IMG/VR virus record: IMGVR_UViG_3300023202_000247 | Span: 124,001-188,000 of that record | Length of the DNA stretch: 64,000 bases | Strand: one strand, 5' to 3' | Shown here: positions 1-64,000 of the stretch, one piece after another | Layout of the letters: each line of letters begins with the position of its first letter | Position numbering within the stretch: position 1 is the first letter of the stretch | Notes under the pieces: model-generated | The model's database searches: none | What the model was told of the DNA's origin: nothing | What the model saw: only the letters and a program-made list of their open reading frames with translations | Position numbers and translations under genes: made by a program

Positions 1-16
1 AAACACCAAGCTCTAC

Positions 17-286
17 GTGATATTTTTTTTAAAGTCACTCGGCTTGATTATTTTAATCCTAAGCCCGTTTCTTTCGTTTTGGCTAACCAACCTCGGGCCA
101 GAGGTTGAAAGTGAAATATTCATTGACGTAGGCTGCCTTTTCATCATTGGAGGTCTTCTCTTTCGCACGGGTGACGGTTTGAGTGACGAAAAACACAACC
201 AAGACATTTTGAATCCAGCATTTTGGTTCGTACTTGCATCTGTTTGCATTGCAACCATTTTAGCATTTCACTACTTTTTGATTTAA
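17..286 (+). CDS. small membrane protein, hypothetical
   Basis: 89-aa ORF with three hydrophobic stretches; start may lie upstream of the window. Confidence 0.5.
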   Translation: MIFFLKSLGLIILILSPFLSFWLTNLGPEVESEIFIDVGCLFIIGGLLFRTGDGLSDEKHNQDILNPAFWFVLASVCIATILAFHYFLI

Positions 287-297
287 AATTTCACACA

Positions 298-502
298 AAC
301 TCGACACCCAAAAAGATTCGAGATAAAAATTGTCGAGTTGGTCTTCGATATAGATCGTCCACGCATGGAGATGGTGAATGGTGAATGGTTTAGATCCTCT
401 ACTAAGTAATAGCTGAGTAACAGTACTAGATCAGATCACTAGATCATGATCTATAGACATACTTTAGTATGGCAGTTTTTCGCAAATAGTTTTTTATGCG
501 AA
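298..502. repeat. non-coding region with clustered TAGATC/GATC repeats, ATGGTGA tandem and inverted repeats; candidate origin or regulatory region
   Basis: TAGATC at 351, 391, 427, 440; CAGATC at 432; reverse copy at 448; AACTCGACA(298)/TGTCGAGTT(331) inverted repeat. Confidence 0.5.
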
Positions 503-523
503 TGTTTTCAGGATGTTTTGTAA

Positions 524-856
524 GTGAGCGAAAATATTGACAAAATCTACGATTTGCCGCCAGATGTCGAGAAATATCTCGAAACCGTTGATGATGGTAC
601 ATCCGTAACTTTAGATGGGTTGATGGAGCTTTTACAAGCTATAATTAGTAAATCTAGTCTTGATAAAGAACGTGTGAAAATAATAACTAGATTATTTTTT
701 CAAGAAATGAGAACCGCACTTCTTCGAGGCGAGACTATTAGCATAAAAAAACTTGGTAAGTTCAAGGTATATAATCCAAACGATGGCTCTTCAAAGAAGA
801 GAGTGTTTCTCAAATTTAAACCATCCCCGCAAATCATAAAGGATATAAATGGATGA
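524..856 (+). CDS. HU/IHF-like DNA-binding protein
   Basis: ALLRGETISIKKLGKFKV...FLKFKPSPQI matches the HU/IHF G-x-F core and KFKP motif; arm shortened. Confidence 0.7.
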   Translation: MSENIDKIYDLPPDVEKYLETVDDGTSVTLDGLMELLQAIISKSSLDKERVKIITRLFFQEMRTALLRGETISIKKLGKFKVYNPNDGSSKKRVFLKFKPSPQIIKDING

Positions 857-1094
857 TATCAGACAGGCTAAAAGCAAAGACATTGCAAACTATGTTGTCA
901 TTTATAAGATACTTGGTATACATCGAGAGCTGAGTATAAAATGCATGGAAGAACTTCATAGAAGAGAACAAGCTGGTGATGATTTTGATTACACGGCGTA
1001 TATAAATAAAGAGGTAGAAAAAAGTCCGAAGTCACAAATGTCAGACAAAGATAAAAACATTCTACTGGGAATGTTTAAGATGAGTTTCAAATGA
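849..1094 (+). CDS. hypothetical protein
   Basis: ORF overlapping neighbours in an operon-like array. Confidence 0.6.
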   Translation: MDDIRQAKSKDIANYVVIYKILGIHRELSIKCMEELHRREQAGDDFDYTAYINKEVEKSPKSQMSDKDKNILLGMFKMSFK

Positions 1095-1588
1095 ACGAAG
1101 CGGATAGTTTAAAGAAAGAGTTGTGTAAAAGAATATTTAACAACCTTGGATTGATACCAAACAACTTCGGTATCGTTGGTATATCATTACCAGAATTTTA
1201 TAGCAAAAAGCCGGTACAAACTGAAGTTGATGGAGAAATTATTACAAATGAAACTTTTGTTGCTACAATTTCATTTGGAAATAAATATGTCATAGGTGTA
1301 ACTAACTTGGGGACACATGATGAACCAGAGTTAACTATGATAATGGAACAGGTTGATTCTGGTATGTTCGGATTCAAACTAGAATACATTGATGACGATG
1401 TTCGTTGTTTGATGGGTCAGCTGCGTGATGGTATTTGGACCGAATTATCACTTACCCATCAACTCAACATGACAATATTTTTCGAAACTATTACAGCTGA
1501 GGGAAAGCTCTGGGAACCTGAGCCGGGTGCGAGTGGGGCGATGCACAAATTGTTGACAGGTGCTCTCGAGCATGATATGTTCGGTTGA
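1091..1588 (+). CDS. hypothetical protein
   Basis: 165-aa ORF with ATGA overlap. Confidence 0.65.
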   Translation: MNEADSLKKELCKRIFNNLGLIPNNFGIVGISLPEFYSKKPVQTEVDGEIITNETFVATISFGNKYVIGVTNLGTHDEPELTMIMEQVDSGMFGFKLEYIDDDVRCLMGQLRDGIWTELSLTHQLNMTIFFETITAEGKLWEPEPGASGAMHKLLTGALEHDMFG

Positions 1589-1803
1589 AGCGCTCTACGA
1601 GAAAATAATGAAGCTTTATATTCTAACGCGCATCCCGCTAACTACGTTAGAAAATGGTATTGGAGATATCGTATTAGATGAATTGATTGAAGCAGTTACG
1701 ATGCTATCATCAATCATAGTTGACGACGAACAAATAGCAGCTCGACTCATGGAGTCGAATGATAACCTCAAACATGTTTACGAACTAACAATAGAAAAAA
1801 AGA

Positions 1804-2298
1804 ATGTCTGATATTAGTACCTTCATATCAAACTACATCGCACAATGTGCAAAAAATGGTAAGTCAGCCTTACTCGAAATCTTCGCAGAAGCGAAGGCTG
1901 AGATTGCTGAAATTGACAAAAAACTTCACGATGCTGATGCTCTAAGAATTAGACGCTCTAATTTGCTCAAACTATTGGGTGAGCTGGGTGATGATTCGAT
2001 GAAGAAAAAGCGTAAGATTCCCGATGGTCCACGCATCGAAATAGATGAGGATGAAGAAGAGTATGAGGCTTTGCGTGCAGCGATTTGTGACACGATTGCT
2101 GATAAAGGCCCGTTAACTAACAGAGAATTGATTCAAGCTGTTGGCTCTTATCAACAAGATATAAAAGTTATTCGAGCTATTAAATGGCTCGGAGAACGAG
2201 AGATTGTTACCAGAGATGGTAGCGATGATAATAAAATCATTCCAGGTTCCAATTGGGACCAAAGAAAACAGGAAGTGGACAATGGATCAGAATCGTAA
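1804..2298 (+). CDS. hypothetical protein, coiled coil plus possible C-terminal winged helix
   Basis: GPLTNRELIQAV...VIRAIKWLGEREIVTR resembles a wHTH. Confidence 0.5.
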   Translation: MSDISTFISNYIAQCAKNGKSALLEIFAEAKAEIAEIDKKLHDADALRIRRSNLLKLLGELGDDSMKKKRKIPDGPRIEIDEDEEEYEALRAAICDTIADKGPLTNRELIQAVGSYQQDIKVIRAIKWLGEREIVTRDGSDDNKIIPGSNWDQRKQEVDNGSES

Positions 2299-2491
2299 AG
2301 GTAAGTCGGTCGATCAACTCGAACCCCAGTATATCAAGAATGGTCTGAAGATCGTTAGTGGTGATGAGGAGACTGGTGAGATTGTTTATGTTTCGCAGAA
2401 GTATCAAGAGTACGTTGCTGATATCGGCGGCGAGCTAAACGTCATTGAGTTCTGTAACTCTTTTTTCTTCATCGACAAACAGGATAACTGA
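2282..2491 (+). CDS. small hypothetical protein
   Basis: ATG at 2282 within ORF 2204..2491, followed by a hairpin. Confidence 0.5.
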   Translation: MDQNRKGKSVDQLEPQYIKNGLKIVSGDEETGEIVYVSQKYQEYVADIGGELNVIEFCNSFFFIDKQDN

Positions 2492-2509
2492 GAAAAATTA
2501 GTTAACTCA

Positions 2510-2545
2510 ATTCCCCGTCCGGAATCCGGACGGGGAATGCTTTTA
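2510..2545 (+). terminator. perfect 14-bp inverted repeat, probable terminator
   Basis: ATTCCCCGTCCGGA-a-TCCGGACGGGGAAT followed by gctttta. Confidence 0.7.
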
Positions 2546-2558
2546 TATTGGAGTAAAA

Positions 2559-3239
2559 ATGTCGGAAAAAACTTTGTGGAATTGGCAAGATGAGTATGAG
2601 TTTTTGAGAAATGACTTCAGCGCTGAAGTCCAATTCAATGGCATTACCTTCCCTACTGTTGAGCATGCATTTCAGGCTGCCAAATCTCAAGACCTTAATG
2701 CAAAGCTAAAGTTTACCGAAGAGTTTTTAACTCCTCGAGAAGCTAAGGAAATGGGGCGAACATTAGACCTTCGCCCGGATTGGGATGAAGTTCGTGATGT
2801 TATCATGATGATTTTGGTTCGAGTCAAATTCTTCGACAATGAAGATTTGGGAACCAAACTTTTGGAAACCGGAACTGCTAATCTAGTTATGGGTTTTAGT
2901 ACTCCATCAAAATATGATGCATATTGGGGTGCACTCATTACTGAATGTGATTCGAATCCAATTGTTGATGGAGATAATCGTCTTGGTCGTATTCTAATGG
3001 ATGTTCGACAAGAGTTGGCACTTTATCGTGGTGTTGACCTCAAAGAACTTGACAAACCCAAACTATCTCCGGAACATCAGAAGATTGCAGATGTACTCAA
3101 CAGTTATCTTCCAAGCAAGATAGACTCAGTAGCACTTGCTGGTCTGTTGCTTCGCTATCATGAACGTGATGCCTTCAACGAACCTTTCGTAGAAGAATAT
3201 GATAAGCTATATGATGTTCTAATGAGCTGGGATAGTTGA
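2559..3239 (+). CDS. NADAR (YbiA-like) family protein
   Basis: FLRNDF, FPTVEHAFQAAK, LRPDWDEVR, KFF, YWG, GDNRLGRILMDVR motifs. Confidence 0.85.
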   Translation: MSEKTLWNWQDEYEFLRNDFSAEVQFNGITFPTVEHAFQAAKSQDLNAKLKFTEEFLTPREAKEMGRTLDLRPDWDEVRDVIMMILVRVKFFDNEDLGTKLLETGTANLVMGFSTPSKYDAYWGALITECDSNPIVDGDNRLGRILMDVRQELALYRGVDLKELDKPKLSPEHQKIADVLNSYLPSKIDSVALAGLLLRYHERDAFNEPFVEEYDKLYDVLMSWDS

Positions 3240-3403
3240 TGGATTACGACTTTTCAAAGTTTTCAACAGCTGAAATTGAATATGAGCTGAAGGCGCTTCA
3301 GTCTCAGAAAAATGATCTAAACAAGCAGATAGCACTCATCGATACCGACATAATCGGACTCAAGGAGGAGTTACGTCGAAGAACATCGGAAAAGCAGAGC
3401 TAG
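3239..3403 (+). CDS. small coiled-coil protein (54 aa; not in ORF track)
   Basis: MDYDFSKFSTAEIEYELKALQSQKNDLNKQIAL...; TGATG overlap with the NADAR stop. Confidence 0.55.
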   Translation: MDYDFSKFSTAEIEYELKALQSQKNDLNKQIALIDTDIIGLKEELRRRTSEKQS

Positions 3404-3744
3404 CTGATCGTATCTATCAGCGTTTGGATAGATCAATCCCCAAGGATGATATCTATGATACCATCGGGTTGATTTGTCAAGAGCTTTCTGTTATGTTGGC
3501 ATCTGAAAAGATCGTCACCGTAAATCACTTCGGCACGTTTAGTCCCTACTTGTATCATGAGCGCGAAGCTCACAACGTTGTTACAGGCAGAATGGAAAAG
3601 TTCCCGGCCATGAAGTCAGTTCGGTTCCATTCTGCCTGGGCTGTTGAGAGACTACTGAAAGATCGTAGGGTGAGGTTTGACGAAAGTGCCAGGGATTCGG
3701 TGGCATGGGCAAAAAAGGTAGTCGGGCACGAAAAAACTGATTGA
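3385..3744 (+). CDS. second HU/IHF-like DNA-binding protein (start uncertain)
   Basis: IGKAELADRIYQRL (HU helix 1) lies upstream of TTG 3424; VTVNHFGTF, REAHNVVTG, KSVRF match HU/IHF. Confidence 0.75.
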   Translation: MGKAELADRIYQRLDRSIPKDDIYDTIGLICQELSVMLASEKIVTVNHFGTFSPYLYHEREAHNVVTGRMEKFPAMKSVRFHSAWAVERLLKDRRVRFDESARDSVAWAKKVVGHEKTD

Positions 3745-3768
3745 CTCTACGATGGGACGAGTTAAGAT
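3741..3768 (+). promoter_or_regulatory. sigma70-like (early) promoter
   Basis: TTGACT-N16-TAAGAT; same form at 7466. Confidence 0.6.
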
Positions 3769-3799
3769 GATGCTCGTCACCACAACGGAGGTTCAACTC

Positions 3800-4354
3800 A
3801 TGTCCGACAAAGCAGCAGAAGAGACCAAGACCAAGCCCACGACCGAAGCCGCGCCCAAAGGCGAAAAGAAGACTCGACGCAAGCGTCCCAAGCGTCCCGT
3901 TTGGTACGAGTGCCTTGCCATTCGCAAGCAGAAAGGTGAGCCGACTCTCGTACAGGAAAAAATCGTGTTCGATGTCGAGGCTGGCGAAGAGCCGAATGAG
4001 GAAGAGGCCCGTTCCCGATTCAAGACCAGTACCGGCATGAACGCAATCCACGTGATTGGCCCGGCTTACGATGTCGAAAATTTGAAGAACAAGACGGTCA
4101 ACAAGGATCATGTCAATCTGCCGATTGACATGCTGAAGATGACCGGCAAGCAGTGGAAGTCCGTGTATAACGGAATTGAAACCATGGCAAATGGTATCGC
4201 AGCTTGTGAGTTCAATGGTGAGAAGTTCGATGATAACGACCTGTGTGTCGTGAACTTCGGTAAGAAGATCGACAAGGACGCAAAGCGTCCTCGCTTCGGT
4301 GGTGCAACGGCGGTGCTCCGATTCGAGAGCCTTCAGAATCGGGAAGAGCTGTAA
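3800..4354 (+). CDS. hypothetical protein, probably highly expressed early gene
   Basis: GGAGG SD before ATG 3800; own promoter and hairpin; C/G-ending codon bias. Confidence 0.75.
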   Translation: MSDKAAEETKTKPTTEAAPKGEKKTRRKRPKRPVWYECLAIRKQKGEPTLVQEKIVFDVEAGEEPNEEEARSRFKTSTGMNAIHVIGPAYDVENLKNKTVNKDHVNLPIDMLKMTGKQWKSVYNGIETMANGIAACEFNGEKFDDNDLCVVNFGKKIDKDAKRPRFGGATAVLRFESLQNREEL

Positions 4355-4380
4355 GACAACTTTTTGTCGAGCCGACCCAA

Positions 4381-4411
4381 AAGGGCGGGCCTCATCATGA
4401 GGCCCGCCCTT
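4381..4411 (+). terminator. perfect 15-bp inverted repeat
   Basis: AAGGGCGGGCCTCAT-c-ATGAGGCCCGCCCTT. Confidence 0.65.
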
Positions 4412-4434
4412 GGCGTTTCTGGGCATTAAACAAA

Positions 4435-4812
4435 ATGGAGATTGTTATGGGCAGGAAATTTGGAAAATCAAAACTAGAAAAGTTTCGTACATCTTTTGTT
4501 GAAAAGCGTAAGATAATTCTAGATAAACTCAACGCAGCGTCTGAAGATGAGATTGATATTGATGGGGATACGATTGATATGATTCAAGGCGCAGCTCTTT
4601 CAGAATTGGTAAGCAAACTCGGTGAGCGTGACTTGCAGCAATTACGTAAGCTCTCTGAGTCGATTGAGGCAATTGACAATGGTGAGTTCGGCCTGTGCGT
4701 AGATTGTAACGTGGCAATTGGTGAGAAACGTCTCCTAGCACTTCCTGGCGTTGATACTTGCGTGAATTGCGCAGAAGACAGAGAAAGAGAAGCGCGCAAC
4801 TACTTGAAATGA
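4435..4812 (+). CDS. dksA: DksA/TraR family C4 zinc-finger protein
   Basis: coiled coil with DxxD tip (DTID); GEFGLCVDCNVAIGEKRLLALPGVDTCVNC. Confidence 0.85.
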   Translation: MEIVMGRKFGKSKLEKFRTSFVEKRKIILDKLNAASEDEIDIDGDTIDMIQGAALSELVSKLGERDLQQLRKLSESIEAIDNGEFGLCVDCNVAIGEKRLLALPGVDTCVNCAEDREREARNYLK

Positions 4813-4857
4813 TTATAGTTTTGAAATTATCGTGGGCATAAGATACATTAAAAGTGT

Positions 4858-5523
4858 ATGAGGAAGAATTCTGAAGAGGAAGAACAAGAGTACACTTCGT
4901 GCCGAAAATACCAAGATGTTTACGATAAACTTGCAAAGAAAAGAAAGATAATTCTTTCAGAGGAAATAGATAGAAACATTGCAACGGCTATAGTTGGAAT
5001 GCTGTTTCTCTTCGATGTGGAAGATGATGCCACACCAATAGAATTGTACATCAACTCTCCGGGTGGAGAGGTAGAACAGTTCTTTGCCATCTATGACGCA
5101 ATGAACTCAGTTAGAGCCCCTGTTGCAACCTATTGTGTAGGAGAGGCATCTAGTGCGGCGGCAATCCTTTTAGCATCTGGACATAAAGGAATGCGATATG
5201 CTGCACCCAATGCCCATATCATGATTCATCAGATACAAATCTATGGTGGTGTTGATGGTAGTGGTACGACGATAGAGAACGAGGCCAAGGCTATTAAAAA
5301 GATGAAGCGTCATCTTACAGAAATTATAGCAAAGCATACTGGTCAGACTTATCGTAAAGTAAATAGAGACTGTGAGATTGATAAGTATATGACTGCTCAA
5401 GAATCATTAGAGTATGGTATAATTGATCATATCATGCCGATTCAAAAAGAAATTCCAGAGCTGAAGAAATCATCTCGAGGCAGACGTTCCAAGAAGCTTC
5501 CTGCTAAGAATAACGAGGCATAG
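4858..5523 (+). CDS. clpP: ClpP-family protease subunit
   Basis: IELYINSPGG, GEASSAAAILLA (Ser), IMIHQ (His), DKYMTAQESLEYGIID. Confidence 0.92.
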   Translation: MRKNSEEEEQEYTSCRKYQDVYDKLAKKRKIILSEEIDRNIATAIVGMLFLFDVEDDATPIELYINSPGGEVEQFFAIYDAMNSVRAPVATYCVGEASSAAAILLASGHKGMRYAAPNAHIMIHQIQIYGGVDGSGTTIENEAKAIKKMKRHLTEIIAKHTGQTYRKVNRDCEIDKYMTAQESLEYGIIDHIMPIQKEIPELKKSSRGRRSKKLPAKNNEA

Positions 5524-5530
5524 GTATATG
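5509..5530 (+). promoter_or_regulatory. putative late promoter motif AATAA-N4-GCAT-N6-ATG
   Basis: same spacing at 29407, 29763, 36139. Confidence 0.5.
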
Positions 5531-7000
5531 CCACGCAGTAGAGCAAAAGATCCACAGCAAGAGCAGCTTAGAGAGCGTAAAGACCAATGGAATAAAGAGG
5601 TTAGCAAGCTTATTACTGCTCTAATAGCTTTGAAGAAAGGTGTTAATGGTCAACCAATCGATGATATTGGATTGCCATCGTCTAGAATTACAGAGCCACT
5701 TCCACCACAAGTTGGTCAAATTGGAAATGGGTTGGGTACACGTTTCACTCAGATGTTTTCGGATTTGGACCGAATCATTTCTGAGCAAGACTCGTACTCA
5801 TCACAATTCACTCAACAAAGAGAACAAAAGAATCAAGATAGGTTGAGAGAGATGCAAGAAAGAGATAACCTTACAACAGCATCTCTCACCGCTCATGCTT
5901 CGAATAAATTCACGAGGATACTGACGTATCTCAAAAGTCCATTCCAATTTGGAGATAAAGATCGCGCGGCTCGTATTTCTATGTTGAGGGCCGCGGCCAA
6001 AATGTATGACAATGTTAGTGATGTTGGAGATGCCATTCTCAAACGAAACAGAACGTCCATACCAGAAGCTTTTTATGATGCATTGAATATATATCTTACA
6101 GCTGATAAAGAGTTCTTTGATAAAGTAGATGCTTTGTATGAAAGCAAAAAAGCAAAGAAAGAAAAAGTTGAAGAGCTGGTTGGTGAAAAGAAAGAAGAGG
6201 TAAAGCCCAAGGAACCTGAGCCGAATCCTGAGCCTGCTCAGCCTGCTCAGCCGGCTCAGCCAGTTGTCCCAGTTGATTCTGACAAGGACGGTCTCATTAC
6301 AAACAATGAGGTTAAAGTTGGTCAGTTGAAAAGCTTATTGAACCAACAACTTGGAAGAATTGAAAAATTGCAATTATCATTTTCTAAGGTTCAAAATTCT
6401 AATGAGGAAGCTGCAAACTTCAACTCTTACATGGGCTTCTTGCAATCATCCATAACAGATATGATAACTACACTTGATGCTGGTGGAGGTAATATAAACG
6501 AACTTACCAAATCATATAAGAAAATTGATGGTGATTTATCTGCGTTTGAACAACGTATCAGTTCCGTAGCATCGATTGAAAATGAAATGATGCGCAAGGT
6601 TGCTGGTAATATGGTTGGACGCTGGTTCCGTCGTAGACTGCTTGACATATTTCAAAGTGACGATTCAGAACTTAGATTGATACTAGAACAAGATACTAAT
6701 GTTCTTAAAAAAGATTTAAACGAGGTAATGAATGTATTAGAGTCTTCTAGTGCTGATATAGATACGGTTCGGAAACTTGCAGGGGACGTTGCATTGTCTC
6801 TTGCTACCATGGCTGCGACACTTCAACGATTGGCAGGAATTCACAATTCAATTTCTCGTGTCAAACACCTAACTGAAAAGTCTAAAGGTAAGACAATAAA
6901 GCTTTTAGATATTAAAGATGCAGATATAAAAAAACTAAGTTTGATGAGTCGTAAATACTATAGCATTGGCGACAAGATGAAAAAGGATGATGATGGATAA
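5528..7000 (+). CDS. hypothetical helical protein with PAQ linker, possibly an internal virion protein
   Basis: 490 aa; EPEPNPEPAQPAQPAQP; two similar domains after TAHA and RKVA. Confidence 0.6.
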   Translation: MPRSRAKDPQQEQLRERKDQWNKEVSKLITALIALKKGVNGQPIDDIGLPSSRITEPLPPQVGQIGNGLGTRFTQMFSDLDRIISEQDSYSSQFTQQREQKNQDRLREMQERDNLTTASLTAHASNKFTRILTYLKSPFQFGDKDRAARISMLRAAAKMYDNVSDVGDAILKRNRTSIPEAFYDALNIYLTADKEFFDKVDALYESKKAKKEKVEELVGEKKEEVKPKEPEPNPEPAQPAQPAQPVVPVDSDKDGLITNNEVKVGQLKSLLNQQLGRIEKLQLSFSKVQNSNEEAANFNSYMGFLQSSITDMITTLDAGGGNINELTKSYKKIDGDLSAFEQRISSVASIENEMMRKVAGNMVGRWFRRRLLDIFQSDDSELRLILEQDTNVLKKDLNEVMNVLESSSADIDTVRKLAGDVALSLATMAATLQRLAGIHNSISRVKHLTEKSKGKTIKLLDIKDADIKKLSLMSRKYYSIGDKMKKDDDG

Positions 7001-7418
7001 GGTTTCTATCGGTAATCATGAATTTAAAACTATTGTTGCTATTACTGATGAAGAGCAGCAGCGTGGGTTGATGTTTGTAGAGTGGCCGCCACCCGTTATG
7101 AGTTTTCCAGTCGTTACGGCACAGGTTCGTCAGTTCTGGATGAAAAATACTCAAGTACCTCTTGACATCGTATTCTGCCGTGATAATGTTGTGGTTGCTA
7201 TTTGTGAAGGTGAACCTCACAGTACGAAGATGGTTGGTCCTCGATGTCCAACCGACCTTGTGGTTGAATTACCACATGGCACGGCTGATGCTTGCGGGAT
7301 TCAGCCGGGAGATCCAGTGAGGCTGAAATTGTCTCAGGAGACTCTAACGCGCCGCGCCAAACACCTGATGACCGGCATATTCGGCTCAAAAGGTAAAAAT
7401 CTTGCACGGTCAATCTGA
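6987..7418 (+). CDS. DUF192 family protein
   Basis: EEQQRGLMF, FWMKNTQVPLDIVF, VVELPHG...GIQPGD. Confidence 0.85.
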   Translation: MMMDKVSIGNHEFKTIVAITDEEQQRGLMFVEWPPPVMSFPVVTAQVRQFWMKNTQVPLDIVFCRDNVVVAICEGEPHSTKMVGPRCPTDLVVELPHGTADACGIQPGDPVRLKLSQETLTRRAKHLMTGIFGSKGKNLARSI

Positions 7419-7430
7419 CCGTGTTATGGT
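7402..7430 (+). promoter_or_regulatory. sigma70-like promoter with a palindromic operator-like site in the spacer
   Basis: TTGCAC-N17-TATGGT; CACGGTCA-atc-TGACCGTG at 7405-7423. Confidence 0.45.
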
Positions 7431-7465
7431 GTAGCTGTAATTGAGCAGCGGCCAACTATAAGGGG

Positions 7466-7493
7466 TTGACTTTATCGTCAGTCTGGTTAAGTT
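7466..7493 (+). promoter_or_regulatory. sigma70-like promoter positioned for a leaderless FtsK mRNA
   Basis: TTGACT-N16-TAAGTT, 7 nt before ATG 7501; no SD. Confidence 0.55.
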
Positions 7494-7500
7494 GTATTTC

Positions 7501-8523
7501 ATGAGCATAGAGAAGTTGAATCAGGTTCTAGATGCCTTTGGTGTTGATGCTACGTGTGTCAATCATCAAATTCATCGTCATATCGCAACCTATGATATAG
7601 AGCTTGCGCCAGGTACTCGTGTCGCCTCGTTGGAAAAGTATGGTCGTGAGATTGCCTTGGCCATCAAATCAAAGACGACTCCAATTTTCAAGGTGGTTAC
7701 CGAGCTTGGAATCGTCAGGATGCAGGTTGCGATGAATGTCTCTGAGACATTGCTTCTCGAAGACATCCTAAATGGCAATGCACCGGTTGATATACAGCTT
7801 CCCATCTTGCTCGGTGAAGATGACACGGGCAACAAGCTCTGGACTGATTTTGCAAAGCACCCACACACATTGGTTGCGGGAGGCACCGGGAGTGGCAAGT
7901 CAACGCTGCTACACGCTCTCATTGCCAATGCTTATTGGCTCACAGCAACTGGTCAGCGCAACGTAAGGGTTTTTCTAGGAGACCCGAAGCGTGTCGAGTT
8001 TTCTGTTTACGATGGTGCTCCAAAGATGAATGGTATCATTCGTACAATCAAGTATGATTACGAATCGATTCTTTCAATGTTTAATATGCTCCATACTATC
8101 ATGGAACATCGATATGCGATGCTTGCCGATCATCACGTTCAAGATATTTCTAAATTGGATGTTCCAATCTATCTCGTTATCATCGATGAGGTTGCAGACT
8201 TGATGATGCAAGATAAAGGTAAGCAGTTTGAAAAGCTTGTTACGAAACTTGCTCAAAAAAGTCGAGCGGCCGGAATCCATTTGGTAATGGCAACACAGCG
8301 TCCCAGTACGGACGTAATTACGGGCCTCATCAAAGCAAACTTTCCTGCGAGAATCGCTTGTAGAGTTGCTAGTCGCACAGACTCCCAGGTTATTCTGGAC
8401 TCTCCCGGTGCTGAAAATCTACTGGGTAAAGGTGATGCTTTGTTGCAAAACCATGAGACAGATAAGCTGCGATTTCAAGCAGCCTTCTTTAGCCCAGAAG
8501 GTTTTAGACAAAAAGCCGCATGA
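7501..8523 (+). CDS. FtsK/SpoIIIE-family ATPase (motor domain only)
   Basis: PHTLVAGGTGSGKS, DPKRVEF, VIIDEVADLM, LAQKSRAAGIHLVMATQRPS, GAENLLGKGD. Confidence 0.92.
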   Translation: MSIEKLNQVLDAFGVDATCVNHQIHRHIATYDIELAPGTRVASLEKYGREIALAIKSKTTPIFKVVTELGIVRMQVAMNVSETLLLEDILNGNAPVDIQLPILLGEDDTGNKLWTDFAKHPHTLVAGGTGSGKSTLLHALIANAYWLTATGQRNVRVFLGDPKRVEFSVYDGAPKMNGIIRTIKYDYESILSMFNMLHTIMEHRYAMLADHHVQDISKLDVPIYLVIIDEVADLMMQDKGKQFEKLVTKLAQKSRAAGIHLVMATQRPSTDVITGLIKANFPARIACRVASRTDSQVILDSPGAENLLGKGDALLQNHETDKLRFQAAFFSPEGFRQKAA

Positions 8524-8554
8524 ATGATGGGCGCTAAGCGCCCATCATTCATGC
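8518..8554 (+). terminator. perfect 18-bp inverted repeat at the FtsK stop
   Basis: GCATGAATGATGGGCGCT-a-AGCGCCCATCATTCATGC; no U tract. Confidence 0.6.
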
Positions 8555-8563
8555 CTGACCTAA

Positions 8564-10039
8564 TTGTTACTAGAATATATGAATATAATAGAAAGAATAA
8601 ACTCAGAGCCGACAGAATTTTTAGATGAAGATGTTGTAGATGATACTGTGGATGAAATAGTAAACCACTATGATTCTACCTTGAGCAAAATGGCAACGTA
8701 CGCTTACTCTCCGAGGGAGATAGAGGCTAGCGTTGCACGCAATGCATTTAGAGAGATAGCTAGAGAGGAGCTGACAAAAGGCTTCAGGCGCTTCATGCTT
8801 AAGGCAGAGTATTGGAGGGACAAACGTGATATTGACCCCTACCTTCGCGTTTGTATAAGAAGCTTAGCGAACCGTCTCAAGAATGATAAAGAGTGCGCTG
8901 CGCGCTCCATTGTTCCGGTATGTCCGGCTTGCAGAATCTATGGCGAGCGTATCTTTCTCACCACTGATGGTAAAAATCTTCGCTGTACCAATTGTGAACA
9001 CAGACTAAATGAGATTGAAACATTAAATAATCTCGATACGCATCAAATACGCGCAATAGAAACAGAAAAATATTTGAGAAAAATCTTTGAAGTTCATAGC
9101 AAGTCTGGGCACAGATGTCCAGATTGTTCTCGATTCATTCCAGACAGTTACACGCGCCAATTTGGTGTGCGTTGTATATACGATGACTGCGCATGGTTTG
9201 GGTCTAAAGATGACATGGAGAGTATGAATCATCCGGTTGGTTTTTCAACAAGATACTTAATATCTTTAGATAAAGGGCCGACAGATGATTCGACAATTAC
9301 CATGTCGAATTTGATTGGCGATGACAAGCCATCAGCTTTTGACGAGCTTCGCTTTAAAGAAAAAATTCGCAATGACTACGCGCTCGTTGAAAGTGTAATA
9401 TCTGAACAAATTGAATCTATAAATAGAAATGGGGATCAAAAGAAAAACAAGTTAAAGTTATTTATGTATAAAGCATTTCAAAACATGTTGAATAAGTATC
9501 CTGACGATATGCTTTTGTATCTTGTGCATCGACGCCACAATAAAAGCTCAGATCCTATTCAGACGAGGTTGTTTCAAGAATTTGTCAAGTCATTGGAAAA
9601 TGCAATTCCTTTTACGCTAACTCGTAGCGGAGTTGATCGCGAAATTGAAACGTTGCTTGATCCAACTTTAAAGATATTTTTGGGTTGTAGTGAGTTTATA
9701 GCAACTGTTCAAGATGATGGTACGATACCAAACAATACTAAAGAAATTTACATAGGCGGTCGTAAGTCAACAAACTTTGGTCCTTGTTTCATAGGTTACT
9801 TGGTAGATGTAATCGATATAGATACGAATGAATCTTACTTATCAAAGGTTGAGTCTCATACATTTATTCAAGTAAATCTGCCAGAGGAACTGGCTGGTCG
9901 CAAAGTAAAGGTGATTCATTTCAGGATCCCGTCCCATTATGAGATGGGAGGATTAGTATATTTACAAAGAATACGTAAAAAGATAGTTGATAGCATCTTC
10001 TTTAGAAAAAATGGAAGAAGAAGAAAGGCTGGAGAATGA
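8564..10039 (+). CDS. zinc-ribbon protein, possibly a divergent sigma70-like factor
   Basis: sigma2-like segment, CxxC pairs, then the sigma3.2-like ISLDKGPTDDSTITMSNLIGDDKPSAFDEL. Confidence 0.45.
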   Translation: MLLEYMNIIERINSEPTEFLDEDVVDDTVDEIVNHYDSTLSKMATYAYSPREIEASVARNAFREIAREELTKGFRRFMLKAEYWRDKRDIDPYLRVCIRSLANRLKNDKECAARSIVPVCPACRIYGERIFLTTDGKNLRCTNCEHRLNEIETLNNLDTHQIRAIETEKYLRKIFEVHSKSGHRCPDCSRFIPDSYTRQFGVRCIYDDCAWFGSKDDMESMNHPVGFSTRYLISLDKGPTDDSTITMSNLIGDDKPSAFDELRFKEKIRNDYALVESVISEQIESINRNGDQKKNKLKLFMYKAFQNMLNKYPDDMLLYLVHRRHNKSSDPIQTRLFQEFVKSLENAIPFTLTRSGVDREIETLLDPTLKIFLGCSEFIATVQDDGTIPNNTKEIYIGGRKSTNFGPCFIGYLVDVIDIDTNESYLSKVESHTFIQVNLPEELAGRKVKVIHFRIPSHYEMGGLVYLQRIRKKIVDSIFFRKNGRRRKAGE

Positions 10040-10413
10040 ATAACAGAATAAAAAGAATAAGAGAGTCTGCTAAATTTTTACTTGATACTGGTCTTTTATT
10101 CGAGATAAATCGTCAGATATTGAACCCGTTGGGTCTTGCCTTGGAAGTTGATGTCATTACTGATAAAACAGGAGCTGTTGAAACTGTGTTTGGTAAGGTG
10201 TGGGACTACCGTGATGACCCCGAGGGTATTTTGATGCCAGATGAAAACTATCAAACTGGTTTACAAAAGTTTACAACATTTATGTCTGATGAAGGAAATG
10301 CAATTTTAGAAAGGCGCAAAGCAAACCTTGGATTCATCACTCAGCCGCCTCCAGATGAAAAAGACGATAATGAGGAGATAGAGGAGTCAGATGAAAAAGA
10401 TTCTAATTTATGA
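10036..10413 (+). CDS. hypothetical phage protein
   Basis: GLLFEINRQILNPLGLAL...WDYRDDPEG; ATGA overlap. Confidence 0.65.
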   Translation: MNNRIKRIRESAKFLLDTGLLFEINRQILNPLGLALEVDVITDKTGAVETVFGKVWDYRDDPEGILMPDENYQTGLQKFTTFMSDEGNAILERRKANLGFITQPPPDEKDDNEEIEESDEKDSNL

Positions 10414-10677
10414 ATCTCATGTGCTCCAGCAAAACAAAGTTAAGACGTTGAATGTTACTTGCATTTTGGAGCCAAGCGTACTAGATCGTATTTGCGCGCT
10501 TTTCCGCAGCGAGCCTCAACCCTCGATACGGGAAGAGGACCAAATGTATATATACGACCAACAATGGTTTGGTCCCAATAGTTCATCAACAATGTGTGAT
10601 GAAGATACATCAGCTATTTTAAATCAGTTTTTGGCTAAAAGCTCGACAGAAACCGGTACTAAGCTCATAGGTATATT

Positions 10678-11868
10678 ATGAACTTTGATTTAGACAAACA
10701 TACAGTATACCTTACTGTTTATGGTTCACAAGCTTATGGCTTTGCCCGACCGGATTCTGACTGGGATTATCGTGGCATTGCTATTGCTCCATTAAAAACT
10801 TACATCGGAGTTCAATCTCCGTTCGAACAGGCGGTAGATGGGCACAAGGGGAATCATGTATACAAACATTTTCCCCCTGGTATGTTCAATGATGATCCAA
10901 GAGTAACACAGGGAGCAGTTGGTCCGGATATGCAAATCATGGATATCCGGAAGTTTGTTAAACTTGCAATTGATAATAACCCAGCAGTTTTAGAAATTCT
11001 ATTTACGGATCCCAAACATCATATTCGTAAACACTCTGTAATTGAACCTCTCATTGAAAATCGTCATTTGTTCTTGGCAAAGTCTGCCAAGTATAGGTTT
11101 TCAGGGTACGCTCTTTCACAGTTAAAGAGAATTAGAAAACATAGACGTTGGATTGAAAATCCACCCGATCATCAACCAACACGTACCGAGTTTGGTTTGC
11201 CCGAACATAAACTTCTTCAAGGAGATCAAATCGGTGCAGCAGAGAACGTCATCAATAATGAAGTCAATCAATTTATGATTGATCAGACACATTTGTCTGA
11301 AGATACGAAAATCGCATTGCGTCAGGGTGTGTCACGAATGGTGCGTGCTGTTTGGCTGGCAATCAATGACGATAAAGAATTTCCAATTGGACATGATAAA
11401 AAGTTTCAAAACACTGATGAAGCTTTGTTCTTTGGTGCGGCCAAGAACCAAGGTATCAGTGAAAACTTTATGGAGATTCTAAAGAAAGAACGTGACTACA
11501 AACGTGCCAAACAGGAGTGGAATAGTTATCAACGCTGGTTAAAAGAGCGCAATCCTAAACGTGCGGAATTAGAGAAAAAATTCGGATTTGACACTAAGCA
11601 TGCTACACATTTGTTCAGGCTTTTAAGGATGTGTAGAGAAATTCTCGAGACGGGTGAAGTTATCGTAGAGCGTCCGGATGCAAAAGAATTACTCGAAATT
11701 CGTGATGGCAAAATGTCATACGATGAAATCGTAGAGTTTGCTGAGAAAGAAGATGCAGAACTTGATGAGCTGATGCGTAAAAGTTCTTTACCAAGGGTAC
11801 CACCAATCAATAAGATTGATGATATTGTTTCTTCCATAATAATGGAATTCACACTATTTGAAAGATAG
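10678..11868 (+). CDS. Pol-beta superfamily nucleotidyltransferase (RlaP/YcgL-like)
   Basis: YGSQAYGFARPDSDWDYRG, NNPAVLEILF, FDTKHATHLFRLL, LLEIRDG. Confidence 0.85.
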   Translation: MNFDLDKHTVYLTVYGSQAYGFARPDSDWDYRGIAIAPLKTYIGVQSPFEQAVDGHKGNHVYKHFPPGMFNDDPRVTQGAVGPDMQIMDIRKFVKLAIDNNPAVLEILFTDPKHHIRKHSVIEPLIENRHLFLAKSAKYRFSGYALSQLKRIRKHRRWIENPPDHQPTRTEFGLPEHKLLQGDQIGAAENVINNEVNQFMIDQTHLSEDTKIALRQGVSRMVRAVWLAINDDKEFPIGHDKKFQNTDEALFFGAAKNQGISENFMEILKKERDYKRAKQEWNSYQRWLKERNPKRAELEKKFGFDTKHATHLFRLLRMCREILETGEVIVERPDAKELLEIRDGKMSYDEIVEFAEKEDAELDELMRKSSLPRVPPINKIDDIVSSIIMEFTLFER

Positions 11869-11870
11869 AG

Positions 11871-13166
11871 ATGAACAACAAAAAAGTAGAAAAGATGGCT
11901 GAACAAGCGGTTAAATCCATTAGTAATGATATGGGTGGTGTTTTTCGAGATGCTCTCGAAAAACTTCGCAATGCAGATTTTGATGGGGCTGCTCAAGCAA
12001 TGGCGACTAACATAAATTGGTATGGACGTATCGATGCAAAATTAAATTTGCCCAGTTCATATAACTTTGATGAATTTTTTACAAATGCTATACTATATGC
12101 TGGAGTTAATAGTAACAAAAAAGTTAAATCAATAACTTTCCTAACAGATAAGTTTGTAAAAAAGAATGAAGAGTCAGATGAAGATGCTTGTTATAGAATT
12201 TATGATGAGATACATAAATACTTAATAGCAAACAATGTAAAGCTTTTATATGAGCCCGAAGAGTCAGATTCTCAATGTGCTCATAAAACGGGAATGTACT
12301 TTGGAATAAATTCTTTTGCGGTGTTGAAAAATTGGCAAACATCAAACAATGATTTCAAAATAAGGATGTCATTAGTCTCTTTTGATGAAGAGATTTATAA
12401 AACCTTAAAAGATTTTTGTAAAGGAAGGCTTTTGGAAGAAGATAAAAAATCAAATCTGTATCTTGTTACAGAGGATGATGGAAGTCTTCAGCTTCAAACG
12501 TGTGGAAGACCTGGCGTTAAATTGGAGCGTGAAAACTACGATGAAAAGGTTTTGAAAAATTATGACCTTGTTGTAGAACAGCTGTCAAAAGAAGATCCAT
12601 TTGGCCGGCTTGCTATTTTTCGTGGAGTTCCCGGAACTGGCAAGACATACATGATTCGGTCTCTCATTAATGATGTTGTATTGGAAGATTGTAAATGGGT
12701 TTTTGTTCCGCCCGATCTATTGTCTTTTTCAACAACAAAGCTGACAAAATTGTTCATTGATCATGCAAATGAACATGAAAAGCTCATTATCATCATTGAA
12801 GATGCCGATGATTGTCTCTTAACTAGAGATGAAAAGTTTCGTAGTAGTACTACTAACATATCGAAAATACTGAACATTGCTGATGGAATGATTGGTCAAT
12901 TGCTTGATTTGAGAGTCATTGCTACTACAAATGGAAAGGATGTTGAAATTGACCCAGCTTTGAAACGCTCTGGTAGACTCATCAGTATGGTAGATGTTGA
13001 AATGATATCAGTTAAACAAGCTGCTAAGATATATAAGAGATTGACCGGAGAAGATAGAGAATTCGGTGGTAAGAATATGCAAAGCATCATTCTTGCCGAT
13101 GTTTATGCAGCAGCAGATGTACATAGGAGAAATATTGAGCAAGTGGAGGCCAGCGCCGAAAAGTAA
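11871..13166 (+). CDS. AAA+ ATPase
   Basis: GVPGTGKT, IIIIEDAD, ATTN, DPALKRSGR. Confidence 0.85.
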   Translation: MNNKKVEKMAEQAVKSISNDMGGVFRDALEKLRNADFDGAAQAMATNINWYGRIDAKLNLPSSYNFDEFFTNAILYAGVNSNKKVKSITFLTDKFVKKNEESDEDACYRIYDEIHKYLIANNVKLLYEPEESDSQCAHKTGMYFGINSFAVLKNWQTSNNDFKIRMSLVSFDEEIYKTLKDFCKGRLLEEDKKSNLYLVTEDDGSLQLQTCGRPGVKLERENYDEKVLKNYDLVVEQLSKEDPFGRLAIFRGVPGTGKTYMIRSLINDVVLEDCKWVFVPPDLLSFSTTKLTKLFIDHANEHEKLIIIIEDADDCLLTRDEKFRSSTTNISKILNIADGMIGQLLDLRVIATTNGKDVEIDPALKRSGRLISMVDVEMISVKQAAKIYKRLTGEDREFGGKNMQSIILADVYAAADVHRRNIEQVEASAEK

Positions 13167-13920
13167 TGTTTATGTAATTGGAGATGTGCACGGGCGTTAT
13201 GATCAGCTCGTGCGCATATTCAATCGCATTTTTCCACTTAGAAAAACAGATGGGTTTTACGATAGACTCATCATGCTTGGTGATTATGTAGATAGACACG
13301 TAGATAGCCACAAGGTTATGGACCTTTTGATAAAGGTCAAAAAGAAATACGGTGATCAGATTATATTACTTCGTGGAAATCACGAGGTAATGTTTTTACA
13401 AGGAATCATTCCTGTAAATGATTCTTCAGTTTATCGCATGTGGATGAACAATGGAGGGGATACAACACTCATTGGTTACTTGAACCGGGCAGGCTTGGAA
13501 ATGGAAAGTCCTTTTATTTTTCCAAGGTCTAGTATTCCTCGTATCGTTCCAAAGGAACATCTCAACTTTATTTGTGATGATCTGATTGACTGTTATCTTT
13601 TAGATGATTGGATATTTGCTCACGGAGGGTATGATCCGAATAAAGAGCCCGAAGAGCAAGACAATGAAGAATTACATTGGGGAAATCATATTTTCTCCCA
13701 CGCAAGAATGTATAAGAAAAACAAACGAACACCTCCTTGGGAGAAAACTATTGTTATGGGTCATTACTGGAAAGGTCCGTTTGTTAGCGAAAAGCTTCTC
13801 ATGTTGGATGTATCATCCGATAAAAACATCATGGTTGCTGAGTTACATTCTATGGAAGCGTTTCTTTCAAAGCCAAATAAATCTAGAATGTTCAAGGTTG
13901 ATCTTAATAAAGTTCCATGA
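13135..13920 (+). CDS. Ser/Thr protein phosphatase (lambda NinI-like metallophosphoesterase)
   Basis: IGDVHG, LGDYVDR, LRGNHE, FAHGG, GH; TTG start after AGGAGA assumed (ORF extends to 13066). Confidence 0.88.
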   Translation: MSKWRPAPKSNVYVIGDVHGRYDQLVRIFNRIFPLRKTDGFYDRLIMLGDYVDRHVDSHKVMDLLIKVKKKYGDQIILLRGNHEVMFLQGIIPVNDSSVYRMWMNNGGDTTLIGYLNRAGLEMESPFIFPRSSIPRIVPKEHLNFICDDLIDCYLLDDWIFAHGGYDPNKEPEEQDNEELHWGNHIFSHARMYKKNKRTPPWEKTIVMGHYWKGPFVSEKLLMLDVSSDKNIMVAELHSMEAFLSKPNKSRMFKVDLNKVP

Positions 13921-14320
13921 TGTTCTGACGCATTTGATGTGTTATTGTTGGAAATGTATCAGCTAGTTCTTCATACAATGGCCATTTACGATACAACATA
14001 ATATGGCATTTGTAATATGAAGACTGTGCGATAGCATCATAATATTCATTGCACGCTCCGGATAAATGCTCCGGATATAAAACCTTGGCGAATAATAACC
14101 AATCGCCAAGGTTTTTGTATCTTTCAAAATCGTAATCTTCTTTAGCCTGAGCAAAAATTAAAGTGACGCTTTCGCCAAGATAATTATCTTTAGCAAATAG
14201 ATTATCATAAAAAATACTTTTTATATATGCAATTGTTTCTTGTTTGGAAACATTTATGTCATCTACAATTTCATCTATGCATAGTTCAAACTCATTGAAA
14301 TTTGATATAAGCATACACAT
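13904..14320 (-). CDS. hypothetical helical protein; the only convincing minus-strand gene
   Basis: fills a gap in + strand coding; LGDWLLF...YYDAIAQSSY...LYEELADTF. Confidence 0.6.
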   Translation of the reverse strand: MCMLISNFNEFELCIDEIVDDINVSKQETIAYIKSIFYDNLFAKDNYLGESVTLIFAQAKEDYDFERYKNLGDWLLFAKVLYPEHLSGACNEYYDAIAQSSYYKCHIMLYRKWPLYEELADTFPTITHQMRQNIMELY

Positions 14321-14525
14321 ATGCGGATAAATTCACATATGTGCATGAAACCGTTGGAAAAGTTAGCATTACAACTCCTCAATGAAGTTGCAGATGATTG
14401 TGAAAACAAATTGTTCGAATCAACTAAAAATAGTAAACTTTTAGATGAGACGAGTAAAAAAGTGTCGACCATTATAGTAAACATAGTCGAGGAGCAGCAG
14501 AGTCATATCTAATGATGTGAGGTCT

Positions 14526-16682
14526 ATGCAATCAAAATTAGTAATAGTTGAGTCACCTGCCAAGGCAAAAACGATTGCCAAATATCTTGGTAAAGATTAT
14601 ATAGTTGAATCTACCATTGGGCACATAGCTGATCTATCTACAGGTGGAGTAAACAGACTCGGTGTAGATATCAAAAATGGTTTTACTCCCAAGTATCAAA
14701 TTCTAAAAGATAAGAAAGATCGTGTTGCGGCAATAGTTGATGCTGCTAAACGTAGTAGCAAAGTATATATAGCATCTGACCCTGACAGAGAGGGTGAAGC
14801 TATTGCATGGCATGTTTTGAATGCGATCAAAAATGCTAACAAATCAGTGAAGCGTGTAGAGTTTCAGGAGATTACACCAGCTGCCGTCAAAAAAGGAATC
14901 TCAAACCCACGAGACTTGGATAAAGCATTGTTTGATGCACAACAGGCTCGGCGCGTTTTGGATAGACTCGTAGGCTTTATGGTATCTCCATATTTATGGG
15001 ATGCCTTTGGTCCTGGTCTCAGCGCTGGACGTGTTCAGTCTGTTTGTTTGCGTCTCATCGTTGATAGAGAAATTGAGATAGAAAATTTCAAACCAGATAC
15101 ATACTGGGAAATTTCAGCAACTCTAGAAAAGAATAAAGAAAAATTTGTTGCCAAATACCCAACTAGAATAAAAGATAAAAAGAAATCGGATAACATAAAA
15201 AATGATTTAGATAACAGTACTTTTAAAGTTATCGATGTAAAAAAGAAACCAAAAAAGGTAAATCCATTTCCTCCATTTACCACGTCCAAGTTACAGCAGC
15301 TGGCAAGTAGTAAGTTCAAGTTCAGTGCAAAGAAAACATTGAGTGTTGCTCAGAGCTTGTATGAAGGTGGTCATGTTACCTATATAAGAACAGATTCGAT
15401 TCGTAATAGTCCAGAATCAATTGCTGCTGCTAGGAAATGGTTGAAAGAAAATAAGTTCGAATATCCCAAATCAGCTAATGCTTATAAAGTAAAGGGAGGT
15501 GCGCAGGATGCGCACGAAGCAATTAGACCAACTAGTGTTGAACAAACACCAGAGAACTTCACTGGAACTGCTGACCAAAAAAAGATTTATCAATTGATAT
15601 GGCAAAGATTCGTTGCAAGTCAAATGCCTCCAGCCGAGTATGATACCGTTGCTGTGGTAGTGCAGTCATCAAAAGGTAATCACAAGCTCAAAGCAAACGG
15701 TCAAACATTAAAAAAACCTGGATGGCTCGAAATATCACCAGATGGCGCTTCGAAAAAGGACGTGAAGCTGCCCAATCTAGATGTGGGCGATGAGGTAAAG
15801 CTCACGCCACCCAAGGTTAAAAATGAAAAGAAAGAGACAAAGCCGCCGCCTCGTTATACCGATGCAACGATGGTTCGAGAACTCGAGACTAAAGGAATAG
15901 GCCGTCCATCAACATTTGCCGCTATTTTATCCAAGATTGCAGATCGTAATTATGTGGAAAAGGAAAACAATCACTATATTCCTACAAAAACCGGACGTCA
16001 AATTATCTTAGATTTAACCAAACATTTTTCATTCATGAATTATGATTACACGAAAAATATGGAGGATCAACTTGATAAGATAGGTGAAGGTAAGCTCGAA
16101 TATATTGAAATGATGAATGGTTTCTTTGCTTCATTTGAAGATGAATTACGTAAAGCTCATTTGTCACAATATAAAGATGGTCAAAGTGATTGTGCCAAAT
16201 GTGGTGGAAGAACCATATTAAAATATGGTAAGTATGGATATTATATTGCTTGTATAGATCGTGATTGTAATCATACACAAAGTGTTGAACTTGATGGAGA
16301 TACTATAAAGTATAAACAGTTCAATAAGATTGTTGATGGTATCGAATGTCCCAAGTGCGGAAGCACGATGGCTTATCGTGATGGAAAGTTCGGTCCATTT
16401 TATGCTTGCACAGTTTTTAGTTGTAAAGGTACTAGAAAAGTTCCTTTTGGAAAACAATGCAAACTGTGTGGGAACGAGTTATATTTAATAGTATTCAAAG
16501 CTGGAACTCCAGAATCAAATATGAAGTTAGCTTGCATGGGATATCCAAACTGTAAAAATGTCGAGGATGTTCCGGATGATGCTGAAATAAATTGGGTTGA
16601 CCCAGCAAAAATCAATCCGAAACATAATAAACAAGCAAAAAAGATATTAAAAAATGGGAAGCGAAGAAATAGATCCAAGTAA
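14526..16682 (+). CDS. topA: DNA topoisomerase IA with C-terminal zinc ribbons
   Basis: LVIVESPAKAKTI, ASDPDREGEAI, SAGRVQS, TYIRTDS (catalytic Tyr), AQDAHEAIRPT, GIGRPST. Confidence 0.95.
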   Translation: MQSKLVIVESPAKAKTIAKYLGKDYIVESTIGHIADLSTGGVNRLGVDIKNGFTPKYQILKDKKDRVAAIVDAAKRSSKVYIASDPDREGEAIAWHVLNAIKNANKSVKRVEFQEITPAAVKKGISNPRDLDKALFDAQQARRVLDRLVGFMVSPYLWDAFGPGLSAGRVQSVCLRLIVDREIEIENFKPDTYWEISATLEKNKEKFVAKYPTRIKDKKKSDNIKNDLDNSTFKVIDVKKKPKKVNPFPPFTTSKLQQLASSKFKFSAKKTLSVAQSLYEGGHVTYIRTDSIRNSPESIAAARKWLKENKFEYPKSANAYKVKGGAQDAHEAIRPTSVEQTPENFTGTADQKKIYQLIWQRFVASQMPPAEYDTVAVVVQSSKGNHKLKANGQTLKKPGWLEISPDGASKKDVKLPNLDVGDEVKLTPPKVKNEKKETKPPPRYTDATMVRELETKGIGRPSTFAAILSKIADRNYVEKENNHYIPTKTGRQIILDLTKHFSFMNYDYTKNMEDQLDKIGEGKLEYIEMMNGFFASFEDELRKAHLSQYKDGQSDCAKCGGRTILKYGKYGYYIACIDRDCNHTQSVELDGDTIKYKQFNKIVDGIECPKCGSTMAYRDGKFGPFYACTVFSCKGTRKVPFGKQCKLCGNELYLIVFKAGTPESNMKLACMGYPNCKNVEDVPDDAEINWVDPAKINPKHNKQAKKILKNGKRRNRSK

Positions 16683-16944
16683 AAATACAGATGAAGCTAG
16701 GCAAAGAGCAGTTAAATATCTAAAAAATTATCTTGATGAAATAGATGAGTGTAAAAAGTTAGAAGACTTTTTCATATTAGTTTTATCCGTGATGATTTAT
16801 TCCGAGTTGGTCCAAGCCCATTTCATAGATAGCATGGATGATAATGGCCAAGAACAATTGGCTTCTTTGAAAGATATGGCTGACCAAATCAAAAATGATG
16901 TTGTTGCTGGTTATCATAAGCAGGTAAATCAAAAACTTAATTGA
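16654..16944 (+). CDS. hypothetical protein
   Basis: 96-aa ORF in operon. Confidence 0.55.
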   Translation: MGSEEIDPSKNTDEARQRAVKYLKNYLDEIDECKKLEDFFILVLSVMIYSELVQAHFIDSMDDNGQEQLASLKDMADQIKNDVVAGYHKQVNQKLN

Positions 16945-17234
16945 AAGATTCACACATGAAGAAGTTTAAAAGTATCAAGCCGGAAACTGTTACTGTAAAG
17001 TTTGTTCCTTTAGAGGTAGAAGTTGATGGTGATCTTGAGAAGGCGTTGAGAAAATTCAAGATTTTATTTCAACGTGATCGAGTAATTGGACAGTTAAAAG
17101 AGCGCAGGTTTTATGAAAAACCATCGGAAAAGAAGCGGCGCAAGCGTAGAGAAGCGTATGGTCGTAGATTAAAAGATGAAATGATGCGTTCTGGAGAATG
17201 GGATAGGACTAGAAATAGAGAAGAAGATGACTGA
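16941..17234 (+). CDS. rpsU: ribosomal protein bS21
   Basis: DLEKALRKFK...LKERRFYEKPSEKKRRKRREA. Confidence 0.9.
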   Translation: MKDSHMKKFKSIKPETVTVKFVPLEVEVDGDLEKALRKFKILFQRDRVIGQLKERRFYEKPSEKKRRKRREAYGRRLKDEMMRSGEWDRTRNREEDD

Positions 17235-18126
17235 GCGATCAGCTGTTATACCAGAACATTTGTTGGTGCCGTATGAGCCAGAACATGCGCGGCTCGATAG
17301 GCCGCCGAAGCCGCCATCGCCAAGACAAATGACTCAACTCAAAGTTGCTTTGGAAGATCGTGGACAACAAACTGTACGTCCCGAACAGCAACCCATTGAT
17401 GATAAACCGGTTCCAATAAAAGCTGGATATGGAAATATCCAGCAGGTGAAAAAACAATTTCCAATTTCTAGAAGGAATAATATGAGTAAGTTACCAGTTC
17501 ACGTAGGCATACATGAAGATTTGGAATGGTCTACAAATAATAGCTTTGAAAATAATGATGAAGTAAATATAGATGTTGATCCTTTAAGTATTGGAGAGTT
17601 TGGTGTTGATGGAGACAGTGTAGCTAAAAACTCATCAGAGGATATGAGTACAGAGGTTAATAACTATATCGGTGCTACCGTATCAGATGCAAAAATGAAA
17701 ATTGCATCTGCACGAACTAATGCTGAACTAAATGATATTGCGAGCGACACTTTATCTAAGATAAAAAAATTGATGTCGATGGTTGACAATGATGTAAAAG
17801 ATCATTTTAATGGATGGGATGTTAAAGTTAAAAATGCATTGAGACAGGCCGCAGCTGAAAGAGTTGCAGCTGTCAAGGGGCAAAAACAAGAAGACCAAAG
17901 TGATCGCGCTCCGATGAAAACAGCTACGGAAGAGCAGTCATATGTTCGTCCAGGACAGTATTGTGTAATTTTTAAAGGTCAAACGCAAGCTGTCACATCT
18001 GATTTTAAAAGCATTACGGAATTCTTAGAAGAATTTTTGAGAAAGAATCCAAATGTAAAACTTTCCGATATCTCCGTTTACAAGAGATTAAACTTGGGTT
18101 TTGGTGTTTATGACAGAAGCAAATAA
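17227..18126 (+). CDS. hypothetical protein
   Basis: 299-aa ORF. Confidence 0.6.
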   Translation: MTERSAVIPEHLLVPYEPEHARLDRPPKPPSPRQMTQLKVALEDRGQQTVRPEQQPIDDKPVPIKAGYGNIQQVKKQFPISRRNNMSKLPVHVGIHEDLEWSTNNSFENNDEVNIDVDPLSIGEFGVDGDSVAKNSSEDMSTEVNNYIGATVSDAKMKIASARTNAELNDIASDTLSKIKKLMSMVDNDVKDHFNGWDVKVKNALRQAAAERVAAVKGQKQEDQSDRAPMKTATEEQSYVRPGQYCVIFKGQTQAVTSDFKSITEFLEEFLRKNPNVKLSDISVYKRLNLGFGVYDRSK

Positions 18127-18395
18127 AAATGTATCAATACTTCAAATCATCCCTGCTGTTAATTGGTTTGCTATATACGAACATAATGCCGCCGTGGATG
18201 CCAATCGTGCTGTACCCATTTTGTGCTGGGCTTTGGTAGACGACGGCAATAGTAAAACAAAGATTGTTGGAATGGTTAATAAAGAGGACTCTTCAGAAAT
18301 TGTTGATGCATCAACGCTTCCAAACTTCGAAGCATATGAGTTGATGGAAGACCGCATGGAAGAGTTTGTAGATTTAAAAACTATGAACTAAACTA

Positions 18396-19067
18396 ATGAC
18401 CGAGAAAAAAAGAAAAGCGTCTGATGTGTTGTTGGACATCGAGCGTGGTGTCAAAACATTGCTTGGTATATTCAATACTGTTTCTTTTAATCAAAAAGCT
18501 GTGCTCAACAGATTGAACAACCTGGAAGAGAAAATGGATATGCTGCTTGCTGGTAATGTGCAGCCCCAACAACCAAGTGGGCCAAAGATAGTTAATCCGA
18601 ATTTTCCTCAGGCGTCAGCTTCAAAGTATAACTTCCCACCAGAATTTGCAGCTGCGTTGAAAAACTCGACTGGTCAATTTGATGATGGTGTTGGGGAGCA
18701 ACAGGTTGACCCTGGTGAAACTTTGGAAGAGGAAGTTTTTCACAGGGGAGCACGGCGTGGCTTGAGAGACCCCGGCAAACCATCCGTGTCATTTGACAGA
18801 ACTATCGTTAATCAAACGATATTATTCTCGAACGGAGAGGCATTACCTTATGCCGATATAACTATTACAAATAGTTCAGGAAAAAAGGTACTCAAGAGTA
18901 GAACTAATAATAAAGGTAAATGGTCGGCACCTTTACCAACCGGTGGTTATAATGTTTATGTTACTAAAAGGATGGGAAAAGAAGCTGATAAAAATGTCGA
19001 GATCACATATGAAATTGATATACCAAATGCGCAGACCCATAATCTACCAGAGGTCTCAATCAAATAA
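18396..19067 (+). CDS. hypothetical protein with C-terminal carboxypeptidase-regulatory/prealbumin-like domain
   Basis: GEALPYADITIT...SRTNNKGKWSAPLPTGGYNVYV. Confidence 0.55.
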   Translation: MTEKKRKASDVLLDIERGVKTLLGIFNTVSFNQKAVLNRLNNLEEKMDMLLAGNVQPQQPSGPKIVNPNFPQASASKYNFPPEFAAALKNSTGQFDDGVGEQQVDPGETLEEEVFHRGARRGLRDPGKPSVSFDRTIVNQTILFSNGEALPYADITITNSSGKKVLKSRTNNKGKWSAPLPTGGYNVYVTKRMGKEADKNVEITYEIDIPNAQTHNLPEVSIK

Positions 19068-19349
19068 TAATTCCACTAGTAATTTTGGTGGAGGAGCAGA
19101 AAGTAAATGAAAACAAGTGAGTTAGTGGCCAGGCGTAACGCGAAACGTAACAAGCGTGCGTCAACATCAGCAGAATATGTTGATGGTGTGCTAACGAAAA
19201 GCCAGCAACGCAAATACAAGGTTGTTACTAGAGGTGATTATAATAAACTCAAAAGAAAAGTTGCCTCTTTGAAACGACAGATTGCTGATATGGAAAATAC
19301 TATTGACGAGCTAGATGATCTAGCGGATTGAAGGGTGGTGATATCTTAA

Positions 19350-19742
19350 ATGAAATTAGTATTGGCTTCATACTTTCAACCTGATAATCATGGTACCGGT
19401 CGAAAACTAGGCATCTCTCCAAGTAAACCAGATAGTGTGGAGAGCGATGGTGTATTCGAGCCATTGAGCCCTGGACAATTGTATTGGGATTATCATTATG
19501 AAAAGAATTTCAAAGCTGAAGAAGCGGGCGAAACTTTTGTAACGAAGTTTACCGAGCAATGTAATTCTTTTGTAAAAGATGTGATCAAACAGGCAGAATC
19601 TTCCGGTAAAACTCCACAAGAATTATTGCCATTTAGTGACGGTGACACATTGTTGAGTTGGGAGTTGGAGGGCCATCTTACTTATCGAAGAATCGTGGCA
19701 AACGCATTGCGTGAACTCGGTTATGAGGTAGAAGAGAAATGA
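19350..19742 (+). CDS. DUF488-like protein
   Basis: SYF, GISPSKP, LSP, TLLSWE...YRRIVANAL pattern. Confidence 0.55.
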   Translation: MKLVLASYFQPDNHGTGRKLGISPSKPDSVESDGVFEPLSPGQLYWDYHYEKNFKAEEAGETFVTKFTEQCNSFVKDVIKQAESSGKTPQELLPFSDGDTLLSWELEGHLTYRRIVANALRELGYEVEEK

Positions 19743-20094
19743 AGAAAAATCTTGCGGCAAAGGTTAACAGGCTGAGTCGTCGGATATCATCTCTCACCAG
19801 GGATCTGGATAGAATAGTCTTGAAGCATGACAAACTCCGACCGCCAGGCGGTATCGAAGGAGCCGCCCAATGGCTCGAGTCGATGCCAATCGAGGACTTG
19901 AACGAGAGTTTGAATTATGATAGAGGCATCTATCCAGATCGCCTGAGCTTACCCGCATTGTATGAAAAGTCTAGACTCAAGCGTTTATACGATGAAAAAA
20001 CTTCAGAAATTGAAGCAGTGATCAGTAAGAGAACTGAAATTGAGTGCGATATCATTCTGGAAAAGATTGAAAAGATTCAATTGAAACCCGAAGA

Positions 20095-20778
20095 ATGAAA
20101 TATAATATCATCGTTGCAGATCCTCCCTGGAGGTATTCCGATAAATTGAAACATTCCCGTGTAAAGCGCGGGGCTGCTTCGCATTATACGGAAATGGATA
20201 ACAATGCAATTGTTGAATTAGATGTGCAATCAATTGCAGCAAAAAACGCTGTACTTGCATTGTGGTGTACATCATCACACATACCGTATGGTATCCAAGC
20301 CGTTGAAGCGTGGGGTTTCGAGTACAAACAGATGTGTTCTTGGGTTAAGACCAAGAAATCTGCTTTTAATAAACTCATCAAACAGTGTAAGAAAAACCCA
20401 GCCGAGTCAAAAACATTTATTGCAGAATACGATTTGAATGATTCAATAAAAATGAATATGGGTCGTATTTTTCGACTATCGCAAGAATTTATAATCATTG
20501 GAACTCGCGGTAACGTTCAGCCACTTATCAAAAACAAATCCCAACTATCTGTCATGATGTATTGTCCAGCTGGATTAAAGCACTCAGAAAAGCCAGAATT
20601 ACTGCAAGATAGATTAGAGGCTATTTTTCCATCTAAGCGTTTGAAAAGGCTAGAGATGTTTGCGCGACGAGTTCGTCCGGGGTGGGAATGTGTTGGTAAT
20701 GAATGCACGGATTCTCGCGGGGAAGATATCCGTGATTCGATTCTACGATTGAAAAACAACATTAAGTTTAATGGATAA
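20095..20778 (+). CDS. MT-A70 family adenine methyltransferase
   Basis: IVADPPW, AWGFEYK, HSEKPE, LEMFARRVRPGWECVGNE. Confidence 0.9.
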   Translation: MKYNIIVADPPWRYSDKLKHSRVKRGAASHYTEMDNNAIVELDVQSIAAKNAVLALWCTSSHIPYGIQAVEAWGFEYKQMCSWVKTKKSAFNKLIKQCKKNPAESKTFIAEYDLNDSIKMNMGRIFRLSQEFIIIGTRGNVQPLIKNKSQLSVMMYCPAGLKHSEKPELLQDRLEAIFPSKRLKRLEMFARRVRPGWECVGNECTDSRGEDIRDSILRLKNNIKFNG

Positions 20779-20786
20779 TATGACCA

Positions 20787-21320
20787 GTGTTAAAAACTCT
20801 ATTATTAGATTCATCGTATCAAACGATATCATTTATTTCAATTAGAAAACTGATTAAACTTGTTGTAAAAGATAAAGTTGATATAATTTCTAGTTGGGAT
20901 AGAAAGTTGCGTTGGGGAGCTGGTGATATGTTTCATCCTTCCGTGGTACGTCTCAAGCATTATATACAGAAACACAGAACTCACGCAAAGTTCAATCGTA
21001 GAGGTGTGTTTAGGCGTGACATGTATGTTTGTCAGTACTGTTCGTGCACTGTTAGTCCTTCGAAGGCAACCCTCGATCACGTGTTGCCTTTGAGTAAAGG
21101 TGGTAAAGGAACATGGGAAAACTGTGTAACATCGTGTAAACCGTGTAATGAAAAGAAGGCAAACCGGACGCCAGAACAGGCAAATATGAAGCTTTTGAGA
21201 AAGCCGGGCCGCCCCAAAAAGACCTTGGTAAACGAGTATATGTTGACTCGTCCAAAGCATGATGACTGGAACCTTTACTTTCCAGAGGTAGAATTGTCTC
21301 AGCATCGTGACCATACATAG
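20787..21320 (+). CDS. HNH endonuclease
   Basis: RDMYVCQYC...TLDHVLPLSKGGKGTWENCVTSCKPCN. Confidence 0.9.
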   Translation: MLKTLLLDSSYQTISFISIRKLIKLVVKDKVDIISSWDRKLRWGAGDMFHPSVVRLKHYIQKHRTHAKFNRRGVFRRDMYVCQYCSCTVSPSKATLDHVLPLSKGGKGTWENCVTSCKPCNEKKANRTPEQANMKLLRKPGRPKKTLVNEYMLTRPKHDDWNLYFPEVELSQHRDHT

Positions 21321-21344
21321 CATTATTCTCGTATTATCTATACG

Positions 21345-21524
21345 ATGTACATTGCGAAAACGAAAAATTCCAACTGTGATGCATGTAGTGCCGAAGTGTT
21401 TGTAAAAGAACTTCGTGTTGCGAAGTTGTCATCGTTTGGCAAGATTAAGCTATGCAAGGCTTGTTACCAGGCTGATGCTGGTACATCGTATAAGCAAGCA
21501 GCTGATATGCTCAAGAAATCATAA
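21345..21524 (+). CDS. small zinc-binding protein (59 aa; not in ORF track)
   Basis: CDAC...CKAC; TAATG overlap with the next gene. Confidence 0.55.
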   Translation: MYIAKTKNSNCDACSAEVFVKELRVAKLSSFGKIKLCKACYQADAGTSYKQAADMLKKS

Positions 21525-21925
21525 TGTATTTCGATAGACAATACGATTATTATTATCTACGTTGGGCCGAACAGGTAAAGCAACGTGATCGTTTTACTTG
21601 TCAGATATGTAAGCGTAGAGGTGGTGAACTGAATGCTCATCACATGAATGCTTGGAATATCTTTACCAAGGAACGTTACGATTTGAGAAATGGTATTACA
21701 CTGTGTCGTAATTGTCACAGTCAGTTTCATGATTTGTATGGATATGGTGGTAATACCAAGTTACAGTTTGCTGAGTACAGATTGATTAGTGAAGTAATTC
21801 TCGACTCGCTTCTTAAAAAATCAAAAGTCGAGCAGGCGACTCGAGAGATCATATCAGAGTTGGAGGGGAAGCCCTTATCTGATGAGCAAGACACCGAAAA
21901 GAAAATTAGTTCGTACACCTGTTGA
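21524..21925 (+). CDS. HNH endonuclease
   Basis: RDRFTCQIC...LNAHH...NGITLCRNCH. Confidence 0.85.
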   Translation: MYFDRQYDYYYLRWAEQVKQRDRFTCQICKRRGGELNAHHMNAWNIFTKERYDLRNGITLCRNCHSQFHDLYGYGGNTKLQFAEYRLISEVILDSLLKKSKVEQATREIISELEGKPLSDEQDTEKKISSYTC

Positions 21926-22443
21926 GTTGGAAGCACTCGAAGCCCTTGTGAAAGAAGCACGAGCCGTGACAGCCAAGCTCGATACGAATCGGTGTGCTTT
22001 CTTCATTCATCCTAACGAGCTGAAAAAGCTTAGCAAAGCAGTAGATTATCTAGATAAGTTAGAATCAATGAGGGGTCCTAAGTGTCAAAAAAGTTAACAC
22101 CTACAATTTTGTATAATAGATCAAGAGATATTTGTCTGAAACTTAAGCAATTTAGGGAAATGTTGAGAAATAATTTTGCTGGAGCTGATATTGAAGTTAT
22201 CTCATTATATAGTGACGACTCCATTTCTATTTCTCTAAATAGATTTATAAAAGATTCTACTAGATTTACAGTCGAGCTTGTTGTTGATAAAGATAGTGTA
22301 TCGCTTAATGATCCTGAATTAAGCACTCCTATCATTCTAGACTTAGATGATAGAGATAGGTTTATTAAACAAATGTTAGATATCATGAATGTGCCTGTTT
22401 TTATAGCTGAGTGTGTAAATCGTATGTATCTCGAGGAGACGAA

Positions 22444-22998
22444 ATGGGAAAAAGTTTGATTCCAGAGTTTAAGTTTTGTTTAGAAGAAGGCTGTGGGGAA
22501 GAGTTTCTTCCATTTAGAAGCGAACCAACAGCGACCGGCTGGGATGTCAAAGCAGCAGTAGACTTGAAACTGTTACCTTTCCAAAAAGCATTGATACCTT
22601 TGGGCATCAAATGTTTTGCACCACCAGGGTGGTGGCTCGAGTTGCGTGCAAGGTCTTCCACTTTTGCAAAGAAAGACTTGCATTCTTTGTACGGTGTGAT
22701 TGATAACGGTTACGAAGGTTCAATCAAATTCGCATGTCAGTATCTTCCGGAGTTGAAACTCGAACTCGGCACTAGCTTTGGTTTTGGGATTCCAATACAA
22801 GATCCCAAAACGGTTTATGCCAATTGTGCTGAAGCACCCTTATTGGAAATAAAAAAGGGAGACAAGATTGGACAACTCGTTCCGTGTAAGTTGGAAACGA
22901 TGAATGTTAAGAATGTGTCCGCTCAAGAATTTGACTTACTCTGTAAGGAAAGAGATGGTCAGAGGGGTTTGGGCGGTTTTGGATCGACAGGAAATTGA
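22444..22998 (+). CDS. dut: trimeric dUTPase
   Basis: TGWDV, ARSS, GVIDNGYEG, GDKIGQL, RGLGGFGSTG. Confidence 0.9.
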   Translation: MGKSLIPEFKFCLEEGCGEEFLPFRSEPTATGWDVKAAVDLKLLPFQKALIPLGIKCFAPPGWWLELRARSSTFAKKDLHSLYGVIDNGYEGSIKFACQYLPELKLELGTSFGFGIPIQDPKTVYANCAEAPLLEIKKGDKIGQLVPCKLETMNVKNVSAQEFDLLCKERDGQRGLGGFGSTGN

Positions 22999-23308
22999 AA
23001 AATGAGAAATATCATAGAGAAAATAGAAAAGTTAGAAGCTTGGTGGCCATCATTGTCTAGTCCTGAGATTGGTCAGGCATGTTCTTTGGTTCATTCTAAA
23101 TTTGGTCTCAAGCCTTTTGGGTGGATCAAAACCCATCATGTAACCTCTTTAAAAGAAAAAGAACAGCCGTGTTATGTTACGGTTGTACCATATGATGAAT
23201 TATGGTTAACATCTTCATTTGCTGAATATGTGGTGAATGAGCCTCTTTAAAGTCTTTTGATACGGTAGATGAAGAGCTGCTTTATTTTGTAAAGCATAAA
23301 TAATACAG

Positions 23309-24016
23309 ATGAGAAAAATGATGTACCACCATTTTTATCCAGTAATACATGCGCGCTCCCACGTTCAAATCATCAACAATATTGATATGACGTTGGAGGC
23401 TGATTGTGACGGAGTTTTTCTCATCAACCATGGACACATGTCTAGTGTTGATTTTGATAAATCTGTCGCAATTGCTGTAAAACAAATACAACACGTAGAA
23501 TTTGGCAAGCCAGCATTTCGTATAGGTGTAAATTATCTTAACATGACACCAGCTGCTGCCATGCGTAAAGCTGTTGATGTTGGTTGTGGTATGCTTTGGC
23601 ACGACAATGCTCAAACCGATTCTTTCTCTTTGGCCGAGGCTCAAGAGGTTGTAAATATACAAAATAGTGTTGAGTGGCCGCCATTGTATTTTGGCGGCGT
23701 TCAGTTCAAATATCAAGAAAAGCCTCAGTGGGATATCAGCGAATCTTTGAGAAGAGCCTATAGCTACGTTAATGTTCCGACATTATCGGGAGCTGGTACG
23801 GGAAAAGCTGCCAAACAAGGCTTCATAAAGAAGGCGGCCGAAACCGATGTGCGAAGGCCATTGGCATTGGCCAGTGGTGTTACGCTGGATAACGTGGAAG
23901 ATTATCTTTCATATATAAAACATTTTTTGGTTGCATCATCAATTATCGATCAGAAATCTGATGATGAGTGTTTTGATTTTGAAAAAGTTGAAGAACTTTG
24001 TAAGAGAATAAGGTAA
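23309..24016 (+). CDS. BtpA/SgcQ-like TIM-barrel protein
   Basis: PVIH, IGVNYL, YFGGVQFKYQ, SGAGTG, LASGVTLDNV. Confidence 0.65.
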   Translation: MRKMMYHHFYPVIHARSHVQIINNIDMTLEADCDGVFLINHGHMSSVDFDKSVAIAVKQIQHVEFGKPAFRIGVNYLNMTPAAAMRKAVDVGCGMLWHDNAQTDSFSLAEAQEVVNIQNSVEWPPLYFGGVQFKYQEKPQWDISESLRRAYSYVNVPTLSGAGTGKAAKQGFIKKAAETDVRRPLALASGVTLDNVEDYLSYIKHFLVASSIIDQKSDDECFDFEKVEELCKRIR

Positions 24017-24017
24017 T

Positions 24018-24353
24018 ATGAAAATACCTGATATACAAAAAAGAGCTAACGCCACAGAAAAAGTCAAAGGATTTCTCGATAGTGAGAAATCCATACCCGA
24101 AGATATTGCTTTGATGCATGCTGAGCTTTCAGAAGCATTGGAAGAATATCGTAAAGGTGTTTCTACCACTGCAATTTATTTCAATGATGATAAGCCGAAC
24201 AAACCCGAAGGTATTCCCGTTGAGCTTGCTGATGTTGTAATAAGAATTATGGGATTTGCTGAGCGTCACGGTATCAACATGGAAGATGCTATCAAGCTCA
24301 AGATGGATTACAATGATACTAGACCTCATATGCATGGCGGTAAGAAGTTGTGA
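24018..24353 (+). CDS. MazG-like nucleotide pyrophosphohydrolase
   Basis: ALMHAELSEALEE, ELADVVIR, KMDYNDTRP. Confidence 0.85.
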   Translation: MKIPDIQKRANATEKVKGFLDSEKSIPEDIALMHAELSEALEEYRKGVSTTAIYFNDDKPNKPEGIPVELADVVIRIMGFAERHGINMEDAIKLKMDYNDTRPHMHGGKKL

Positions 24354-24374
24354 GTTAAGTGAAAATAGTTAAAA

Positions 24375-25397
24375 TTGTATTTAGAAGATAAAGAAGGAAA
24401 ACGGTACCCAGTGAAAACCCGAAGAATACATAAAGTAGCAAAAGCTAGAATAAACAATAGCGATTATAAAGAGAGCGATTATGTTGCAGCTGATCTTGGA
24501 AAGAAACACGTTTCTTCTGAAAAGTGTTCTAATGGAAAACTCTGGTCAGTTTCCAATGATACTGAGTATCGTGGTATTCAGAGAACATCTAAAAAATTAG
24601 AGCCCGGTGTTTATACGTTTCATAGAGATAATTATGGAACTAGTCTTTCTAGAGTTGAATCATTCAATATACACGATCTTATTCAGATAAAAGATACAGT
24701 TACTGATAGTATCATACAAGACATTGATATGTTTTGGGCATCCAAGGAAAAATTCGAGTCGTTCGGGTTTCCTTTTCGTCGTGGTATCTTGATGTATGGA
24801 CCACCCGGCTCTGGTAAATCATGTACGATAAAAATCATTATCAATCGTGTAATTGAAAAAGGAGGGGTTGCTATCAAATTTGAAAACCCTGAAGTATACA
24901 TGGATTGTATACGAATGGTTCGTTCCATCCAACCAGATGTCCCTGTTGTGGCTTTGATGGAAGATATTGATGATATTATTGACCGAGAGGGGGAGTCTAT
25001 GGTCTTAAATGTTTTAGATGGTGTTGAAGGTTATGAAAATATAGTTTACCTTGCAACAACAAACTATCCAGAGAATCTAGAGGGGCGCATCAAGAATAGA
25101 CCATCACGTTTTGATAGGAGGTACCATGTTGGGTATTTCAATGCTGAAGGACGCAAACAATTCATACATTATCTGTGCGAAAAACTAGAATCTAAAGATG
25201 TTGATACAAATATAAATATCGACAAATGGGTTGATGATACCAAAGATTGGACTCCAGCTCATATACAGGATTTGTTCATATCCGTACATTTGTTTGATCA
25301 TAAGTATGATGATACTGTTAGTTTGATCAATGATATGAGAACCAGTAAGATAAGTAGTGATGGTGATAAAGCTGTTCAAGTAGGGTTTGGGCGATGA
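24375..25397 (+). CDS. AAA+ ATPase
   Basis: RRGILMYGPPGSGKS, MEDID, ATTN, NRPSRFD. Confidence 0.88.
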   Translation: MYLEDKEGKRYPVKTRRIHKVAKARINNSDYKESDYVAADLGKKHVSSEKCSNGKLWSVSNDTEYRGIQRTSKKLEPGVYTFHRDNYGTSLSRVESFNIHDLIQIKDTVTDSIIQDIDMFWASKEKFESFGFPFRRGILMYGPPGSGKSCTIKIIINRVIEKGGVAIKFENPEVYMDCIRMVRSIQPDVPVVALMEDIDDIIDREGESMVLNVLDGVEGYENIVYLATTNYPENLEGRIKNRPSRFDRRYHVGYFNAEGRKQFIHYLCEKLESKDVDTNINIDKWVDDTKDWTPAHIQDLFISVHLFDHKYDDTVSLINDMRTSKISSDGDKAVQVGFGR

Positions 25398-25730
25398 GTC
25401 TAGAATCTTTCAAAAAAGAATTTGATTATCGTCATGATTTTGAAGATTCCGATCTTGATATTTTGAAAGAGCGTTGGCCCGGTGTAGAGTTTTCAAATAT
25501 TCCAGCTAGTTGGATAATTCCGATTGATGAGATGATGGCTTCATTTCGTTATAGTAATCCTGTCAAAAGAGTGTGGCAAAGTCATGGGCAGCTAATTGTC
25601 GAGGCAGATATATTAACTGATATAGAGATGAAAAAGATTGAGGCTTGTGAAAAAAAGCTGAAAAAAGTTGATATTGATTTGTATGAAATATTAGACTTAC
25701 AATAATGATTGCCGGAATGCCGAGGTAAAT

Positions 25731-26738
25731 ATGCAAACAAAATGGAAAGTGGCAATCGTTGCCGGAATAGTTGCCGTTATAGCGGCATTAGCTTTCATTA
25801 TAAAATATCAGCACGATATGCTTCAACGACAACATGCAATTGAAAAATCTGTTGTTGAGATGAAACTTTTGCAAAATGGTATCGTTCGTTCAGAGGCTAA
25901 ATATGCAACTAAAGATGATATTGAGCGTTTTGCAAAAGACCGTGGATTAGAATTAAAACCAATTAAAGATGATTTGAAAAAATTAGATGCTGAGCTGAAG
26001 GGTGTCAACTCATTACTTACGCGCACACCGGGTCGTGTTGTTGTGGGTGTACCGAGCACATCAATGACTCCGCGGCCAAGTACACCAGAGCCACCCAAGG
26101 CCAAGTGTCCTGATGGTAGTAGCGTTGAGTGCCCGAACCCAGATGAGTTTGGTTATCTTTCAGCAAAACAAAACTTGAGTTTGAATGAACCGTTTGCAGA
26201 TACAACGGAAGTTCCATTTGGTTCGGTTTCATTTAGTGCTTGGAAAGAAAAGCCGTGGGATGTTCGAGTATTACCACGAGATTATCGAGTAATGACCACA
26301 ATAAGCACAGATGAAGATGGCAGACATTTTGTTCACAATAAATTTACAATAACTACTGATGGTAAAGATTATACAATTCCGATTACCAAAAGTGAATTTG
26401 TAGAAAAATATCCAGTAGCAGAGTTTCGTTTTAGTCCAAGACTTTATCTTGGTGTAGATGGCGGTGTGTATTTCGACGGTGGTGCTGCGCTTGTTCCAAA
26501 CGCACAGGTTGCGTTGTTTTCTCATGGAAAAACAAAACTCAATCCTGATTGGACGTTTTTGGGATTAGGTTTTGGATATGCTACACAAGAAGAAGTTGTT
26601 ACGGGAGTTATCAGTCCAGTGAACTATAATATTGGAAGGCATTTACCATTAATGGAAAATTTATTTATCGGACCAACGTTCGGAATTACGATGAATGGAA
26701 ATTTATCTGTGATGGGAGGAATACGTGCTGGCCTATGA
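25731..26738 (+). CDS. membrane-anchored protein (N-terminal TM, coiled coil, Gly-rich beta C-terminus)
   Basis: hydrophobic residues 7-24; amphipathic beta strands at the C-terminus. Confidence 0.6.
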   Translation: MQTKWKVAIVAGIVAVIAALAFIIKYQHDMLQRQHAIEKSVVEMKLLQNGIVRSEAKYATKDDIERFAKDRGLELKPIKDDLKKLDAELKGVNSLLTRTPGRVVVGVPSTSMTPRPSTPEPPKAKCPDGSSVECPNPDEFGYLSAKQNLSLNEPFADTTEVPFGSVSFSAWKEKPWDVRVLPRDYRVMTTISTDEDGRHFVHNKFTITTDGKDYTIPITKSEFVEKYPVAEFRFSPRLYLGVDGGVYFDGGAALVPNAQVALFSHGKTKLNPDWTFLGLGFGYATQEEVVTGVISPVNYNIGRHLPLMENLFIGPTFGITMNGNLSVMGGIRAGL

Positions 26739-26777
26739 CTCTAGGCATAATTTTAGATATCGGTAGGACACGGAGGT

Positions 26778-26942
26778 ATGATGTTTCCTTTTAATAATAA
26801 GCCTAAAGATAAACAAAAAGTTCAGTACGAATACCTCTACATAGAAAAACATATTCCGCAAGATATACCACAACCTCCTCGTAAAAAAGAGGAAAATGAT
26901 GAACGTGGTGTAGTGGTAATAGATATCTATGGCGAAGACTAA
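26778..26942 (+). CDS. small hypothetical protein (54 aa; not in ORF track)
   Basis: GGAGG directly before two in-frame ATGs; MMFPFNNKPK...ERGVVVIDIYGED. Confidence 0.55.
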   Translation: MMFPFNNKPKDKQKVQYEYLYIEKHIPQDIPQPPRKKEENDERGVVVIDIYGED

Positions 26943-27237
26943 AAAGACGGGAAGACCCCGTAAGTTTTTTCTACCTGCTGATGACGATTTGCTAGTTGTG
27001 GACGCAAATTATTTCAAGCAGATTAAATCTCGGCATCATGCATTGGCATTGGGAATGTCTGTATATGCTGAATTACATGAAAGTTTATGTTTAGATGCAT
27101 TAGAAGGCGATGCATACGTTAAAACAATAAAGATTTCTGATGGTTTGGCACGAAGTCTCTATGAGTTGGATAGAAACTTTCCAAGTCTGATAGATGAAAT
27201 ACGACATATCAAATGTAAATGGGTTAATCAATGTTAA
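26929..27237 (+). CDS. hypothetical protein, possibly a degenerate IF3 N-terminal domain
   Basis: LLVVDAN...IKSRHHALALG and IKISDGLARSLYE weakly echo IF3-N; directly upstream of IF3-C. Confidence 0.35.
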   Translation: MAKTKKTGRPRKFFLPADDDLLVVDANYFKQIKSRHHALALGMSVYAELHESLCLDALEGDAYVKTIKISDGLARSLYELDRNFPSLIDEIRHIKCKWVNQC

Positions 27238-27506
27238 AAATTCATATTCGTCCAGGTACGAGCGAAAGCGCTCTAAAGGCAAAAGCTAGAAAAGCAACTA
27301 TATTATTAGAAGACAACGAAGAGATTTCTATCCTTCTTCAGTTTAGAAGGGGCGATATGAAAAATATAAAAATTGGTATGGTTGCAATGCAAAAGTTTTT
27401 GGACATGATTCTTGATGTTGATATGAAAAATGGCCCAGTAATTTCAATGAAAGATCGTACGATTACAGCTACGATTTCATCTAGAAGGCAATCAATTGCA
27501 TCATGA
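27231..27506 (+). CDS. infC: translation initiation factor IF3, C-terminal domain only
   Basis: IHIRPGT...KARKATILLEDNEEISILLQFRRGDM...IGM aligns with IKFRPGT...[26 protein letters not shown]...IGM. Confidence 0.75.
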   Translation: MLKIHIRPGTSESALKAKARKATILLEDNEEISILLQFRRGDMKNIKIGMVAMQKFLDMILDVDMKNGPVISMKDRTITATISSRRQSIAS

Positions 27507-28021
27507 TAGTTACTGATGAAAAACTTCTACGTGTAAAATGTGAAGATGTAAAACCTGAAGAAGTTGCCGAGTTGAAGCTAAAGTTGGAACAAGAGCTTAT
27601 AGCATCGGCGATGAAGGAGATGCCCGGTATAGGTTTGGCCGCACCACAAATCGGTATTCCCAAAAGAATGGCAATAGTTCGCTGCGGTTCTCAGTCAATA
27701 GACTTGGTAAACTGTAAGATAGAATCTGGTTATAACAAGGCTTTATTTGATGGTGAGGGGTGTCTTTCATATCCGGGAAGATATGAAAAAACATTTCGTT
27801 ATCAAGAAATATACGTGACGAACAATTTTGTCGAGCCTCATTCATTTACCGCTACTGGATTAGTAGCCGTAGTGGTCCAGCATGAATTGGATCATCTGGA
27901 CGGAATACTTTTGCCAGATGTTGCTTTAGCAAAACCAAAACAAAAAGTGAAGCTTCGGCCCAACGATAAATGTTCTTGTGGTTCTGGAAAGAAATATAAG
28001 AAATGTTGTGGATTACGATAA
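27503..28021 (+). CDS. def: peptide deformylase with C-terminal SEC-C motif
   Basis: GIGLAAPQIG, EGCLS, QHELDHLDG; RPNDKCSCGSGKKYKKCC. Confidence 0.93.
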   Translation: MIVTDEKLLRVKCEDVKPEEVAELKLKLEQELIASAMKEMPGIGLAAPQIGIPKRMAIVRCGSQSIDLVNCKIESGYNKALFDGEGCLSYPGRYEKTFRYQEIYVTNNFVEPHSFTATGLVAVVVQHELDHLDGILLPDVALAKPKQKVKLRPNDKCSCGSGKKYKKCCGLR

Positions 28022-28310
28022 TTGAGACGCCTAAATGCCCAAAATTACTGCCTTAGAATAAGTGTTTTAGTTCTAGGCATAACCCAACTATAATGATGTG
28101 ACTTATGGATCAGAAAGACGTAGAAAAGATAACCATGTTAGTTACAGATCTCATTTTGAGGTTATCTGTAATGGAAGATATCTTAAAAGAAAAAGGTTTA
28201 TTGGAAGAGCAGGACTATGTACAGAGATTGGAAATCAAAAGCCGCGCAATGTCCGATCAACTTCGCGATGCCTTGGGCAAAACCGATCCATAGTAAGTTG
28301 CATTTAATTT

Positions 28311-28655
28311 ATGAGCTTGGTAAACTTTACCAGGCTCATGTGTTTTTGTACTACTTTAAAAATGGAGATGATAATGGATTTTAATGGTTTGTGTGCTGTA
28401 AAGTTTGGAGCAGAATGGTGTGGTCCTTGTAAAATGTTGGAACCAAAGTTGAATAAACTTGGTGAAGAATATCCAGATGTTAATTTTGTTAGTATCAATG
28501 TGGACGACGATCCAGCTTTAGCGAAAAAATTTCAAATCAGAAGCTTACCGACTGTTATATTACTAAACAACGGAGATGAGGTGACTCGTGTCATCGGAGC
28601 ATCTCTGATAACACCTTTGAGAAAAGCTTTTAACGAATTTCTCAAAGCAGCTTAA
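28311..28655 (+). CDS. trxA: thioredoxin
   Basis: WCGPC, IRSLPT; true start probably about 50 nt downstream. Confidence 0.9.
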   Translation: MSLVNFTRLMCFCTTLKMEMIMDFNGLCAVKFGAEWCGPCKMLEPKLNKLGEEYPDVNFVSINVDDDPALAKKFQIRSLPTVILLNNGDEVTRVIGASLITPLRKAFNEFLKAA

Positions 28656-28670
28656 TGATAAGGATGTAAG

Positions 28671-28979
28671 ATGGCAACAACAACTAGTACTAAGAAAAAG
28701 AAGAAAAATTTTGCTGATGCTGTTTGGGACCAAATTGAAAATCAAACTCTAGAACTTTTTGGATTACCAAATCAATTGGTATCTCATAATGTTAAAAGGG
28801 CTAAGATAACACCTGAATTGCTTCATCTACAGCTAAAGTCTCAAGCTGTTCTTCTTCCACTAGAAGAGATTCTAAAGACAATTGAATATGAAGAGGGAAA
28901 GACATATGAAATTGAGCATCAAATGAGATATATCGTTGTTAGAGAAGTTGAAAAACAAGAAATTAAGAATCTGACTTAA
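28671..28979 (+). CDS. hypothetical protein
   Basis: 102-aa ORF. Confidence 0.6.
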   Translation: MATTTSTKKKKKNFADAVWDQIENQTLELFGLPNQLVSHNVKRAKITPELLHLQLKSQAVLLPLEEILKTIEYEEGKTYEIEHQMRYIVVREVEKQEIKNLT

Positions 28980-28982
28980 AAT

Positions 28983-29408
28983 GTGGAAGAGAATCTATAT
29001 TTAGTTATGGGTTGTTGGGGTCGTCAGGATGATGGTTTCATCAGCTGTCCCAGTGTTGAAAACAGAATCTTGCATATCCACAGCGGTTTGGAAAATTATG
29101 ACGCTATCATGGATTACCTTGATAGCGTCAGACTTTTTGATAGACCTCTTTATGATAACAATGCTATAAGGCATCTTATTTATAATATGCAAGACAAGTA
29201 TTTGGAACAGCTCAGGCCGATTTGGAACCCCAAGAGGTATGACCTATTAGAAAAGTTTATTGTAAGCCACAAAAGCTGTGGTGTATACGTAAAGTTGTGT
29301 TTAATCAATCCCGAATTGGAGCCAAAAAAGGAAGAACGGAGCGATGATGAAGCTGTTTTCGTTCAAGCTGCGCCAAATTTGAAGCTTGTTGATGATACAT
29401 ACAGCTAA
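28983..29408 (+). CDS. hypothetical protein
   Basis: 141-aa ORF. Confidence 0.6.
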   Translation: MEENLYLVMGCWGRQDDGFISCPSVENRILHIHSGLENYDAIMDYLDSVRLFDRPLYDNNAIRHLIYNMQDKYLEQLRPIWNPKRYDLLEKFIVSHKSCGVYVKLCLINPELEPKKEERSDDEAVFVQAAPNLKLVDDTYS

Positions 29409-29428
29409 TTACATCGCATACTTTCATG
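29407..29428 (+). promoter_or_regulatory. putative late promoter motif
   Basis: AATTA-catc-GCAT-actttc-ATG. Confidence 0.5.
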
Positions 29429-29767
29429 AGTACAGTTACAGAAGACGCCTATGAAAGACTCAAAAAAATGCTTGATGGCAAAGAAAAAGAAATCAAGTAT
29501 GTAATGTTAACTTTTTCAGAGAAAGATAAATATGAGATTTATCAACTGATAAAGAATTCTTTGATTAGGCATGCAGATGTTCCAGATTATCACGCAGATA
29601 TATTAAGCGATCATTTACTTACTAGTGTTTTGGGCATATTTGACCTGAAACAAAAGAAACATGCTAACAATATAGCCCGTCAAGGTGGTAAGGTATTGTC
29701 TGAAGAAGAGGTAGAAAAGCAAGAGACCGGAAAGCTTTCTCCTATGTTTTCTCGTGTTGATGAATAA
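29426..29767 (+). CDS. hypothetical protein
   Basis: 113-aa ORF, no SD, preceded by the motif. Confidence 0.6.
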   Translation: MSTVTEDAYERLKKMLDGKEKEIKYVMLTFSEKDKYEIYQLIKNSLIRHADVPDYHADILSDHLLTSVLGIFDLKQKKHANNIARQGGKVLSEEEVEKQETGKLSPMFSRVDE

Positions 29768-29784
29768 TTTCGCATCTTTTCATG
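29763..29784 (+). promoter_or_regulatory. putative late promoter motif
   Basis: AATAA-tttc-GCAT-cttttc-ATG. Confidence 0.5.
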
Positions 29785-30057
29785 GCTGATGAGGTTGATA
29801 AAGCAAATAAAATGCTTGCAATGGAAAGAAGAAAAGAGATTCTTAGTTTAGTTAAAGATATCTTGAGTGGTAAAGTTAATAGTGAAGAAATGCCGCTGAG
29901 TGATTTATTCGAGCTTTGGACTTCAGTTAGAGATCAATATCAGTTATTTGGTCCACGTCGTACTTACATAAGCCCAGATGACAGAAGCTCATATGATTAT
30001 GGATACATGCATATTCATGATATGAATGCTGGAACTCCTAACAACTGGGATGAATGA
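29782..30057 (+). CDS. hypothetical protein
   Basis: 91-aa ORF. Confidence 0.6.
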   Translation: MADEVDKANKMLAMERRKEILSLVKDILSGKVNSEEMPLSDLFELWTSVRDQYQLFGPRRTYISPDDRSSYDYGYMHIHDMNAGTPNNWDE

Positions 30058-30066
30058 GGTAATAAT

Positions 30067-30462
30067 ATGTCTAGAACAATAAATAAACAACATCTTTATA
30101 GATTGAAAGCGCAAGCCAATGAGGCAAAAATTCAAGGTTTGACAAAGGTTGCCTCTAGCTTGGAAGAGCAGGTAAATAAAGCTGTAGTTAGAGATGATAA
30201 AGTTGGTTATACTTATGATCAAAAATCATTAGAAAAAGATGTAAATAATAGTCTTTGGACTGCTGCTACGAGAATTGCTGATTATCTTGGAGTTGTTGCT
30301 GATGGTCGAACGGTTCAAGGAATTGTTGATTCACTGTCTGAAGAATTATTTTTATCGATTTGTAATGCCTCTAACACTCCAGATGGAGTGGGCAAGTATG
30401 AGCCACAAGTTCCGGGTGAGAATCGTGCCGTTATAGAGTTAGAAATTGAAGCTGAGGATTGA
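30067..30462 (+). CDS. hypothetical protein, possibly virion
   Basis: GAGG SD; contains TKVAS. Confidence 0.6.
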   Translation: MSRTINKQHLYRLKAQANEAKIQGLTKVASSLEEQVNKAVVRDDKVGYTYDQKSLEKDVNNSLWTAATRIADYLGVVADGRTVQGIVDSLSEELFLSICNASNTPDGVGKYEPQVPGENRAVIELEIEAED

Positions 30463-30465
30463 TTC

Positions 30466-30945
30466 ATGACAGAAAGAGTTCCGTTTGGTGCAGATTATGA
30501 TGTAGAGAAAGCTGAGAAACAGCAGCGTGTTGGTTTAAAAATTCAAAACAAACAACCTCCACTGCCAACTCCATCTGAACAACAAGAAAATTTGCACCGT
30601 TCTGCACAACAAGTTGTGAACGATGATCTTGCTTTGGTTCAACAAACGCAACTGTTGGTTAATAAATTCTTAAAAACACTCAATGAAAAAATGTTAAGTG
30701 TGAACAAGTCACCGATAGCGAAGTCTGTTGAGAAGACTAACGTAATGGAACTCGTCAACCTTGCTTTGAGCATCAATCAAGATGAAAACAAACCTGAAGG
30801 TTATGGATCGATAGCATTATGCAACTTACTATTGAAAAGTATGTTGAATCAGCGCGATCGTATAAACGAGTTAGAGTTTAAATTGGAAAAGGTCAGCAAA
30901 GAATTGTCGAGACTCTCGGCCATGGAGACCAATAAAGGTGACTAA
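30466..30945 (+). CDS. hypothetical coiled-coil protein
   Basis: 159-aa ORF. Confidence 0.6.
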   Translation: MTERVPFGADYDVEKAEKQQRVGLKIQNKQPPLPTPSEQQENLHRSAQQVVNDDLALVQQTQLLVNKFLKTLNEKMLSVNKSPIAKSVEKTNVMELVNLALSINQDENKPEGYGSIALCNLLLKSMLNQRDRINELEFKLEKVSKELSRLSAMETNKGD

Positions 30946-31020
30946 GTATGATAAAATGAGTGAACACCTTCTAGAATTGATTGTAGAAGAGAAGGAACGC
31001 TTTGCAGAATACGAAAGATT

Positions 31021-31680
31021 ATGCACTCACTACGGAGTAGACCCCCATCCGATTGCACAGGCAATGGCAACATCCAGAGTAATGACGCTGGAAGAGATGA
31101 AGAGCGTGCTCCAAGAAACCTTCCAAGAGACAAAGAAACACTCATAAAGGTCGCTAACAAAAAAGCATCATTGAACGATGTATTTGCACAATACAATATT
31201 GTCATAAATAGATTTAATAGTGAAAAATGGAGTGAGAGTATAACGTGTCCTTTTCCCCATCATAAAGGTGGTAAAGAGAGAACTCCTTCATTTGGTTATA
31301 ATTTTGAAGAGGATAGATTCAATTGTTTTGGATGTTCCTCGAGAGGTGGCGCAGTAGAATTCATCAGTTTGATGGAACGAATGCGGCCCGAGTTGGTAGC
31401 TGAACAGCTCATCATTCAAGCCGGTGGATATGATATCACCGATGAAGAAATAGAAAAGAAAGATGAAGGTATAGATAAGGTATTATTTGCATTTGCAATA
31501 TGGTTATCTAACCTTACTCAAAAAAATAGAAATAATAAACCGGTTCTCTCTCAAATTGAGAAAGTAAACTGGTGGTTTGATAATTATTTCTTGAATAATG
31601 CTCCAAGAAATAGAATAGCTCTGGATGAGCTAACGGCCAGAATAGAAAAGGCTAAGGAGATTTTGTCTAAATATGAGTGA
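31021..31680 (+). CDS. stand-alone CHC2 zinc finger (DnaG zinc-binding-domain-like) protein
   Basis: CPFPHH...ERTPSF...FNCFGC...GGAVEFISLME; no TOPRIM; start uncertain. Confidence 0.8.
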   Translation: MHSLRSRPPSDCTGNGNIQSNDAGRDEERAPRNLPRDKETLIKVANKKASLNDVFAQYNIVINRFNSEKWSESITCPFPHHKGGKERTPSFGYNFEEDRFNCFGCSSRGGAVEFISLMERMRPELVAEQLIIQAGGYDITDEEIEKKDEGIDKVLFAFAIWLSNLTQKNRNNKPVLSQIEKVNWWFDNYFLNNAPRNRIALDELTARIEKAKEILSKYE

Positions 31681-32920
31681 TAAATATATCATCCTTGGAG
31701 ATGTTCACCTTGGTAAAGGTTTGAAGATGGGAAAGCCTGGTGACAATGGTGAACTCAACAGCAGGATAAAAGACCAAATAAAGTTGCTTGATTGGACTTT
31801 GGACAGAGCGCTAGAACATAAAGCAAAAACGATATTTGTAACTGGCGATGTATATGAAGATCCACGTCCCGTTCCGGCACTGATTCGCATCTTCATGGAA
31901 TGGGTAAAGAAATGTGAAAAAAGTGAAATTTCTGTACACGTGCTGATGGGCAATCATGACCTCATCAAAAGTGGTGCTTATACCGTTTCAGCTTTGGATA
32001 TCATTCCAGCAGTAGAGTTGCCCTCAACTAAAGTTTATAAAAATGTTGAAACTCTTCACTTTGATAAAGTATCTTTTACTCTCGTTCCATATAGAGACCG
32101 TCGGTTATATGATGCTGAAACTTTGACAGAGGGTAAAGAAAAACTCTTTGCAGAGTTTGAGAAAGAACATGAGTCGGTTCCAGATGGAAATAAAAAGGTT
32201 CTCATAGGTCACTTGGCGCTAGAAGGTTCGCTCTACGTTGGTGATGAAATAGAAGATATGAGCAATGAGCTTTTTTGTTCATTTCATATGTTTTCTAACT
32301 ATGATTATGTGTGGATGGGACATATTCACAATCCACAAGTATTACAACAAAAGCCACGTTGTGCTCACGTTGGCAGTATGGATCGTTCCGACTTCGGAGC
32401 AAATGAACTCAAGTATGATAAAATCATCATCTTGATTGATCCTGATTCAAAAGAATTCTTTAAAGAAATTATCATACCTACTCGTAATTTACTAGATATA
32501 AAAATTGAAGTGCCCGATGGTAAAGATACCACTGATTTTATCATAAACTATCTTCATTCTTATGATAAAGATAATTCTCTGAAAGATGCTATAGTTAGAT
32601 TAACCATTGAATTAGAAGGCGCAGAGATTTTGAATATGAATCGAAAAAAGGTTCATGAATTCATATTAAACAATCTCGGCGCACATCACATATGTCAAAC
32701 ATCTGAATCTAGAAATATAAGTGTTGTACCTTTAAAGAAAAAAGTAAAAGATGAAAAAACTGGAGAGGATATTGAACAGGATATTCTTATTTTTTCCAAT
32801 GATATGAGTTTAAAAACTGTCATCAACACATATATTGATGCTTTGGAGCTTCCCGATGACAAAGATAGAGAATCTGTTCGGGAATTCATGCTTGATTGCA
32901 TCCAGGAGACTCAAAAATGA
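31673..32920 (+). CDS. sbcD: SbcD/Mre11-like nuclease
   Basis: GDVHLG, TGDVYE, MGNHD, GHL, MGHIH, GSM. Confidence 0.88.
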   Translation: MSDKYIILGDVHLGKGLKMGKPGDNGELNSRIKDQIKLLDWTLDRALEHKAKTIFVTGDVYEDPRPVPALIRIFMEWVKKCEKSEISVHVLMGNHDLIKSGAYTVSALDIIPAVELPSTKVYKNVETLHFDKVSFTLVPYRDRRLYDAETLTEGKEKLFAEFEKEHESVPDGNKKVLIGHLALEGSLYVGDEIEDMSNELFCSFHMFSNYDYVWMGHIHNPQVLQQKPRCAHVGSMDRSDFGANELKYDKIIILIDPDSKEFFKEIIIPTRNLLDIKIEVPDGKDTTDFIINYLHSYDKDNSLKDAIVRLTIELEGAEILNMNRKKVHEFILNNLGAHHICQTSESRNISVVPLKKKVKDEKTGEDIEQDILIFSNDMSLKTVINTYIDALELPDDKDRESVREFMLDCIQETQK

Positions 32921-35061
32921 TTCCTATAAGCTTATCGATGGTTAATTTTATGAATCATCGAAAAACATTTATAGATTTTTCTACTTTTCAAAAAGCACTT
33001 ATCGTTGCAAAATCGGATAAAGATCCGCGCGTGTCGAATGGTCTCGGCAAAACTACAGTTATTAGTGCGATTGAATATGCTATATTTGGTGAAGTTCCTA
33101 CATCAACTTTGGATAAAGTCGTTCACGATAATCAAAAAAAATGTGATGTTAAGTTTTCTTTTGAACTTGACGGGTGCATCTATCGCATAGAGCGAGCAAC
33201 AACGGCAAAAGGCAAAAGCAATCTCAAGTTTTACCAAGTTATAGATGGTAAAGATGTACCGTTGCATGGCAATCGTGTTCCCGAGACTAAAGCTGAGATA
33301 GCTAAGACTATAAAGATAAGTCATAAAGCATTTTCTCACGCTATCAAGTTTGGTCAACGTGATATCTCGCAAATTGCTGCTGAGAAAACTTCTGATAAGA
33401 GAAAAGCCATTTTGAAAGAACCGCTCAATCTTCAAATATATTCGAAGTTGGAAAAGCAGGCAAAAGAAAAGATGACCGTCATCAACAAAGATGTTCAAGC
33501 TTTGGAGGCGGTTATCGAATCTTTGGGTGACCCAAAGGCAGAGATTGTTGCAGCTGAAAGCGAATTGAAGTTTAGCTCATCCGAAATAGATTCTAAAAAA
33601 GCAACCATACTAAAACTATCTAAATCAATAGATAGTAAAAGAGAATCCCTCGAATCGTTGAAAAAGATGTTATCTTCTTCAGATACTGAAATACATGATA
33701 AAATTTCTCAACTTGGTAAGCGTTCAAAGGAACTGAAAAATATAATTGAATCATCCAATGAACGAGTTCAATCATCCTCAGATGAAATCAAAAAACAAAA
33801 AGCTAAACTGGCATCTCTTCGCAAGACACAGGCTGAGCTAGAAGCCAAGTTATCAAAGTTTGATGAAAATAATTTGCCTGATGCAGATGACTTGTATAAA
33901 AAATTAGATAAAGTATCCAATGATGAAATTGTTGGCGTCAAATTGTTAGCAAAGTTGGAGGCTGAATTTGATCAGGCAAATAAAACGCTCCCTAATGGTG
34001 ATATTTGTTCTGCATGTATGCAACCCATAACAAAAGAACACAGAGATAGTGTCGAACAAGAAGTCAATAAAGTATTAGAAGAAAAAGCTAAACAAATTAA
34101 ACATATCAAAACTAATCTTACAAAGTGTAAGAATAAAAAAGATAGTTTGAAAAAACAGCATGCTCAAGCTTTGAAAACAATTAGTGAATATAAAGATGCA
34201 AAACAAGCAAAACAACGTTTGATAAATGACATTTCTAGTAGCGAAGAATATATTCAAGCTGCTGAAAAACGTATGAATGTTTCTGATGCAGAGGTTAAAA
34301 CGGCTCGTAATGAATTGGAAACTGTTGGGAAAGACCTCGAAACTTTAAAAGATAGCGCCAAAAAAAGCAATGTTGCTGAATTAAATAACAAGATATTTTC
34401 AGCAACGGATGAGCTTCGGGTTTATGAGCGTTCCTTAGAAAATGTAAATGATGAATTACACAAGGCACAGGAACGTTTCGGTTCGGCCACTGCACGCATG
34501 GATTCTGCTAAAAAGAATTTGGAAAAACTGAATAAAAATAACAAACAGTTAAAAGATAAAAAATATCAGCAGAAAATTGGTCAAATTGGAACCCACGCAT
34601 TTTCTTCCGGTGGTATTCCAACGAATATCATTTATAGTGTGGTAAACGAACTTCAATCTGAAACCAACTCTTGGCTCTCAGAGATTAGACCCGACCTCGG
34701 TATTCAGTTTGATGCTGAGCTGAACCTCATCTTCACCGTCTCTGGAAGAGAAAAAGAGTGGTCACAGCTTAGCACGGGTCAACAAATGTATGTTACATTA
34801 GCTATAAAAATTGGTTTGTCTAGAATAATTCAAAAAAAGGTTGGAACGGATATTAGGTTCATGCTTTTGGATGAAGTAGACCAGTCTTTAGATGCCTCCG
34901 GCGTTGAAGCGTATCAAAATATCATGAGAAAGCTCGAAAACGATTTCAAATTACTTGTTGTGACTCATAATGATGAACTCAAAGATAGCTTTTCACATGC
35001 TATATTAGTTGAGGGGAACACTGAAGAGGGCGTTAATGGTACAGTTGTTAGTAGTTGGTGA
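32917..35061 (+). CDS. sbcC: SbcC/Rad50-like ATPase
   Basis: NGLGKT Walker A, long coiled coil with CSAC hook, LSTGQ signature, LLDEVDQSLD, VTH. Confidence 0.9.
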   Translation: MIPISLSMVNFMNHRKTFIDFSTFQKALIVAKSDKDPRVSNGLGKTTVISAIEYAIFGEVPTSTLDKVVHDNQKKCDVKFSFELDGCIYRIERATTAKGKSNLKFYQVIDGKDVPLHGNRVPETKAEIAKTIKISHKAFSHAIKFGQRDISQIAAEKTSDKRKAILKEPLNLQIYSKLEKQAKEKMTVINKDVQALEAVIESLGDPKAEIVAAESELKFSSSEIDSKKATILKLSKSIDSKRESLESLKKMLSSSDTEIHDKISQLGKRSKELKNIIESSNERVQSSSDEIKKQKAKLASLRKTQAELEAKLSKFDENNLPDADDLYKKLDKVSNDEIVGVKLLAKLEAEFDQANKTLPNGDICSACMQPITKEHRDSVEQEVNKVLEEKAKQIKHIKTNLTKCKNKKDSLKKQHAQALKTISEYKDAKQAKQRLINDISSSEEYIQAAEKRMNVSDAEVKTARNELETVGKDLETLKDSAKKSNVAELNNKIFSATDELRVYERSLENVNDELHKAQERFGSATARMDSAKKNLEKLNKNNKQLKDKKYQQKIGQIGTHAFSSGGIPTNIIYSVVNELQSETNSWLSEIRPDLGIQFDAELNLIFTVSGREKEWSQLSTGQQMYVTLAIKIGLSRIIQKKVGTDIRFMLLDEVDQSLDASGVEAYQNIMRKLENDFKLLVVTHNDELKDSFSHAILVEGNTEEGVNGTVVSSW

Positions 35062-35064
35062 AAT

Positions 35065-35778
35065 ATGATTATAGGAATACACGGAAAAGCCGGTTCGGGT
35101 AAAGATACATTTGCAACATATTTGTCAGAAATGGCTAAAACAGAGCATGGTTTTAGAGGGTGTAAGATTGCATTTGCAGATCCCATCAAACGCTATGCAA
35201 AAGATGCTTTTGAATTTTCGGATGAACAGCTTTGGGGAACATCTGAAAAAAGAAACTCTCCGGATAAAAGATATCCGAGACAACATGATTTTAACGATTC
35301 GGGAGAATGTTTTTGTTGTGGTGCACATCGCGATAGCGATTCTCAATGTTATCTTACTCCAAGATATTCTCTTCAACTGATGGGAAGCCAGTGGGGACGT
35401 AAGTGTTATGATGATATCTGGGTTCAAAAGGCTGTGAACACTGCGAATCATTTGCTTGAAAATGATTCGGATTATGTGCCACAACATGGCACGATAAATT
35501 CTTCAATTTTTACAAAACATGATTTCATAAATATCTCTGATTTGAGATTCGAGAATGAAGCTCGCGGCTTGAGACGGGCCGGCGCTCTCTTGGTAAAAGT
35601 TAAGAGGCCCATCTCGTCATTGAGCGGCGCTAGTGCAAATCATGATAGTGAATGGGGCTTGCCAGATGAATTGTTTGATGAAATTATATTAAATGATTCT
35701 GTCCTAGATTCTTTCTTTGAAAAGACTCGAAACTTCTTGGGCAGAATAACACCTTCTATTCTAACCAATAGGCATTGA
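35065..35778 (+). CDS. deoxynucleoside monophosphate kinase
   Basis: IIGIHGKAGSGKDT, AFADPIK, PRYSLQLMG, SDLRFENE, HDSE. Confidence 0.85.
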   Translation: MIIGIHGKAGSGKDTFATYLSEMAKTEHGFRGCKIAFADPIKRYAKDAFEFSDEQLWGTSEKRNSPDKRYPRQHDFNDSGECFCCGAHRDSDSQCYLTPRYSLQLMGSQWGRKCYDDIWVQKAVNTANHLLENDSDYVPQHGTINSSIFTKHDFINISDLRFENEARGLRRAGALLVKVKRPISSLSGASANHDSEWGLPDELFDEIILNDSVLDSFFEKTRNFLGRITPSILTNRH

Positions 35779-35834
35779 TTGATATATTCTTAGATAGAGG
35801 AGGTTGAACATCACATGATGTAAGCAGGTACAAA

Positions 35835-36140
35835 ATGCTCAAAGTAACTACAAGAACTTGTGAAGAATATGAATCTATTCTTCGCTCTCGCGGAGAAGCT
35901 GGATTGTATAAATATGCTTTGGGTCTTGGTGTAATTAATAGGGTTGATTATGCTTTTACAGAGGTGATGTTGCTTGATAAGTCGGACGCTTTTTTCTCTT
36001 TAGCCAGAGGTACGGGCAATGACAATTATTTCGTAATAGGCAGAGTATTACGAAAGGCTGCACACCGTTTATATAGATATGCTCATAAAGATAACGAAGA
36101 GCATCCTGTTAATGGACGCTTTCTCAATCTAGTAAAGTAA
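35835..36140 (+). CDS. hypothetical protein
   Basis: 101-aa ORF. Confidence 0.55.
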   Translation: MLKVTTRTCEEYESILRSRGEAGLYKYALGLGVINRVDYAFTEVMLLDKSDAFFSLARGTGNDNYFVIGRVLRKAAHRLYRYAHKDNEEHPVNGRFLNLVK

Positions 36141-36160
36141 AATGATAGCATTAGTATATG
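36139..36160 (+). promoter_or_regulatory. putative late promoter motif
   Basis: AAAAT-gata-GCAT-tagtat-ATG. Confidence 0.45.
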
Positions 36161-37144
36161 TCCGTAATTTCAATAACAATAACAGAAAGTGATGTAGAAA
36201 TCATTGCAGGTATACCTCAAACCGTATCACTTTCGTCCAATATTCCAGCTTCTATTTTTTATACGCTTGATGGTACAGAACCAACTACGTCAAGCAACGT
36301 TTACACTACGGCGCTATCCATTCCAACCAATCAAAACGCGGTAACTCTCAAAGTATTTGCAACTGATGGGGTAAATAGTTCACCAATTTTGACTTGGGAG
36401 TTCAAATCAGATTTCATCGGAGATAGAAGGCCCAGAGATGAAGTCACGAATATTGATAATACATGCAATAAAAACTCTATTTTTGCATCGAGAACCCAAT
36501 CTGGTTCCGCTATTTATGGAAATACTGCCGGCATAACAGTTGACGCTCCAGATTTGCCAGGAATTGGCGATGGTTATGATGGTACTGGTACTAGCAAGTT
36601 TGCTGATTATACCGACCTACCGCTCGATGATTATGAAATCATTTACTCTGAAACAAACTATATAGGAGAAACTGGTAAGGGGCTCGGAACATTACCGGCA
36701 CACGTAACTATACGAATTCCATTTCCCGTTCAAGAACCATCAGTTGGCACCGGCTCCAACAAAACTTCTAGTTTGCTTTTTAATCCAAAAAGTTTGGTTA
36801 TCTTTCAGGATAGCCGTGAACCTGATCCGATACCAACAGTCAACAGACCTTTCTTCTCGTTAGAGAATCAAGAAAAAGCGCGCTATGGTGTTGGTTATTT
36901 TACCACAGCGTTTGAAGGTAATACGGTTCATGGATCAGCTTTAAAGAGTCAATACAATCCAACTGACGGAACTATAACATACTATTATAGAGATTCTTTA
37001 ACTAACAGATGGATTATATCTAAGACGCCTTATACTCCGCAGCCACAGGGAATAAACAATTTGTCTAGAATTGTTTTTGGTCGAGGTGAGGGCGTCGGAA
37101 AAGTATTTAAGTGGATTCTGTTCAAGTACAGAACACTATGGTAA
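36158..37144 (+). CDS. probable virion protein with chitobiase/FN3-associated Ig-like domain
   Basis: IFYTLDGTEPTTSSNVYT...TLKVFA; T/S/G-rich. Confidence 0.65.
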   Translation: MSVISITITESDVEIIAGIPQTVSLSSNIPASIFYTLDGTEPTTSSNVYTTALSIPTNQNAVTLKVFATDGVNSSPILTWEFKSDFIGDRRPRDEVTNIDNTCNKNSIFASRTQSGSAIYGNTAGITVDAPDLPGIGDGYDGTGTSKFADYTDLPLDDYEIIYSETNYIGETGKGLGTLPAHVTIRIPFPVQEPSVGTGSNKTSSLLFNPKSLVIFQDSREPDPIPTVNRPFFSLENQEKARYGVGYFTTAFEGNTVHGSALKSQYNPTDGTITYYYRDSLTNRWIISKTPYTPQPQGINNLSRIVFGRGEGVGKVFKWILFKYRTLW

Positions 37145-37150
37145 GATAAC

Positions 37151-37990
37151 ATGAAAATAACAGCCAGCATAAGAGGCGGCTATGATGATACTAATGCAGA
37201 CCTTACTCTTTCTGTAAGTAAAGCTCAATCATTTGATAAATGTGCCGCTAAGTTCAAATATTCTTATATAGAAAAGCTTCCCAAGAAAACTTGGGACTTT
37301 CATATCTTTGGAAAATATCTTCACGATATACTGGAAACGTTTCATCAAAAATATATAGATGGTGATGACCGACCCTCGAACAAGGTGATGACAGAATGTT
37401 TTTCTTCTAGTATGGAACGCTTTCCAGATTTAACTTCTGAACAAAAGGCAGAAGCTTTTCAAATTTGTAAACGTTATTTACAGTTGATGGCTAATGAAGA
37501 AAAAAATGGTACACTGCCAGAGATTTTATCGGTTGAAAAATCATTTTTCATAGATGTTAATGAACAAGTTCTCATCAATGGCTTCATTGATAGAATTCAA
37601 AGAGATAATGATGGCTTGTTACATGTGGCAGATTATAAAACATCGAAAAGTGATCGATATGTCAAGAATGATTTCTTTCAATTGATGACATATGCATTTG
37701 TTTTGATGACGGAGGAACCAAAGCTCGAAAAAATTCGAGCATCGTATATAATGTTACGTTTAGATTGTAAACACATTACAAAAGAGTTTACTAGAGATGA
37801 AGTTATGCCAATCGCAGAAACATTTCTAGAATACGGAGAAAAAATTTCAGAAGAGAAGATTTGGAGACCCAATCCACAATTTCTTTGCAAATATTGCGAT
37901 TATCTTGATATTTGTTCAGATGGCAGAGATTATCTTGACGCTCGAAATATAGAGCATGACTCCCACAGTTGGGGGATTCAATCATGGTAG
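37151..37990 (+). CDS. PD-(D/E)XK nuclease, Cas4/AddB/RecB-like
   Basis: LSVSK...C, G..LH, VEK, GFIDRI, DYKT, QL..Y, CKYC...C. Confidence 0.85.
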   Translation: MKITASIRGGYDDTNADLTLSVSKAQSFDKCAAKFKYSYIEKLPKKTWDFHIFGKYLHDILETFHQKYIDGDDRPSNKVMTECFSSSMERFPDLTSEQKAEAFQICKRYLQLMANEEKNGTLPEILSVEKSFFIDVNEQVLINGFIDRIQRDNDGLLHVADYKTSKSDRYVKNDFFQLMTYAFVLMTEEPKLEKIRASYIMLRLDCKHITKEFTRDEVMPIAETFLEYGEKISEEKIWRPNPQFLCKYCDYLDICSDGRDYLDARNIEHDSHSWGIQSW

Positions 37991-38226
37991 TAGCTGCCTC
38001 GAAACAAAAGGATGGTATATGCCAAAAAATGAAGAGACGGTTGTTAATGATGCAATTCAATTTTGGAGAGGTTACACCCAAGCAATGGAATCCTTTTTGG
38101 ATAATAACAAAGAAAAGTTAACGGATAGTATATACAAATATGTTACTGATGATATAAATCATGCATCAGATATGGTTGAAGAATATAGAGATAGACTTCA
38201 CATCTTGAAAAGAAAGAAAGTTAAAA

Positions 38227-39480
38227 ATGCAAGAACAAATAAGAAATGACAAGTACAATATTGATTTTGAAAAGTTGGAAGATTGCAAATTCAAAATTTA
38301 TTATGAGTCTAATAAAAGTTCTGTAAAAGAAAAGAGAAGTGAGGCGATTGAGGAGCTTCGTAAGCTTCCAATACCGGGCTTTCGTCCAGGCAAAGCTACA
38401 AATCAAGCTATCGAAAGTAAATTCAGTCAAAAGATTGATGATTATATCGTCAATCAACTAGCTGGTTCCGCTGTAGATGCTGTTCTTTTCGAAACGCAAT
38501 GGAAAACGATTGGGCGGCCTAGAATTGAAAAGTATTCTGTTGATGATGGCAAATTCAATTGTGAGTTTGTTTTGTGTACACGTCCAGCAGTAGAGTTGCC
38601 AGAGTATCAATCTTTTGAAATTCCAAAGCCAGATGTTAATGATGACACTGAAGGACGTGTGGAAAAGATGCTTGGTGATATCCGCATGCGTCACGGTGAT
38701 ACAGAGCTGTATCAAGAGGGTGACTTCGTTGAGCGTGGAGACCAAATAACATTGGATATCAAAGCTACATGCAATGATGTTGTAATTGATGACTTTTGTG
38801 AAAATGGAATTCTTTACCAAGTTGGAAATGGTTGGAAAGACATTTTAGACTTCGATGACAATATCTTGGGAATGATGCCTGATGATATTCGAGAGTTCGA
38901 GGTAACGGTTCCAGTATATGGAAGGATAGATATAAAAGTTACGTTGCATGCTGGTACCAAGAAAAAGATGGCGGCGTTGACCGATGAACTGGCTCAAAAA
39001 GTCGGGCTGGAAAATGTTGATGATATCAAAGAGAAGGTGCGTGTCGTTGTAAAGCAAAATATAGATCAAGAACGCTCTTATCTCGTTGCTGAGCAGGTTC
39101 AAAATAGGCTTTTGGATGAGGCCAAGGTTGATGTGCCAAAATGGCTATTATCTTTAGAGGCGCAAAATGCTGCATCTCAAAGCGGAGTGGAGTTCGAATC
39201 CCTTTCTGATGATGAGAAAAAGATATTTGAACAAGATGCTGAGAAAAGAGTCAAGATGAGTCTCATCTTTGAAACTATTCGTGATGAACAGCCTGAAGCT
39301 GTGCTTAGCGATGAAGAGTTGAGACAAGCTGTGTCACAACAGCTCATGGCTCGTGGAATTGATCCGGAAAAGTTCCTCGTCGAGCAGCATGCACAAGGTC
39401 AACTGTTGGGTATGATGGCTGCGTTGCAACATCAGTACACATTACAATGGCTAATTGATCAGGTTACACTGATTGATTGA
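38227..39480 (+). CDS. tig: trigger factor
   Basis: IPGFRPGKA ribosome-binding signature, FKBP-like middle (GDQITLD, FDDNILGM), helical C domain. Confidence 0.85.
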   Translation: MQEQIRNDKYNIDFEKLEDCKFKIYYESNKSSVKEKRSEAIEELRKLPIPGFRPGKATNQAIESKFSQKIDDYIVNQLAGSAVDAVLFETQWKTIGRPRIEKYSVDDGKFNCEFVLCTRPAVELPEYQSFEIPKPDVNDDTEGRVEKMLGDIRMRHGDTELYQEGDFVERGDQITLDIKATCNDVVIDDFCENGILYQVGNGWKDILDFDDNILGMMPDDIREFEVTVPVYGRIDIKVTLHAGTKKKMAALTDELAQKVGLENVDDIKEKVRVVVKQNIDQERSYLVAEQVQNRLLDEAKVDVPKWLLSLEAQNAASQSGVEFESLSDDEKKIFEQDAEKRVKMSLIFETIRDEQPEAVLSDEELRQAVSQQLMARGIDPEKFLVEQHAQGQLLGMMAALQHQYTLQWLIDQVTLID

Positions 39481-39497
39481 TTTGGAGAAAGTAACAA

Positions 39498-39773
39498 ATG
39501 AGTAACAAAGAGTTCCCCAATAAGTGGGCAAAGCTACTATCAGATACCTTTAAAGATGCAGCTCCTTCTATGAAGGAGGAGGAGTTGCGCGATGAGATTT
39601 ACAAGGCAGAAAAAACAATTGCCGCTGTAGAGCAAGATATGGATAATGATATCAAGCTTAAAACTCTCAAAGAAGACCTGAAGGATTTGCAAGGTGATTA
39701 TCGTAAAACGATAAAAGCAGAGCAGGCAAAAATCAAGTATTCTTTGTATGTGTTAAAAAACAGAGGACAGTGA
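39498..39773 (+). CDS. hypothetical coiled-coil protein
   Basis: 91-aa ORF with GGAG SD. Confidence 0.6.
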   Translation: MSNKEFPNKWAKLLSDTFKDAAPSMKEEELRDEIYKAEKTIAAVEQDMDNDIKLKTLKEDLKDLQGDYRKTIKAEQAKIKYSLYVLKNRGQ

Positions 39774-40714
39774 TTTGGATTGATTACTAGGCATACTTTA
39801 AAATCTTGTTGTGGAAAAAAGTCGTATGTGTTCGAAGCAGATACGCCTGTAAAAAAACTCCATTTAGATAAATTCAAACAGAAAGGGTTTTCAGCTCCAC
39901 CACATTTCATAAAAGCCGGGCTTTTTTATGTTCATAAAAAAGGAATAACAGCAACTGCTTCTTTCGGACAAAAACGAATACAGGTACAAGCATCCGGTAA
40001 AAACGCTGAAGCCCTTCTGAATGAATTTGAGAAAATATTAGATGAACTTACCAGAAAACTTTGAGGAACCAAATGAGCCGCTTCGGACTAACCAAAGAAG
40101 AATCTTTGGTTCGTTTGGCAGTTATATTACTGTTAACGGATTTGCGCAGGCTTTCTAAAGAAGAATTGCCTGACAATCTTGAAGTGTATCTCGAAAAACT
40201 TGAGTCTTCTGTTGAGGAACTAAAGAAAATGTATGAGCGCGATGCGGATCGCAAGGCGAAATTACGCAGTACCATTCGCGTAAGTTCTATCGCGGTTCGT
40301 GTCGCGTGTCAGTATTTGTTGAAATATGACAAAAATAAATGAATTGATATTCGCTATTGAAGATGATGGAGATATCAGTTTCGAACTAGACATGATAGAA
40401 TCATTCTCTGAGTTGATTTTCACTATTAGAAATCATCACATTTATAAGAGAATGCTATTGTTGATAAACAATCGTTTAGGTGATAGAGAATATGTTTGTT
40501 CTGCTATTTATCGAATGTTATCATATGATTGTCAAGGTTTGAACATACATCCTTGGGATGTATCCGTTACATTTCTATGTATAGTATTGTTTGATTCTCA
40601 CCAAGGGCTTCCGATGGAAGTGTCGAGCGCGGTGCGTGACTGTGACATTACCAAGTGGGCCAGCTTGGCTGTTGATAGTGCCGAGTTAAAAGTGTTGTTG
40701 GAGAGAAAAATAGC

Positions 40715-43399
40715 ATGATTAATTTACCTTATGTTAGTTTACACAATCAAACTACTTTTTCTACGATGGATGCATTGGTTAGCGTCCAAGAATTGTGTGA
40801 GCTGGCAAAGAAAATGGGACATGAGGCGGTGGCCATTACCGATCATGGAACCTTAGCATCCATGTGGGATGCCTATAAAATAGGTAAAAAGATGGGAATC
40901 AAAGTGATTCCCGGCTGTGAATTCAACTTCGTCGAGTCTGTCGACAATGATGAACCTTTACGTCACATAATTCTTTTGGCAAAAAATGCCACGGGTTATC
41001 ACAACTTACTGCTTCTCAATAAATTAGGCTTTGATAATAAAGCTATCATGTTCAAGTCTGCAATTCCGAGAATTGATTGGAAGCTTTTAGAAGATCACAG
41101 CGATGGTTTGATTTGTACCACAGCTTGTGGCAACGGAATCATCAGTCAGCTCATCATGCAAAAGAAACATGATGAAGCTAAAGAGTCTTTGAAAAGACTC
41201 AAAGATATATTTGGTGATGACCTAGCTATCGAATTGCAAGCACATGCTCTCGTACGAAAAGAGACGGCTTATTCCGGAGCTATTGATCAAAGGTTCATCA
41301 ACCTAAACCTTAAAAAGCTTTCAGAAGAACTCGGCATTAGAGCAATCGTTACGACGAATACACATTATGCTGATAAAGATGATTATCGTGCTCACGATAC
41401 ACTTCTAGCAATTAGAAGTGGTCAAACTGTATTCTCCGGAAATCGATTGAAATACAATGTCAATGATTTTTATTATAAACATCAGTTGGAGTTAGCATCA
41501 TTCTTTGTTCGTTTGCGTGGGTTGTATCCACAAAGCTTTGTTGAAAGTTTGTTTGAGAATACAGTTTACTTTGCAAACAAGTGCGAAGATCCCGAATGGA
41601 TTGATTTGAAGTATTCCAATCCGACCGGGAAGGAGTTGCCAAAATTTCCAGTCAGAGATGAGCCAAATCTAGATGCATTCGATGCTTGGGCAAAAAACAA
41701 TGCTCCCGGTCTTGATGATGACGTTGCGTACTTGAGGTATCGTTGTGACCTGGGATTGAAAAAGATGATCCCAGAATCAAAACATGATGAATACAAAGCA
41801 CGTTTGAAGGAAGAGTTCGATGTTATCGAATATCACGGCTTTAGCTCTTACATGCTCATTGTTGCCGATTTCATTAATTATGCAAGAAAAAATGGTATTC
41901 GCGTTGGACCCGGAAGGGGATCGGTAGCTGGCTCGCTGATTGCGTATCTATTGGAAATTCACGTAGCAGACCCCATCAAGTATGGTCTCATTTTCGCTCG
42001 TTTTCACAACAAAGAGAAAACATCATTTCCAGATATTGATGTTGACTTTGCTCCATCGGGACGTGACGAGGTACAAAACTATATTAGACAAAAATATGGT
42101 GAGGACTATGTTGCTCATGTTTCCAATGTTAATACTATAACGCCGAAGGTGTATGTAAAAGACATTGCCAGAGCACATGAGTTTGGTGGTGATAGAAAAG
42201 AGGCGGTAAAGATTGGAAATGAAATTGCTGACTTCATGCCTTCAGGCCCGAGCGCTCCCAAAAGCTTGGAAAAGGCCAAAGAGGAGTATGCTTTGTTTGC
42301 AGAGGCAATGGTTCAATTTCCGGAGCTTGCGGAGTTTGCCGATAAAATCGGAGGCAAGCCAAGAGCTTGGTCTACACACGCCGGTGGTTTAATCATTGGT
42401 GCCCGACCATTACCGGGTCTCGTTCCAGTACGTCGAGATGTACACGACTCCACGGCAATCGAGTATGACAAAGACAAGGCTGAAGAAATTGGCTTGGTCA
42501 AGATGGATACTCTCGGGTTGGAAACGCTCGACATCATAACCGATACCTATAAGTTGATTAAAGCAGTGGGTAAGGATGTACCACCAGACCCTCCGAGATT
42601 TGATGAATATGACAAAGAAACTTATGATTTAATATCTTCTGGTGATACCCTTTGTATTTTTCAGTTGAGCGGTATTGCGTCCACACTTTGTCAGTCAATC
42701 AAACCAAATAGCATCGAAGAGATTAGTTATATCAATGCGCTCGTACGTCCAAGTGCAAAAGCAATTGTTAAAGATTTCATTGCAACTCGTGAAGGAAAAA
42801 AGAAAGTAGAATTGCTGGATTCTTCTTTGGAACGTGCCTTTGGTGAAACATATGGGTTCGGACTATATGAAGAGTGTTTGCTTTATTTGGCTCAAGATGT
42901 TGCAGGATGGGATCTTCACTCAGCTGATAGGCTGAGAAAACTTACAAAAGAGAAAGGTAAGAATCCCAAAAAAGTTGCTGGGTGGCGTGAAGAGTTCATC
43001 AATGATGGTAAGAGCCAAGGAATTGATGAACATATTGTTACTAAGATTTGGGATGAAGTTGTAAATGGTTTCCAAGGATATGGGTTTAATAAATCATTAT
43101 ATTCTTTGCAGAAAGTTGATACATTTACTAAGGATGGTCAATTTTTAACATCCAAAGCAATTAAATATATAAGTTCAAATGAATATGTGCGTTCTCGTGA
43201 TGAAAAAACCGGTGTGGACATTTATGTTAGGGTAATTGATAATCATGACCACGGAAAGTTAGAAGTTGTTGATATTGAATTAGAAACTGGAGAAAAGGTT
43301 AGATGTACTATGAATCATAAGTTTAGAACAGTTGAAACCGGTGATATGGTACCTCTTCATCAAATTATTGAGAATGACTATTCTATAGTAGTGAAATGA
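40715..43399 (+). CDS. dnaE: DNA polymerase III alpha, N-terminal part fused to N-intein
   Basis: PHP (AITDHG, PGCE), GPGRGSVAGSL, FPDIDVDF, STHAGG, LVKMDTLGL; extein ends at GYGFNK. Confidence 0.95.
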   Translation: MINLPYVSLHNQTTFSTMDALVSVQELCELAKKMGHEAVAITDHGTLASMWDAYKIGKKMGIKVIPGCEFNFVESVDNDEPLRHIILLAKNATGYHNLLLLNKLGFDNKAIMFKSAIPRIDWKLLEDHSDGLICTTACGNGIISQLIMQKKHDEAKESLKRLKDIFGDDLAIELQAHALVRKETAYSGAIDQRFINLNLKKLSEELGIRAIVTTNTHYADKDDYRAHDTLLAIRSGQTVFSGNRLKYNVNDFYYKHQLELASFFVRLRGLYPQSFVESLFENTVYFANKCEDPEWIDLKYSNPTGKELPKFPVRDEPNLDAFDAWAKNNAPGLDDDVAYLRYRCDLGLKKMIPESKHDEYKARLKEEFDVIEYHGFSSYMLIVADFINYARKNGIRVGPGRGSVAGSLIAYLLEIHVADPIKYGLIFARFHNKEKTSFPDIDVDFAPSGRDEVQNYIRQKYGEDYVAHVSNVNTITPKVYVKDIARAHEFGGDRKEAVKIGNEIADFMPSGPSAPKSLEKAKEEYALFAEAMVQFPELAEFADKIGGKPRAWSTHAGGLIIGARPLPGLVPVRRDVHDSTAIEYDKDKAEEIGLVKMDTLGLETLDIITDTYKLIKAVGKDVPPDPPRFDEYDKETYDLISSGDTLCIFQLSGIASTLCQSIKPNSIEEISYINALVRPSAKAIVKDFIATREGKKKVELLDSSLERAFGETYGFGLYEECLLYLAQDVAGWDLHSADRLRKLTKEKGKNPKKVAGWREEFINDGKSQGIDEHIVTKIWDEVVNGFQGYGFNKSLYSLQKVDTFTKDGQFLTSKAIKYISSNEYVRSRDEKTGVDIYVRVIDNHDHGKLEVVDIELETGEKVRCTMNHKFRTVETGDMVPLHQIIENDYSIVVK
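43094..43396 (+). mobile_element. split intein N-fragment (101 aa, Ser1)
   Basis: starts SLYSLQKV right after FNK; G-x-x-E-V, IELETGEKVRCTMNHKF (block B TxxH). Confidence 0.88.
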
Positions 43400-45381
43400 C
43401 TAATGACTTAACGCAAAAATTCTTAAATAAGATCCCTAAACAATATCGTGAAAATATTGTGATCTTATCACCAGAAAAAGGTGGCAATTCAAGAGTAGAA
43501 TATCTGCATCCGATTTGTGGATGCAAAACAACCAGTACATTGAAGACTTTTGTTAAGCGAAAGTCTTTTGACAGTTGCTTAAAATGTTCCAATCAAAAAA
43601 ACTTTAACTACTATAAGAGTAAAATTGCTTTTCCGAATAATATAGATTTACTGGAGCCATTTCACGGTGGAGCAACAAAAGTTAGTTTCAAACACAATAT
43701 ATGTGAGTGTATAATAAACACAACATTGTCTAGACTGACCAACAGAGATCAGCTTGATTATTGTAAGAAATGCTATCAAGCATATTATTATGATTCAGCA
43801 TCAAATCTTGACAATGTAAAAATAATTGGTAAAAATAAAGGTTATAATTCTGACGCTGAGTATACATGCTCAAAATGTAGTAAAATATTTTATACGAAAC
43901 TTTCAAATCTTATTAACAGAAAAGATATTAGCAAGTGCCATGAATGCTCTAAACAAGAAACTTTAGATAGTTACTTGACGTTACTTTCTAAAGACATATT
44001 GAATAGAATAAAAGTTTTAAATCATAATGGCAGTTATTCTAGAATTAAATATGATAATCCATGCGGACATCAAACAGAATCAACTATATCTGATTTTGTG
44101 AAGCGCGAACAATTTGACTATTGTCAACATTGTTCTCAAAAAAAGAGTGTTACTGATTACATTGATTTGATTGATAAAAAGTATCATCAAAATATAGAAA
44201 TTGTTAAAGATTTGGGAGCAAAGTCTCCAATTATTTATACGTGCCCATCTTGTGGAAACAAAAGAAGATTAACTGTCAAATCACTACAACGTTTTGACGA
44301 TTGCTTGAATTGTAATAACAGTTGTCGTATTTCAAAGCAAGAAATGATTGATAATCTCAAGCCGTTTTTGAACAACATAAAAATCGTTGATGGTTTTCCA
44401 GGGCATAGAACCAGTGTTGTAACCGGTAACTGCGTTGCTTGTAATTCCAAGGTTGAAAACTATTACTTTAATTTTTCAAGATACTATACTTATTATAACG
44501 AACCAAGATGCAGTAGTTGCAGCCCAAAGAGCATAGAGCAAAAAATGCTGGCCAATTTTGTTGGGTCGTTAACAGATTTCATAGAAAATGATAAGTCAAT
44601 AATCAAATCATCAGAAACAGATCGTAACCTAGAAATCGATATTTATTGTCCTAAGGAAAAGTTTGCTATTGAATATAATGGTTTGCTTTGGCATTCCGAA
44701 AAATATGGAAAAGATAAGAATTATCATTTCTATAAAACAAGACAGTGTCAAGAGCATGGTATATATTTGTTACATATATGGTCAGATAAATATAAGAAAC
44801 ATCCAGAAATATATCACTCTATAATAAGATACTGTTTGGGTAAAATAAAGAATAGAATATTTGCAAGACGCTGTATTTTGAAAGAATTGGACAAGAATAT
44901 CTCAAGAGATTTTTTTACAACAAATCATCTTGATGGCAATGTCGGTTGTCTAAAAGCATGGGGTTTGTTTCATGATGAAAAGTTGATTCAAGCTATCTCG
45001 GTAAGGCGTGTGAGTAAGCAAAACAGTAAATACGCTTCTTATTTAGAAATTGCAAGAATGGCAACTCTTTTAAACCATTCAGTGGTTGGAGGCGAATCAA
45101 AACTGTTGAGCTTTGTTGAAAAGTTTGCTCGTGATAATGAATATGCTGGTATCTTGAATTATGTAAGTGCTGATTTTGGAAAGCCTCAACAAAATAAATA
45201 TCATTTTGAGTACAAAGGTATTACTGATGTTTCGTATTGTTATACGGATGGTAATAAAAGAATTTCTCGACAACGCCTTCAAAACAGACCTAAAGGTGTT
45301 AGTGAGCGCGCTCATGCCAATAGTTTGAATCTCTGGCGCGTTAATCTAACACCAAACTTCATTTATATATTGAATTTCTAA
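43396..45381 (+). mobile_element. free-standing homing-endonuclease-like gene: six zinc-ribbon repeats, Vsr/DUF559-like nuclease, C-terminal Mom/GNAT-like domain
   Basis: six Cys/His repeats; LEIDIY...AIEYNGLLWH; LEIARMA...VVGGESKLL; lies between the intein halves. Confidence 0.78.
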
Positions 45382-45491
45382 TGTCAAAAATAAAATCACT
45401 AAAACCGGTTGGTAAATTGCAAACATATGATCTGGAAGTTGACCATCCAGATCATCAGTATTATTTATCAAACGGAGTTTTAACTAGCAAC
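45381..45491 (+). mobile_element. split intein C-fragment (37 aa)
   Basis: MSKIKSLKPVGKLQTYDLEVDHPDHQYYLSNGVLTSN followed by Ser+1. Confidence 0.92.
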
Positions 45492-46715
45492 AGCCACTCT
45501 ACACTTTACTCTATGATATCATTTCATACTGCATATCTAAAAGCTCATTTTCCTTTAGAGTTTTTGGTTGCAAACTTGAAGAGTGAGACAAAAAAGACAT
45601 CAAACCCCAAGGCCAAGGACAATGTCTTAAAAATAAAGGACGAGATTCGTAGTCTTGGAATAAAGTTGATTGCTCCCAACGTAAACAACAGCTTGAGGGT
45701 TTACAAAATTATCACCGACAAAACGTTGATGACGGGACTCAACAGCATCAAGTATGTTAGCGATGATGCGATTGAAGATATTGTAGCTAAAAGACCATTT
45801 AAGAGCTATAGTGATTTTATTGCCAGAACAGATAGTCGCAAAGTAAGAGCCAACTCCATTCAAGCCCTTGCAGCATCTGGTTGTCTCGATGATTTCGGAT
45901 TACCACGTAAGTTGATGTTTCTTTACGCATCGGATTTTAGAAAGAAACAAAGCTCGGCTTTGAGAGCAGCCAAAAAGGCTGGTAATGATGAGTTGGTGAA
46001 GCAGATTACCGAAGATTTCGAATATCCATGGCCAGAGGATTCTGAATGGTCGGTGCAAGAACTTTTTGCCTTGGAAGAGTATTTCATGGGGGAGGGTTTG
46101 AGCGGCACGGTACAAGAACGCTATGTCGGTTTCTTCGATTCTAGCTCTATTGATTATAGACTTTTGCCCAAGATGTTTCCATATCGTCTTCTTGACGAAG
46201 ATGATAAAGTTAACAGAAAAAAGAATACACACCCAATACCAAATAGTAAAGTTCCATATTTGAAAGGAATTATAAAAAGACTATTTTCTTTTAAGGTTAA
46301 GAAAGATGATTCGCCAATTCGCGGTCAAGAAATGGCAATTATTACCATACAAGATCCATATGGAACGGATATGACTTGTATAGCGTTTCCTGATACATGG
46401 GTGCATATACAGAAGCGCATCTATGAGGATTTGTCTGGACGCTCTGCAAAACTAGATGTTGGTCTTGCTGTTGCCATGACCGGTTCGTTTCAGCACGAAA
46501 ATGAACATGTTCATTCATTCATCATTGATGATATATTGGATATACAGGAGTCTCCGGCTCTTCCAAAGGATAGAGATTCTAAAAGTATCAAACTGCCTCG
46601 TAAGAAAAAGGTTAAAGAGGACCCCGAGAAATTGGAAAAAGAAGAACTAGCTGAAATCATGGAAGATGATATGATTCAAGAGGGTTTTGTGTTTGATGAG
46701 CCGGAACCATTATAA
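45381..46715 (+). CDS. dnaE: DNA polymerase III alpha, C-terminal part preceded by C-intein
   Basis: SHSTLYSMISFHTAYLKAHFPLEF, GLNSIKYV (HhH), OB fold MAIITIQD. Confidence 0.93.
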   Translation: MSKIKSLKPVGKLQTYDLEVDHPDHQYYLSNGVLTSNSHSTLYSMISFHTAYLKAHFPLEFLVANLKSETKKTSNPKAKDNVLKIKDEIRSLGIKLIAPNVNNSLRVYKIITDKTLMTGLNSIKYVSDDAIEDIVAKRPFKSYSDFIARTDSRKVRANSIQALAASGCLDDFGLPRKLMFLYASDFRKKQSSALRAAKKAGNDELVKQITEDFEYPWPEDSEWSVQELFALEEYFMGEGLSGTVQERYVGFFDSSSIDYRLLPKMFPYRLLDEDDKVNRKKNTHPIPNSKVPYLKGIIKRLFSFKVKKDDSPIRGQEMAIITIQDPYGTDMTCIAFPDTWVHIQKRIYEDLSGRSAKLDVGLAVAMTGSFQHENEHVHSFIIDDILDIQESPALPKDRDSKSIKLPRKKKVKEDPEKLEKEELAEIMEDDMIQEGFVFDEPEPL

Positions 46716-46748
46716 TTGCTCAACTATGTTGAGACTAATAGGTGAACC

Positions 46749-47528
46749 ATGAGATGTATGAATTGTCAGGCAGAAATTCCCCCTGAATGGGTAGCAGCTA
46801 TTCAGCGCAATGAATGCCCAGGATGTGGCAAAGAAATAATGAATGACCGCGCAAAAGAACTTTTGGCAGAATTAACAGATGCAATGGAAAGAATGCCAAA
46901 AAATCCGCAAGGTGTTGCAGGTTGGTTGATGTCCAATTATGAATTTCGTAAAATTGGTGAAGCTGTTCCAACTGAAAGGTTTCACGTTGGTGGGCCCCAG
47001 ATGCCGATGCAAGGAATGCAAGGACACCCTCAAGCTGCTCCCGGTTCCCCAGAACAATTTCTTCAAAACAGTACAGCATACAATACCATACAACAAACAA
47101 GAGCAAAGGTTGCTGAGCGCAACAATCTGAAACAAGCAGCTGCTATGATTAGTCAAGACATGTACGGCAATGGTTCGTCTGAAATTGAAGTACCACCAGA
47201 ACCAGACCCGTTATTGGATGATTTGGGCTTGGAGAGTTTGCCAGATGATATTGATCCAAATACTCGTGCAATGTTGATGGAAGAACAAGAACGTCAAGCT
47301 TATGAACAAATGCGAGGACCAAGAGTTGCAAAATCTTTAGCTTCCCAGGCTGATTTTCACGGAGATGCAAGCCCAGAAGAAATTCAACTCGCTGTACAAG
47401 AGACTTTGAATTATGGTAAAGAACTGGAAGCTAGAAATGAAGAAGTTAAAAATATGCAAAGGATGCAGCGGTTGAAGAATGGACTTGTTCCCAAAGGTCA
47501 AGGAGTCGTAACTCGACGTGACGGTTGA
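46749..47528 (+). CDS. zinc-ribbon hypothetical protein
   Basis: CMNC...CPGCG at the N-terminus. Confidence 0.6.
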   Translation: MRCMNCQAEIPPEWVAAIQRNECPGCGKEIMNDRAKELLAELTDAMERMPKNPQGVAGWLMSNYEFRKIGEAVPTERFHVGGPQMPMQGMQGHPQAAPGSPEQFLQNSTAYNTIQQTRAKVAERNNLKQAAAMISQDMYGNGSSEIEVPPEPDPLLDDLGLESLPDDIDPNTRAMLMEEQERQAYEQMRGPRVAKSLASQADFHGDASPEEIQLAVQETLNYGKELEARNEEVKNMQRMQRLKNGLVPKGQGVVTRRDG

Positions 47529-47895
47529 TATGCCAACTAGAATAATAGATAATAAAAAATTAGAAATTACCAACGATGAATATCGTGCTTATCAAGAATT
47601 ATGCAAAGCATATGATAGGGATAACTTTAAAGGCGAAGAGTTATTCAAAGATCATTTTGAGGTTAATGAGCATGGAATCATAATTTTTGTTAAACCTCCT
47701 AGTCAAAGATATTCTAGTCTAGAAGTGTTTTGTTTTTTGCTTAGTATCATGCAGAATCAACATATACGAATCATGTATGAACAAAACAAGTCTTTGATGA
47801 AAGAATCCGCACAGCATATAAAAAAGCTTAGAGATGAGCTTGATGAATTAAAAGAGGATTTGAAATCAGCTCAAACAGATGTCGAGAAAGGCTGA
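47518..47895 (+). CDS. hypothetical protein
   Basis: 125-aa ORF. Confidence 0.6.
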   Translation: MTVDMPTRIIDNKKLEITNDEYRAYQELCKAYDRDNFKGEELFKDHFEVNEHGIIIFVKPPSQRYSSLEVFCFLLSIMQNQHIRIMYEQNKSLMKESAQHIKKLRDELDELKEDLKSAQTDVEKG

Positions 47896-48009
47896 CCTCT
47901 CAATCTATTGATTGAGATTGCTTTCTGTTTTGGTAAAAGCAGCAGCTAATAGTGCAATCATTTTCAAAGGATGCTGTACTTCTAAAAGTCACAAACAGAG
48001 GAAATCAGA

Positions 48010-48483
48010 ATGGATCAAGCAGAGCTAGAAGATTTTCAGAAATCGCTTCACACCGAAAAAGACCTCACGGAAGCCGATAAATTCACCCAAGCCTTTGAAA
48101 AGGTAATGGAGGAGTTGGATGTATTGTATCGTGGAGTATATGACAATGATGAAGCGCTGAGAACAGCGGCTCTCTGTCTAATTGCTCAGAGGCATTTGAT
48201 AAACGCTATTGGCGCGAGCGAATTCAAGGCGCGCTCTTTGAAGCGCGATATCGATTTCAAAAAAGCTGAGGTTTATTCAGATTTGAAATTGGCAACACCC
48301 CAAGGTGGCAAAAAGCTTACGGAATCTGCTCTTCAGCAATTAGTTAATAAAGATTCTGATGTACACCAGTTATATTTAGATCAAGCAGAAGCGGAACGGG
48401 AGTACAAAGAGTACTCCAATATGTTGATGCTATTGAAAGATGCACATATAACATTTAGATCAGTATCGAAAAAAGGTGACTAA
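48010..48483 (+). CDS. helical protein, possibly UvsY-like recombination mediator
   Basis: size, helical pattern and position just before the RecA-like gene. Confidence 0.4.
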   Translation: MDQAELEDFQKSLHTEKDLTEADKFTQAFEKVMEELDVLYRGVYDNDEALRTAALCLIAQRHLINAIGASEFKARSLKRDIDFKKAEVYSDLKLATPQGGKKLTESALQQLVNKDSDVHQLYLDQAEAEREYKEYSNMLMLLKDAHITFRSVSKKGD

Positions 48484-48485
48484 TA

Positions 48486-49517
48486 ATGCCAAGAACAGCA
48501 AAAGTAAAACAGGATAAAGAAACAGAAGATAAAACAATAGAAGAAACAGATTCAACAAAAAACAAGCCAAAGTTTGTGCCTACCGGTATCAACATCAATA
48601 AGTTGGTGAAATCGGTCCAAGGTAGATATGCTAAGTCTAAGAAAGACAAAGATCACTCTACTGATATTTCTACTGGTAGTGAAATAAAAGTATTCAGTGA
48701 CGACGAAGATTTCGTTCTATCGGAAGACTTGCGTAAGTGGTGGCAACCTCTTACTGGGATCAAAGGGTGTCCATTTGGACGTATCGTGCAAATTGCTGGT
48801 AAACCTGATAGCGGTAAATCAACAACAGCAATGCTTTTCATGAAGGCAGCCCAAGAAGCCGGATATTTGGTAATTTTATGGGATGCTGAAAAGAAATTCA
48901 GTACTAAGAGATACGATAATAATATCGGCGGTGACAGTTCGTCACTTTTGATTACCAGAAACAAAAGTGTAATTGAGGGCGCAAAGCAAGTTCACTGGTA
49001 TATCAATGATGCTAAGTCCCAAAATCCAGATGTCAAGATTTTGGTTGTTTGGGACTCAGTTGGAGCAACGCTCAATACTACTGAAGATATCGATGATGAT
49101 AAGCAAGATTATAGTACGCAGCCTGGCGTAACGGCCAAACAAGTATCTTGGGCCATTCGAAAGTTCAATGCTTTGGCTGAAAGGTATAAGAATGCCAAAA
49201 ATGGCAGAGAAACAATATCAATTCTTTGCGTCAACCAAATTTACCAGTTGATTGGTTCTCCAGGTTCCAAAGAAAAAGGTGGAGAAGAGTTATATTATTT
49301 GTCGAGCCTGATTCTTCAGCTGACTAGAAAGTCAGATTTGATACGACAACGTAACAAGCAAAAAGTTAAATATGGTATCGTTTCGAGAGCTAAAGTTCGT
49401 AAAAATCACTTGTTTGATGGAGACGATTGTATAGCTGAATTGGAGCTAGTTGTGTCTGCAAATGGCATCGAGTTAAAAGATGAAATTTCTGATGAATTTT
49501 TAGAAGAGGATATGTGA
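48486..49517 (+). CDS. recA: RecA/UvsX-like recombinase
   Basis: GCPFGRIVQIAGKPDSGKST, WDAE, VVWDSV, NQ, GG, KVRKN. Confidence 0.88.
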   Translation: MPRTAKVKQDKETEDKTIEETDSTKNKPKFVPTGININKLVKSVQGRYAKSKKDKDHSTDISTGSEIKVFSDDEDFVLSEDLRKWWQPLTGIKGCPFGRIVQIAGKPDSGKSTTAMLFMKAAQEAGYLVILWDAEKKFSTKRYDNNIGGDSSSLLITRNKSVIEGAKQVHWYINDAKSQNPDVKILVVWDSVGATLNTTEDIDDDKQDYSTQPGVTAKQVSWAIRKFNALAERYKNAKNGRETISILCVNQIYQLIGSPGSKEKGGEELYYLSSLILQLTRKSDLIRQRNKQKVKYGIVSRAKVRKNHLFDGDDCIAELELVVSANGIELKDEISDEFLEEDM

Positions 49518-49846
49518 TAAATGCCTGAAGATATTACACTTTCTGTCGAGAGCGAAACTTACTTTAATATCAACAGATCAGCTAATGATCCGGTATATAT
49601 ATTGATAGTTGAGCACCCTGAAAAAAAGGATAAACTCATCTATTTTAAAGCACCCAAATATGAAAGGATGGCAGCCTCAGTGAAGGCAAAAGGAACAGAA
49701 ATAACAAAAACACAATTTAACAGTTTAGAAAAAGATCCGAATACAGAAATAGAAACGAAACAGGGAATTCGAGAAAGAGAATTCCCTTGGCATACAGTTA
49801 GAAGAATAGACAATTTATCATACAGACCGAAAACAAAGGAAAACAA

Positions 49847-50620
49847 ATGACTGAAAATAACAAAGGTTGGGGAATTACAGACTGGGATAACGTTGATGAC
49901 GTGTCCAACAATGGCAAAAAGTTTGACGATAATATTGAGTTTTTGCCATTTATGAAAACATCCGATGGAGATAATGAGTTTAGGCTTGTCAGTCCTCCAG
50001 CAGAGTACAACTATGTCGAGCTTCGTACCGGAAAGAAATATCCGGAGCGCGTCAACACTTCTTTTCCAAAAGTAAAGAAGGAAGAGTGTCCGTTGGTCAG
50101 CAGAGGCTTGTACGTGAAAAAGCGTTACATGGCAATTGTTATAAACCGTAAAAATGGAAAGCTAGAGTGTCTCGACATGTCTAAATCCGTTGGTGGGCAG
50201 ATCAAAGCTTACAAGAAGAATTCGAAGTGGGGCGATCCGCTCAAGTACGACTTGAACTTGCAACGTGATAGCACACAACCACCTGCCAAGTTTTACAACT
50301 TGCAAGCCATACCTCCAGAGCCTCTTAGCGAGGCTGACCTCAAGATGATCGAGGAAAGCAAAGAGGCGATTCGTGCGACTTTGATGGTTCGTACAACGCC
50401 ACCGAGCCCGGAAGCGGTTTTGCGCCGCATCGAAAAGCTCGGTATCGATCTGGACGAACAGGTTCGTTTGGAGGAAGAGGCGCAAAAGAAAATGCGCGAG
50501 GAGCGTGAAGCAAAGAAAAAGAAGGCAGCTGCTGAAAAGGCTGAAGAGTCTGACAGCGGTTCGCTCGAGGCGGCTGATGATGATGATTATTCATTCGATC
50601 AGCCAGCTGCTCAAGTGTGA
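49847..50620 (+). CDS. gp32-like single-stranded DNA-binding protein
   Basis: GDNEFRLV, KKRY..IVINR, WGDPLKYDL, acidic tail; in the recombination cluster. Confidence 0.65.
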   Translation: MTENNKGWGITDWDNVDDVSNNGKKFDDNIEFLPFMKTSDGDNEFRLVSPPAEYNYVELRTGKKYPERVNTSFPKVKKEECPLVSRGLYVKKRYMAIVINRKNGKLECLDMSKSVGGQIKAYKKNSKWGDPLKYDLNLQRDSTQPPAKFYNLQAIPPEPLSEADLKMIEESKEAIRATLMVRTTPPSPEAVLRRIEKLGIDLDEQVRLEEEAQKKMREEREAKKKKAAAEKAEESDSGSLEAADDDDYSFDQPAAQV

Positions 50621-50642
50621 ATTTAGACACACTTGAATGATG

Positions 50643-50678
50643 AAAAGGGTGGTACTTTATGTACCACCCTTTTTCTTT
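50643..50678 (+). terminator. intrinsic terminator (possibly bidirectional)
   Basis: AAAAGGGTGGTAC-tttat-GTACCACCCTTTTT. Confidence 0.85.
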
Positions 50679-50693
50679 GTTATATTTCTTAGT

Positions 50694-51218
50694 ATGAGAA
50701 TACTAAGTGTAGATGTTAGCACGACAACAATAGGTTATGCTATTTTTGATAATGGTAAATTGATACATTGCGATTATTATAAACCAAATAAGAAAAATGG
50801 AAAGTTTGCGATGTTGGACAAAACCATAGAGTGGTTCAATAAGTTATTGAAAAAATATAAACCTGATGAAGTTGTTGTTGAGGATATCATCAAACACATG
50901 ATGGGAAAGTCCAGAGCTGATACGGTTATAATACTTTCAGTTATAAATAGAATAATTGGTTTAACATGGTATAAGTTTTCAGGCAAAGAGCCTCATCTTT
51001 TGAATATAAATAAGATTAGATCGGTATTGAAGATTGATGGAAGATTAAAAAAAGAAGACGTGCCAATGGCAATCGAACATCATTTAGGTGTCGAGTTTCC
51101 CTGGGTCACTCGCTATATAAAGAAAACAGGTGAGCACAAAATCTGTACCGAAAGTTATGATGTTGCCGATGGAATTGCCGTGGGCGTTGCATATTTGAAA
51201 CTCAATGAATCGATCTGA
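50694..51218 (+). CDS. ruvC: RuvC-like Holliday junction resolvase
   Basis: ILSVDVSTTTIGYA, VVVED, KEDV, DVADGIAV. Confidence 0.78.
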   Translation: MRILSVDVSTTTIGYAIFDNGKLIHCDYYKPNKKNGKFAMLDKTIEWFNKLLKKYKPDEVVVEDIIKHMMGKSRADTVIILSVINRIIGLTWYKFSGKEPHLLNINKIRSVLKIDGRLKKEDVPMAIEHHLGVEFPWVTRYIKKTGEHKICTESYDVADGIAVGVAYLKLNESI

Positions 51219-52020
51219 AGCATTAAAAATATTCAATCTCGAAGAAGGTTTTTCCGAAGAGCAATTGAACAAAGCTTATAGGAAGCTTGCGGCTAAATTA
51301 CATCCAGATGTAAACCATGAAGATGGAGCTTCTGAAAGGTTCGTAAAGATATCTTCAGCATATGAATACTTAAAGAAAAACCCACGGCCACAATCCGATA
51401 TTCCAAATGCACGGTCGTATAATTGGCATATGTGGGATATGATGAACAAGGTTCGAAATATCTACGATGATGTTAGAATAGAAAAACCTGTAAATATAAA
51501 CATTTCGTTTGTTGAATCTTTACAGGGTTGTAGTAAAAATATAAAGTATAAAGCTAGTCTTGGATGTCCAGATTGTAATAGAAGTGGAAGAGTAGCTGGT
51601 CAGCAAAAGAAATGTGAAAAGTGTAATGGAACTGGTTATGTTGGTGCAGATAGAGAAGCTGTAGTTACGTTACCGCCTGGCATACAGACTGGTGTAGTTC
51701 AAGTTATAACACCGATGAATGATTTCGTAAGGCTGAACATTTCTGTGGAACAACATCCAACGATAAAAAGGTTTGGAAATTTTGATGTTATATCTATTAT
51801 AGAGGTAAGTCTATTGGAAGCCTTGGAAGGTACGAGTAAATCTGTTGAAACTATTAAAGGAAAAAAGAAACTCAAAATACCTCCGGGTACAAAAAATGCA
51901 GATCAGTTGAGAATAAAAGGTGGTGGTGTGGCCGGTTTGGGGCATCACTATTTCAAAGTTGATGTCTCATATCCAACAGATACATCCTCTTTAATTAAAT
52001 TTCTAAAAGAAACGGAATGA
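51205..52020 (+). CDS. dnaJ: DnaJ-like chaperone
   Basis: J domain with HPD, CxxCxGxG repeats, C-terminal domain. Confidence 0.9.
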   Translation: MNRSEALKIFNLEEGFSEEQLNKAYRKLAAKLHPDVNHEDGASERFVKISSAYEYLKKNPRPQSDIPNARSYNWHMWDMMNKVRNIYDDVRIEKPVNINISFVESLQGCSKNIKYKASLGCPDCNRSGRVAGQQKKCEKCNGTGYVGADREAVVTLPPGIQTGVVQVITPMNDFVRLNISVEQHPTIKRFGNFDVISIIEVSLLEALEGTSKSVETIKGKKKLKIPPGTKNADQLRIKGGGVAGLGHHYFKVDVSYPTDTSSLIKFLKETE

Positions 52021-52023
52021 ATT

Positions 52024-52386
52024 ATGGGATTCAGAGTAAATTGTGATATTGATTATGAAGACGACAAAGGCAAGAAGGTCAAATGTCGAAATGAAATGGA
52101 ACCAAGTCTTGGCAAAGATGGATTGCTGTATTGTGAGTGCGGCAAAAAAATGAAAAATCAAGATTGTTTGTCACCGTTTGCAAAAAGACAAATGGTTACA
52201 TTGGGTCAAACTAAACATAACGAAAAAAGCAGACAGGCTTTTTCGGTTAAGTGTGGTGCATGTGGTAAAGACTCCACGCCAAAGTTAAAGAATAACAAAG
52301 TTTTTTGTACGGCTTGTGAAAAAGAGTTAAACGTCACTGGACCCATGTTGCAAGTTTTGAAGATGAATATCAAAGCGGCTAAATGA
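52024..52386 (+). CDS. double zinc-ribbon protein
   Basis: C...C, CECG, CGAC, CTAC. Confidence 0.6.
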   Translation: MGFRVNCDIDYEDDKGKKVKCRNEMEPSLGKDGLLYCECGKKMKNQDCLSPFAKRQMVTLGQTKHNEKSRQAFSVKCGACGKDSTPKLKNNKVFCTACEKELNVTGPMLQVLKMNIKAAK

Positions 52387-53207
52387 CATTTACAGTTGAT
52401 GATATCAAAGAACGTTCGGAGATGTTTGGGCAAGTTGTTGCAGCATGCAGACAGCTTTTGTATACACCACAAGCAAACTCTGCGCGCGAATATATAGAAA
52501 AACGTATCGGTAAGAAAGCATGTTTGGATTGGGAAGTTGGTTATTTCCCACCAGATTCTCACCTTCATCAACTTCAAGAGTTGTTGGAACCGGATCTTTT
52601 GGAAAAACTATTTTTAATATATCCAAAGTATATTAACGGTAGCAAGATACAACATGGACATTTTGATATTCACAACATAGTGATGCCTTTCAAAGACGAA
52701 CACGATAATATCATATCGATACTTGGCCGTTCTCTTCTTTCAAAAGAAGAGTTGAAGTTAATGTGTTGCGATAAATACAAATATTCATTTGACTCTTTCA
52801 AAGGGCAATATGTTTTTGGATTGAGCCGTGCCAAAGAAAACATAATAAGCACAAACTGCGTGGTTTGTGTTGAAGGTCAGTTTGACTGCATAGCATGTCA
52901 CAAAGCTGGACTTGCGAATGTTGTTGCATTGGGCTGTGCAGACATGAGTAGAATTCAGTTTTTCAAACTTAGGAGATATGTAAAAAATATCATATTGATG
53001 TTTGATAACGACGAATCTGGTACTAAAAACAAAAAAAGATTGAAGCGTCGTTTCAATAATTGGACAGAGATGAAATCTGTTCTTGTGCCGGGTCAAGGAA
53101 AATACAAAGACTTTGACGAATTTTTTCTGAAAGAGCCTGATGAGGCTTATGTTTCTGTCATCATAGATAATATGAAAAAACATTTCAACAAAGTGGAGTT
53201 AGCTTGA
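52383..53207 (+). CDS. dnaG: DnaG-type primase catalytic core lacking a zinc-binding domain
   Basis: AREYIEKR, GYFP, IVMPF, GRSL, KY, VEGQFD, VVALG, FDNDESG, KDFDE. Confidence 0.88.
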   Translation: MTFTVDDIKERSEMFGQVVAACRQLLYTPQANSAREYIEKRIGKKACLDWEVGYFPPDSHLHQLQELLEPDLLEKLFLIYPKYINGSKIQHGHFDIHNIVMPFKDEHDNIISILGRSLLSKEELKLMCCDKYKYSFDSFKGQYVFGLSRAKENIISTNCVVCVEGQFDCIACHKAGLANVVALGCADMSRIQFFKLRRYVKNIILMFDNDESGTKNKKRLKRRFNNWTEMKSVLVPGQGKYKDFDEFFLKEPDEAYVSVIIDNMKKHFNKVELA

Positions 53208-53686
53208 AGCAAAACAAAAAAAAATATGAAATGAAAGTTTTCATAGACAGAACTAAAAATAAATCTGATCGATATCAAGCAGCTTTGGTAGAGTCGGCAT
53301 ATTCTCCAGATGTCATTACAAAATATGCTGAAGCTGATATGGTCGAAACCATGGACCATCATTATGATCTGAGAGATGAACTTGATGAGTTATGGGACGA
53401 GCTCAAAAAAGAATATTGGAGATTGGTTGATACGGAGCTTACCCAGCGACAAGCCCAGGTACTACACCTTTACGCTAAAGAAAAAACTCAAACTGAAATT
53501 GCAAAGATATTAAATGTAAACCAATCCAGTGTTACGAAGAGTATGAATGGCAATTGTGACTATAGAAAAGGTAAGCGTATTTATGGTGGAGCGAACAAGA
53601 AGTTGCGTAAATTGGCCGCCAACGATGAAAAGATTCAAAAAATTCTATTAAGAATGAAAGAAATCCAAGAAGAATTAGAATATTGA
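53204..53686 (+). CDS. sigma70 region-4-like HTH protein
   Basis: LTQRQAQVLHLY...TQTEIAKILNVNQSSV...ANKKLRK. Confidence 0.7.
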   Translation: MKQNKKKYEMKVFIDRTKNKSDRYQAALVESAYSPDVITKYAEADMVETMDHHYDLRDELDELWDELKKEYWRLVDTELTQRQAQVLHLYAKEKTQTEIAKILNVNQSSVTKSMNGNCDYRKGKRIYGGANKKLRKLAANDEKIQKILLRMKEIQEELEY

Positions 53687-53998
53687 AGTATAGGAGTATA
53701 AAGCGGAGTATTCTTGAAACATTGTAAAAAATGTAATTACAATCAGATTCATGATGAAAGATTATCCCATCCCATTGGAGATGGGGTATTCCGTTGTCAA
53801 TCCCGTGAAAGCAGCTTTCAGCCAATTAATATGGCAGATGCTGCTTTTTCCATGTTGGATGACATTTTGCAAGACCTAAATGGTATTACTATAGAAGAGT
53901 GGGCAATATCTGTTGCCGATTCAATTTGCTCGTGTTGAAATTTCTACTATTTATTTCATATCTTTTTGACGTTCGAGCATTTGCCTCATGGAGAAATA

Positions 53999-54496
53999 AT
54001 GATTAAATTTGTAGGATTAACTGATAGTGACATTGCAGCAATGGACAAAAATGTCAATGCTAAGAAGTTCTATCGTCTAGCTGATGTCAAAGATAAAATC
54101 GAAAAGGTTGCTTTTGACGTTGTTAGATTCAAAGACTCTGATGACTTTAGTAACTTATGGGTGGTTGAGAATCACAATGGCGAAGATGTTATCGTTGCTA
54201 TGTATGATGACGAACCGCTCGAGTCAAAGTCCAGTACTGAGAAACAAGCGTCTTGGCAGGCTTTACCAGATCGTACCCGCAGCAGCGTCACAGTTTTTTA
54301 TCAAGGAAATCCAATTCGCAAGATTGCTCTGAAAGATATGGGTTATGAGTCAGATCAGGCGCAGCTCATTTGTAGAACACTGAAGCAGAAGCTTGCTTCA
54401 GATGTTTCATTTAGAAACAAATTCATGCGCGATCTTCCAAATCAAGTAAGAAACGATATTTTTGATCGTTATCCTGAACTAAAGGGTGAGAAATGA
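53999..54496 (+). CDS. hypothetical protein, probable virion module
   Basis: GGAG SD before ATG 53999; K-x-A motifs. Confidence 0.6.
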   Translation: MIKFVGLTDSDIAAMDKNVNAKKFYRLADVKDKIEKVAFDVVRFKDSDDFSNLWVVENHNGEDVIVAMYDDEPLESKSSTEKQASWQALPDRTRSSVTVFYQGNPIRKIALKDMGYESDQAQLICRTLKQKLASDVSFRNKFMRDLPNQVRNDIFDRYPELKGEK

Positions 54497-56133
54497 GACC
54501 AGAAGATTTAGCAAGCGAAATAAAAAATGCTGCTGAAATTCTCAAACAGAATGAGAAATTTGCTACAGCTGTTCTTGCTGCAAAGGCAAGTCGTGCAGCA
54601 AAGGAGCGCCCACATGATGCTTCTTTGGTAACTGCCCGCAATGTCTTGAAAAAGATGGCAGAGAGCAAAACATTCATCTCCAGAGCCGAATTGAACAAGC
54701 TCTATGATGATTTATACAGTCCAAGCTCTTCGTTGTCGCGTGTTTTTGCTGAAGAATTGAATCGTAACGTATTGAAACCTTCCGTGGTTATGAAACGTGA
54801 TGAGTTCGAGGATCAACCGCTTTCACGTGATTATACCAAGGTTGGAGACCCGCTTCTCATGAATGCGCTTGCGGGTGCATTTGATGACAATCCAACGGCT
54901 CGTTTGTATTCGAGTGCAGATGGAAAAGCAGCACAAAAAAGCTGTTACGCTGAGCTTTTGGGATCGGGCCTTCCACCTGACAGTGTTGATGTTTTTGCTG
55001 GCCAAGGTGACGTCATAGTCTGTCAAGCTACGTACGACACACCGAAGGGTAAAGCTCACGTATTAGTTCCGGTTGAAATGTCCGAAGGGCAAGCGCTGCT
55101 TCCTTCTTTGTTTTTAACAAGAGCTGGTTTTGCTGATATAGACCGAAATCTGTTGGAAAACCATATCAAATCTACAGCAGGCAAAAATTTTAAAGTTGAT
55201 GGTCAGGCGTTGCTGAGCGTGATTGCAGCTGCAAAAAACGGTGTTGAAACCGTTGATGAGGTTGATATGGCTGTAATGCGCTTGAATGCGCAAACAGAAA
55301 CTCCACATGCCCATCAGCTAGATGGCATTACTTACCAGCAATTGGATGATGAAAATCCAAATGTAGAAATTCCAGAGGTTGAAAAAGATCCAGAGGTATT
55401 GTCTTTTGCAGAGCGTTTGTCTTCACCGGATGGTATTGCCAGGCAGGTTTTTGGAGAGCGTGTTGTTCAAAATGGTTTGAATATGGTTGCTCGCCATCTC
55501 AAAGGCATGGGATTTGGATCAGTTCAAGTTAAAGTTGCAAGTTGCAAAGATGAAGGCTTTAGCGTTGCTGCTCGTATCAACCATCAATATGGCATTAGTG
55601 TTCCTGTAAATGTTGAGAATTCTTTGGTTCATCCGCCAACATTGGCATTTGCTAATGGTCAAGTTGAAGATTTTTCTGCGCAGGGTATTTCCAATTTGGT
55701 TGCGTCCAACGGTGTTGGAGATGTTCGAATGGCATCGGCTGCAAACCCTTCATATGGAATGAAGCCGAGCGAGCTGATGGCACAGGTTAGGGCTGGTATT
55801 GCTGAAAGCAATTTTGTCAAGGTAGAAGACGCAATTACGGCTCTTGGAGAGGTTGATGTTCAAGCACAGCAAAACGCAATTCAATTGTTTTTGGAGTCAA
55901 ATAATCCAAATACATTGGCCAAAGTTGCGAGTGAACAACGTGGTTGTTCTCGAATCGTAAAGAATAGCACACATTCACAGCCTTTGTGTGGTCACTTGAT
56001 GAAGCCACTTTCAGAGGTTTATCAAGATAAGCATGGTAATTGCCGACCACTTTATGCTAAGAGCATGGAGGAAACAAGTGAGGGTGAGGGCGGCACTTTC
56101 ATGACATATGAAGCATTTTGGGGATCTAAATGA
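54493..56133 (+). CDS. hypothetical protein, probable virion/head module
   Basis: 546 aa; two similar segments (LVPVE...LPSL / VPVNV...PPTL); K-x-A motifs. Confidence 0.6.
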   Translation: MRPEDLASEIKNAAEILKQNEKFATAVLAAKASRAAKERPHDASLVTARNVLKKMAESKTFISRAELNKLYDDLYSPSSSLSRVFAEELNRNVLKPSVVMKRDEFEDQPLSRDYTKVGDPLLMNALAGAFDDNPTARLYSSADGKAAQKSCYAELLGSGLPPDSVDVFAGQGDVIVCQATYDTPKGKAHVLVPVEMSEGQALLPSLFLTRAGFADIDRNLLENHIKSTAGKNFKVDGQALLSVIAAAKNGVETVDEVDMAVMRLNAQTETPHAHQLDGITYQQLDDENPNVEIPEVEKDPEVLSFAERLSSPDGIARQVFGERVVQNGLNMVARHLKGMGFGSVQVKVASCKDEGFSVAARINHQYGISVPVNVENSLVHPPTLAFANGQVEDFSAQGISNLVASNGVGDVRMASAANPSYGMKPSELMAQVRAGIAESNFVKVEDAITALGEVDVQAQQNAIQLFLESNNPNTLAKVASEQRGCSRIVKNSTHSQPLCGHLMKPLSEVYQDKHGNCRPLYAKSMEETSEGEGGTFMTYEAFWGSK

Positions 56134-56867
56134 GCGCACTAACCGTATCTAAAAAACTAAAAGCTCTCGCACGTCAGATTGAAGAAGCATCTGAAGAATT
56201 ACGAGCAGATGCTCAAAGTGATGAGAGCCTATTTGATTTTGTCAATCTTGCAGTTGCCAAAGCTATTTGTACGATAGATGAGGCTTCCAATGGAATCGTG
56301 TCGAGTTCTTCTGGAGAGGTTACTCCTGAGAATTTGGAAGAGATGGCAAGAATAGCAGATGCTTGGGATGAAAGTGGAGATGAGCTTTTGAGCAAGCAAG
56401 CACATGTATTAGATGAAATTTTGTTTGCATTGTCTTCTCCAAAAAATGTTATGGCTCAAGTTCAAGAGCGTCAAAACAAAAAAATTGAAGAGTTGAGGCA
56501 AAAAGGTCGTACCGAGACTAGAGTTAAAGATTATGAAGAGCCTCAAAAAAGACTAAATGATATGTATAAGACCGAGCAAATTGCTGATGCTGTAAAGAAA
56601 AATGTAAAAGATTTTAGACCTTTACAAGCTCCATTGCAAACCAGAAGTTGTCCAGATCATCCGGGTACTGGCATGAGTCGTGTTAGCGATAGGGTTTACC
56701 AGTGTTCTTTGGATGGTAAGATATATAATTATGAGATGGGTTACACCACTGAAAAAGGTGAGACGGTACCCGGTTCCAGTGTAGAAAATCAAATCCCGGA
56801 CTGGGGCGCGGTTAATCCGGGTCACACTATCTTCAACACACGCGAAGATATTTTACGTGGCAGCTAA
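56130..56867 (+). CDS. hypothetical protein with zinc ribbon
   Basis: CPDH...YQCSLD. Confidence 0.6.
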   Translation: MSALTVSKKLKALARQIEEASEELRADAQSDESLFDFVNLAVAKAICTIDEASNGIVSSSSGEVTPENLEEMARIADAWDESGDELLSKQAHVLDEILFALSSPKNVMAQVQERQNKKIEELRQKGRTETRVKDYEEPQKRLNDMYKTEQIADAVKKNVKDFRPLQAPLQTRSCPDHPGTGMSRVSDRVYQCSLDGKIYNYEMGYTTEKGETVPGSSVENQIPDWGAVNPGHTIFNTREDILRGS

Positions 56868-56892
56868 CCAACAGCGATAGAACGATGAAAAC

Positions 56893-57648
56893 ATGGCCAA
56901 GAAGAAACCTTCCGATTTTTCAAAAATCATCAATCATCCTGAAAAGGATAGTATAATAAGCAGACTCGTCTCGGGCGATCCACCCGAGATGGTAAGCGAA
57001 TACTTGAAGGTTAAGTATCCTGGCAAAGATCAGGTGCATTTGCGCATACCGATAACTATTCTCAAAGAGTTTTCGCAAAAATATCTTGATCGATATAAAT
57101 TCATGGAAAAGCTGGTTGAGGACCAAAAGAATGGTCAAATCAGCGATGAAATATCAAAAAGTCTCATCAACAATAAAACATGGAGAGACCGAGTTGCCGA
57201 GTTTGCTGATAAGGAAATTGACTTAAAGCAAAAAATACAACAGCTTGTCATAATCATCGAAGCTCGTGCTGAACAAATCTTTGATAAACTTCAGGAAAAC
57301 CCGCTTCCAAGCAAGCATGATTATATCCTAATTCAGTATTTGGAAAAGTTAATCATGGCTTGTGAGAAGGCTGACAAGATTGTGAATGAACGTCCTGATT
57401 CTGTGGTTCAACACAACATCACCGTACAGATGGTTGAGCAACAATCAGCTTTCATTCAAGAGGCAATACGAGATGTTTTGCAAGAAATGGATCCGGAATT
57501 TAGCGCGAAGTTCTTGGAGCGACTGAGCGCAAGGTTGCAAAACATGGATACATCAGCATCGGTAAAGGTAAAGCCATTGCAGTTCAATAAAGATGTTAAA
57601 AGGCTATTAGATTCTTCGGAGGCTGAGTTTGAGGATGACAATGATTGA
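56893..57648 (+). CDS. hypothetical protein, possibly terminase small subunit-like
   Basis: N-terminal HTH-like NHPEKDSIISRLVSG, helical core; near terL. Confidence 0.35.
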   Translation: MAKKKPSDFSKIINHPEKDSIISRLVSGDPPEMVSEYLKVKYPGKDQVHLRIPITILKEFSQKYLDRYKFMEKLVEDQKNGQISDEISKSLINNKTWRDRVAEFADKEIDLKQKIQQLVIIIEARAEQIFDKLQENPLPSKHDYILIQYLEKLIMACEKADKIVNERPDSVVQHNITVQMVEQQSAFIQEAIRDVLQEMDPEFSAKFLERLSARLQNMDTSASVKVKPLQFNKDVKRLLDSSEAEFEDDND

Positions 57649-59536
57649 TGTTAATTCTGTAAAAGATAAAGTTAATGATTACTTTTTTACTCAGCTAGAC
57701 CAACGGCTGAGTTTTTTGCCAGATGATATGCAGGAAGAGTATGTAAGTGATGCAATTGCAATGACCAATGTTGGCGTTCGAAGCACAGAAGAACAAAAGG
57801 TTTTTTACTATATAGTTACACACGTACCACAAATTGCAAAAGAGTTGTTGGTAAATCCGTCACCAGATGTAATGGCAAAAATTTCGGCAATTGTATTTCA
57901 GAATAGAAATGAAATGCCAATTAATAACATATACAAATTCTTTTTGGCAGTTGCTGAAGCCGCTAAAAGTCTAGGATTAAACATTGTAAAAAAGGCATAT
58001 CCGCAAGGCACAACGGCAAATCCGCTTTATCCCGTATATGACATACGAAGATGGATGAGTGCAACACGAGGCATATATTCGAGGGTTCGTGCTGGCGAAG
58101 ATTTCAACGAAGCTTTTGCACAAATTACCAGAGATTGGAATACGATGGATAAAATAGATTTCAAACATTGGTTGAGGTTTTACCAAGAGGGCGCAGATAA
58201 AAAATATAAATTTGCACAACAGCAGCAACAATCTGTGCCGCCTGATTATTATTTTTCAGATAATGGTTTTTTTGTTCCCAATAAAGTTGATCCACAACAG
58301 CTAAAGGGACAACTGCCTGGTCGTGAGGTTTTTCAGTCTGGTCATGATGCTAGAAGACAGCAACACGCTTTTGATCCTGATGAGGCCAGGCAGAAAATCG
58401 AAATGCAAAGAGCAAAAATCATTGGTAGGTTGAATGCCGCAGAAAAGCTCCTCTGTTCGATTGAAGGTCAGATGTTTGCTGGTGATAACCAGGCAGAAAT
58501 GTTGCAACTTTTACACGCTTTAAAAATGAGAGTACAAACAGCAAACAAGCTTTCTACTCGATCGTCCTTATTTATCGATTATATTTATAGAGTTGCTAAC
58601 ATGTTAGCAGATACTAATAGGCAAAAACCAGCGGCTTTTTTCTATAAGGTTGCTCAAAGCGTAGAAGATCCGACTGCTGCTTTGTTGGGAGAAGAGTCTG
58701 GGGCTACTGAGACAAAGTCGGATGATGCTCAGCCAGATGCTCTCGAGATGCTAGAGAATGAACCAGAGTTGGGTGGTGGCAATATGACACAGCCACCAGT
58801 TGATAGTGGAGCATCGGAACAAACGAGACAAGCTTTCAAAGAGTTTTTTTCCAGGTTAGAAACAGGACTTGGATTCATAGATGAAGACGATGAAGACGAT
58901 GAAGATGAGTCAAAGGTTGCTGCTGTAAACTATGATTTAATAGTCGAAGGACAAGAACTTCAACCACCTCAAATGAATGAAACAATTGAGGTTAGTGAAG
59001 ATGAAATTCCACAGGGGGAACCAGCAGATGCACCAGATGTGTTCGAGCAAGCCTTAGCAAACATAACTGTAAAAGATGTTGTAGACAGGTTAGAGGTTTT
59101 GAGTGGACTTTTCAAGAAAAGAGAAATTGCTAAAGAGTTGTATGTTATCGATATGATGATGGATAAACTTGGTCTCAGTGTTTATTTCCCAGGTCTTGGT
59201 GAAGCAACGAAGAGCGCTCTAGAGTCCAATGGTTATGTGTCTACACGCATAGATGATATTCTTAGTAAACTTCGAGGTTCATTGATGAGCGAAGAGGTTG
59301 ATGGAATGATTGAGGGGTTCGAAGAGCCAGCTGAAACAACTCCAGAAGTTGAGATGGTCAAGCAAAAACTTGATAATGCTGAAGAGCGTGACAAAGAAAG
59401 AAAAGATAGGCGAAGAGTTAAAGAAGATCAAAAACTCATGGGTGGCGGCGATGATGAAAAGCCAAAACCTGCCACTACGGAGCTTCAAGGTCCGGCAACT
59501 GTAGAGCGTTCACGTCCAATTCCAGAAATTAGATGA
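57629..59536 (+). CDS. hypothetical acidic protein, probable virion module
   Basis: 635 aa with acidic linkers and KKAY, KFAQ, KVAQ, KVAA motifs. Confidence 0.6.
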   Translation: MRMTMIDVNSVKDKVNDYFFTQLDQRLSFLPDDMQEEYVSDAIAMTNVGVRSTEEQKVFYYIVTHVPQIAKELLVNPSPDVMAKISAIVFQNRNEMPINNIYKFFLAVAEAAKSLGLNIVKKAYPQGTTANPLYPVYDIRRWMSATRGIYSRVRAGEDFNEAFAQITRDWNTMDKIDFKHWLRFYQEGADKKYKFAQQQQQSVPPDYYFSDNGFFVPNKVDPQQLKGQLPGREVFQSGHDARRQQHAFDPDEARQKIEMQRAKIIGRLNAAEKLLCSIEGQMFAGDNQAEMLQLLHALKMRVQTANKLSTRSSLFIDYIYRVANMLADTNRQKPAAFFYKVAQSVEDPTAALLGEESGATETKSDDAQPDALEMLENEPELGGGNMTQPPVDSGASEQTRQAFKEFFSRLETGLGFIDEDDEDDEDESKVAAVNYDLIVEGQELQPPQMNETIEVSEDEIPQGEPADAPDVFEQALANITVKDVVDRLEVLSGLFKKREIAKELYVIDMMMDKLGLSVYFPGLGEATKSALESNGYVSTRIDDILSKLRGSLMSEEVDGMIEGFEEPAETTPEVEMVKQKLDNAEERDKERKDRRRVKEDQKLMGGGDDEKPKPATTELQGPATVERSRPIPEIR

Positions 59537-59545
59537 GGTTTCTAA

Positions 59546-60292
59546 ATGCCCGACTTAAAAACTCTATTGGACACATTGTCCATGATAGCTAGAGATGAGG
59601 GACTTTCTATCCCTTACATAGTCGGTGGTGTGCCTAGAGACAAGGTACTCGGAGTAGCTGAAAGAATTGATGATGTAGATTTGACCACTGGTGATGGCAC
59701 CATTCATACTTTGGCAAGCATATTTAACAGAAGAATACCAGATTCATATTTAAAAGTTATGAATGATGGTCACTCTCAGGTAACAGTTGATGACTATAAG
59801 TTTGACTTTTCTTCTAACTTTAGAAGTCCAGGAATAAAGCAAGCACTGCAAAAAGCTGGATTAAAAAATCCAAGTGAGATATTGATGGAGTTATTGAGTC
59901 GTGATTTCACAGTAAATGCTTTGCTCATGACACTAGATTTGAAAAGTATCAAAGACCTTACTGGTCGTGCTATACCGGATATAGAAAAGAAACTATTGAG
60001 AACATGTTTGCCACCACATGTGACATTTGGTGATGATAAAAAGAGAATAATTAGAATTTTATATGTTGCCGCTAAACTTGGATTAACAGTTAATGGTGAC
60101 ATAGTTGAATGGGTGCGTAAAAACCCTCAAAAAATAGCAGAAGTAAAACCTCAGTACTTGAAGCAAAAATTGCAACAAGCATTGGATTATGATTTTGACA
60201 GAACCATAGGTTTGATTAACGATATGAATTTGTGGGATTATATTCCTATTACAGAGGATCTTTTGCCTTACTTTACGTCGAGGCAATTATGA
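59546..60292 (+). CDS. cca: class II tRNA nucleotidyltransferase (CCA-adding/poly(A) polymerase family), compact
   Basis: IVGGVPRD, DVD, SRDFTVNAL, D.TG...DI, FGDDKKRIIR. Confidence 0.85.
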   Translation: MPDLKTLLDTLSMIARDEGLSIPYIVGGVPRDKVLGVAERIDDVDLTTGDGTIHTLASIFNRRIPDSYLKVMNDGHSQVTVDDYKFDFSSNFRSPGIKQALQKAGLKNPSEILMELLSRDFTVNALLMTLDLKSIKDLTGRAIPDIEKKLLRTCLPPHVTFGDDKKRIIRILYVAAKLGLTVNGDIVEWVRKNPQKIAEVKPQYLKQKLQQALDYDFDRTIGLINDMNLWDYIPITEDLLPYFTSRQL

Positions 60293-60912
60293 GTAGTACA
60301 AAAATACAAAAGGCGCTCGAAAGCGGTAAAAGAGTTACGATAGTTGAATCAGCTAGAGGTCCACTCAACTCAGAGTACGAGTCATCCAATGTAAAGCGCC
60401 AGGTTCCTAGTGGAATGACTCGTGTTGACATGGATGTACGTCCAATTGGCAATAGTGATGCTATTTTCAAAAATTATGATTATGCCGGCGAAGATGCTCC
60501 AGGTCCAAATAAACCAAGTTTGGGTATGTATTCTAAGATGAGCGAATACGATAGTGCTGAACAGTATATAGAAAAAGACAGATTAGCTCGTGAAAACAGA
60601 ACTGAAAGTGACTTGAAAACGGTTTCTAAATCTAAAAAGAAAAAAGATAAGAAGCGTGTTGATATGGACACACGTCCGTACCCCAATCCAATATTTACTA
60701 ATTATGATTATACCGATGCGGATGCTGATGAGACCTCTCCGGGTGGAGGTTTTTATCATGGTATTCCTGGCGGTGGCAAAAGCAGTGTAAAAGAATGGGT
60801 TGATGATAAACGCAAGCAAATGGAAAAAAGAAAGAAAACTTTGAGCTATTATGCTGATAAGTTAAAGAACGCCGACATTGAAGACACGATGAAGGTTTTA
60901 GGTTTGAAATGA
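60289..60912 (+). CDS. hypothetical protein with internal duplication
   Basis: RVDMD(V/T)RP...IF(K/T)NYDY occurs twice. Confidence 0.65.
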   Translation: MSSTKIQKALESGKRVTIVESARGPLNSEYESSNVKRQVPSGMTRVDMDVRPIGNSDAIFKNYDYAGEDAPGPNKPSLGMYSKMSEYDSAEQYIEKDRLARENRTESDLKTVSKSKKKKDKKRVDMDTRPYPNPIFTNYDYTDADADETSPGGGFYHGIPGGGKSSVKEWVDDKRKQMEKRKKTLSYYADKLKNADIEDTMKVLGLK

Positions 60913-61460
60913 GTAAAGGTGTTAAAAAACTTGCAGTAATTCGTGAGAATTCGGATGTAAGGTGTCCTTTTGGGTTGAGTATTCCAAAGGCTTGTCACGT
61001 TGCCGGTGAGTATGTTGATAAAATGGCTCCGCTGGAAGACCTTCCAATGGAAACCACTGAAGAAGAAAAACAGTTGGTTGCCAAAGCAAATAACAAGTTG
61101 CTATCATGGGCATTGATGCAAGATACTACAGAGATTAAAACCTGTAAATATTTATCATCATTTTTCAAAGATAAAAGCGCTGTTGATTGTAACTGGGGAG
61201 ACACGGCTGCTGGAACGCCCAACAGTGCAGCATTACTAGGCTCTCCTTTTTATTCTAGAATATTTTCTGGAGTAGGTTTAGATGGTTTATATAGTTATCC
61301 TATAGGATGGTATGCGGATTATAACATAAGTAGGAACCTATTTTATGGAATTTATTCTTTACAAGGTGGGCTCAACACTCCTGATGTTTTGATAAAAATA
61401 GCTGATTCGGTGCTTTTAAACAGCTGTTTGGAGAAAGCTCATATCAATAAAAACGGTTAA
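60909..61460 (+). CDS. hypothetical Cys-containing protein
   Basis: CPFGLSIPKAC...C...C. Confidence 0.6.
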   Translation: MSKGVKKLAVIRENSDVRCPFGLSIPKACHVAGEYVDKMAPLEDLPMETTEEEKQLVAKANNKLLSWALMQDTTEIKTCKYLSSFFKDKSAVDCNWGDTAAGTPNSAALLGSPFYSRIFSGVGLDGLYSYPIGWYADYNISRNLFYGIYSLQGGLNTPDVLIKIADSVLLNSCLEKAHINKNG

Positions 61461-61488
61461 TTACATAACTTTAATGTGAAGGTTATCA

Positions 61489-62421
61489 ATGACTTTAGAA
61501 AAGAAATCTCAATTTGGCAATGATCTCTCCGGTCTGGAAAGTATGGAGGTTTCAACTGACGCTTTGTCAGATGAAATTCTCGGTGGAGGGTATGACAACG
61601 TTTCGTTCAGTGATGATCAATCATTTGCTGATGATGACGAAAACGATTTGGATATCGAACCGGGCCACGTGGTGGTCTTCGAGCTTGATGAAATACCAGG
61701 GGCTGACGGTGAAGACATTTTTGTTTCAGAAGAAGATGATGAAATAGAGGTGTCTACTGATGAAGATAAAGATATAGAAGTTGAAGAGCCAGATGCTTGG
61801 AATTGGCAAGCAAAAGGACTGCCAAATTTTTTGGATTGGCTCTTGGAAATGATCAATGCTGTTCCAAGACACTCGGGACGAGACACTACCGGACTAGAGC
61901 GTGCAGTTTCATATTTTGAAGCTTTGGACAAAGAAATATCCAAGGCAATGAGAATGGACTATAAAGATGAAATTGATTCGGCCAAGGCCGAGGAAGCGCG
62001 TTCTCAAATTGAAAAGGGCTTGGAAAGACTGCTTGATAGGTTGGAAAAGGTTCGTTCAACGAAGTTCAAAAGAAAAAGCAAGAAAAAGGCTTGGTATGAT
62101 GTTGACGATAGTATCGTCAAAGAAGCTCAGAAATCTACAAGAATCAATGGTATTACAATAACAGTTCCATTATTTATCTCAACACTTGCTCGTACTTGTA
62201 TCAACGGAATGGTGAGCGCAGGTCATGATATTGAAGATATGTTTCAAAAGCTTGCTAAGAGATACAATTTAACTCCGAGAGAAAAGGCTGAGCTAGTTCA
62301 GCTTTTGAGAGATATGGGATATATGCATTCAACTTCTAGAGATAGAGGATTGGAGTTTAATGAAAAATTTGATCCGACATCGGAAGAAAACTTTGACTAT
62401 GCGGCCAACTACTGGGGATAA
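61489..62421 (+). CDS. hypothetical protein with very acidic N-terminus
   Basis: 310-aa ORF; KKSQ, KKAW, KEAQ. Confidence 0.6.
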   Translation: MTLEKKSQFGNDLSGLESMEVSTDALSDEILGGGYDNVSFSDDQSFADDDENDLDIEPGHVVVFELDEIPGADGEDIFVSEEDDEIEVSTDEDKDIEVEEPDAWNWQAKGLPNFLDWLLEMINAVPRHSGRDTTGLERAVSYFEALDKEISKAMRMDYKDEIDSAKAEEARSQIEKGLERLLDRLEKVRSTKFKRKSKKKAWYDVDDSIVKEAQKSTRINGITITVPLFISTLARTCINGMVSAGHDIEDMFQKLAKRYNLTPREKAELVQLLRDMGYMHSTSRDRGLEFNEKFDPTSEENFDYAANYWG

Positions 62422-62424
62422 TAA

Positions 62425-63081
62425 ATGAGTAAAGCATTAAAAATTGATGTTCCTGTAACAAGGGATAAAAATGAAATAGAAAGATCGGGAAAGCTTAGCG
62501 GTTGGCTTGCGGACTTTGCAGATCATTATAAGCAAATGGAATCGCAGCAAAAAACAGCTGTAGAAGTAAACACTGGCCCGTCTATTCAAGAGAAAATGCA
62601 TGCCATTTTGAATGGCAATTCTCGCTACAACAACGTTGAAGAGGCTGTTGCGGATTTACACGAGCGCACCGGACTGAAACAATATTTGGAAGCTAAGGCT
62701 TCTGATGTTTCAGATGCTGCTAAATATATTTTAGCAGATGATGAAGGTGGTGACGAAAAAAAAGCTGAAAGGCCGGCATTGCTAGAGCGAGTTCCTGCTA
62801 TAGAGCATTACATTCGCAACATGGTGAACAATGGAGCTAGCTTGCCGGCAATACTATTTGGAATAGCTTCAACATTTGTACAAGATGGTGTAAGCGATCA
62901 AGATATTGATGACATGGATCTTGCCAGATATATCAATCAGTTCATCATGTCCAGAGAACCATCTGAGACACCATTGGATGATCCAAACATTGGTAGAGAT
63001 GTTGGCCTCAAAGTTGATTTGCATGATGTTGATCAAAACAAAGACCCATTTGTCGGCTTGACTCCAAAAAAGGTAATGTAA
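62425..63081 (+). CDS. hypothetical protein
   Basis: 218-aa ORF before the terminase. Confidence 0.6.
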   Translation: MSKALKIDVPVTRDKNEIERSGKLSGWLADFADHYKQMESQQKTAVEVNTGPSIQEKMHAILNGNSRYNNVEEAVADLHERTGLKQYLEAKASDVSDAAKYILADDEGGDEKKAERPALLERVPAIEHYIRNMVNNGASLPAILFGIASTFVQDGVSDQDIDDMDLARYINQFIMSREPSETPLDDPNIGRDVGLKVDLHDVDQNKDPFVGLTPKKVM

Positions 63082-63112
63082 TCAATAATATGCATAATAT
63101 CAATTATTTTAT

Positions 63113-64000
63113 ATGGTTGATGTTAACATTAGTCCTTTAGATGCATTTAAAAGCAGCATTCTAAATTTAGATCCTGTTGCATTTTGCGAAAATAATTTGA
63201 CGCTTGATGGTCAACAGTTTCGTTTAACCAATAATGGTTACAAACCATTTGCTGATATTTATCGTTATATCGGCATCAAAGCTTTGGAGCCAGATGCATT
63301 GCCGGTAATTCTCGTTAAAGGCAGACAGGTGGGCGCAACTACGATGGCAGCTGCGCTTGCGTGTTATTTCATGGCCAGTAGGTTATTTGGAAATAACGGT
63401 AGGCCGCCAATGCGTGTGATTCACCTGTTTCCTACTTTGGGAATGGCAGCTGCTTATTCCAAAATGAAATTCAGCCAAATGGTTGGTTCTGCAAAGCCAG
63501 CTCCAGGTGAATTTAAAGGAAATGGTGCTCCAAAAACATATATAGAAAAAGAGCTTGATACTAGTAGCCCAGCTAATAACAACCTTCATTTCAAGAAATT
63601 TTTGGGTGATAACCAGTTGGAAATAGAAAGCACTGGTCCTGACGGAAACAGACTTCGTGGACGTACAACAGATTGTATTCTAGCTGATGAAGTTCAAGAC
63701 ATTCCACAGATAGCCCTTGGTGCTATTACCAAGACACTTACCAAGGCTCAATATGGTAAATCAGCGCAAGGTATTCAAGTTTATTTTGGAACACCAAAGC
63801 AAAAAGGTACAGCTTATTATAATATGTGGATGAAATCCACACAGCAATATTACCATTTAAAATGTGAAGAATGTGAATCTTATTTTCCGTTGTACAGACC
63901 AGATGTTGAATGGGAAAGTATATGGCTGTATGGTTACATCGTTAAATGTACCGAATGTGGACACGAGCAAGATAAGCGTGTAGCTGCTGAAAGTGGAAAG
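63113..64000 (+). CDS. terL: terminase large subunit (GpA-like), 3' truncated by the window end; not in ORF track
   Basis: open frame from ATG 63113: ILVKGRQVGATT (Walker A), RLRGRT, ILADEVQD (Walker B), FGTP, CEEC/CTEC. Confidence 0.85.
   Translation, partial: MVDVNISPLDAFKSSILNLDPVAFCENNLTLDGQQFRLTNNGYKPFADIYRYIGIKALEPDALPVILVKGRQVGATTMAAALACYFMASRLFGNNGRPPMRVIHLFPTLGMAAAYSKMKFSQMVGSAKPAPGEFKGNGAPKTYIEKELDTSSPANNNLHFKKFLGDNQLEIESTGPDGNRLRGRTTDCILADEVQDIPQIALGAITKTLTKAQYGKSAQGIQVYFGTPKQKGTAYYNMWMKSTQQYYHLKCEECESYFPLYRPDVEWESIWLYGYIVKCTECGHEQDKRVAAESGK

What the first reader, a model, noticed from the sequence alone, without database searches (positions are those of the whole stretch)
5509..63115. 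Recurrent AAWWW-N4-GCAT-N6-ATG motif: candidate late promoter giving leaderless mRNAs
Seen: four genes have GCAT exactly 6 nt before the ATG, an A/T-rich pentamer 4 nt further upstream, and no convincing SD. They are AATAAcgagGCATaggtatATG (5528), AATTAcatcGCATactttcATG (29426), AATAAtttcGCATcttttcATG (29782) and AAAATgataGCATtagtatATG (36158). A variant, AATAAtatGCAT (63084), precedes the terminase. The identifiable downstream genes look late/structural. Inference: a compact promoter with no -35 element whose start site falls on or beside the AUG, implying a dedicated late transcription and leaderless translation programme.
Basis: partly seen in the sequence, partly recalled or inferred. Interest (0 to 1): 0.72.

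Follow-up and report, generated by a model that had tools for sequence, protein, structure and literature searches.

The report
Compact promoter-like gaps before phage genes
In an uncultivated 321-kb phage, a few genes that lack a ribosome-binding site are preceded by what looks like a minimal promoter (a -10 box, then a CAT start site 8 bases before the ATG); this is a familiar kind of signal, real for about half of the reported sites, and not shown to be "late" or truly leaderless.

Summary
All four sites and the terminase variant are in the sequence as described. The pattern as written is not clearly above chance. GCAT at -10 occurs at 6 of 370 predicted starts (1.4 expected), and the full pattern occurs 5 times against about 1 for other spacings. 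A/T pentamers overlap the upstream stop codon at three sites. At 5528, GCAT is ClpP's last codon plus its stop, and a GAGG lies 10 nt upstream of the ATG.

A sharper version does hold. A -10-like hexamer (nAnnnT), then N4-5, then CAT at -9 from the ATG occurs at 6 starts. Local-composition shuffles give 0.36, and no other offset exceeds 2. Window sites 29782 and 36158 fit; 29426 is marginal; 5528 does not fit.

Relatives carry the same block, TATATT-N4-CATA, at a variable 6-9 nt from the ATG. That pattern points to a promoter with its start site. No phage RNA polymerase was found; an ECF-like sigma factor is present.

My best reading is -10-only internal promoters giving SD-less leaders of about 8 nt. 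"Late" is unsupported. A true leaderless geometry belongs to a second motif, TGATATAT-N7-8-ATG. No RNA data were listed, so no start site is proven.

The parts
29763..29784 (+). Best window member. Hexamer AATAAT at 29763-29768, which contains the TAA stop of gene 29426-29767. Then ttcg, CAT at 29773-29775, cttttc, and ATG at 29782. There is no SD.
   Evidence: strict composite, spacer 4; gap of 14 nt, no SD-like tetramer.
36138..36160 (+). Second good member. Hexamer TAAAAT at 36138-36143, whose TAA is the stop of gene 35835-36140. Then gatag, CAT at 36149-36151, tagtat, and ATG at 36158. There is no SD. The 17-nt spacer is unchanged in ~90-98% relatives and absent in relatives at 57% identity or less.
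   Evidence: 0 of 17 changes against 0.38 at nearby third codon positions; distant orthologues have TAAnATG or an SD.
29407..29428 (+). Marginal member. Hexamer AATTAC at 29407-29412, with C in place of the -7 T. Then atcg, CAT at 29417-29419, actttc, and ATG at 29426. There is no SD.
   Evidence: fails the strict hexamer test.
5509..5530 (+). Probably not a member. AATAAC at 5509-5514 and GAGG (SD-like) at 5515-5518. The GCAT at 5518-5521 is the Ala codon plus the start of the TAG stop (5521-5523) of ClpP. The gap to the ATG at 5528 is 4 nt.
   Evidence: (ClpP, E 1.6e-60).
63084..63115 (+). Terminase upstream region. Hexamer AATAAT at 63084-63089, then atg, then CAT inside GCATAA at 63092-63097. 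A 15-nt A/T-rich stretch without SD follows, then ATG at 63113. The architecture is the same but the predicted leader is longer (about 19 nt).
   Evidence: terminase; relatives' terminase genes carry GAATAT/GGATAT/TAATAT-N5-CAT-N6-ATG.
4836..4841 (+). GCATAA copy in the 45-nt spacer before ClpP (ATG 4858). The spacer has 1 change in 45 nt in the close relative.
26745..26750 (+). GCATAA copy 6 nt after the upstream stop. It is followed by an SD (ggagg) and ATG at 26778.
28077..28082 (+). GCATAA copy, followed by TATAAT and ATG at 28105.
35781..35787 (+). GATATAT (with the preceding T it reads TGATATAT, an extended -10-like box) in the 56-nt spacer before gene 35835. This is an example of the second motif class.

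Best explanation
The window belongs to a 321-kb uncultivated phage that has no RNA polymerase of its own and so must use the host enzyme. In a handful of the very short gaps between its genes there is a minimal sigma-70-type promoter with three parts. First comes a -10-like hexamer (AATAAT, TAAAAT, CATAAT or AATATT), which often reuses the TAA stop of the upstream gene. Next is a 4-5 nt spacer. Last is CAT, whose A would be the transcription start. The ATG follows 8 nt after that A, so the transcript would carry an 8-nt leader with no Shine-Dalgarno sequence. It would have to be translated in an SD-independent way, or be helped by coupling to the upstream gene on longer transcripts.

Sequence shows the architecture, its fixed position relative to start codons, and its recurrence in relatives. 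The transcription start, the polymerase or sigma factor involved, the timing and the mode of translation are all inferred.

The terminase site fits with a longer leader. 29426 is marginal. 5528 is better explained by the ClpP stop codon plus an ordinary SD.
For: - Position-specific enrichment in the phage's own genome. The hexamer-N4/5-CAT composite occurs 6 times at offset -9, against 0-2 at every other offset. In 2000 shuffles that keep local composition the mean was 0.36 and the maximum 4. CAT alone at -9 occurs 12 times against 4.6.
- The composite is 14-fold enriched at gene starts among all + strand ATGs.
- Of five TAA spacers of exactly 14 nt, three carry CAT at -9 and read TAATTTnnCAT, although their flanking genes are unrelated.
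- In relatives, upstream of the orthologues of window gene 35835, the block AGTATATT-N4-CATAT is conserved in at least 6 loci. The sequence on both sides and the CAT-to-ATG distance (6-9 nt) vary. Five further orthologue groups show the same layout.
- Terminase genes of five relatives carry nAATAT-N5-CAT-N6-ATG.
- No -35 partner accompanies the sites.
- No multisubunit or T7-like RNA polymerase was found in this contig or in five 97-100% complete relatives. Host RNAP with a sigma-70-family factor is therefore expected. One ECF-like sigma factor is phage-encoded.
- Established knowledge: sigma-70 holoenzymes start 5-8 nt downstream of the -10 hexamer, preferably at a purine preceded by a pyrimidine, classically the A of CAT.
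- The 36141-36157 spacer has 0 of 17 changes in relatives whose nearby synonymous sites differ by 26-38%.
Against: - There is no transcript evidence. No RNA run was listed, and read laying gave DNA variants only.
- The class is tiny (about 6-8 genes of about 370) and its definition was refined after seeing the sites.
- The hexamers lack the T at -12 in most cases and lack a correctly placed TG extension. As unaided -10-only promoters they would therefore be weak.
- In four of the six hexamers the A/T content is partly forced by the TAA stop codon.
- TATAWT-N4-CATA is not over-represented genome-wide in five complete relatives against a reversed-pattern control (39 against 36).
- All short spacers, not only these, are conserved in close relatives (about 5% against 26-33% at third codon positions). 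That conservation is therefore not specific to the motif.
- The motif is not conserved at orthologous positions in more distant relatives.
- An 8-nt SD-less leader has no established efficient route to translation in most bacteria.
Confidence: 0.45

Rival explanations
1. There is no dedicated signal. These are ordinary short, A/T-rich, SD-less gaps. The downstream gene is translated by ribosomes that terminate at the TAA 14-17 nt upstream and re-initiate. The shared letters come from the stop codon, local composition and chance.
For: The pentamer or hexamer overlaps the stop codon at most sites. At 5528 the GCAT is coding sequence plus a stop, and an SD is present. Distant orthologues of gene 36158 are directly coupled (TAAnATG) with no spacer at all. 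About half of this phage's genes lack an SD-like word anyway (44% carry one, against 20% in random 15-mers). There is no genome-wide excess of the pattern in relatives.
Against: The composite occurs 6 times at one offset against 0.36 in composition-matched shuffles. Three of five 14-nt TAA spacers carry CAT at -9. The TATATT-N4-CATA block is conserved in relatives, where the hexamer lies outside the stop codon.
Confidence: 0.28
2. The motif acts on RNA, not on DNA. It could be a processing site or the binding site of a translational regulator, in the manner of T4 RegA, which binds A/U-rich sequence next to the AUG. It could also be a feature read by ribosomes carrying the phage's own S21 protein. 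Any of these would set the translation of a small regulon.
For: In this genome the distance to the ATG is fixed (CAT at -9), which is typical of signals read together with the start codon. The phage encodes ribosomal protein S21 and a trigger factor. All members lack an SD.
Against: In relatives the hexamer-to-CAT distance is fixed while the CAT-to-ATG distance varies by 3 nt. That is the opposite of what a start-codon-anchored RNA signal predicts. No RegA-like protein or nuclease was looked for or found. The hexamer closely matches a -10 box.
Confidence: 0.12
3. One reading: a dedicated late promoter class whose transcripts begin at the AUG itself, giving a separate late, leaderless translation programme.
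For: A promoter-like architecture is present. The terminase has a related element. Three own-genome members lie in the structural-gene region (192232 directly after the portal gene, 221903, 235520).
Against: The two good window members sit in the replication module. The hexamer is 13-14 nt, not 6-7 nt, from the ATG. The leaderless geometry and the clearer link with virion genes (portal, baseplate wedge, endonuclease VII) belong to another motif, TGATATAT(A/T) 7-13 nt before the ATG.
Confidence: 0.1

Closest known systems
Sigma-70-type promoters that work without a -35 element (extended -10 / '-10-only' promoters)
   Same: A TATAAT-like hexamer with A at position 2 and T at position 6, no -35 partner, and a pyrimidine-purine (CA) start context 5-6 nt downstream. 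The host polymerase is expected because no phage polymerase was found.
   Different: The T at -12 is usually missing. A correctly placed TG is seen in the other class, TGATATAT.
Leaderless mRNAs of Actinobacteria, Deinococcus and some phages (for example lambda cI from PRM; the mycobacterial survey PMC4633059)
   Same: No SD, with the promoter directly abutting the coding sequence.
   Different: In leaderless genes the -10 box ends 6-7 nt before the A of the ATG. Here it ends 13-14 nt before, which predicts an 8-nt leader. The phage's TGATATAT-N7/8-ATG genes (G000 249054, 286741, 298273) and their counterparts in relatives do have the leaderless geometry.
T4 late promoters (TATAAATA, read by gp55 with gp33 and the sliding clamp)
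   Same: A single A/T-rich -10-type element without a -35, placed just upstream of genes inside tightly packed gene arrays.
   Different: The sequence differs, and T4 late mRNAs have normal SD-bearing leaders. The only sigma factor found here is ECF-like with a region 4, unlike gp55. A late time class is not shown.
Compact late promoters of jumbo phages with their own non-virion RNA polymerase (AR9 AACA-N6-TA/G; phiKZ TATG; PMC5312081)
   Same: A very short promoter made of a 4-6 nt element plus a fixed-distance start dinucleotide. It occurs in a very large phage genome, and some copies are internal to operons.
   Different: Those promoters need a phage multisubunit RNAP. None is detectable here or in complete relatives. 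AR9 leaders are 26-491 nt long.

Membership tests
Sigma-70-type -10-only promoter | -10 hexamer with A at position 2 (-11) and T at position 6 (-7) | tested here: inconclusive
   Met at 29782 (AATAAT), 36158 (TAAAAT), the terminase site (AATAAT) and four sites outside the window. Not met at 5528 (AATAAC) or 29426 (AATTAC).
Sigma-70-type -10-only promoter | TG at -15/-14 (extended -10) to compensate for the missing -35 | tested here: not met
   29782 reads atgAATAAT, with the TG one base too close. 36158 reads aagTAAAAT. No -35 is present either.
Sigma-70-type -10-only promoter | Purine start 5-8 nt downstream of the hexamer, preceded by a pyrimidine | tested here: met
   The A of CAT is the 6th or 7th base after the hexamer at all six strict sites and in the relatives' conserved block. 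This is sequence only.
Sigma-70-type -10-only promoter | A primary transcript 5' end at the site | not testable with these tools
   No RNA run was listed. The only runs holding the sequence are DNA.
Leaderless mRNA | Transcript starts at, or within about 3 nt of, the A of the AUG (-10 box ends 6-7 nt upstream) | tested here: not met
The geometry is met only by the separate TGATATAT-N7/8-ATG class.
Jumbo-phage nvRNAP late promoter (phiKZ/AR9 type) | Phage-encoded multisubunit RNA polymerase | tested here: not met
   No Rpb2_6 or Rpb1_2 match. No DFDGD motif in six frames. None in five 97-100% complete relatives. The contig itself is estimated to be 75% complete.
Late (structural) gene regulon | Downstream genes are virion or packaging genes, or are shown to be expressed late | tested here: inconclusive
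   The terminase has a related element, and three members lie in the structural region. Genes 29782 and 36158 lie in the replication neighbourhood, and most products have no family match.
Shine-Dalgarno-led initiation | GGAGG-like word 5-13 nt before the start codon | tested here: inconclusive
   Absent at 29426, 29782 and 36158. Present at 5528 (GAGG at 5515-5518).

The most novel reading that the evidence does not exclude
This huge phage carries its own ribosomal protein S21, trigger factor and sigma factor. It may run a sizeable SD-independent expression programme built from minimal promoters that abut start codons. The programme would have three parts: the hexamer-N4-CAT-N6-ATG class (8-nt leaders), the TGATATAT-N7/8-ATG class (true leaderless geometry, shared across the clade), and the strand-specific intergenic word GCATAA. 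GCATAA could be a start-site or recognition element for a phage-directed form of the host polymerase.
Probability: 0.15. Interest if true: 0.65.

Novelty: new member of a known kind. Interest (0 to 1): 0.38.

Why it matters
Nothing is known about how huge uncultivated phages without their own RNA polymerase organise transcription and translation. If these elements are real promoters, they show that such phages place minimal -10-only promoters inside 14-20-nt gaps and produce very short or absent leaders. That would tie in with their puzzling habit of carrying ribosomal protein S21. It would also give annotators a way to predict transcription units in this clade. Taken on its own, the finding is an ordinary kind of signal with few members and no experimental support.

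Tried and rejected
- Counting GCAT-Nk-ATG over the genome showed no preference for k=6.
- A start-aligned mixture model gave only a noisy AATAA...ATA component of 24 members at K=6. It was dominated at first by a paralogue family whose conserved 70-nt junction is protein-coding.
- A home-made ZOOPS EM seeded with GCATAA diverged and was discarded.
- GCATAA as 'Ala-stop' of upstream genes was rejected for most copies, which lie after the stop. It is true for one copy in this genome (249041) and for one orthologue group in relatives.
- GCATAA as a tandem in-frame stop was rejected because the frames do not agree.
- A search for a shared -35 or flanking consensus around GCATAA or GATATAT found none by inspection.
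- The Bacteroidetes TAnnTTTG reading of the relatives' block fits only one locus.
- Close relatives (~90-98%) were too similar, and all their short spacers are conserved.
- Read laying listed only 40 of 629 variants.
- Relatives of genes 5528, 29782 and 192232 were not found in IMG/VR.
- A genome-wide pattern count in five complete relatives showed no excess.
- Literature searches for GCATAA and for huge-phage promoters gave nothing relevant.
- Megablast against deposited phages gave no match.


Full report
**What the window is.** The window is bases 124,001-188,000 of a single 321,461-bp IMG/VR virus contig. The record is classed as linear and CheckV estimates it to be 75% complete. The contig is about 40% G+C, and nearly all long ORFs lie on the + strand (86 of 90 ORFs of at least 300 aa). 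My own ORF-based gene set has about 380 genes covering 87% of the sequence.

The window encodes the following:
- ClpP (4858-5523)
- a topoisomerase (14526-16682)
- ribosomal protein S21 (16941-17234)
- SbcD and SbcC (31673-35061)
- a dNMP kinase
- a Cas4-like nuclease
- trigger factor (38227-39480)
- a split Pol III alpha (40715-43399 and 45381-46715)
- the large terminase (63113 onward)

The portal gene follows at G000 188980. No deposited phage is similar at the DNA level. By DNA polymerase (about 57% identity) the phage belongs to a large clade of 250-480-kb uncultivated phages.

**Checking the observation.** All four sites and the terminase variant read exactly as reported, and the ATGs open the ORFs listed. 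Three points weaken the description.

- First, the A/T pentamer overlaps the stop codon of the preceding gene at 29426, 29782 and 36158.
- Second, at 5528 the 'GCAT' is the last codon and the start of the stop codon of ClpP (GCA TAG, gap of 4 nt).
- Third, at that same site a GAGG lies at a workable SD distance.

Genome-wide the pattern as written is weak. GCAT-N6-ATG is no commoner than other spacings. GCAT at -10 is found at 6 of 370 starts against 1.4 expected, which does not survive correction for the number of words and positions tested. The whole pattern occurs 5 times against a mean of 1.0 for other spacing combinations. All six GCAT(-10) starts lie between 120.9 and 160.2 kb. One of them (window 14321) is the reverse complement of a start codon of a divergent gene.

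**What is really enriched.**

(a) CAT, rather than GCAT, is the commonest trinucleotide position class at -9 (12 starts against 4.6 in local shuffles). Six of these are preceded, 4-5 nt upstream, by a hexamer that has A at position 2, T at position 6 and at least 4 of 6 matches to TATAAT. The composite occurs 6 times at offset -9 and 0-2 times at each of 27 other offsets. Shuffles that keep the composition of the 24 nt next to each start give a mean of 0.36 and never more than 4. Among all 8444 + strand ATGs, the composite is 14-fold enriched at gene starts.

The six are G000 120941, 153782 (window 29782), 160158 (window 36158), 192232, 221903 and 235520. Three of them share TAATTTnnCAT in a 14-nt gap between unrelated genes.

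(b) In the 116 short + strand spacers (6-120 nt, 4545 nt in all), the most over-represented hexamer is GCATAA. It occurs in 12 spacers against about 1.4-1.6 expected and never on the other strand. One-mismatch variants are at chance. Its distance to the ATG ranges from 2 to 55 nt, and an SD follows when there is room. The terminase copy at 63092 is one of these.

(c) TGATATAT(A/T) lies 7-13 nt before the ATG of about a dozen genes, mostly between 188 and 300 kb. They include the portal, a baseplate wedge protein and an endonuclease VII homologue. TATAWW is concentrated 5-11 nt before starts (19 against about 5).

**Evidence from relatives.**

*Distant relatives.* Orthologues of gene 36158 in 28 distant relatives have no spacer. 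The upstream stop abuts the ATG (TAAnATG), or an SD is present. A 56%-identical relative has a 9-nt gap without the motif. The element is therefore young at that position.

*Close relatives.* In contigs at about 90-98% identity, the 17-nt spacer is unchanged while nearby third codon positions differ by 26-38%. All short spacers behave this way, however, with about 5% change. This shows constraint on spacers in general, not on the motif in particular.

*The same architecture at other genes.* This is the informative result. Upstream of the orthologues of window gene 35835, relatives carry a conserved block AGTATATT-N4-CATAT. The flanks and the CAT-to-ATG distance (6-9 nt) vary. Five other orthologue groups show hexamer-N4/5-CAT 6-9 nt before an SD-less ATG (14 sites against 2.7 in shuffles). 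Terminase genes of five relatives carry GAATAT, GGATAT or TAATAT, then N5, then CAT-N6-ATG.

A fixed hexamer-to-CAT distance combined with a variable CAT-to-ATG distance is what a -10 box with its start site predicts. A ribosome-binding or start-codon-anchored element predicts the opposite.

*The leaderless class in relatives.* GATATAT-N7/8-ATG also recurs in relatives, with variable spacer sequence and no SD, in at least three orthologue groups.

*A negative control.* The exact word TATAWT-N4-CATA is not over-represented genome-wide in five complete relatives against a reversed control (39 against 36). If these are promoters, they are few.

**Which polymerase.** No multisubunit RNAP domain, no DFDGD motif and no T7-like RNAP is found in the contig. 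For the T7-like family the control genomes could not ring, so that negative result is weak. Five 97-100% complete relatives also lack a beta-prime domain. The phage therefore depends on the host enzyme. It encodes one ECF-like sigma factor of 224 aa with regions 2 and 4. Two-hexamer promoters are not enriched around the sites, and none pairs with them.

**Most likely mechanism.** The hexamer acts as a -10 box, and the A of CAT, 6-7 nt after it, is the start. This follows the textbook rule for sigma-70 holoenzymes. The transcript then carries AU plus six bases before the AUG and no SD. This is inferred, because no RNA run could be listed and the only runs that hold the sequence are DNA.

How an 8-nt leader would be translated is open. 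About 56% of this phage's starts lack any SD-like word, against 39% in relatives. The phage also carries S21 and a trigger factor, so SD-independent initiation is plausible but untested.

'Late' is not supported. The best window members sit among replication genes, and their products have no informative family. The exception is an Ig-like CHB_HEX_C_1/Fn3_assoc domain at the N terminus of the 36158 protein.

**Rivals.**
- Chance plus stop-codon composition, with translation by termination-reinitiation, remains a serious alternative. It certainly explains site 5528.
- An RNA-level signal is less likely because of the spacing behaviour in relatives.
- The role of GCATAA is unexplained. It may be a CATAAT-type -10 box, a start-site word or something else.

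**Verdict.** What is there is most likely a small set of minimal, -10-only promoter-like elements with short SD-less leaders. That makes it a new member of a known kind, of moderate interest. Its value lies mainly in what it suggests about expression in huge phages that lack their own polymerase.

Noticed in passing
window 40715-46715: The Pol III alpha gene is split. Part 1 (40715-43399) holds PHP, NTPase and finger domains, with a weak intein-splicing hit at its C-terminal end. Next comes a 661-aa homing/HNH-endonuclease-like ORF (43396-45381). Part 2 (45381-46715) carries the HHH_6 domain. A relative (L058) has one uninterrupted 1229-aa gene. This looks like a split intein or homing-endonuclease insertion.
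   Followed up: partly
window 4836, 23294, 26745, 28077, 63092; eight or more further copies elsewhere in G000: GCATAA is the most over-represented hexamer in short + strand intergenic spacers. It occurs in 12 spacers against about 1.5 expected and never on the opposite strand, and one-mismatch variants are not enriched. It often lies 4-12 nt after the upstream stop, at a variable distance from the next ATG. Its function is unknown.
   Followed up: partly
G000 188962, 218945, 233584, 249054, 260353, 265527, 286741, 298273; window 35781: TGATATAT(A/T), an extended -10-like box, lies 7-13 nt before SD-less start codons, including the portal, a baseplate wedge protein and an endonuclease VII homologue. 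With N7-8 the geometry is that of leaderless mRNAs. The same arrangement recurs in relatives with variable spacer sequence.
   Followed up: partly
window 16941-17234 and 38227-39480: The phage encodes ribosomal protein S21 (Pfam E 6.7e-15) and a trigger factor homologue (Trigger_N and Trigger_C). These are translation and folding functions that may relate to the many SD-less genes.
   Followed up: no
G000 309353-310027 (outside the window; L053:15353-16027): A 224-aa ECF-like sigma factor (Sigma70_r2 weak, Sigma70_r4_2; PHROG 351 and 1740). It is the only transcription factor of this kind found.
   Followed up: partly
G000 27.3-28.7 kb, 75.2-76.5 kb, 107.0-107.5 kb (outside the window): Tandem arrays of paralogous ~100-170-aa genes whose last ~70 nt and 3-nt junction to the next copy are nearly identical (...GACGGAAAACGTTACAAnCTAGAAGAnGTTTGAAAnATG). 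They dominate naive upstream-motif searches.
   Followed up: partly
G000 1-620 and 44047-45265 (outside the window): A tandem repeat at the contig start (motif recurring every 38/42 nt) and an array with a ~71-nt period containing AGGATGCTACGC. Neither was examined. They could be a terminal repeat or assembly artefact and an RNA-gene or repeat array.
   Followed up: no
window 8524-8563: The spacer contains a perfect G+C-rich hairpin (gatgggcgc-taa-gcgcccatc) without a T run, before a TTG-start gene. In the close relative the changes fall in the loop, so the stem is kept.
   Followed up: no
L139 (IMGVR_UViG_3300023214_000528, 112,959 bp): A second IMG/VR contig carries a 100%-identical copy of the 1186-aa gene at G000 235520. 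It is probably the same phage assembled from another sample and could help to complete the genome.
   Followed up: no

What the first reader, a model, noticed from the sequence alone, without database searches (positions are those of the whole stretch)
8564..10039. Possible new sigma-factor architecture: sigma2, zinc ribbons, sigma3.2 finger, no sigma4
Seen: IVNHYDSTLSKMATYAY...WRDKRDIDPYLRVCIRSLANRLKN resembles sigma70 regions 2.1-2.4. CPAC/CTNC and CPDC/CIYDDC zinc ribbons follow, then ISLDKGPTDDSTITMSNLIGDDKPSAFDEL, which resembles the SLD...D...L.D.I.D region 3.2 finger. The C-terminus shows no sigma4 HTH. Known: T4 gp55 is a sigma lacking region 4 that reads a single compact late element. 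Inference: this may be the factor that reads the GCAT motif.
Basis: inference. Interest (0 to 1): 0.62.

Follow-up and report, generated by a model that had tools for sequence, protein, structure and literature searches.

The report
Sigma2-like zinc-ribbon protein of huge phages
This gene encodes a conserved, unnamed protein of a clade of 300-460 kb phages whose first ~110 residues fold like the core-binding, promoter-melting domain of bacterial sigma factors, followed by two zinc ribbons and a novel C-terminal module, so it may be a new kind of host-RNA-polymerase-directing factor, but this remains unproven.

Summary
The ORF (window 8564-10039, +; likely true start ATG 8579) is a real gene. 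It belongs to a closed family of about 260 sequence clusters, all uncharacterised and all on huge-phage contigs, with no Pfam or PHROG match.

- **Sigma2-like N-terminus.** An AF2 model (pLDDT 89.7) searched against 48,161 PDB chains puts residues 4-114 on sigma region-2 domains: SigW Z 8.0, T4 gp55 Z 7.3, and about half of the top 50 rows. Weak sequence and language-model signals agree.
- **Two zinc ribbons.** Two invariant C4 zinc ribbons are present.
- **No sigma4.** None was found by sequence, or by folding the helical domain alone.

What is not supported:
- **The "3.2 finger".** It is the least conserved, disordered, partly deleted linker.
- **The GCAT link.** GCATAA is only weakly enriched, and to a similar weak degree in long-form and short-form relatives.
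- **A plain sigma reading.** The family's most conserved part is the zinc ribbons plus the C-terminal helical, beta-barrel and basic-helix module. One lineage with a complete 452 kb genome lacks the sigma2-like domain altogether. Every genome of the clade also carries a canonical sigma2+sigma4 factor.

Best reading (about 0.45): a host-RNA-polymerase-binding initiation or specificity factor, gp55-like in logic but with new architecture. Novelty: new variant of a known kind.

The parts
8564..10039 (+). Whole ORF, 491 aa from TTG 8564. The probable true start is the ATG at 8579 (486 aa).
8573..8905 (+). N-terminal helical domain, residues 4-114, sigma region-2-like fold. Y93 is invariant and F62 at least 90% conserved. 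The conservation hot spot HW..GRDIN.YL lies in the loop before the last helix.
   Evidence: VIA-wide hits to SigW, SigI6, pro-sigmaK, AlgU, T4 gp55, RpoS and sigma70 with Z 6.5-8.0 and rmsd 2.0-3.4 A. SigW E=0.04. RpoE hhalign E=0.016. ESM feature score 0.93 to Sigma70_r2 clusters.
8912..9001 (+). Zinc ribbon 1, residues 117-146 (CPAC ... CTNC)
   Evidence: C120, P121 and C144 invariant; C123 and C141 at least 90%. Zn_ribbon Pfam hits in most members.
9002..9091 (+). Variable helical hairpin between the two ribbons, residues 147-176
   Evidence: Model secondary structure. Column identity 0.34.
9092..9247 (+). Zinc ribbon 2 plus the conserved H223-P224 motif, residues 177-228 (CPDC ... CIYDDC)
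   Evidence: C185, C188, C204, C209 and H223 invariant. Column identity 0.60.
9248..9334 (+).
   Evidence: pLDDT about 52. Length 24-45 aa, net charge median -3, identity 0.31. Shortened or deleted in short forms.
9335..9610 (+). Four-helix domain, residues 258-349, no known fold match
   Evidence: Folded alone with pLDDT 91. Only generic helical matches, Z at most 6.1 with rmsd 5-7 A, and no sigma3, sigma4 or gp33.
9611..9943 (+). Small beta-barrel domain, residues 350-460, among the best-conserved parts (PNNTxE, GGRK, GPCFIG, HFRIPSHYEM)
   Evidence: Column identity 0.60. VIA matches to barrel domains of phage neck and tail proteins, Z 5-7.7, rmsd 2.0-2.8 A, 59-73 residues.
9944..10036 (+). 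Basic C-terminal helix, residues 461-491 (LQRIRRKIVDS...), the most conserved segment
   Evidence: Column identity 0.69. Helix 463-483 in the model.
8518..8554 (.). Perfect 17-bp hairpin between the FtsK-like gene and this ORF, overlapping the upstream stop codon
   Evidence: dG -33.6 kcal/mol, z -8.1. The T-run lies only on the minus-strand side.
4858..8523 (+). Conserved upstream block: ClpP (4858-5523), 490-aa coiled-coil protein (5528-7000), DUF192 (6987-7418), FtsK/SpoIIIE-like ATPase (7492-8523)
   Evidence: Pfam. DUF192 lies directly upstream of the target family in 28 of 28 related loci (ClpP detected in 26, the 490-aa protein in 26). The FtsK-like gene lies between them in 19 of 28.

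Best explanation
The gene encodes a multidomain factor that most likely binds the host RNA polymerase. It would do so through an N-terminal sigma2-like domain, docking on the beta-prime clamp helices and contacting a -10-like element. In that reading it helps redirect transcription in a clade of huge phages that lack their own RNA polymerase.

It has no sigma4. The double zinc ribbon, acidic linker, four-helix domain, beta-barrel and basic C-terminal helix would supply the second anchoring or regulatory function. In T4 that function is split between gp55, gp33 and the clamp.

Shown: the gene is real and conserved; the domain architecture; the sigma2-like fold; the zinc ribbons; the absence of a detectable sigma4.

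Inferred: RNA polymerase binding, promoter recognition, and any role for the C-terminal module.
For: (1) Fold. Residues 4-114 of a pLDDT-89.7 model match sigma region-2 domains. About half of the top 50 of 48,161 chains are sigma factors (SigW Z 8.0 / 2.7 A / 90 aa; T4 gp55 Z 7.3 / 3.0 A / 93 aa; sigma70 1sig rmsd 2.0 A). As an internal control, the helical domain 254-372 searched the same way gave only unrelated helical proteins at rmsd 5-7 A.

(2) Independent weak signals agree.
- The top PDB sequence hit of the N-domain profile is SigW, E=0.04.
- hhalign to E. coli RpoE regions 2.1-2.2 gives E=0.016.
- The segment around invariant Y93 aligns to region 2.3/2.4 of T4 gp55 and of the phage's own sigma, though not significantly.
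- ESM-feature neighbours at 0.93 are Sigma70_r2 clusters.
- BFVD Foldseek ranks phage sigma factors 3rd and 7th.

(3) The N-domain's conservation hot spot lies in the loop and helix start that, by established sigma structures, contact the -10 non-template strand (inference).

(4) The clade depends on host polymerase. No RNAP beta, beta-prime or T7-type polymerase was found in this record or in 7 near-complete relatives. No gp55 family or gp33 was found.

(5) It is a single-copy core gene. It sits in a conserved early-region block that further upstream holds HU and a DksA/TraR zinc-finger protein.
Against: - No significant sequence match to any sigma profile.
- Z of about 8 is within the range that helical bundles can reach by chance (note).
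- The polar D/Q/E signature of region 2.2 is not conserved.
- The N-domain is the less conserved part of the protein. It is missing, with no stand-alone copy, in a lineage that includes a complete 452 kb genome.
- Every genome of the clade already has a canonical sigma2+sigma4 factor.
- Neither upstream motif tracks the N-domain. TGATATAT is enriched in the genome that lacks it and absent from a long-form genome. GCATAA is weak everywhere.
- The C-terminal two thirds resemble no transcription protein.
Confidence: 0.45

Rival explanations
1. It binds RNA polymerase but is not a promoter-specificity subunit. It would be a host-takeover regulator or appropriator that occupies the sigma2 site or another site on the polymerase. 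That would block host sigma factors or modulate the phage's own canonical sigma.
For: The sigma2-like fold with degenerate core-binding and -10 signatures. A canonical phage sigma is always present and could do the promoter reading. DksA/TraR-like and HU genes lie in the same conserved block. No motif tracks the N-domain.
Against: Invariant Y93 and the conserved loop sit where sigma factors touch DNA. An inhibitor need not keep a 380-residue conserved C-terminal module. There is no similarity to any known anti-sigma or appropriator.
Confidence: 0.2
2. The conserved core (two zinc ribbons, helical domain, beta-barrel, basic helix) works in a DNA or nucleoid transaction. It may act with the FtsK/SpoIIIE-like translocase, DUF192 or ClpP encoded beside it. 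The N-terminal helical domain is then an accessory whose likeness to sigma2 is analogy or an exapted fold.
For: The core is better conserved than the N-domain. The N-domain is dispensable in a lineage. DUF192 is directly upstream in 28 of 28 loci. The FtsK-like gene is immediately upstream, sometimes overlapping, in 19 of 28. The FtsK-like protein lacks a gamma (sequence-reading) domain. The terminase is a separate gene.
Against: The FtsK-like gene sits tens of kb away in other genomes of the clade, so adjacency is not obligatory. The sigma-factor enrichment among fold hits is strong and specific. No known DNA-transaction domain was recognised in the core.
Confidence: 0.25
3. It is a structural or assembly protein of the virion. 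The beta-barrel resembles domains of phage neck and tail proteins.
For: VIA matches of residues 373-456 to neck, adaptor and tail-tube-type barrels, Z 5-7.7. Atlas rows include 'head to tail adaptor' and 'YomU_Tube'.
Against: The gene lies in the replication and early region, about 55 kb from the terminase-portal-sheath module. Small barrels of this type are widespread; ATP synthase and RND adaptor barrels are also listed. Zinc ribbons and a sigma2-like domain are not virion features.
Confidence: 0.07

Closest known systems
Bacteriophage T4 gp55 (late sigma factor; PHROG 234; PDB 7d7d chain F)
   Same: A phage-encoded sigma2-only logic. The N-domain superposes on gp55 (Z 7.3, rmsd 3.0 A, 93 residues). 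There is no sigma4. The phage relies on host polymerase.
   Different: gp55 is 185 aa with no zinc ribbons or C-terminal module. There is no significant sequence relation (hhalign E=0.086; no PHROG 234 match). No T4-type clamp or gp33 partner was found in the clade. The N-domain is dispensable in one lineage.
ECF (group 4) sigma factors, e.g. B. subtilis SigW (5wuq), E. coli RpoE
   Same: These are the best structural and sequence matches to residues about 8-114. The register is the same in both kinds of alignment, with F62 aligned to the conserved F of region 2.2.
   Different: ECF sigmas are sigma2-linker-sigma4 proteins of about 190 aa. Here sigma4 is replaced by about 375 residues of zinc ribbons, helical domain and barrel. 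The region 2.2 acidic and polar signature is not kept. Pfam Sigma70_r2 and Sigma70_ECF models do not score.
SigI-type sigma factors (C. thermocellum SigI6, 8i24)
   Same: A precedent for a sigma2 domain joined to a C-terminal domain that is not sigma4. It is among the top fold hits (Z 7.9).
   Different: The SigI C-terminal domain was not matched by the target's C-terminal parts. SigI has no zinc ribbons.
The phage's own canonical sigma (G000:C1:309353-310027, 224 aa)
   Same: It is also a single-copy core gene of the same phage clade and is presumably directed at the same host polymerase.
   Different: It has recognisable Sigma70_r2 and Sigma70_r4_2. Its profile shows no significant similarity to the target (E=0.54 and 0.21).
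Zinc-ribbon initiation factors of archaea and eukaryotes (TFIIB/TFB, TFIIE-alpha/TFE)
   Same: A helical DNA- or polymerase-binding domain followed by a C4 zinc ribbon. There is a weak profile hit to the TFIIE-alpha helix plus ribbon (E=0.025).
   Different: The hit falls to E=0.56 when the ribbons are searched alone. There are no cyclin or winged-helix domains. The resemblance is generic to zinc ribbons.

Membership tests
Sigma-70 family | Significant match to the Sigma70_r2 or Sigma70_ECF sequence profiles | tested here: not met
   No Pfam hit for the full protein at E<=0.1. Of 56 N-domains, only one weak Sigma70_ECF hit at E=0.11. Best sequence signals: SigW E=0.04 and RpoE hhalign E=0.016.
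Sigma-70 family | Sigma2 domain fold | tested here: met
   VIA-wide: about half of the top 50 rows are sigma2 domains, Z 5.4-8.0, rmsd mostly 2.0-3.4 A over 76-95 residues. The control helical domain gave none. Caveat: Z is below the level that excludes a common helical arrangement.
Sigma-70 family | Sigma4 helix-turn-helix domain (-35 recognition and beta-flap binding) | tested here: not met
   No Sigma70_r4 by Pfam, by PDB profile, or by hhalign to the phage sigma. Fold searches of residues 254-372 folded alone found none. The only signal is an ESM feature score of 0.80, which is chance level.
Sigma-70 family | Aromatic and basic residues of regions 2.3/2.4 that capture the -10 non-template strand | tested here: inconclusive
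   Invariant Y93, and conserved W84 and G87-R88-D89, lie in the loop and helix start that weak alignments place on region 2.3/2.4. The alignments are not significant.
Sigma-70 family | Binding to RNA polymerase core (beta-prime clamp helices) and promoter-specific initiation | not testable with these tools
   This needs pull-down and in vitro transcription. No RNA-seq run holds the sequence.
T4 gp55 family (PHROG 234 / 12791) | Profile match to the gp55 family | tested here: not met
   No PHROG hit for the target. PHROG 234 and 12791 are absent from this record. PHROG 234 is absent from 26 of 27 related records. hhalign to T4 gp55 gives E=0.086 over 22 columns.
T4 gp55 family (PHROG 234 / 12791) | Works with gp33 and a gp45-type sliding clamp | tested here: not met
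   No PF02916 clamp and no gp33-like sequence in this record or in three complete relatives. The helical domain compared with gp33 gives E=0.41. Divergent analogues cannot be excluded.
C4 zinc ribbon | Two CxxC knuckles about 15-20 residues apart on beta-hairpins | tested here: met
   Two sets of four Cys, invariant or at least 90% conserved. Strands flank them in the model. Zn_ribbon_IS1595 hits 44 of 56 members, TiaS 39 of 56, and TFIIB-type 18 of 56. Metal binding itself is not testable here.

The most novel reading that the evidence does not exclude
A single polypeptide that replaces the T4 gp55 + gp33 (+ clamp) arrangement. In this reading it is a sigma4-less bacterial-virus initiation factor. 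A sigma2 domain melts a compact promoter element. A double zinc ribbon and a new helical/beta-barrel module anchor it to the host polymerase, or to a DNA-tracking partner such as the adjacent FtsK-like translocase. That would be a hybrid of sigma logic and TFIIB/TFE-like zinc-ribbon logic, conserved as a core gene of a whole clade of 300-460 kb phages.
Probability: 0.2. Interest if true: 0.8.

Novelty: new variant of a known kind. Interest (0 to 1): 0.55.

Why it matters
Most huge phages without their own RNA polymerase are thought to steer the host enzyme with ordinary sigma homologues (PMC7824862, PMC13282480). This family would add a second, architecturally new polymerase-directing factor that is a core gene of an uncultured clade. 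It would also give a natural example of a sigma2 domain working without sigma4 but with zinc ribbons.

If instead the sigma2-like domain is an accessory, the conserved zinc-ribbon and barrel core is an unknown function. [quoted passage not shown]

Either way, the family currently has no Pfam, PHROG or literature description in the libraries searched.

Tried and rejected
- **Pfam and PHROG scans of the full protein:** nothing. tblastn against 50,697 GenBank phage records: nothing.
- **Foldseek against PDB:** nothing significant for the whole model or the helical domain.
- **ESM Atlas structure search:** no informative rows.
- **BFVD:** only an unannotated 211-aa family fragment plus weak sigma rows.
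- **hhalign of the N-domain or whole family against the phage's own sigma family:** not significant.
- **hhalign of the helical domain against T4 gp33:** not significant.
- **Diverse ECF profile:** an attempt to build one from RpoE homologues returned only near-identical sequences, so profile-profile comparison with a broad ECF alignment was not done.
- **Co-folding:** the N-domain with E. coli beta-prime residues 200-350 gave 'no answer' (score 0.00, controls not run). This is no evidence either way. The host is unknown and the beta-prime fragment was folded without an alignment.
- **Host inference:** a ClpP scan of bacterial genomes found nothing. tRNAs are uninformative, with a single tRNA-Met. 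Shine-Dalgarno usage is weak and uninformative.
- **Expression:** no RNA run holds the sequence.
- **Sigma4 lead:** the ESM feature score of 0.80 for residues 254-491 was rejected after the domain folded alone matched no sigma4.
- **TFIIE-alpha lead (E=0.025):** rejected as generic zinc-ribbon similarity.
- **FtsK as obligatory partner:** weakened, because the gene is non-adjacent in 9 of 28 loci and lies elsewhere in those genomes.
- **Operator limits:** no alternative genetic code was needed (standard code gives 92% coding density).
Full report
**Setting.** The window is bases 124001-188000 of a 321 kb IMG/VR virus record, estimated 75% complete. Nearly all genes are on the + strand. The standard genetic code gives 92% coding density. 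The record carries:
- RIIA;
- a family-B DNA polymerase split by an HNH/intein-type insert, and SbcCD;
- RtcB, and a ribonucleotide reductase with an endonuclease insert;
- terminase, portal and tail sheath.

It is therefore a huge myovirus. No multisubunit or T7-type RNA polymerase was found in it or in seven near-complete relatives of 409-459 kb. These phages must therefore use the host enzyme, with the caveat that very divergent phiKZ-type subunits could escape Pfam. This matches the 'group 2' jumbo phages of Iyer et al. (PMC7824862), which lack a polymerase and encode sigma factors.

**The observation.** The TTG at 8564 is the first possible start. Homologues and the ESM Atlas record begin at the ATG at 8579, which is the likelier start.

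The gene is real:
- The word-based search found 128 full-length homologues of 30-89% identity. All are unnamed, on metagenomic contigs of up to 459 kb.
- An exhaustive HMMER search of 1.84 billion cluster representatives found 261 proteins, 239 of them below 1e-10. Only the best 150 rows are listed, and all of those are family members or fragments of them.
- Pfam, PHROGs and a tblastn of all GenBank phage records gave nothing.

**Architecture.** An AF2 model built on a 56-sequence alignment has mean pLDDT 89.7. The figures in brackets are the mean share of sequences carrying the commonest residue per column. The model shows:
- a helical N-domain, residues 4-114 (0.48);
- zinc ribbon 1, residues 117-146 (0.52);
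- a variable helical hairpin, residues 147-176 (0.34);
- zinc ribbon 2 with an invariant His-Pro, residues 177-228 (0.60);
- a disordered acidic linker, residues 229-257 (0.31);
- a four-helix domain, residues 258-349 (0.55);
- a small beta-barrel, residues 350-460 (0.60);
- a basic C-terminal helix, residues 461-485 (0.69).

Six of the eight ribbon cysteines are invariant and the other two (C123, C141) are at least 90% conserved. Generic zinc-ribbon Pfam models hit most members.

Foldseek against the PDB found nothing. An exhaustive VIA-align search of 48,161 representative chains placed residues 4-114 on sigma region-2 domains:

| Match | Z | rmsd (A) | Aligned residues |
|---|---|---|---|
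| SigW | 8.0 | 2.7 | 90 |
| SigI6 | 7.9 | - | - |
| pro-sigmaK | 7.6 | - | - |
| AlgU | 7.5 | - | - |
| T4 gp55 | 7.3 | 3.0 | 93 |
| RpoS region 2 | 7.1 | - | - |
| sigma70 (1sig) | 6.5 | 2.0 | 79 |

Many ECF sigmas were also matched. About half of the top 50 rows are sigma factors.

The tool warns that Z below about 13 can arise for helical bundles. I therefore used the protein's own helical domain (254-372) as a control. Folded alone at pLDDT 91, it returned only a miscellany of membrane and BAR-type helical proteins at rmsd 5-7 A, and no sigma domain. The sigma enrichment is thus specific to the N-domain.

Independent weak signals point the same way:
- The best PDB sequence hit of the N-domain profile is the same SigW chain, E=0.04, in the same register.
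- hhalign to E. coli RpoE aligns residues 30-79 with regions 2.1-2.2 at E=0.016. The nearly invariant F62 falls on the conserved Phe.
- The segment DPYLRVCIRSLANR, with invariant Y93, aligns to region 2.3/2.4 of T4 gp55 (E=0.086) and of the phage's own sigma (E=0.54).
- ESM feature neighbours at 0.93 are Sigma70_r2 clusters.
- BFVD ranks phage sigma factors 3rd and 7th.

None of these is significant alone, and Pfam Sigma70_r2 does not score. My conclusion is that a sigma2-like fold is well supported. Distant homology is probable, at about 0.7. Membership of the sigma-70 family by sequence criteria is not met.

**No sigma4, and no conserved '3.2 finger'.** No sigma4 or sigma3 was found by Pfam, by PDB profile search, or by hhalign to the phage's own sigma. 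Fold searches of the helical domain alone found none either. An ESM feature lead to Sigma70_r4 scored only 0.80, which is chance level.

It has the lowest conservation and pLDDT about 52. It is 24-45 residues long and net acidic, with only a loose SL[NDQ]...[FI]QD pattern. It is largely deleted in shorter members. An acidic flexible linker is compatible with a sigma-like finger, but it is not evidence for one.

1. The most conserved part of the family is the zinc ribbons plus the C-terminal module, not the sigma2-like domain.
2. Members of 300-340 aa start directly at zinc ribbon 1. In a 349 kb and a complete 452 kb genome (direct terminal repeats), the gene begins at the ribbon and overlaps the end of the FtsK-like gene. 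No stand-alone N-domain is found anywhere in those genomes.
3. Every genome tested (10 of 10) also has a canonical 207-225 aa sigma with recognisable regions 2 and 4. In this record it lies at G000:C1:309353-310027.
4. The clade lacks the T4 gp55 family. It is absent from this record and from 26 of 27 related records; the single weak hit lies inside the canonical sigma gene. The clade also lacks gp33 and the T4-type clamp.

**Context.** In 28 related loci DUF192 lies directly upstream of the target in every case, and ClpP and the 490-aa coiled-coil protein were each detected in 26. A 330-340 aa FtsK/SpoIIIE-like ATPase with no gamma domain lies between DUF192 and the target in 19 of the 28. 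HU and a DksA/TraR zinc-finger gene lie further upstream in two relatives whose called genes were examined. I did not check this window for them. Where the FtsK-like gene is not adjacent, it lies tens of kb away. The terminase is a different gene. A perfect 17-bp hairpin (8518-8554, dG -33.6, z -8.1) separates the FtsK-like gene from the target here.

**The GCAT inference.** Two short motifs are enriched within 70 nt upstream of genes. GCATAA usually lies 7-31 nt before the start codon, for example at window 4836 before clpP. TGATATAT lies mostly 15-33 nt before late and structural genes. I compared this genome with a long-form relative and with the relative that lacks the N-domain. The table gives upstream regions carrying the motif, with the expected number in brackets:

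| Motif | This genome | Long-form G001 | Short-form G027 |
|---|---|---|---|
| GCATAA | 12 (2.5) | 11 (4.2) | 9 (4.2) |
| TGATATAT core | 12 (1.3) | 0 (1.6) | 19 (1.9) |

Neither motif tracks the sigma2-like domain. The assignment of the GCAT motif to this protein therefore has no support, although it is not excluded.

**Mechanism.** The explanation I think most likely (0.45) is that the protein binds host RNA polymerase through the sigma2-like domain and acts in initiation or promoter choice. The zinc-ribbon and C-terminal module would replace what sigma4 or gp33 do elsewhere.

Rivals:
- a polymerase-binding regulator that is not a specificity subunit (0.20);
- a DNA or nucleoid transaction carried out by the conserved core, possibly with the FtsK-like ATPase, DUF192 or ClpP, with the N-domain as an accessory (0.25);
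- a virion or assembly protein, suggested only by the barrel's likeness to neck and tail domains (0.07).

The steps shown are the architecture, the fold similarity, the conservation pattern and the genomic distribution. Polymerase binding, DNA recognition and any partner are inferred.

**Comparison with the known, and novelty.** It works most like T4 gp55 or an ECF sigma2 domain, and SigI is a precedent for sigma2 joined to a non-sigma4 domain. It fails the sequence criteria of the sigma-70 and gp55 families and lacks sigma4, so I do not file it as a member of either.

I found no description of this family in Pfam, PHROGs, UniProt viral names or the paper library. I rate it a new variant of a known kind, with interest 0.55. 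That would rise to about 0.8 if it proves to be a single-chain, zinc-ribbon-anchored, sigma4-less initiation factor.

Noticed in passing
G000:C1:41906-45355 (outside the window; L005:1906-5355); solitary copy at window 47970: The phage carries a CRISPR array of at least 11 units of a ~36-nt repeat, AACAAAGGATGCTACGCTCCTTAAAGTTGTAGAC, with a period of 66-88 nt and part of the array duplicated. It sits directly downstream of a 671-aa Cas12m homologue (PDB 23vw_A, E=1.2e-24). A second repeat variant with compensatory stem changes (GCTGTG..CACAGAC) occurs as solitary or 37-nt tandem units upstream of about a dozen phage genes, all on the + strand. These may be Cas12m-related regulatory sites. Cas12m in megaphages has been reported (PMC12607003)..
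   Followed up: partly
G000:C1:309353-310027 (L016:9353-10024), outside the window: A canonical compact sigma factor of 224 aa, with Sigma70_r2 at 20 bits and Sigma70_r4_2 at 33 bits. It is present once in each of 10 genomes of the clade tested. Some genomes carry an extra 285-291 aa sigma. The short-form genomes have a 237-aa ORF with a weak sigma4-like match..
   Followed up: partly
window 8518-8554: A perfect 17-bp stem with a 3-nt loop overlaps the stop codon of the FtsK-like gene (dG -33.6 kcal/mol, z -8.1). The T-run is on the minus-strand side only, so it is not a canonical + strand terminator..
   Followed up: partly
window 35781; G000:C1 188962, 204058, 218945, 223232, 233584, 249054, 260353, 265527, 286741, 298273: A compact motif (t)TGATATAT(a) lies 15-33 nt upstream of start codons of structural-region genes (window 35781 is 54 nt upstream), with no conserved -35-like partner. 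It is a candidate late promoter, similar to an extended -10 element. It is enriched about 9-fold here and in relative G027, and absent upstream of genes in relative G001. G001 instead shows strong enrichment of (A/G)TTGACAT..
   Followed up: partly
It is found in 12 upstream regions genome-wide against 2.5 expected, which is marginal after multiple testing. Plain GCAT is not enriched in intergenic DNA (91 against 94 expected)..
   Followed up: partly
window 7492-8523: An FtsK/SpoIIIE-like ATPase of 343 aa has the alpha and motor domains but no gamma domain. It is a core gene of the clade and is distinct from the terminase (window 63113 onward). Its role in a tailed phage is unknown..
   Followed up: partly
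window 40715-46715: The family-B DNA polymerase is split into an 894-aa N-part and a 444-aa C-part, separated by a 661-aa HNH/homing-endonuclease ORF. A similar endonuclease insertion lies in the ribonucleotide reductase large subunit at G000:C1:310040-313747.
   Followed up: no
window 4858-7418 and related loci L018, L020-L046: DUF192 lies directly upstream of the target family in 28 of 28 related loci. ClpP and the 490-aa coiled-coil, low-complexity protein were each detected in 26. HU and DksA/TraR-type zinc-finger genes lie further upstream in two relatives..
   Followed up: partly
L045:6971-7984 (IMGVR_UViG_3300035182_002596) and L046: A short form of the family (337 aa) starts at zinc ribbon 1 and overlaps the end of the FtsK-like gene. 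No N-domain copy exists elsewhere in these genomes. This is a natural deletion variant useful for dissecting function..
   Followed up: yes

Follow-up and report, generated by a model that had tools for sequence, protein, structure and literature searches.

A stand-alone, highly diverged C-terminal domain of IF3 encoded next to peptide deformylase in a large phage

A short gene in a phage genome raises the question of whether translation initiation factor IF3 has here been split into two adjacent genes or whether its C-terminal domain stands alone, two possibilities that the preliminary description of this locus had placed side by side. The gene, referred to as ORF91, lies in a 64-kb window, meaning the whole stretch of DNA that was analysed (bases 124001-188000 of the 321,461-bp IMG/VR virus record IMGVR_UViG_3300023202_000247), which has a GC content of 40.6% and carries nearly all of its genes on one strand. 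A blastn search of cultured phages with 5 kb of the locus gave zero matches. The features of the locus are:

25731..26738, + strand: ORF335, conserved, function unassigned, with a hydrophobic N-terminus; upstream synteny anchor of the module
26778..26942, + strand: ORF54, a small conserved ORF overlapping the start of ORF102 by 14 nt
26929..27237, + strand: ORF102, 102 aa, from an uncharacterised family of its own of ~100 aa; not IF3-N
27216-27218 and 27225-27227, + strand: two TAA stops in the frame of ORF91, read directly, which bar an N-terminal extension of ORF91
27231..27237, + strand: ATGTTAA overlap, the start of ORF91 on the stop of ORF102 (GTGTTAA in relatives)
27231..27506, + strand: ORF91, 91 aa, a stand-alone, highly diverged IF3 C-terminal domain
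27503..28021, + strand: peptide deformylase (PDF), 172 aa, SEC-C zinc motif at the C-terminus; starts on the stop of ORF91 (ATGA)
after PDF and before the hairpin, + strand: ORF62, 62 aa, a member of the same presumed unit
28310..28340, + strand: strong terminator-like hairpin (14 pairs, then a run of T); the ORF54-ORF102-ORF91-PDF-ORF62 unit probably ends here

Because successive genes overlap head to tail (ORF54/ORF102 by 14 nt, ORF102/ORF91 by 7 nt, ORF91/PDF by 4 nt) and a hairpin follows downstream, they look like one translationally coupled unit, and ORF54 through ORF62 probably form a single transcription unit that ends at this hairpin. The ATGTTAA overlap is the translational-coupling junction between ORF102 and ORF91. 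Terminator-like sites numbered 10 against 3.1 expected, and a sigma-70 promoter scan returned sites no more numerous than in shuffles. At the upstream edge of the module, which it marks, ORF335 is without a family match; large phages in IMG/VR (200-460 kb) encode relatives of it with 42-54% identity. The ORF54 slot holds a 45-58-aa ORF in seven related contigs, a correspondence of position. At the other end, the hairpin overlaps the first listed start of a thioredoxin ORF (28311); the thioredoxin of relatives is called shorter (93 aa), so the true start probably lies 3' of the hairpin.

The product of ORF91 consists solely of an IF3 C-domain. Pfam IF3_C (PF00707) matches it over model positions 6-84 of 86 with E=2.9e-6 and 27.6 bits, below the gathering cut-off of 34.8, and the PHROG family phrog_9787, 'translation initiation factor', matches with its C half only (profile positions 87-166 of 168, E=1.8e-8). 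Residues 95-155 of E. coli IF3 align with it (E=7.8e-5), and a custom phage IF3-C HMM finds it with E=8e-10. The protein is basic (pI 10.1), and its AlphaFold model has a pLDDT of 89.6 and the order beta-alpha-beta-alpha-beta-beta. All of the 19 best PDB matches to the model are IF3 C-domains; the 16 of these with E <= 0.001 have TM scores of 0.59-0.81 (14 of them at least 0.73), and the top ten superpose with an rmsd of 1.5-2.5 A. An IF3-C alignment went into building the model, which makes this fold match supportive and not independent. Alba- and SpoVS-like nucleic-acid binders, which belong to the same fold class, rank lower in the list. The alignment of 27231..27506 with the C domain only, reported in the preliminary description, is thus reproduced by Pfam, by phrog_9787, by E. 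coli IF3 and by the model.

The remainder of the factor is missing. Pfam IF3_N (PF05198) finds no match at E<=10 in ORF91, in ORF102 or in the rest of the 321-kb genome, and a custom IF3-N HMM that matches the relatives has no match in the window. The lysine-rich inter-domain linker is likewise missing from ORF91, the protein beginning at the first C-domain strand with stops upstream. The two in-frame stops noted earlier, at 27216 and 27225, are both TAA, and since only TCAATGT separates the last of them from the stop of ORF102, there is no -1 slippery heptamer (X XXY YYZ). The stops and the absence of such a heptamer confirm the earlier rejection of a frameshift fusion. A free IF3-C domain, the second of the two possibilities, is supported, as ORF91 cannot be extended upstream, is intact in three assemblies and has no IF3_N partner in the 321-kb genome. 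A search of IMG/VR loci for relatives of ORF91 alone, or of ORF102 alone, found none.

The first possibility, a split IF3, depends on ORF102 being a degenerate IF3-N that would work in trans with ORF91. The preliminary description had seen a weak echo of IF3-N in the upstream ORF, and hhalign reproduces that alignment between the ORF102 family and IF3-N, over 41 columns covering the same stretch, but not as a significant one (probability 3.8%, P=0.011); the echo exists but is indistinguishable from chance. In favour of a split, the aligned part comprises the hairpin and the start of a helix of ORF102, the order of elements (beta-beta-alpha-beta-beta-alpha) is presumably that of IF3-N plus linker, and the two genes overlap and are coupled. 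Against it, no member of the ORF102 family matches Pfam IF3_N. This family was assembled by a HMMER scan of 1.84 billion cluster representatives, which gave 47 relatives of ORF102, 46 of 75-121 aa and one of 167 aa; compared with Pfam, the 47 members have no IF3_N match at E<=1 and match no other family consistently. ORF102 itself is without a match in Pfam, even at E<=1, and in PHROG. The profile comparison of both ORFs with IF3_N and IF3_C that had been suggested therefore came out for one of them: ORF91 matches IF3_C, and ORF102 has no IF3_N match.

The predicted structure of ORF102 also differs from that of IF3-N. The IF3-N fold is one helix on a four-stranded sheet. In the ORF102 model (pLDDT 89.7), a basic tail and a beta-hairpin are accompanied by four helices, one short and three long. 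Foldseek found nothing significant for it in the PDB, no IF3 chain occurs among the 50 best rows of Foldseek, of an exhaustive VIA-align search or of a second look with VIA-align, and an ESM Atlas fold search and an atlas feature search gave no usable match. Ribosomal protein uL29, rather than IF3-N, occupies the top rows: uL29 chains head both VIA-align lists with Z 5.8-6.7, a range below the trustworthy level for helical hairpins, so that the likeness is a lead only. Residues 22-86 of the model superpose on nearly the whole of uL29 (57-62 residues, rmsd ~2 A); unlike uL29, ORF102 has an extra basic tail, beta-hairpin and C-terminal helix, and Pfam gives no Ribosomal_L29 sequence match for it. 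A complex prediction for ORF91 and ORF102 scored 0.00, which is no evidence either way.

What decides the matter is gene order in six lineages that carry an ORF102 homologue:

L005: ORF102 homologue of 106 aa, IF3 of 185 aa, a 57-aa ORF, PDF
L006: ORF102 homologue of 167 aa, IF3 of 182 aa; the contig ends before any PDF
L091: ORF102 homologue of 102 aa, an unrelated 86-aa ORF, IF3 of 175 aa, PDF
P0009 contig: ORF102 homologue of 106 aa, IF3 of 188 aa, PDF
L092: ORF102 homologue of 102 aa, IF3 of 191 aa, PDF
L093: ORF102 homologue of 105 aa, IF3 of 190 aa, PDF

In all six, the IF3 (175-191 aa) contains both Pfam domains. Four of them (L091, the P0009 contig, L092 and L093) have the same flanks as the window: upstream a protein of 333-347 aa and an ORF of 45-58 aa, downstream a thioredoxin. 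The contigs of L005 and L006 are short and do not show the outer neighbours. Because an ORF102 homologue adjoins an IF3 that has its own N domain, ORF102 cannot be that N domain; it is an independent conserved neighbour gene and not the missing half of IF3. Synteny in relatives, which had been proposed as a check, hence contradicts two adjacent half-genes, the different fold and the lack of significant IF3_N similarity also speak against them, and we consider a split IF3 very improbable. As for the wider family (homologues P0004-P0050), its members are always found just upstream of IF3, IF3-C or PDF.

A further explanation for a lone C domain would be that an indel introduced in assembly or sequencing has broken up a single gene. 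Artefacts of this type do exist elsewhere, as in L009, where the cellular infC of a polished long-read assembly is frameshifted; none was found for ORF102 and ORF91. Two Logan assemblies from other samples (L002 and L003) have the same four-gene layout with ORF91 at 86-87% amino acid identity, and a 743-column DNA alignment of the window and these relatives contains zero indels. ORF91 begins with ATG in the window and GTG in L002 and L003, with the overlap on the ORF102 stop kept. An identical two-gene layout without indels in two other assemblies is not a sequencing error. With this frame structure common to three assemblies from different samples (86-100% amino acid identity), and with ORF102 forming an independent family, the chance of such an artefact is negligible.

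The same comparison shows how the genes evolve. By the Nei-Gojobori method, applied to the window and L002 and thus effectively to one pairwise comparison, dN/dS is 0.06 for ORF102, 0.05 for PDF, 0.07 for ORF335 and 0.25 for ORF91. The ORF91 value is ~4-5 times that of the neighbouring genes and above that of PDF (P=0.006); it is also below 1 (P=0.0015, an excess of synonymous change in this one pairwise comparison), and most of the amino acid changes separating the two sub-lineages exchange I, V, L and M for one another. ORF102 and ORF91 are real genes under purifying selection, with ORF91 the less constrained of the two. Over 25330..29550, divergence between the window and L002 is patchy (76-100% identity per 90-nt stretch, with a block of 94-99% at 26408-26917) and ignores gene borders, a pattern that points to mosaic recombination. 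That ORF91 diverges little at synonymous sites could have hinted at an RNA element, an idea set aside in favour of this region-wide patchiness.

The origin of ORF91 emerges from the relatives in which its slot is filled differently. Full IF3 occupies this slot in 12 related lineages, namely the six listed above and six contigs (L007, L011, L012/L095, L020, L023 and L096) added by a further survey that used PDF (80 IMG/VR loci) and ORF335 (6 loci) as anchors. In the syntenic contigs carrying IF3, the position of the full-length gene, between the ORF102 family or ORF335/ORF54 on one side and PDF on the other, is that of ORF91. No C-domain-only IF3 was present among the surveyed PDF- and ORF335-anchored loci. 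IF3 is absent in L004, L097, L099, L100 and most PDF-bearing relatives, and is dispensable in this phage group. Compared with the C-domain part of syntenic full-length IF3s, ORF91 is 25-31% identical, and as the alignment starts at the first C-domain strand (MLKIHIRP against VKEIKFRP), the N domain and linker are cleanly missing. Maximum-likelihood analysis of C domains separates the other database IF3s, with 98/99 support, from a phage side that includes the ORF91 pair, which sits on a stem branch of ~3.5 substitutions per site; the tree is based on 88 columns, and the exact sister group of ORF91 is beyond its resolution. ORF91 is the positional orthologue of a full-length phage IF3 whose N domain and linker were lost in the lineage of the window. 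The ancestral module comprised a ~335-aa protein, a ~52-aa ORF, (a member of the ORF102 family), a full-length IF3, PDF with SEC-C, a small ORF and thioredoxin.

A candidate orthologue of ORF91 in L091, the 86-aa ORF that separates IF3 from the ORF102 homologue there, proved unrelated when examined. This ORF (L091:3303-3563) and the 57-aa ORF of L005 (L005:1579-1752) are small, unrelated insertions without a family match, the former in the gap between the ORF102 homologue and IF3 and the latter in that between IF3 and PDF; the IF3/PDF module tolerates insertions.

Loss of the N domain was accompanied by marked change in what remained. Across 33 other IF3-C domains, 22 positions reach a conservation of at least 85%, and ORF91 keeps 8 of them; by a second count, ORF91 and its relatives keep 8-9 of 25 positions where 18-23 are kept by syntenic full-length phage IF3s, which indicates a burst specific to the lineage without the N domain. 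In the numbering of E. coli, taken from the alignment of ORF91 with E. coli IF3, the residues R99, P100, T102, K110, F130 and G141 are kept; the changes include E95K, K97H, F98I, D106A, G132R, R133G, E134D and a Gly near 167 to Asp, the invariant G-R-E motif (132-134) reading R-G-D in ORF91.

This divergence gives weight to two serious rivals concerning what ORF91 does. According to the first, ORF91 is a decaying remnant, an IF3-C stub without a function of its own and a mere spacer that couples translation of ORF102 to that of PDF. The loss of 14 of the 22 conserved positions, the very long branch, the raised dN/dS and the many relatives without IF3 all fit such decay. A decaying gene would not be expected, however, to show a dN/dS of 0.25, significantly below 1, nor a 91-codon frame that is intact in two diverged sub-lineages, without indels and with its start codon replaced and not lost; the conservative nature of the changes and the confidently folded model argue in the same direction, and we regard this explanation as unlikely. 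The second rival, ranked behind the first, is that the IF3-C fold was retooled for an RNA or protein target other than the canonical 30S site. It is consistent with a long stem branch followed by purifying selection, with replacement of the invariant GRE motif and several surface positions, and with the occurrence of the Alba- and SpoVS-like nucleic-acid binders in the same fold class. It accounts less well for the kept linkage and coupling to PDF in a translation module and for the kept equivalents of R99, P100, T102 and K110, and no alternative partner was identified; recruitment to a new target is accordingly also judged improbable.

Given the N-terminal truncation, the conservation under selection, the IF3-C fold and the translational coupling to ORF102 and PDF, the reading that we favour, on balance and with only modest assurance, is that ORF91 is a phage IF3 minus its N domain and linker, with ORF102 an independent neighbour, and that it most likely still acts at the 30S site of IF3-C. 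ORF91 would dock on the platform site that IF3-C occupies on the 30S subunit and would there keep the subunits apart; without the domain that inspects the initiator tRNA and the start codon, it may behave as a low-fidelity or competing IF3 during infection. The common layout in three assemblies, selection, the IF3-C fold, the basic character of the protein and the kept residues count in favour of this reading. Counting against it are the lost conserved positions, the ~3.5 stem branch, a dN/dS higher than that of PDF, the Pfam score below cut-off and the dispensability of IF3.

Work on E. coli indicates what such a protein could do. There, the C domain alone sustains growth and carries IF3's anti-association activity, the strain living on it is slow-growing and shows more initiation at AUU and AUA, and leaderless initiation is opposed by IF3 (PMC9723500). 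The preliminary description had suggested that an unlinked or degenerate IF3 could relax start selection in favour of leaderless phage mRNAs; the suggestion is compatible with these data for IF3 lacking the N domain and is weakened by the divergence of ORF91. In its fullest form, the proposal would be that the phage makes a proofreading-less IF3 which takes the host 30S site, frees subunits and relaxes initiation at non-canonical, weak-SD or leaderless starts, thereby favouring phage messages, within a take-over module to which PDF with SEC-C, a phage bS21 and the ORF102 family, perhaps binding the ribosome as uL29-like proteins, would also belong. As most conserved residues of canonical IF3-C are gone from ORF91, this elaboration is rated as doubtful, below both of the rivals above.

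Other genes of the phage are also directed at translation. PDF is well supported (Pfam Pep_deformylase E=4.4e-29, SEC-C E=2.9e-6), and its order downstream of IF3 is conserved in relatives. It ends in a SecA-type SEC-C zinc motif (CSCGSGKKYKKCCG), a fusion that is conserved in related phages (L002, L005, L007, L092 and many IMG/VR loci); the motif suggests a non-standard docking of PDF, perhaps to the ribosome or a chaperone. A bS21 homologue is encoded at 16941..17234 of the window (+ strand; Pfam Ribosomal_S21 E=1e-15, above cut-off), ~10 kb upstream of IF3-C/PDF, and the phage carries at least three ribosome-directed genes. IF1 was looked for in the phage and not found. The sole tRNA of the 321-kb record (G000:C1:87246-87319, outside the window) has the anticodon CAT and a paired G1-C72 end, and is without three consecutive G-C pairs. 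Such pairs are a feature of initiator tRNA, so this tRNA is of the elongator Met or Ile2 type and not an initiator. The genome-wide Shine-Dalgarno signal is weak, with AGGA in 14% of upstream regions against a background of 4%, a G peak of only 39% at -8 and A-rich positions from -4 to -1; with gene starts called crudely, this is a hint only on the initiation mode of the host.

The locus deserves attention for several reasons. The relatives assembled here provide an unusually clean comparison set, in which the same slot is occupied, among close relatives, by a complete IF3, by its C domain alone or by neither. If ORF91 binds the 30S subunit, it would be a ready-made tool for parting the anti-association role of IF3 from its fidelity role, and a candidate viral mechanism for loosening host start-site selection. 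The work on ORF102 in addition defines a conserved, uncharacterised family of ~100 aa that accompanies IF3 and peptide deformylase.

Among known systems, the closest are the IF3 proteins of other phages. IF3 genes are documented in huge phages (PMC7162821, PMC7824862), which encode IF1, IF3 and PDF (PMC7162821), so that it is the C-domain-only form that is new here. IF3 is annotated in the cultured Agrobacterium phage Atu_ph07, Sinorhizobium phage Phosso, Klebsiella phage RaK2 and Escherichia phage EJP2, and 63 of the 67 phage records matching a full-length IF3 query cover at least 80% of it. In the literature and loci searched, no phage with a C-domain-only IF3 was described or sampled beyond the ORF91 lineage. 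ORF91 shares with full-length phage IF3 (phrog_9787) the C-domain fold, the gene slot and the linkage to PDF, and differs in the absent N domain and linker, the low count of kept positions and the very long branch.

With bacterial IF3 (InfC), ORF91 has in common the homology of the C domain and its fold (TM 0.73-0.81); it differs in having no N domain or linker, in lying outside an infC-rpmI-rplT operon and in scoring below the Pfam gathering cut-off. Cellular 'IF3_C-only' proteins were considered as precedents and rejected, as both of the database calls inspected (the others being 104-123 aa) are artefacts in infC-rpmI-rplT operons: L009:3795-4264 is the frameshifted infC mentioned above, and L010:1009-1479 has an N domain in frame upstream of a miscalled start. 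The unusual start codons of infC fit the latter miscall.

The nearest functional counterpart is the E. coli infC delta-55 strain, or isolated IF3-C (PMC9723500 and work cited there), in which IF3 is likewise cut to its C domain. This form binds the 30S subunit and keeps anti-association and growth, with fidelity for the start codon and initiator tRNA lost (PMC9723500). It is engineered and otherwise canonical in sequence, and the linker and some of the N domain region are still present in it. ORF91, unlike this form, is natural and much diverged, and is made beside the intact IF3 of the host, so that any effect would come from competition. The truncation in the lineage of ORF91 arose naturally and has its engineered parallel in the E. 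coli strain that lives on the C domain of IF3 alone.

Follow-up and report, generated by a model that had tools for sequence, protein, structure and literature searches.

A complete fractured dnaE gene with putative split intein halves and an intervening endonuclease gene on a jumbo phage contig

The dnaE locus described here lies on a 321-kb contig of an uncultured jumbo phage (IMG/VR), within the 64,000-nucleotide stretch of DNA that we analysed (the window; positions are counted from its first letter). There are three + strand ORFs, each in a different frame: ORF1 (40715-43399, 894 aa), ORF2 (43396-45381, 661 aa) and ORF3 (45381-46715, 444 aa). ORF1 encodes DnaE residues 1-793 and a 101-aa N-intein (IntN), ORF2 a free-standing endonuclease, and ORF3 a 37-aa C-intein (IntC) followed by the remaining 407 DnaE residues. 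The features are as follows:

40715-43093, + strand: dnaE N-extein, 793 aa, with PHP, Pol III alpha and finger domains, ending ...GYGFNK
43094-43396, + strand: putative N-intein IntN, 101 aa, with Ser1, block B TxxH (CTMNHKF) and an acidic second half
43397-43399, + strand: stop codon of IntN
43396-45381, + strand: predicted free-standing homing-endonuclease gene, 661 aa, out of frame with both dnaE pieces
43516-44520, + strand: part of the endonuclease with six Zn-ribbon-like Cys modules (regular-expression listing), presumed to bind DNA
44533-44835, + strand: Vsr-like/EDxHD nuclease core, ORF2 residues about 380-480
44845-45378, + strand: C-terminal GNAT/Mom-like domain, ORF2 residues about 484-661
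45381-45491, + strand: putative C-intein IntC, 37 aa, with a basic opening stretch of 14 residues and block F DLEVDHPDH, ending ...TSN
45492-46715, + strand: dnaE C-extein, 407 aa plus stop, Ser+1 first (SHSTLY), with HHH_6 and the C-terminal part of DnaE
42950-45600, no strand assigned: tract with an ancestry of its own when compared with the close relative L153, spanning the cassette plus ~150 nt and ~100 nt of flanking extein

In ORF1 the sequence ...GYGFNK runs on into 101 residues that start with SLYSLQ and contain CTMNHKF, and the opening 37 residues of ORF3 end in ...LTSN before SHSTLY. ORF1 and ORF2 overlap in an ATGA (43396-43399), ORF2 and ORF3 by 1 nt in a TAATG (45379-45383). The ORF listing and the letters at the junctions agree in every detail with the anatomy, sizes and stop/start overlaps given in a preliminary description of this DNA. 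A scan of the locus gave no + strand terminator-like site between the ORFs, and with a sigma-70-type consensus promoter-like sites between them were not in excess. A Shine-Dalgarno-like motif is absent at both downstream starts, as it is for many genes of the same phage.

The DnaE domains are all intact: Pfam assigns PHP, DNA_pol3_alpha and the finger domain to ORF1, and HHH_6 to ORF3. The NCBIfam DnaE model PRK05673 matches ORF1 residues 5-794 at model positions 5-752, and ORF3 residues 38-417 from position 752 on, to 1089; since the match breaks and resumes at the same position, the exteins abut without loss or gain. The preliminary description held that removal of both intein halves gives back the conserved motif GYGFNK+SHS, and this is borne out by the continuous PRK05673 match and by intein-less loci: in 29 related jumbo-phage contigs DnaE is uninterrupted at exactly this point (GYGFNxSH..., 24 distinct junction sequences), with the flanks adjacent and in frame. 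The N-extein is 57% identical to the intein-less DnaE of related jumbo-phage contigs, and the spliced protein would have 1200 aa, compared with 1164-1185 aa for the intein-less relatives.

When the two putative intein halves were searched against Hint-domain models, IntC passed the curated cutoff of TIGR01443 (21.3 bits; cutoff 15.6), while IntN fell just short of that of TIGR01445 (22.8 bits; cutoff 24.5) and scored 20.3 bits against Pfam Intein_splicing (curated cutoff 35.8). Single-sequence PDB searches match the Npu/Ssp DnaE inteins with E values of 4e-7 and 0.012. Profiles built from 31 alleles match solved DnaE inteins with E values of 3e-14 for IntN and 3e-6 for IntC, the latter colinear from Met1; the IntN profile also matches the gp41-1 structure (E 2e-7), and the initial 30-40 IntN residues give no sequence alignment to solved inteins. 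A contiguous allele at the same site, L065, is 46% identical to IntN and 65% identical to IntC of the window. The predicted structure of this relative (rather than of the window's own two halves) has a HINT fold with pLDDT 94.5 and most closely matches the Npu DnaE intein (TM 0.81-0.85). The split intein proposed in the preliminary description, and its likeness to that of Npu and Ssp DnaE, thus find support in the TIGR01443 score, the profile matches, in which DnaE inteins are the best-matching solved structures, and the fold of the contiguous allele.

The residues expected to carry out splicing are conserved. Intein residue 1 is Ser in the window and one of S, C or T in each of the 31 aligned alleles; block B reads T72-M-N-H75, its His invariant and its Thr nearly so; and D17, H22, D24, H25 and N37 of IntC are invariant, with Ser+1 also conserved. 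The penultimate intein residue is Ser where His is usual, and the best-matching Npu IntC chain likewise ends in Ser-Asn. The charges of the halves are complementary: +4 for IntC residues 1-14 and -6 for IntN residues 36-101. One could suppose that the intein halves are splicing-dead and serve as a tight heterodimerisation interface between DnaE fragments that work unligated. There is precedent in the NrdA of Aeromonas phage Aeh1, which is split by an endonuclease gene and is reported to reassemble non-covalently (PMC3045599; PMC2677866), and the sub-cutoff HMM scores of the N half point the same way. However, the whole set of chemistry residues (nucleophile 1, TxxH, the block F Asp/His, Asn and Ser+1) is kept across the 31 alleles, and the contiguous alleles L065, L078 and that of Rhodococcus phage Grayson, which share these residues, must splice to make DnaE. 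We therefore regard unligated function as improbable.

ORF2 matches phrog_559 and phrog_3339, and at the DNA level it has matches in "Hef-like homing endonuclease" genes of Campylobacter and Lak phages. Its Zn-ribbon-like modules occupy residues 41-64, 103-126, 158-184, 223-246, 283-306 and 346-375; Pfam matches to Zn-ribbons are weak there, and this part, presumably the DNA-binding part of the protein, resembles the N-terminal module of the endonuclease at the related locus L030. The ORF2 profile (A6) matches I-Bth0305I (3r3p) with an E value of 2.3e-4 across the AIEYNG..WH.. block. Residues E413, D415, E426, H433 and D464 fall in invariant or nearly invariant columns; the explicit 3r3p alignment covers just H433 and its neighbours, and we infer the assignment of D415. 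The nuclease core (AF2 pLDDT 96) aligns with the other endonuclease type found at the same site with an hhalign probability of 96%. The C-terminal domain gives a profile match to GCN5 (E 3e-4), and Foldseek returns phage Mu Mom (8bv8; E 9.5e-6) as its top PDB match, followed by GNAT acetyltransferases. In BFVD the structure matches phage homing endonucleases with TM 0.8-0.88. Pfam finds no NUMOD in ORF2; NUMOD3 endonucleases are present at the same dnaE site in distant alleles. The endonuclease-like nature first ascribed to this ORF is upheld by the 3r3p match and the phage "Hef-like" genes.

I-Bth0305I belongs to the EDxHD family, in which Hef-type phage endonucleases are counted (PMC3239194). 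The alignment of the core motif places ORF2 beside it, but the architectures differ: I-Bth0305I has 266 aa, is intron-encoded, and carries an N-terminal NUMOD/HTH and nothing after the nuclease, whereas in ORF2 Zn-ribbon repeats precede the nuclease and the GNAT/Mom-like domain follows it. EDxHD endonucleases occur in group I introns, that of I-Bth0305I being in recA (PMC3239194), and ORF2 might by analogy sit in a self-splicing intron whose removal would leave a single contiguous dnaE mRNA. The locus speaks against this: Rfam gives no match in the window at gathering thresholds, nor with E values up to 1 in 42800-45800, the ORFs have no non-coding sequence between them, the halves would still be in different frames after removal of ORF2 from the RNA, and in the endonuclease-less alleles L041 and L054 a stop and a new start still separate the halves. 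We give an intron practically no credence.

The same intein family is present at this point in about 50 other phage loci; together with the 29 intein-less contigs, these homologous halves mean that the observation is not due to chance. The preliminary description had proposed a search of related phages for intein-less, contiguous-intein and split alleles, and all three exist. The allele states comprise a contiguous mini-intein, a split intein without endonuclease, a split intein with an endonuclease remnant, and a split intein with an endonuclease of one of at least four architectures; further, one locus has two tandem endonucleases, and halves six genes apart also occur. The three-gene layout recurs with divergent sequence in L038, L153, L154, L156, L002, L030 and about 25 more loci; in L002 and L038 the overlap between the endonuclease and IntC ORFs is 8 nt. 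Of the full-length relatives of ORF2, the four closest (about 37-69% identical) all lie within a fractured dnaE, and in thousands of other contexts members of the family are free-standing genes.

The window was assembled from metagenomic data, and indel errors could in principle have split into three frames what is really a single large, contiguous intein with an endonuclease domain nested in it. Against this, the boundaries are clean stop/start overlaps, the IntC Met falls exactly at the Npu IntC start, the layout recurs in independent contigs from other samples, and the endonuclease family has its free-standing members elsewhere; such an artefact is extremely unlikely. The idea that the locus may capture an endonuclease in the act of splitting an essential gene does not hold for this phage: the split state is not fresh but old and widespread, and the type of resident endonuclease has been exchanged.

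The comparison with L153 separates the history of the cassette from that of its host gene. The exteins have dS 0.37-0.39 and dN/dS 0.035, compared with dS 1.6 and dN/dS 0.10 for IntN, 1.67 and 0.12 for the endonuclease, and 0.81 and 0.12 for IntC. At about 42950 the sliding identity drops to 75-85% from a level of 98-100%, with recovery at about 45600, and the divergent tract extends 100-150 nt into both exteins. As dnaE has other divergent mosaic patches relative to L153, the tract is no proof of homing as such. The intein halves and the endonuclease are under purifying selection, and a cassette dS of about 1.6, four-fold above that of the host gene, at a dN/dS of about 0.1 is quantitative evidence that the cassette is mobile and functional, with a history of its own. 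The same comparison bears on whether dnaE is decaying and non-functional in a phage that relies on a different polymerase and is losing the three ORFs. The polymerase content of the 321-kb contig was seen within the window and the compared loci only, which leaves some room for this idea; it is nevertheless very improbable, given the strong purifying selection on the exteins, the intact domains and the dozens of divergent phages that keep the same split layout.

That fractured genes with split inteins and intervening endonucleases are known, as the preliminary description stated, is correct: they were published by Dassa, London, Stoddard, Schueler-Furman and Pietrokovski in 2009 (PMC2677866), with the loci DnaE-1, -2 and -3 from GOS metagenomes among them. 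In that report, the endonuclease is GIY-YIG or Vsr-like, its 3' end overlaps the start of the C-intein ORF in 15 loci by 6-69 bp, and the endonuclease ORF is often, though not always, preceded by a hairpin and a T4-late-like promoter. As in those loci, a DNA-metabolism gene of phage or metagenome origin is here divided into two adjacent same-strand ORFs, each with one intein half, and a free-standing endonuclease gene between them overlaps the C-intein ORF start. The present locus differs in being complete and lying in a 321-kb phage contig, in its 1-nt overlap, in an endonuclease that combines six Zn-ribbon modules with a GNAT-like domain, and in leaving no intergenic space for an upstream hairpin or late promoter, because the endonuclease ATG overlaps the dnaE-N stop. 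With the layout and three dnaE loci already described in 2009, it is a very clean new example rather than a new kind. The gp41-1, NrdJ-1 and IMPDH-1 inteins of that study are likewise phage-derived natural split inteins from fractured genes, but have other host genes and are experimentally characterised.

The cyanobacterial DnaE split inteins (Ssp, Npu) share with the present one the host protein, the canonical split site (101/37 aa here; the 36-aa Npu IntC aligns from Met1) and the Ser-Asn end. Their nucleophile is Cys1, and Ser1/Ser+1 here stand against Cys1/Cys+1 there. The insertion lies 4 residues further downstream, as the preliminary description had remarked: FNK ends the N-extein here, whereas the Ssp DnaE C-extein starts CFNK (PMC2664965), from which its Cys+1 is read. 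The halves here are adjacent with the endonuclease between them, while those of cyanobacteria are unlinked, separate genes according to the 2009 report (PMC2677866). We considered and rejected an allele of the cyanobacterial intein on these three grounds (insertion point, Ser nucleophiles, adjacent genes) and because the family is phage-borne, with just 2 matches in a scan of 185,579 species genomes. Contiguous DnaE mini-inteins occur in cultured actinobacteriophages, for example Grayson gp103 (MH153812), which has the same insertion point (YSFNK / SHS) and IntC-like block F/G similarity; unlike the present intein, it is contiguous with Cys1, a His-Asn end and no endonuclease gene, and the sequence similarity is distant.

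The explanation that we consider very probable, drawn from sequence comparison, is co-transcription, Ser1/Ser+1 trans-splicing that yields a DnaE of 1200 aa, and spread driven by the endonuclease. We infer splicing activity, co-transcription, and the activity and target of the endonuclease. The three overlapping ORFs would share one transcript, on which translation of the second and third would be coupled; the products would be DnaE(1-793)-IntN, IntC-DnaE(794-1200) and the endonuclease. Acidic IntN would associate with the basic start of IntC and fold into a class-1 HINT domain, in which an N-O acyl shift at Ser1 would be followed by transesterification to Ser+1, then by cyclisation of the Asn at the end of the intein and finally by an O-N shift, restoring the GYGFNK-SHS motif. 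ORF2, with its six Zn-ribbon modules, Vsr/EDxHD core and GNAT/Mom-like domain, would be a selfish homing endonuclease that presumably cuts dnaE alleles without the endonuclease gene in co-infecting phages; repair of the break would copy the endonuclease gene, in most cases together with both intein halves and part of the extein next to them. We also put forward, as a tentative reading that we would not favour at present, that the split point of the family is a landing pad for successive unrelated free-standing endonucleases and that the intein-endonuclease cassette, travelling as one unit, moves between jumbo phages. In a bolder variant of this reading, the GNAT/Mom-like domain that the Hef-type nuclease carries may be an active DNA-modifying or DNA-reading module, beyond a scaffold.

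The 2009 report proposes a succession from an intein, through endonuclease invasion and splitting, to endonuclease loss (PMC2677866), and the locus and its relatives show every stage of that gene-breaking model at a single insertion site. Most of what is known of the class comes from incomplete metagenomic pieces; the present fractured dnaE is complete and well preserved. Protein labelling calls for efficient split inteins without catalytic cysteines, of which there are few known examples (PMC12707363). If Ser1 and Ser+1 are used as predicted, the DnaE intein family would be a natural canonical-split intein without a catalytic cysteine, offering some 30 natural Ser1/Ser+1 candidates that are kin of the fast Npu DnaE intein. 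The family has one conserved non-catalytic Cys, just ahead of block B.

The dnaE gene in the window is divided between two ORFs, with a third, endonuclease-encoding ORF between them. All three lie on the + strand, each in a different frame, within a replication and recombination module (window 32896-39480 and 48486-49517).

Features of the dnaE locus and its neighbourhood
32896-35061: SbcC-like protein
37151-37990: exonuclease
40715-43399, + strand: ORF1, 894 aa; DnaE up to ...GYGFNK, then the 101 residues of the N-intein (IntN), beginning Ser-Leu and with CTMNHKF
43396-45381, + strand: ORF2, 661 aa; free-standing endonuclease
44845-45378: GNAT-like domain of ORF2 (residues about 484-661)
45381-46715, + strand: ORF3, 444 aa; the 37 residues of the C-intein (IntC), ending ...LTSN, then SHSTLY and the DnaE C-extein
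48486-49517: UvsX-like recombinase

The stop of each ORF overlaps the start of the next, as the preliminary description had claimed: ATGA at 43396-43399 and TAATG at 45379-45383. Pfam assigns PHP, DNA_pol3_alpha and finger domains to ORF1 and HHH_6 to ORF3. On the NCBIfam DnaE model PRK05673, ORF1 residues 5-794 run to model position 752 and ORF3 residues 38-417 continue from 752 on; by this coverage DnaE is complete, with nothing duplicated, once the 101 + 37 residues are taken out. The predicted spliced protein has 1200 aa, against 1164-1185 aa in intein-less relatives. The extra residues are also spanned by alignments to the models for split cyanobacterial DnaE, PRK09532 for the N fragment and PRK07373 for the C fragment. 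The locus is thus a real, functional-looking fractured dnaE, and its arrangement is that of the 'fractured genes' defined by Dassa et al. 2009 from 26 loci in GOS metagenomes (PMC2677866).

The intervening ORF might instead reside in a self-splicing intron whose removal would give one contiguous frame. With the E limit relaxed to 1 the locus still gives no Rfam match, and no non-coding sequence separates the ORFs, which excludes an intron as far as sequence allows. No + strand terminator-like sites lie between ORF1, ORF2 and ORF3; promoter-like sites are not enriched at the locus, and the promoter/terminator scan does not rise above shuffles. Shine-Dalgarno motifs are generally rare in this phage. 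The + strand carries all but five of the ORFs of at least 150 aa, GC is ~38%, and the 64-kb window contains no tRNAs or Rfam families.

Hint-domain HMMs recognize the two inteinic pieces unequally: IntC is above the curated TIGR01443 cutoff (21.3 vs 15.6 bits), while IntN falls narrowly short on TIGR01445 (22.8 vs 24.5 bits) and is likewise under the cutoff on Pfam Intein_splicing. Searched as single sequences against solved structures, IntN matches Npu DnaE intein chains (E 4e-7) and IntC the 36-aa Npu C-intein, colinear starting at Met1 (E 0.012). Profiles built from 31 alleles of related loci reach E 3e-14 (N half) and 3e-6 (C half) against solved DnaE inteins, and the IntN profile also matches the phage gp41-1 intein. 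For structure prediction we used the natural contiguous allele L065, with the N pieces as alignment; the L065 model (pLDDT 94.5) has the Npu DnaE intein as its top PDB match (TM 0.81-0.85, E 1.5e-10), and other inteins come next. The cyanobacterial DnaE intein is therefore the closest solved relative, yet the window intein is not an allele of it: the Ssp C-extein begins CFNK (PMC2664965), whereas in the window FNK closes the N-extein, which bears out the four-residue downstream shift noted previously.

The first intein residue is a nucleophile in all 31 alleles, mostly Ser and in some Cys or Thr, and block B Thr-x-x-His, block F Asp/His, the terminal Asn and Ser+1 are invariant or nearly so. 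The halves could in principle be splicing-dead and act as a dimerisation interface; this reading is disfavoured, as all catalytic residues are conserved. The Ser1/Ser+1 nucleophile pair is new in a canonical-split DnaE intein family. IntC residues 1-14 carry a charge of +4 and IntN residues 36-101 one of -6, a pattern that fits the electrostatic capture reported for DnaE split inteins (PMC12707363). Although its catalytic nucleophiles are Ser, the window intein is strictly not cysteine-free: its sole Cys, IntN Cys71 (window 43304-43306), stands immediately ahead of the Thr of block B and is unchanged in 31/31 alleles.

Aligning split halves holds a practical trap. When IntN and IntC pieces were aligned jointly with contiguous alleles (alignment A3), MAFFT superimposed the second half of IntN (...VELETGEKV.CTMNHKF) on IntC (...YDLEVDHPDHQYY). 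The overlay may echo an internal duplication within the HINT fold. A3 was discarded, and separate alignments A4 and A5 were used in its place, together with A8 (contiguous alleles and IntN pieces only).

The window phage is represented by a 321-kb contig (IMGVR_UViG_3300023202_000247). A DnaE ~57% identical is found on 31 further IMG/VR contigs, of which many measure 250-480 kb; in 29 of them the flanks are adjacent and in frame (24 distinct junction sequences). Searches with the intein halves retrieved ~50 distinct loci where this intein family occupies the identical position, so that intein-less, contiguous and split alleles, all three sought among related phages, are found at one dnaE position.

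States of the occupied dnaE site
Contiguous mini-inteins: L065, L078; more distant, L145, L146
Split without endonuclease (stop, 45-160 nt, new Met): L041, L054, L072, L076 and others
Split, only a C-terminal endonuclease remnant: L047/L059, L151
Split, 320-430-aa endonuclease: ~27 loci including L002, L030
Split, window-type 650-690-aa endonuclease: window, L038, L153, L154/155, L156
Halves 4.7 kb apart with six unrelated ORFs between: L042

An assembly artefact is an unlikely source of the three-gene layout because many independent contigs share it. Candidate N-terminal endonuclease remnants in L063, L053 and L156 were rejected, the matches lying within the IntN 3' end in another frame, where an L002-type endonuclease ORF overlaps IntN; the remnant count therefore includes only the C-terminal remnants of L047/L059 and L151. 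The IntN tree is poorly resolved (support under 80% on 19/28 inner branches); it supports loss of the endonuclease on at least two occasions, and a single origin of the window-type endonuclease, present in 70% of its bootstrap trees, is possible. In L042/L043 (1017-6111) the six intervening ORFs are on the + strand, one with TadE/Tad-like and DUF7305 matches; this layout may be intermediate on the way to halves that are unlinked, the cyanobacterial condition. The N-intein ORF of L034/L035 (5225-6004) extends ~165 residues further without a Pfam match and stops right where the C-intein begins, in another frame.

Dassa et al. 2009 put forward a model of invasion, splitting and loss (PMC2677866). 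The novelty of the window locus is modest but useful: beside the nucleophile pair and the GNAT/Mom-like domain, it lies in a complete fractured dnaE in a jumbo phage, in the full evolutionary series of alleles at one insertion site, and in the evidence that cassettes are exchanged and endonucleases turn over. The family is essentially phage-borne, since the C-intein profile, run against one genome per species for 185,579 bacterial and archaeal species, matched only a 3-kb MAG contig and gave one weak hit besides. In the cultured Rhodococcus phage Grayson, a protein annotated just as DnaE contains a contiguous Cys1 mini-intein at this insertion point. Neither the intein nor the endonuclease has a further copy in the 64-kb window.

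The residue preceding the insertion (-1) is Met or Val in nearly all intein-less relatives (GYGFN[M/V]SH; junctions of L003-L032) and mostly Lys, Arg or Gln in occupied alleles (window position 43091-43093). The history of the lineages, a need of the splicing reaction, or empty sites that resist the endonuclease could each account for this difference.

ORF2 matches PHROG homing-endonuclease families and, at the DNA level, genes labelled 'Hef-like homing endonuclease' in Campylobacter, Lak and Bacillus phages. Six Zn-ribbon-like Cys modules occupy its N-terminal 375 residues, and its last 282 residues (nuclease + GNAT module) have 17,701 representative relatives (E up to 1e-3). Pfam and NCBIfam searches detect no curated family in either the nuclease or the GNAT-like part, and the C-terminal half as a single sequence finds nothing meaningful in the PDB. 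A profile of 51 ORF2 relatives matches I-Bth0305I (3r3p), the prototype EDxHD/Vsr-like homing endonuclease, over the AIEYNG..WH.. block (E 2.3e-4), and GCN5-type acetyltransferases over the C-terminal 170 residues (E 3e-4). Hef-type phage endonucleases had already been placed in the EDxHD family by Taylor et al. (PMC3239194). The AF2 model of the C-terminal part (pLDDT 96.2) has phage Mu Mom, a DNA-modifying enzyme, as its best solved match, then many GNAT enzymes; phage homing endonucleases are its matches in a viral library (TM 0.8-0.88). The GNAT/Mom-like domain of this Hef-type endonuclease is among the new features of the locus.

The endonuclease type that is commoner at this site (alignment A7; below, the common type) carries a Ros/MucR-like C2H2 finger together with a nuclease core that hhalign shows to be homologous to the ORF2 core (probability 96%, E 4e-9), and it is without the GNAT part. 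In L154 (2473-5546) the intein halves enclose a tandem of two endonuclease genes: upstream a C-terminally truncated common type (306 aa) with similarity running past its stop, downstream an intact window-type gene (681 aa), with a 104-aa ORF ahead of the C-intein. This tandem suggests replacement of one endonuclease by another. A distant subfamily at the same site (YSFNK/C...VTSN/SHS; L070, L094, L097, L079) carries NUMOD3 + Vsr/DUF559-like endonucleases in three loci and NUMOD4 + HNH_3 in one.

We compared the window pairwise with L153, a close relative from a different sequencing run.

Divergence of the window from L153 (nt identity; aa identity; dS; dN/dS)
Exteins next to the cassette: 92.8%; 97%; 0.37-0.39; 0.035
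IntN: 75.3%; 73%; 1.6; 0.10
Endonuclease: 72.9%; 69%; 1.67; 0.12
IntC (37 codons): 82.9%; 81%; 0.81; 0.12

These dN/dS values place the endonuclease and the two intein halves under purifying selection, and the extein value disfavours the alternative that dnaE is a decaying gene. Silent-site divergence of the cassette is four times that of the host gene. Identity falls from 98-100% to 75-85% ~150 nt ahead of the N junction and recovers ~100 nt past the C junction, a pattern that would be expected of co-conversion during homing, short of proving homing as such. Further patches of dnaE beyond this tract also diverge from L153; part of the pattern is therefore due to general mosaicism in this group of phages.

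A second phage contig from the window's metagenome, L037/L114 (IMGVR_UViG_3300023202_000102, 194 kb), has this intein family at the identical dnaE position; its endonuclease is of the common type, and its IntN shares 63% identity with that of the window. A single sample thus contains both donors and recipients for exchange of the cassette. A second, contiguous LAGLIDADG-type intein occurs in L030 (6242-10228), L153 (about 951-2305), L154 and L156 at GxGRG/C...HN/SVGG. The corresponding window site is empty (DnaE GPGRG/S, between 41920 and 41921); the ~350 nt upstream of it are the most divergent part of dnaE relative to L153 (63-77% identity), and downstream identity is 97-100%.
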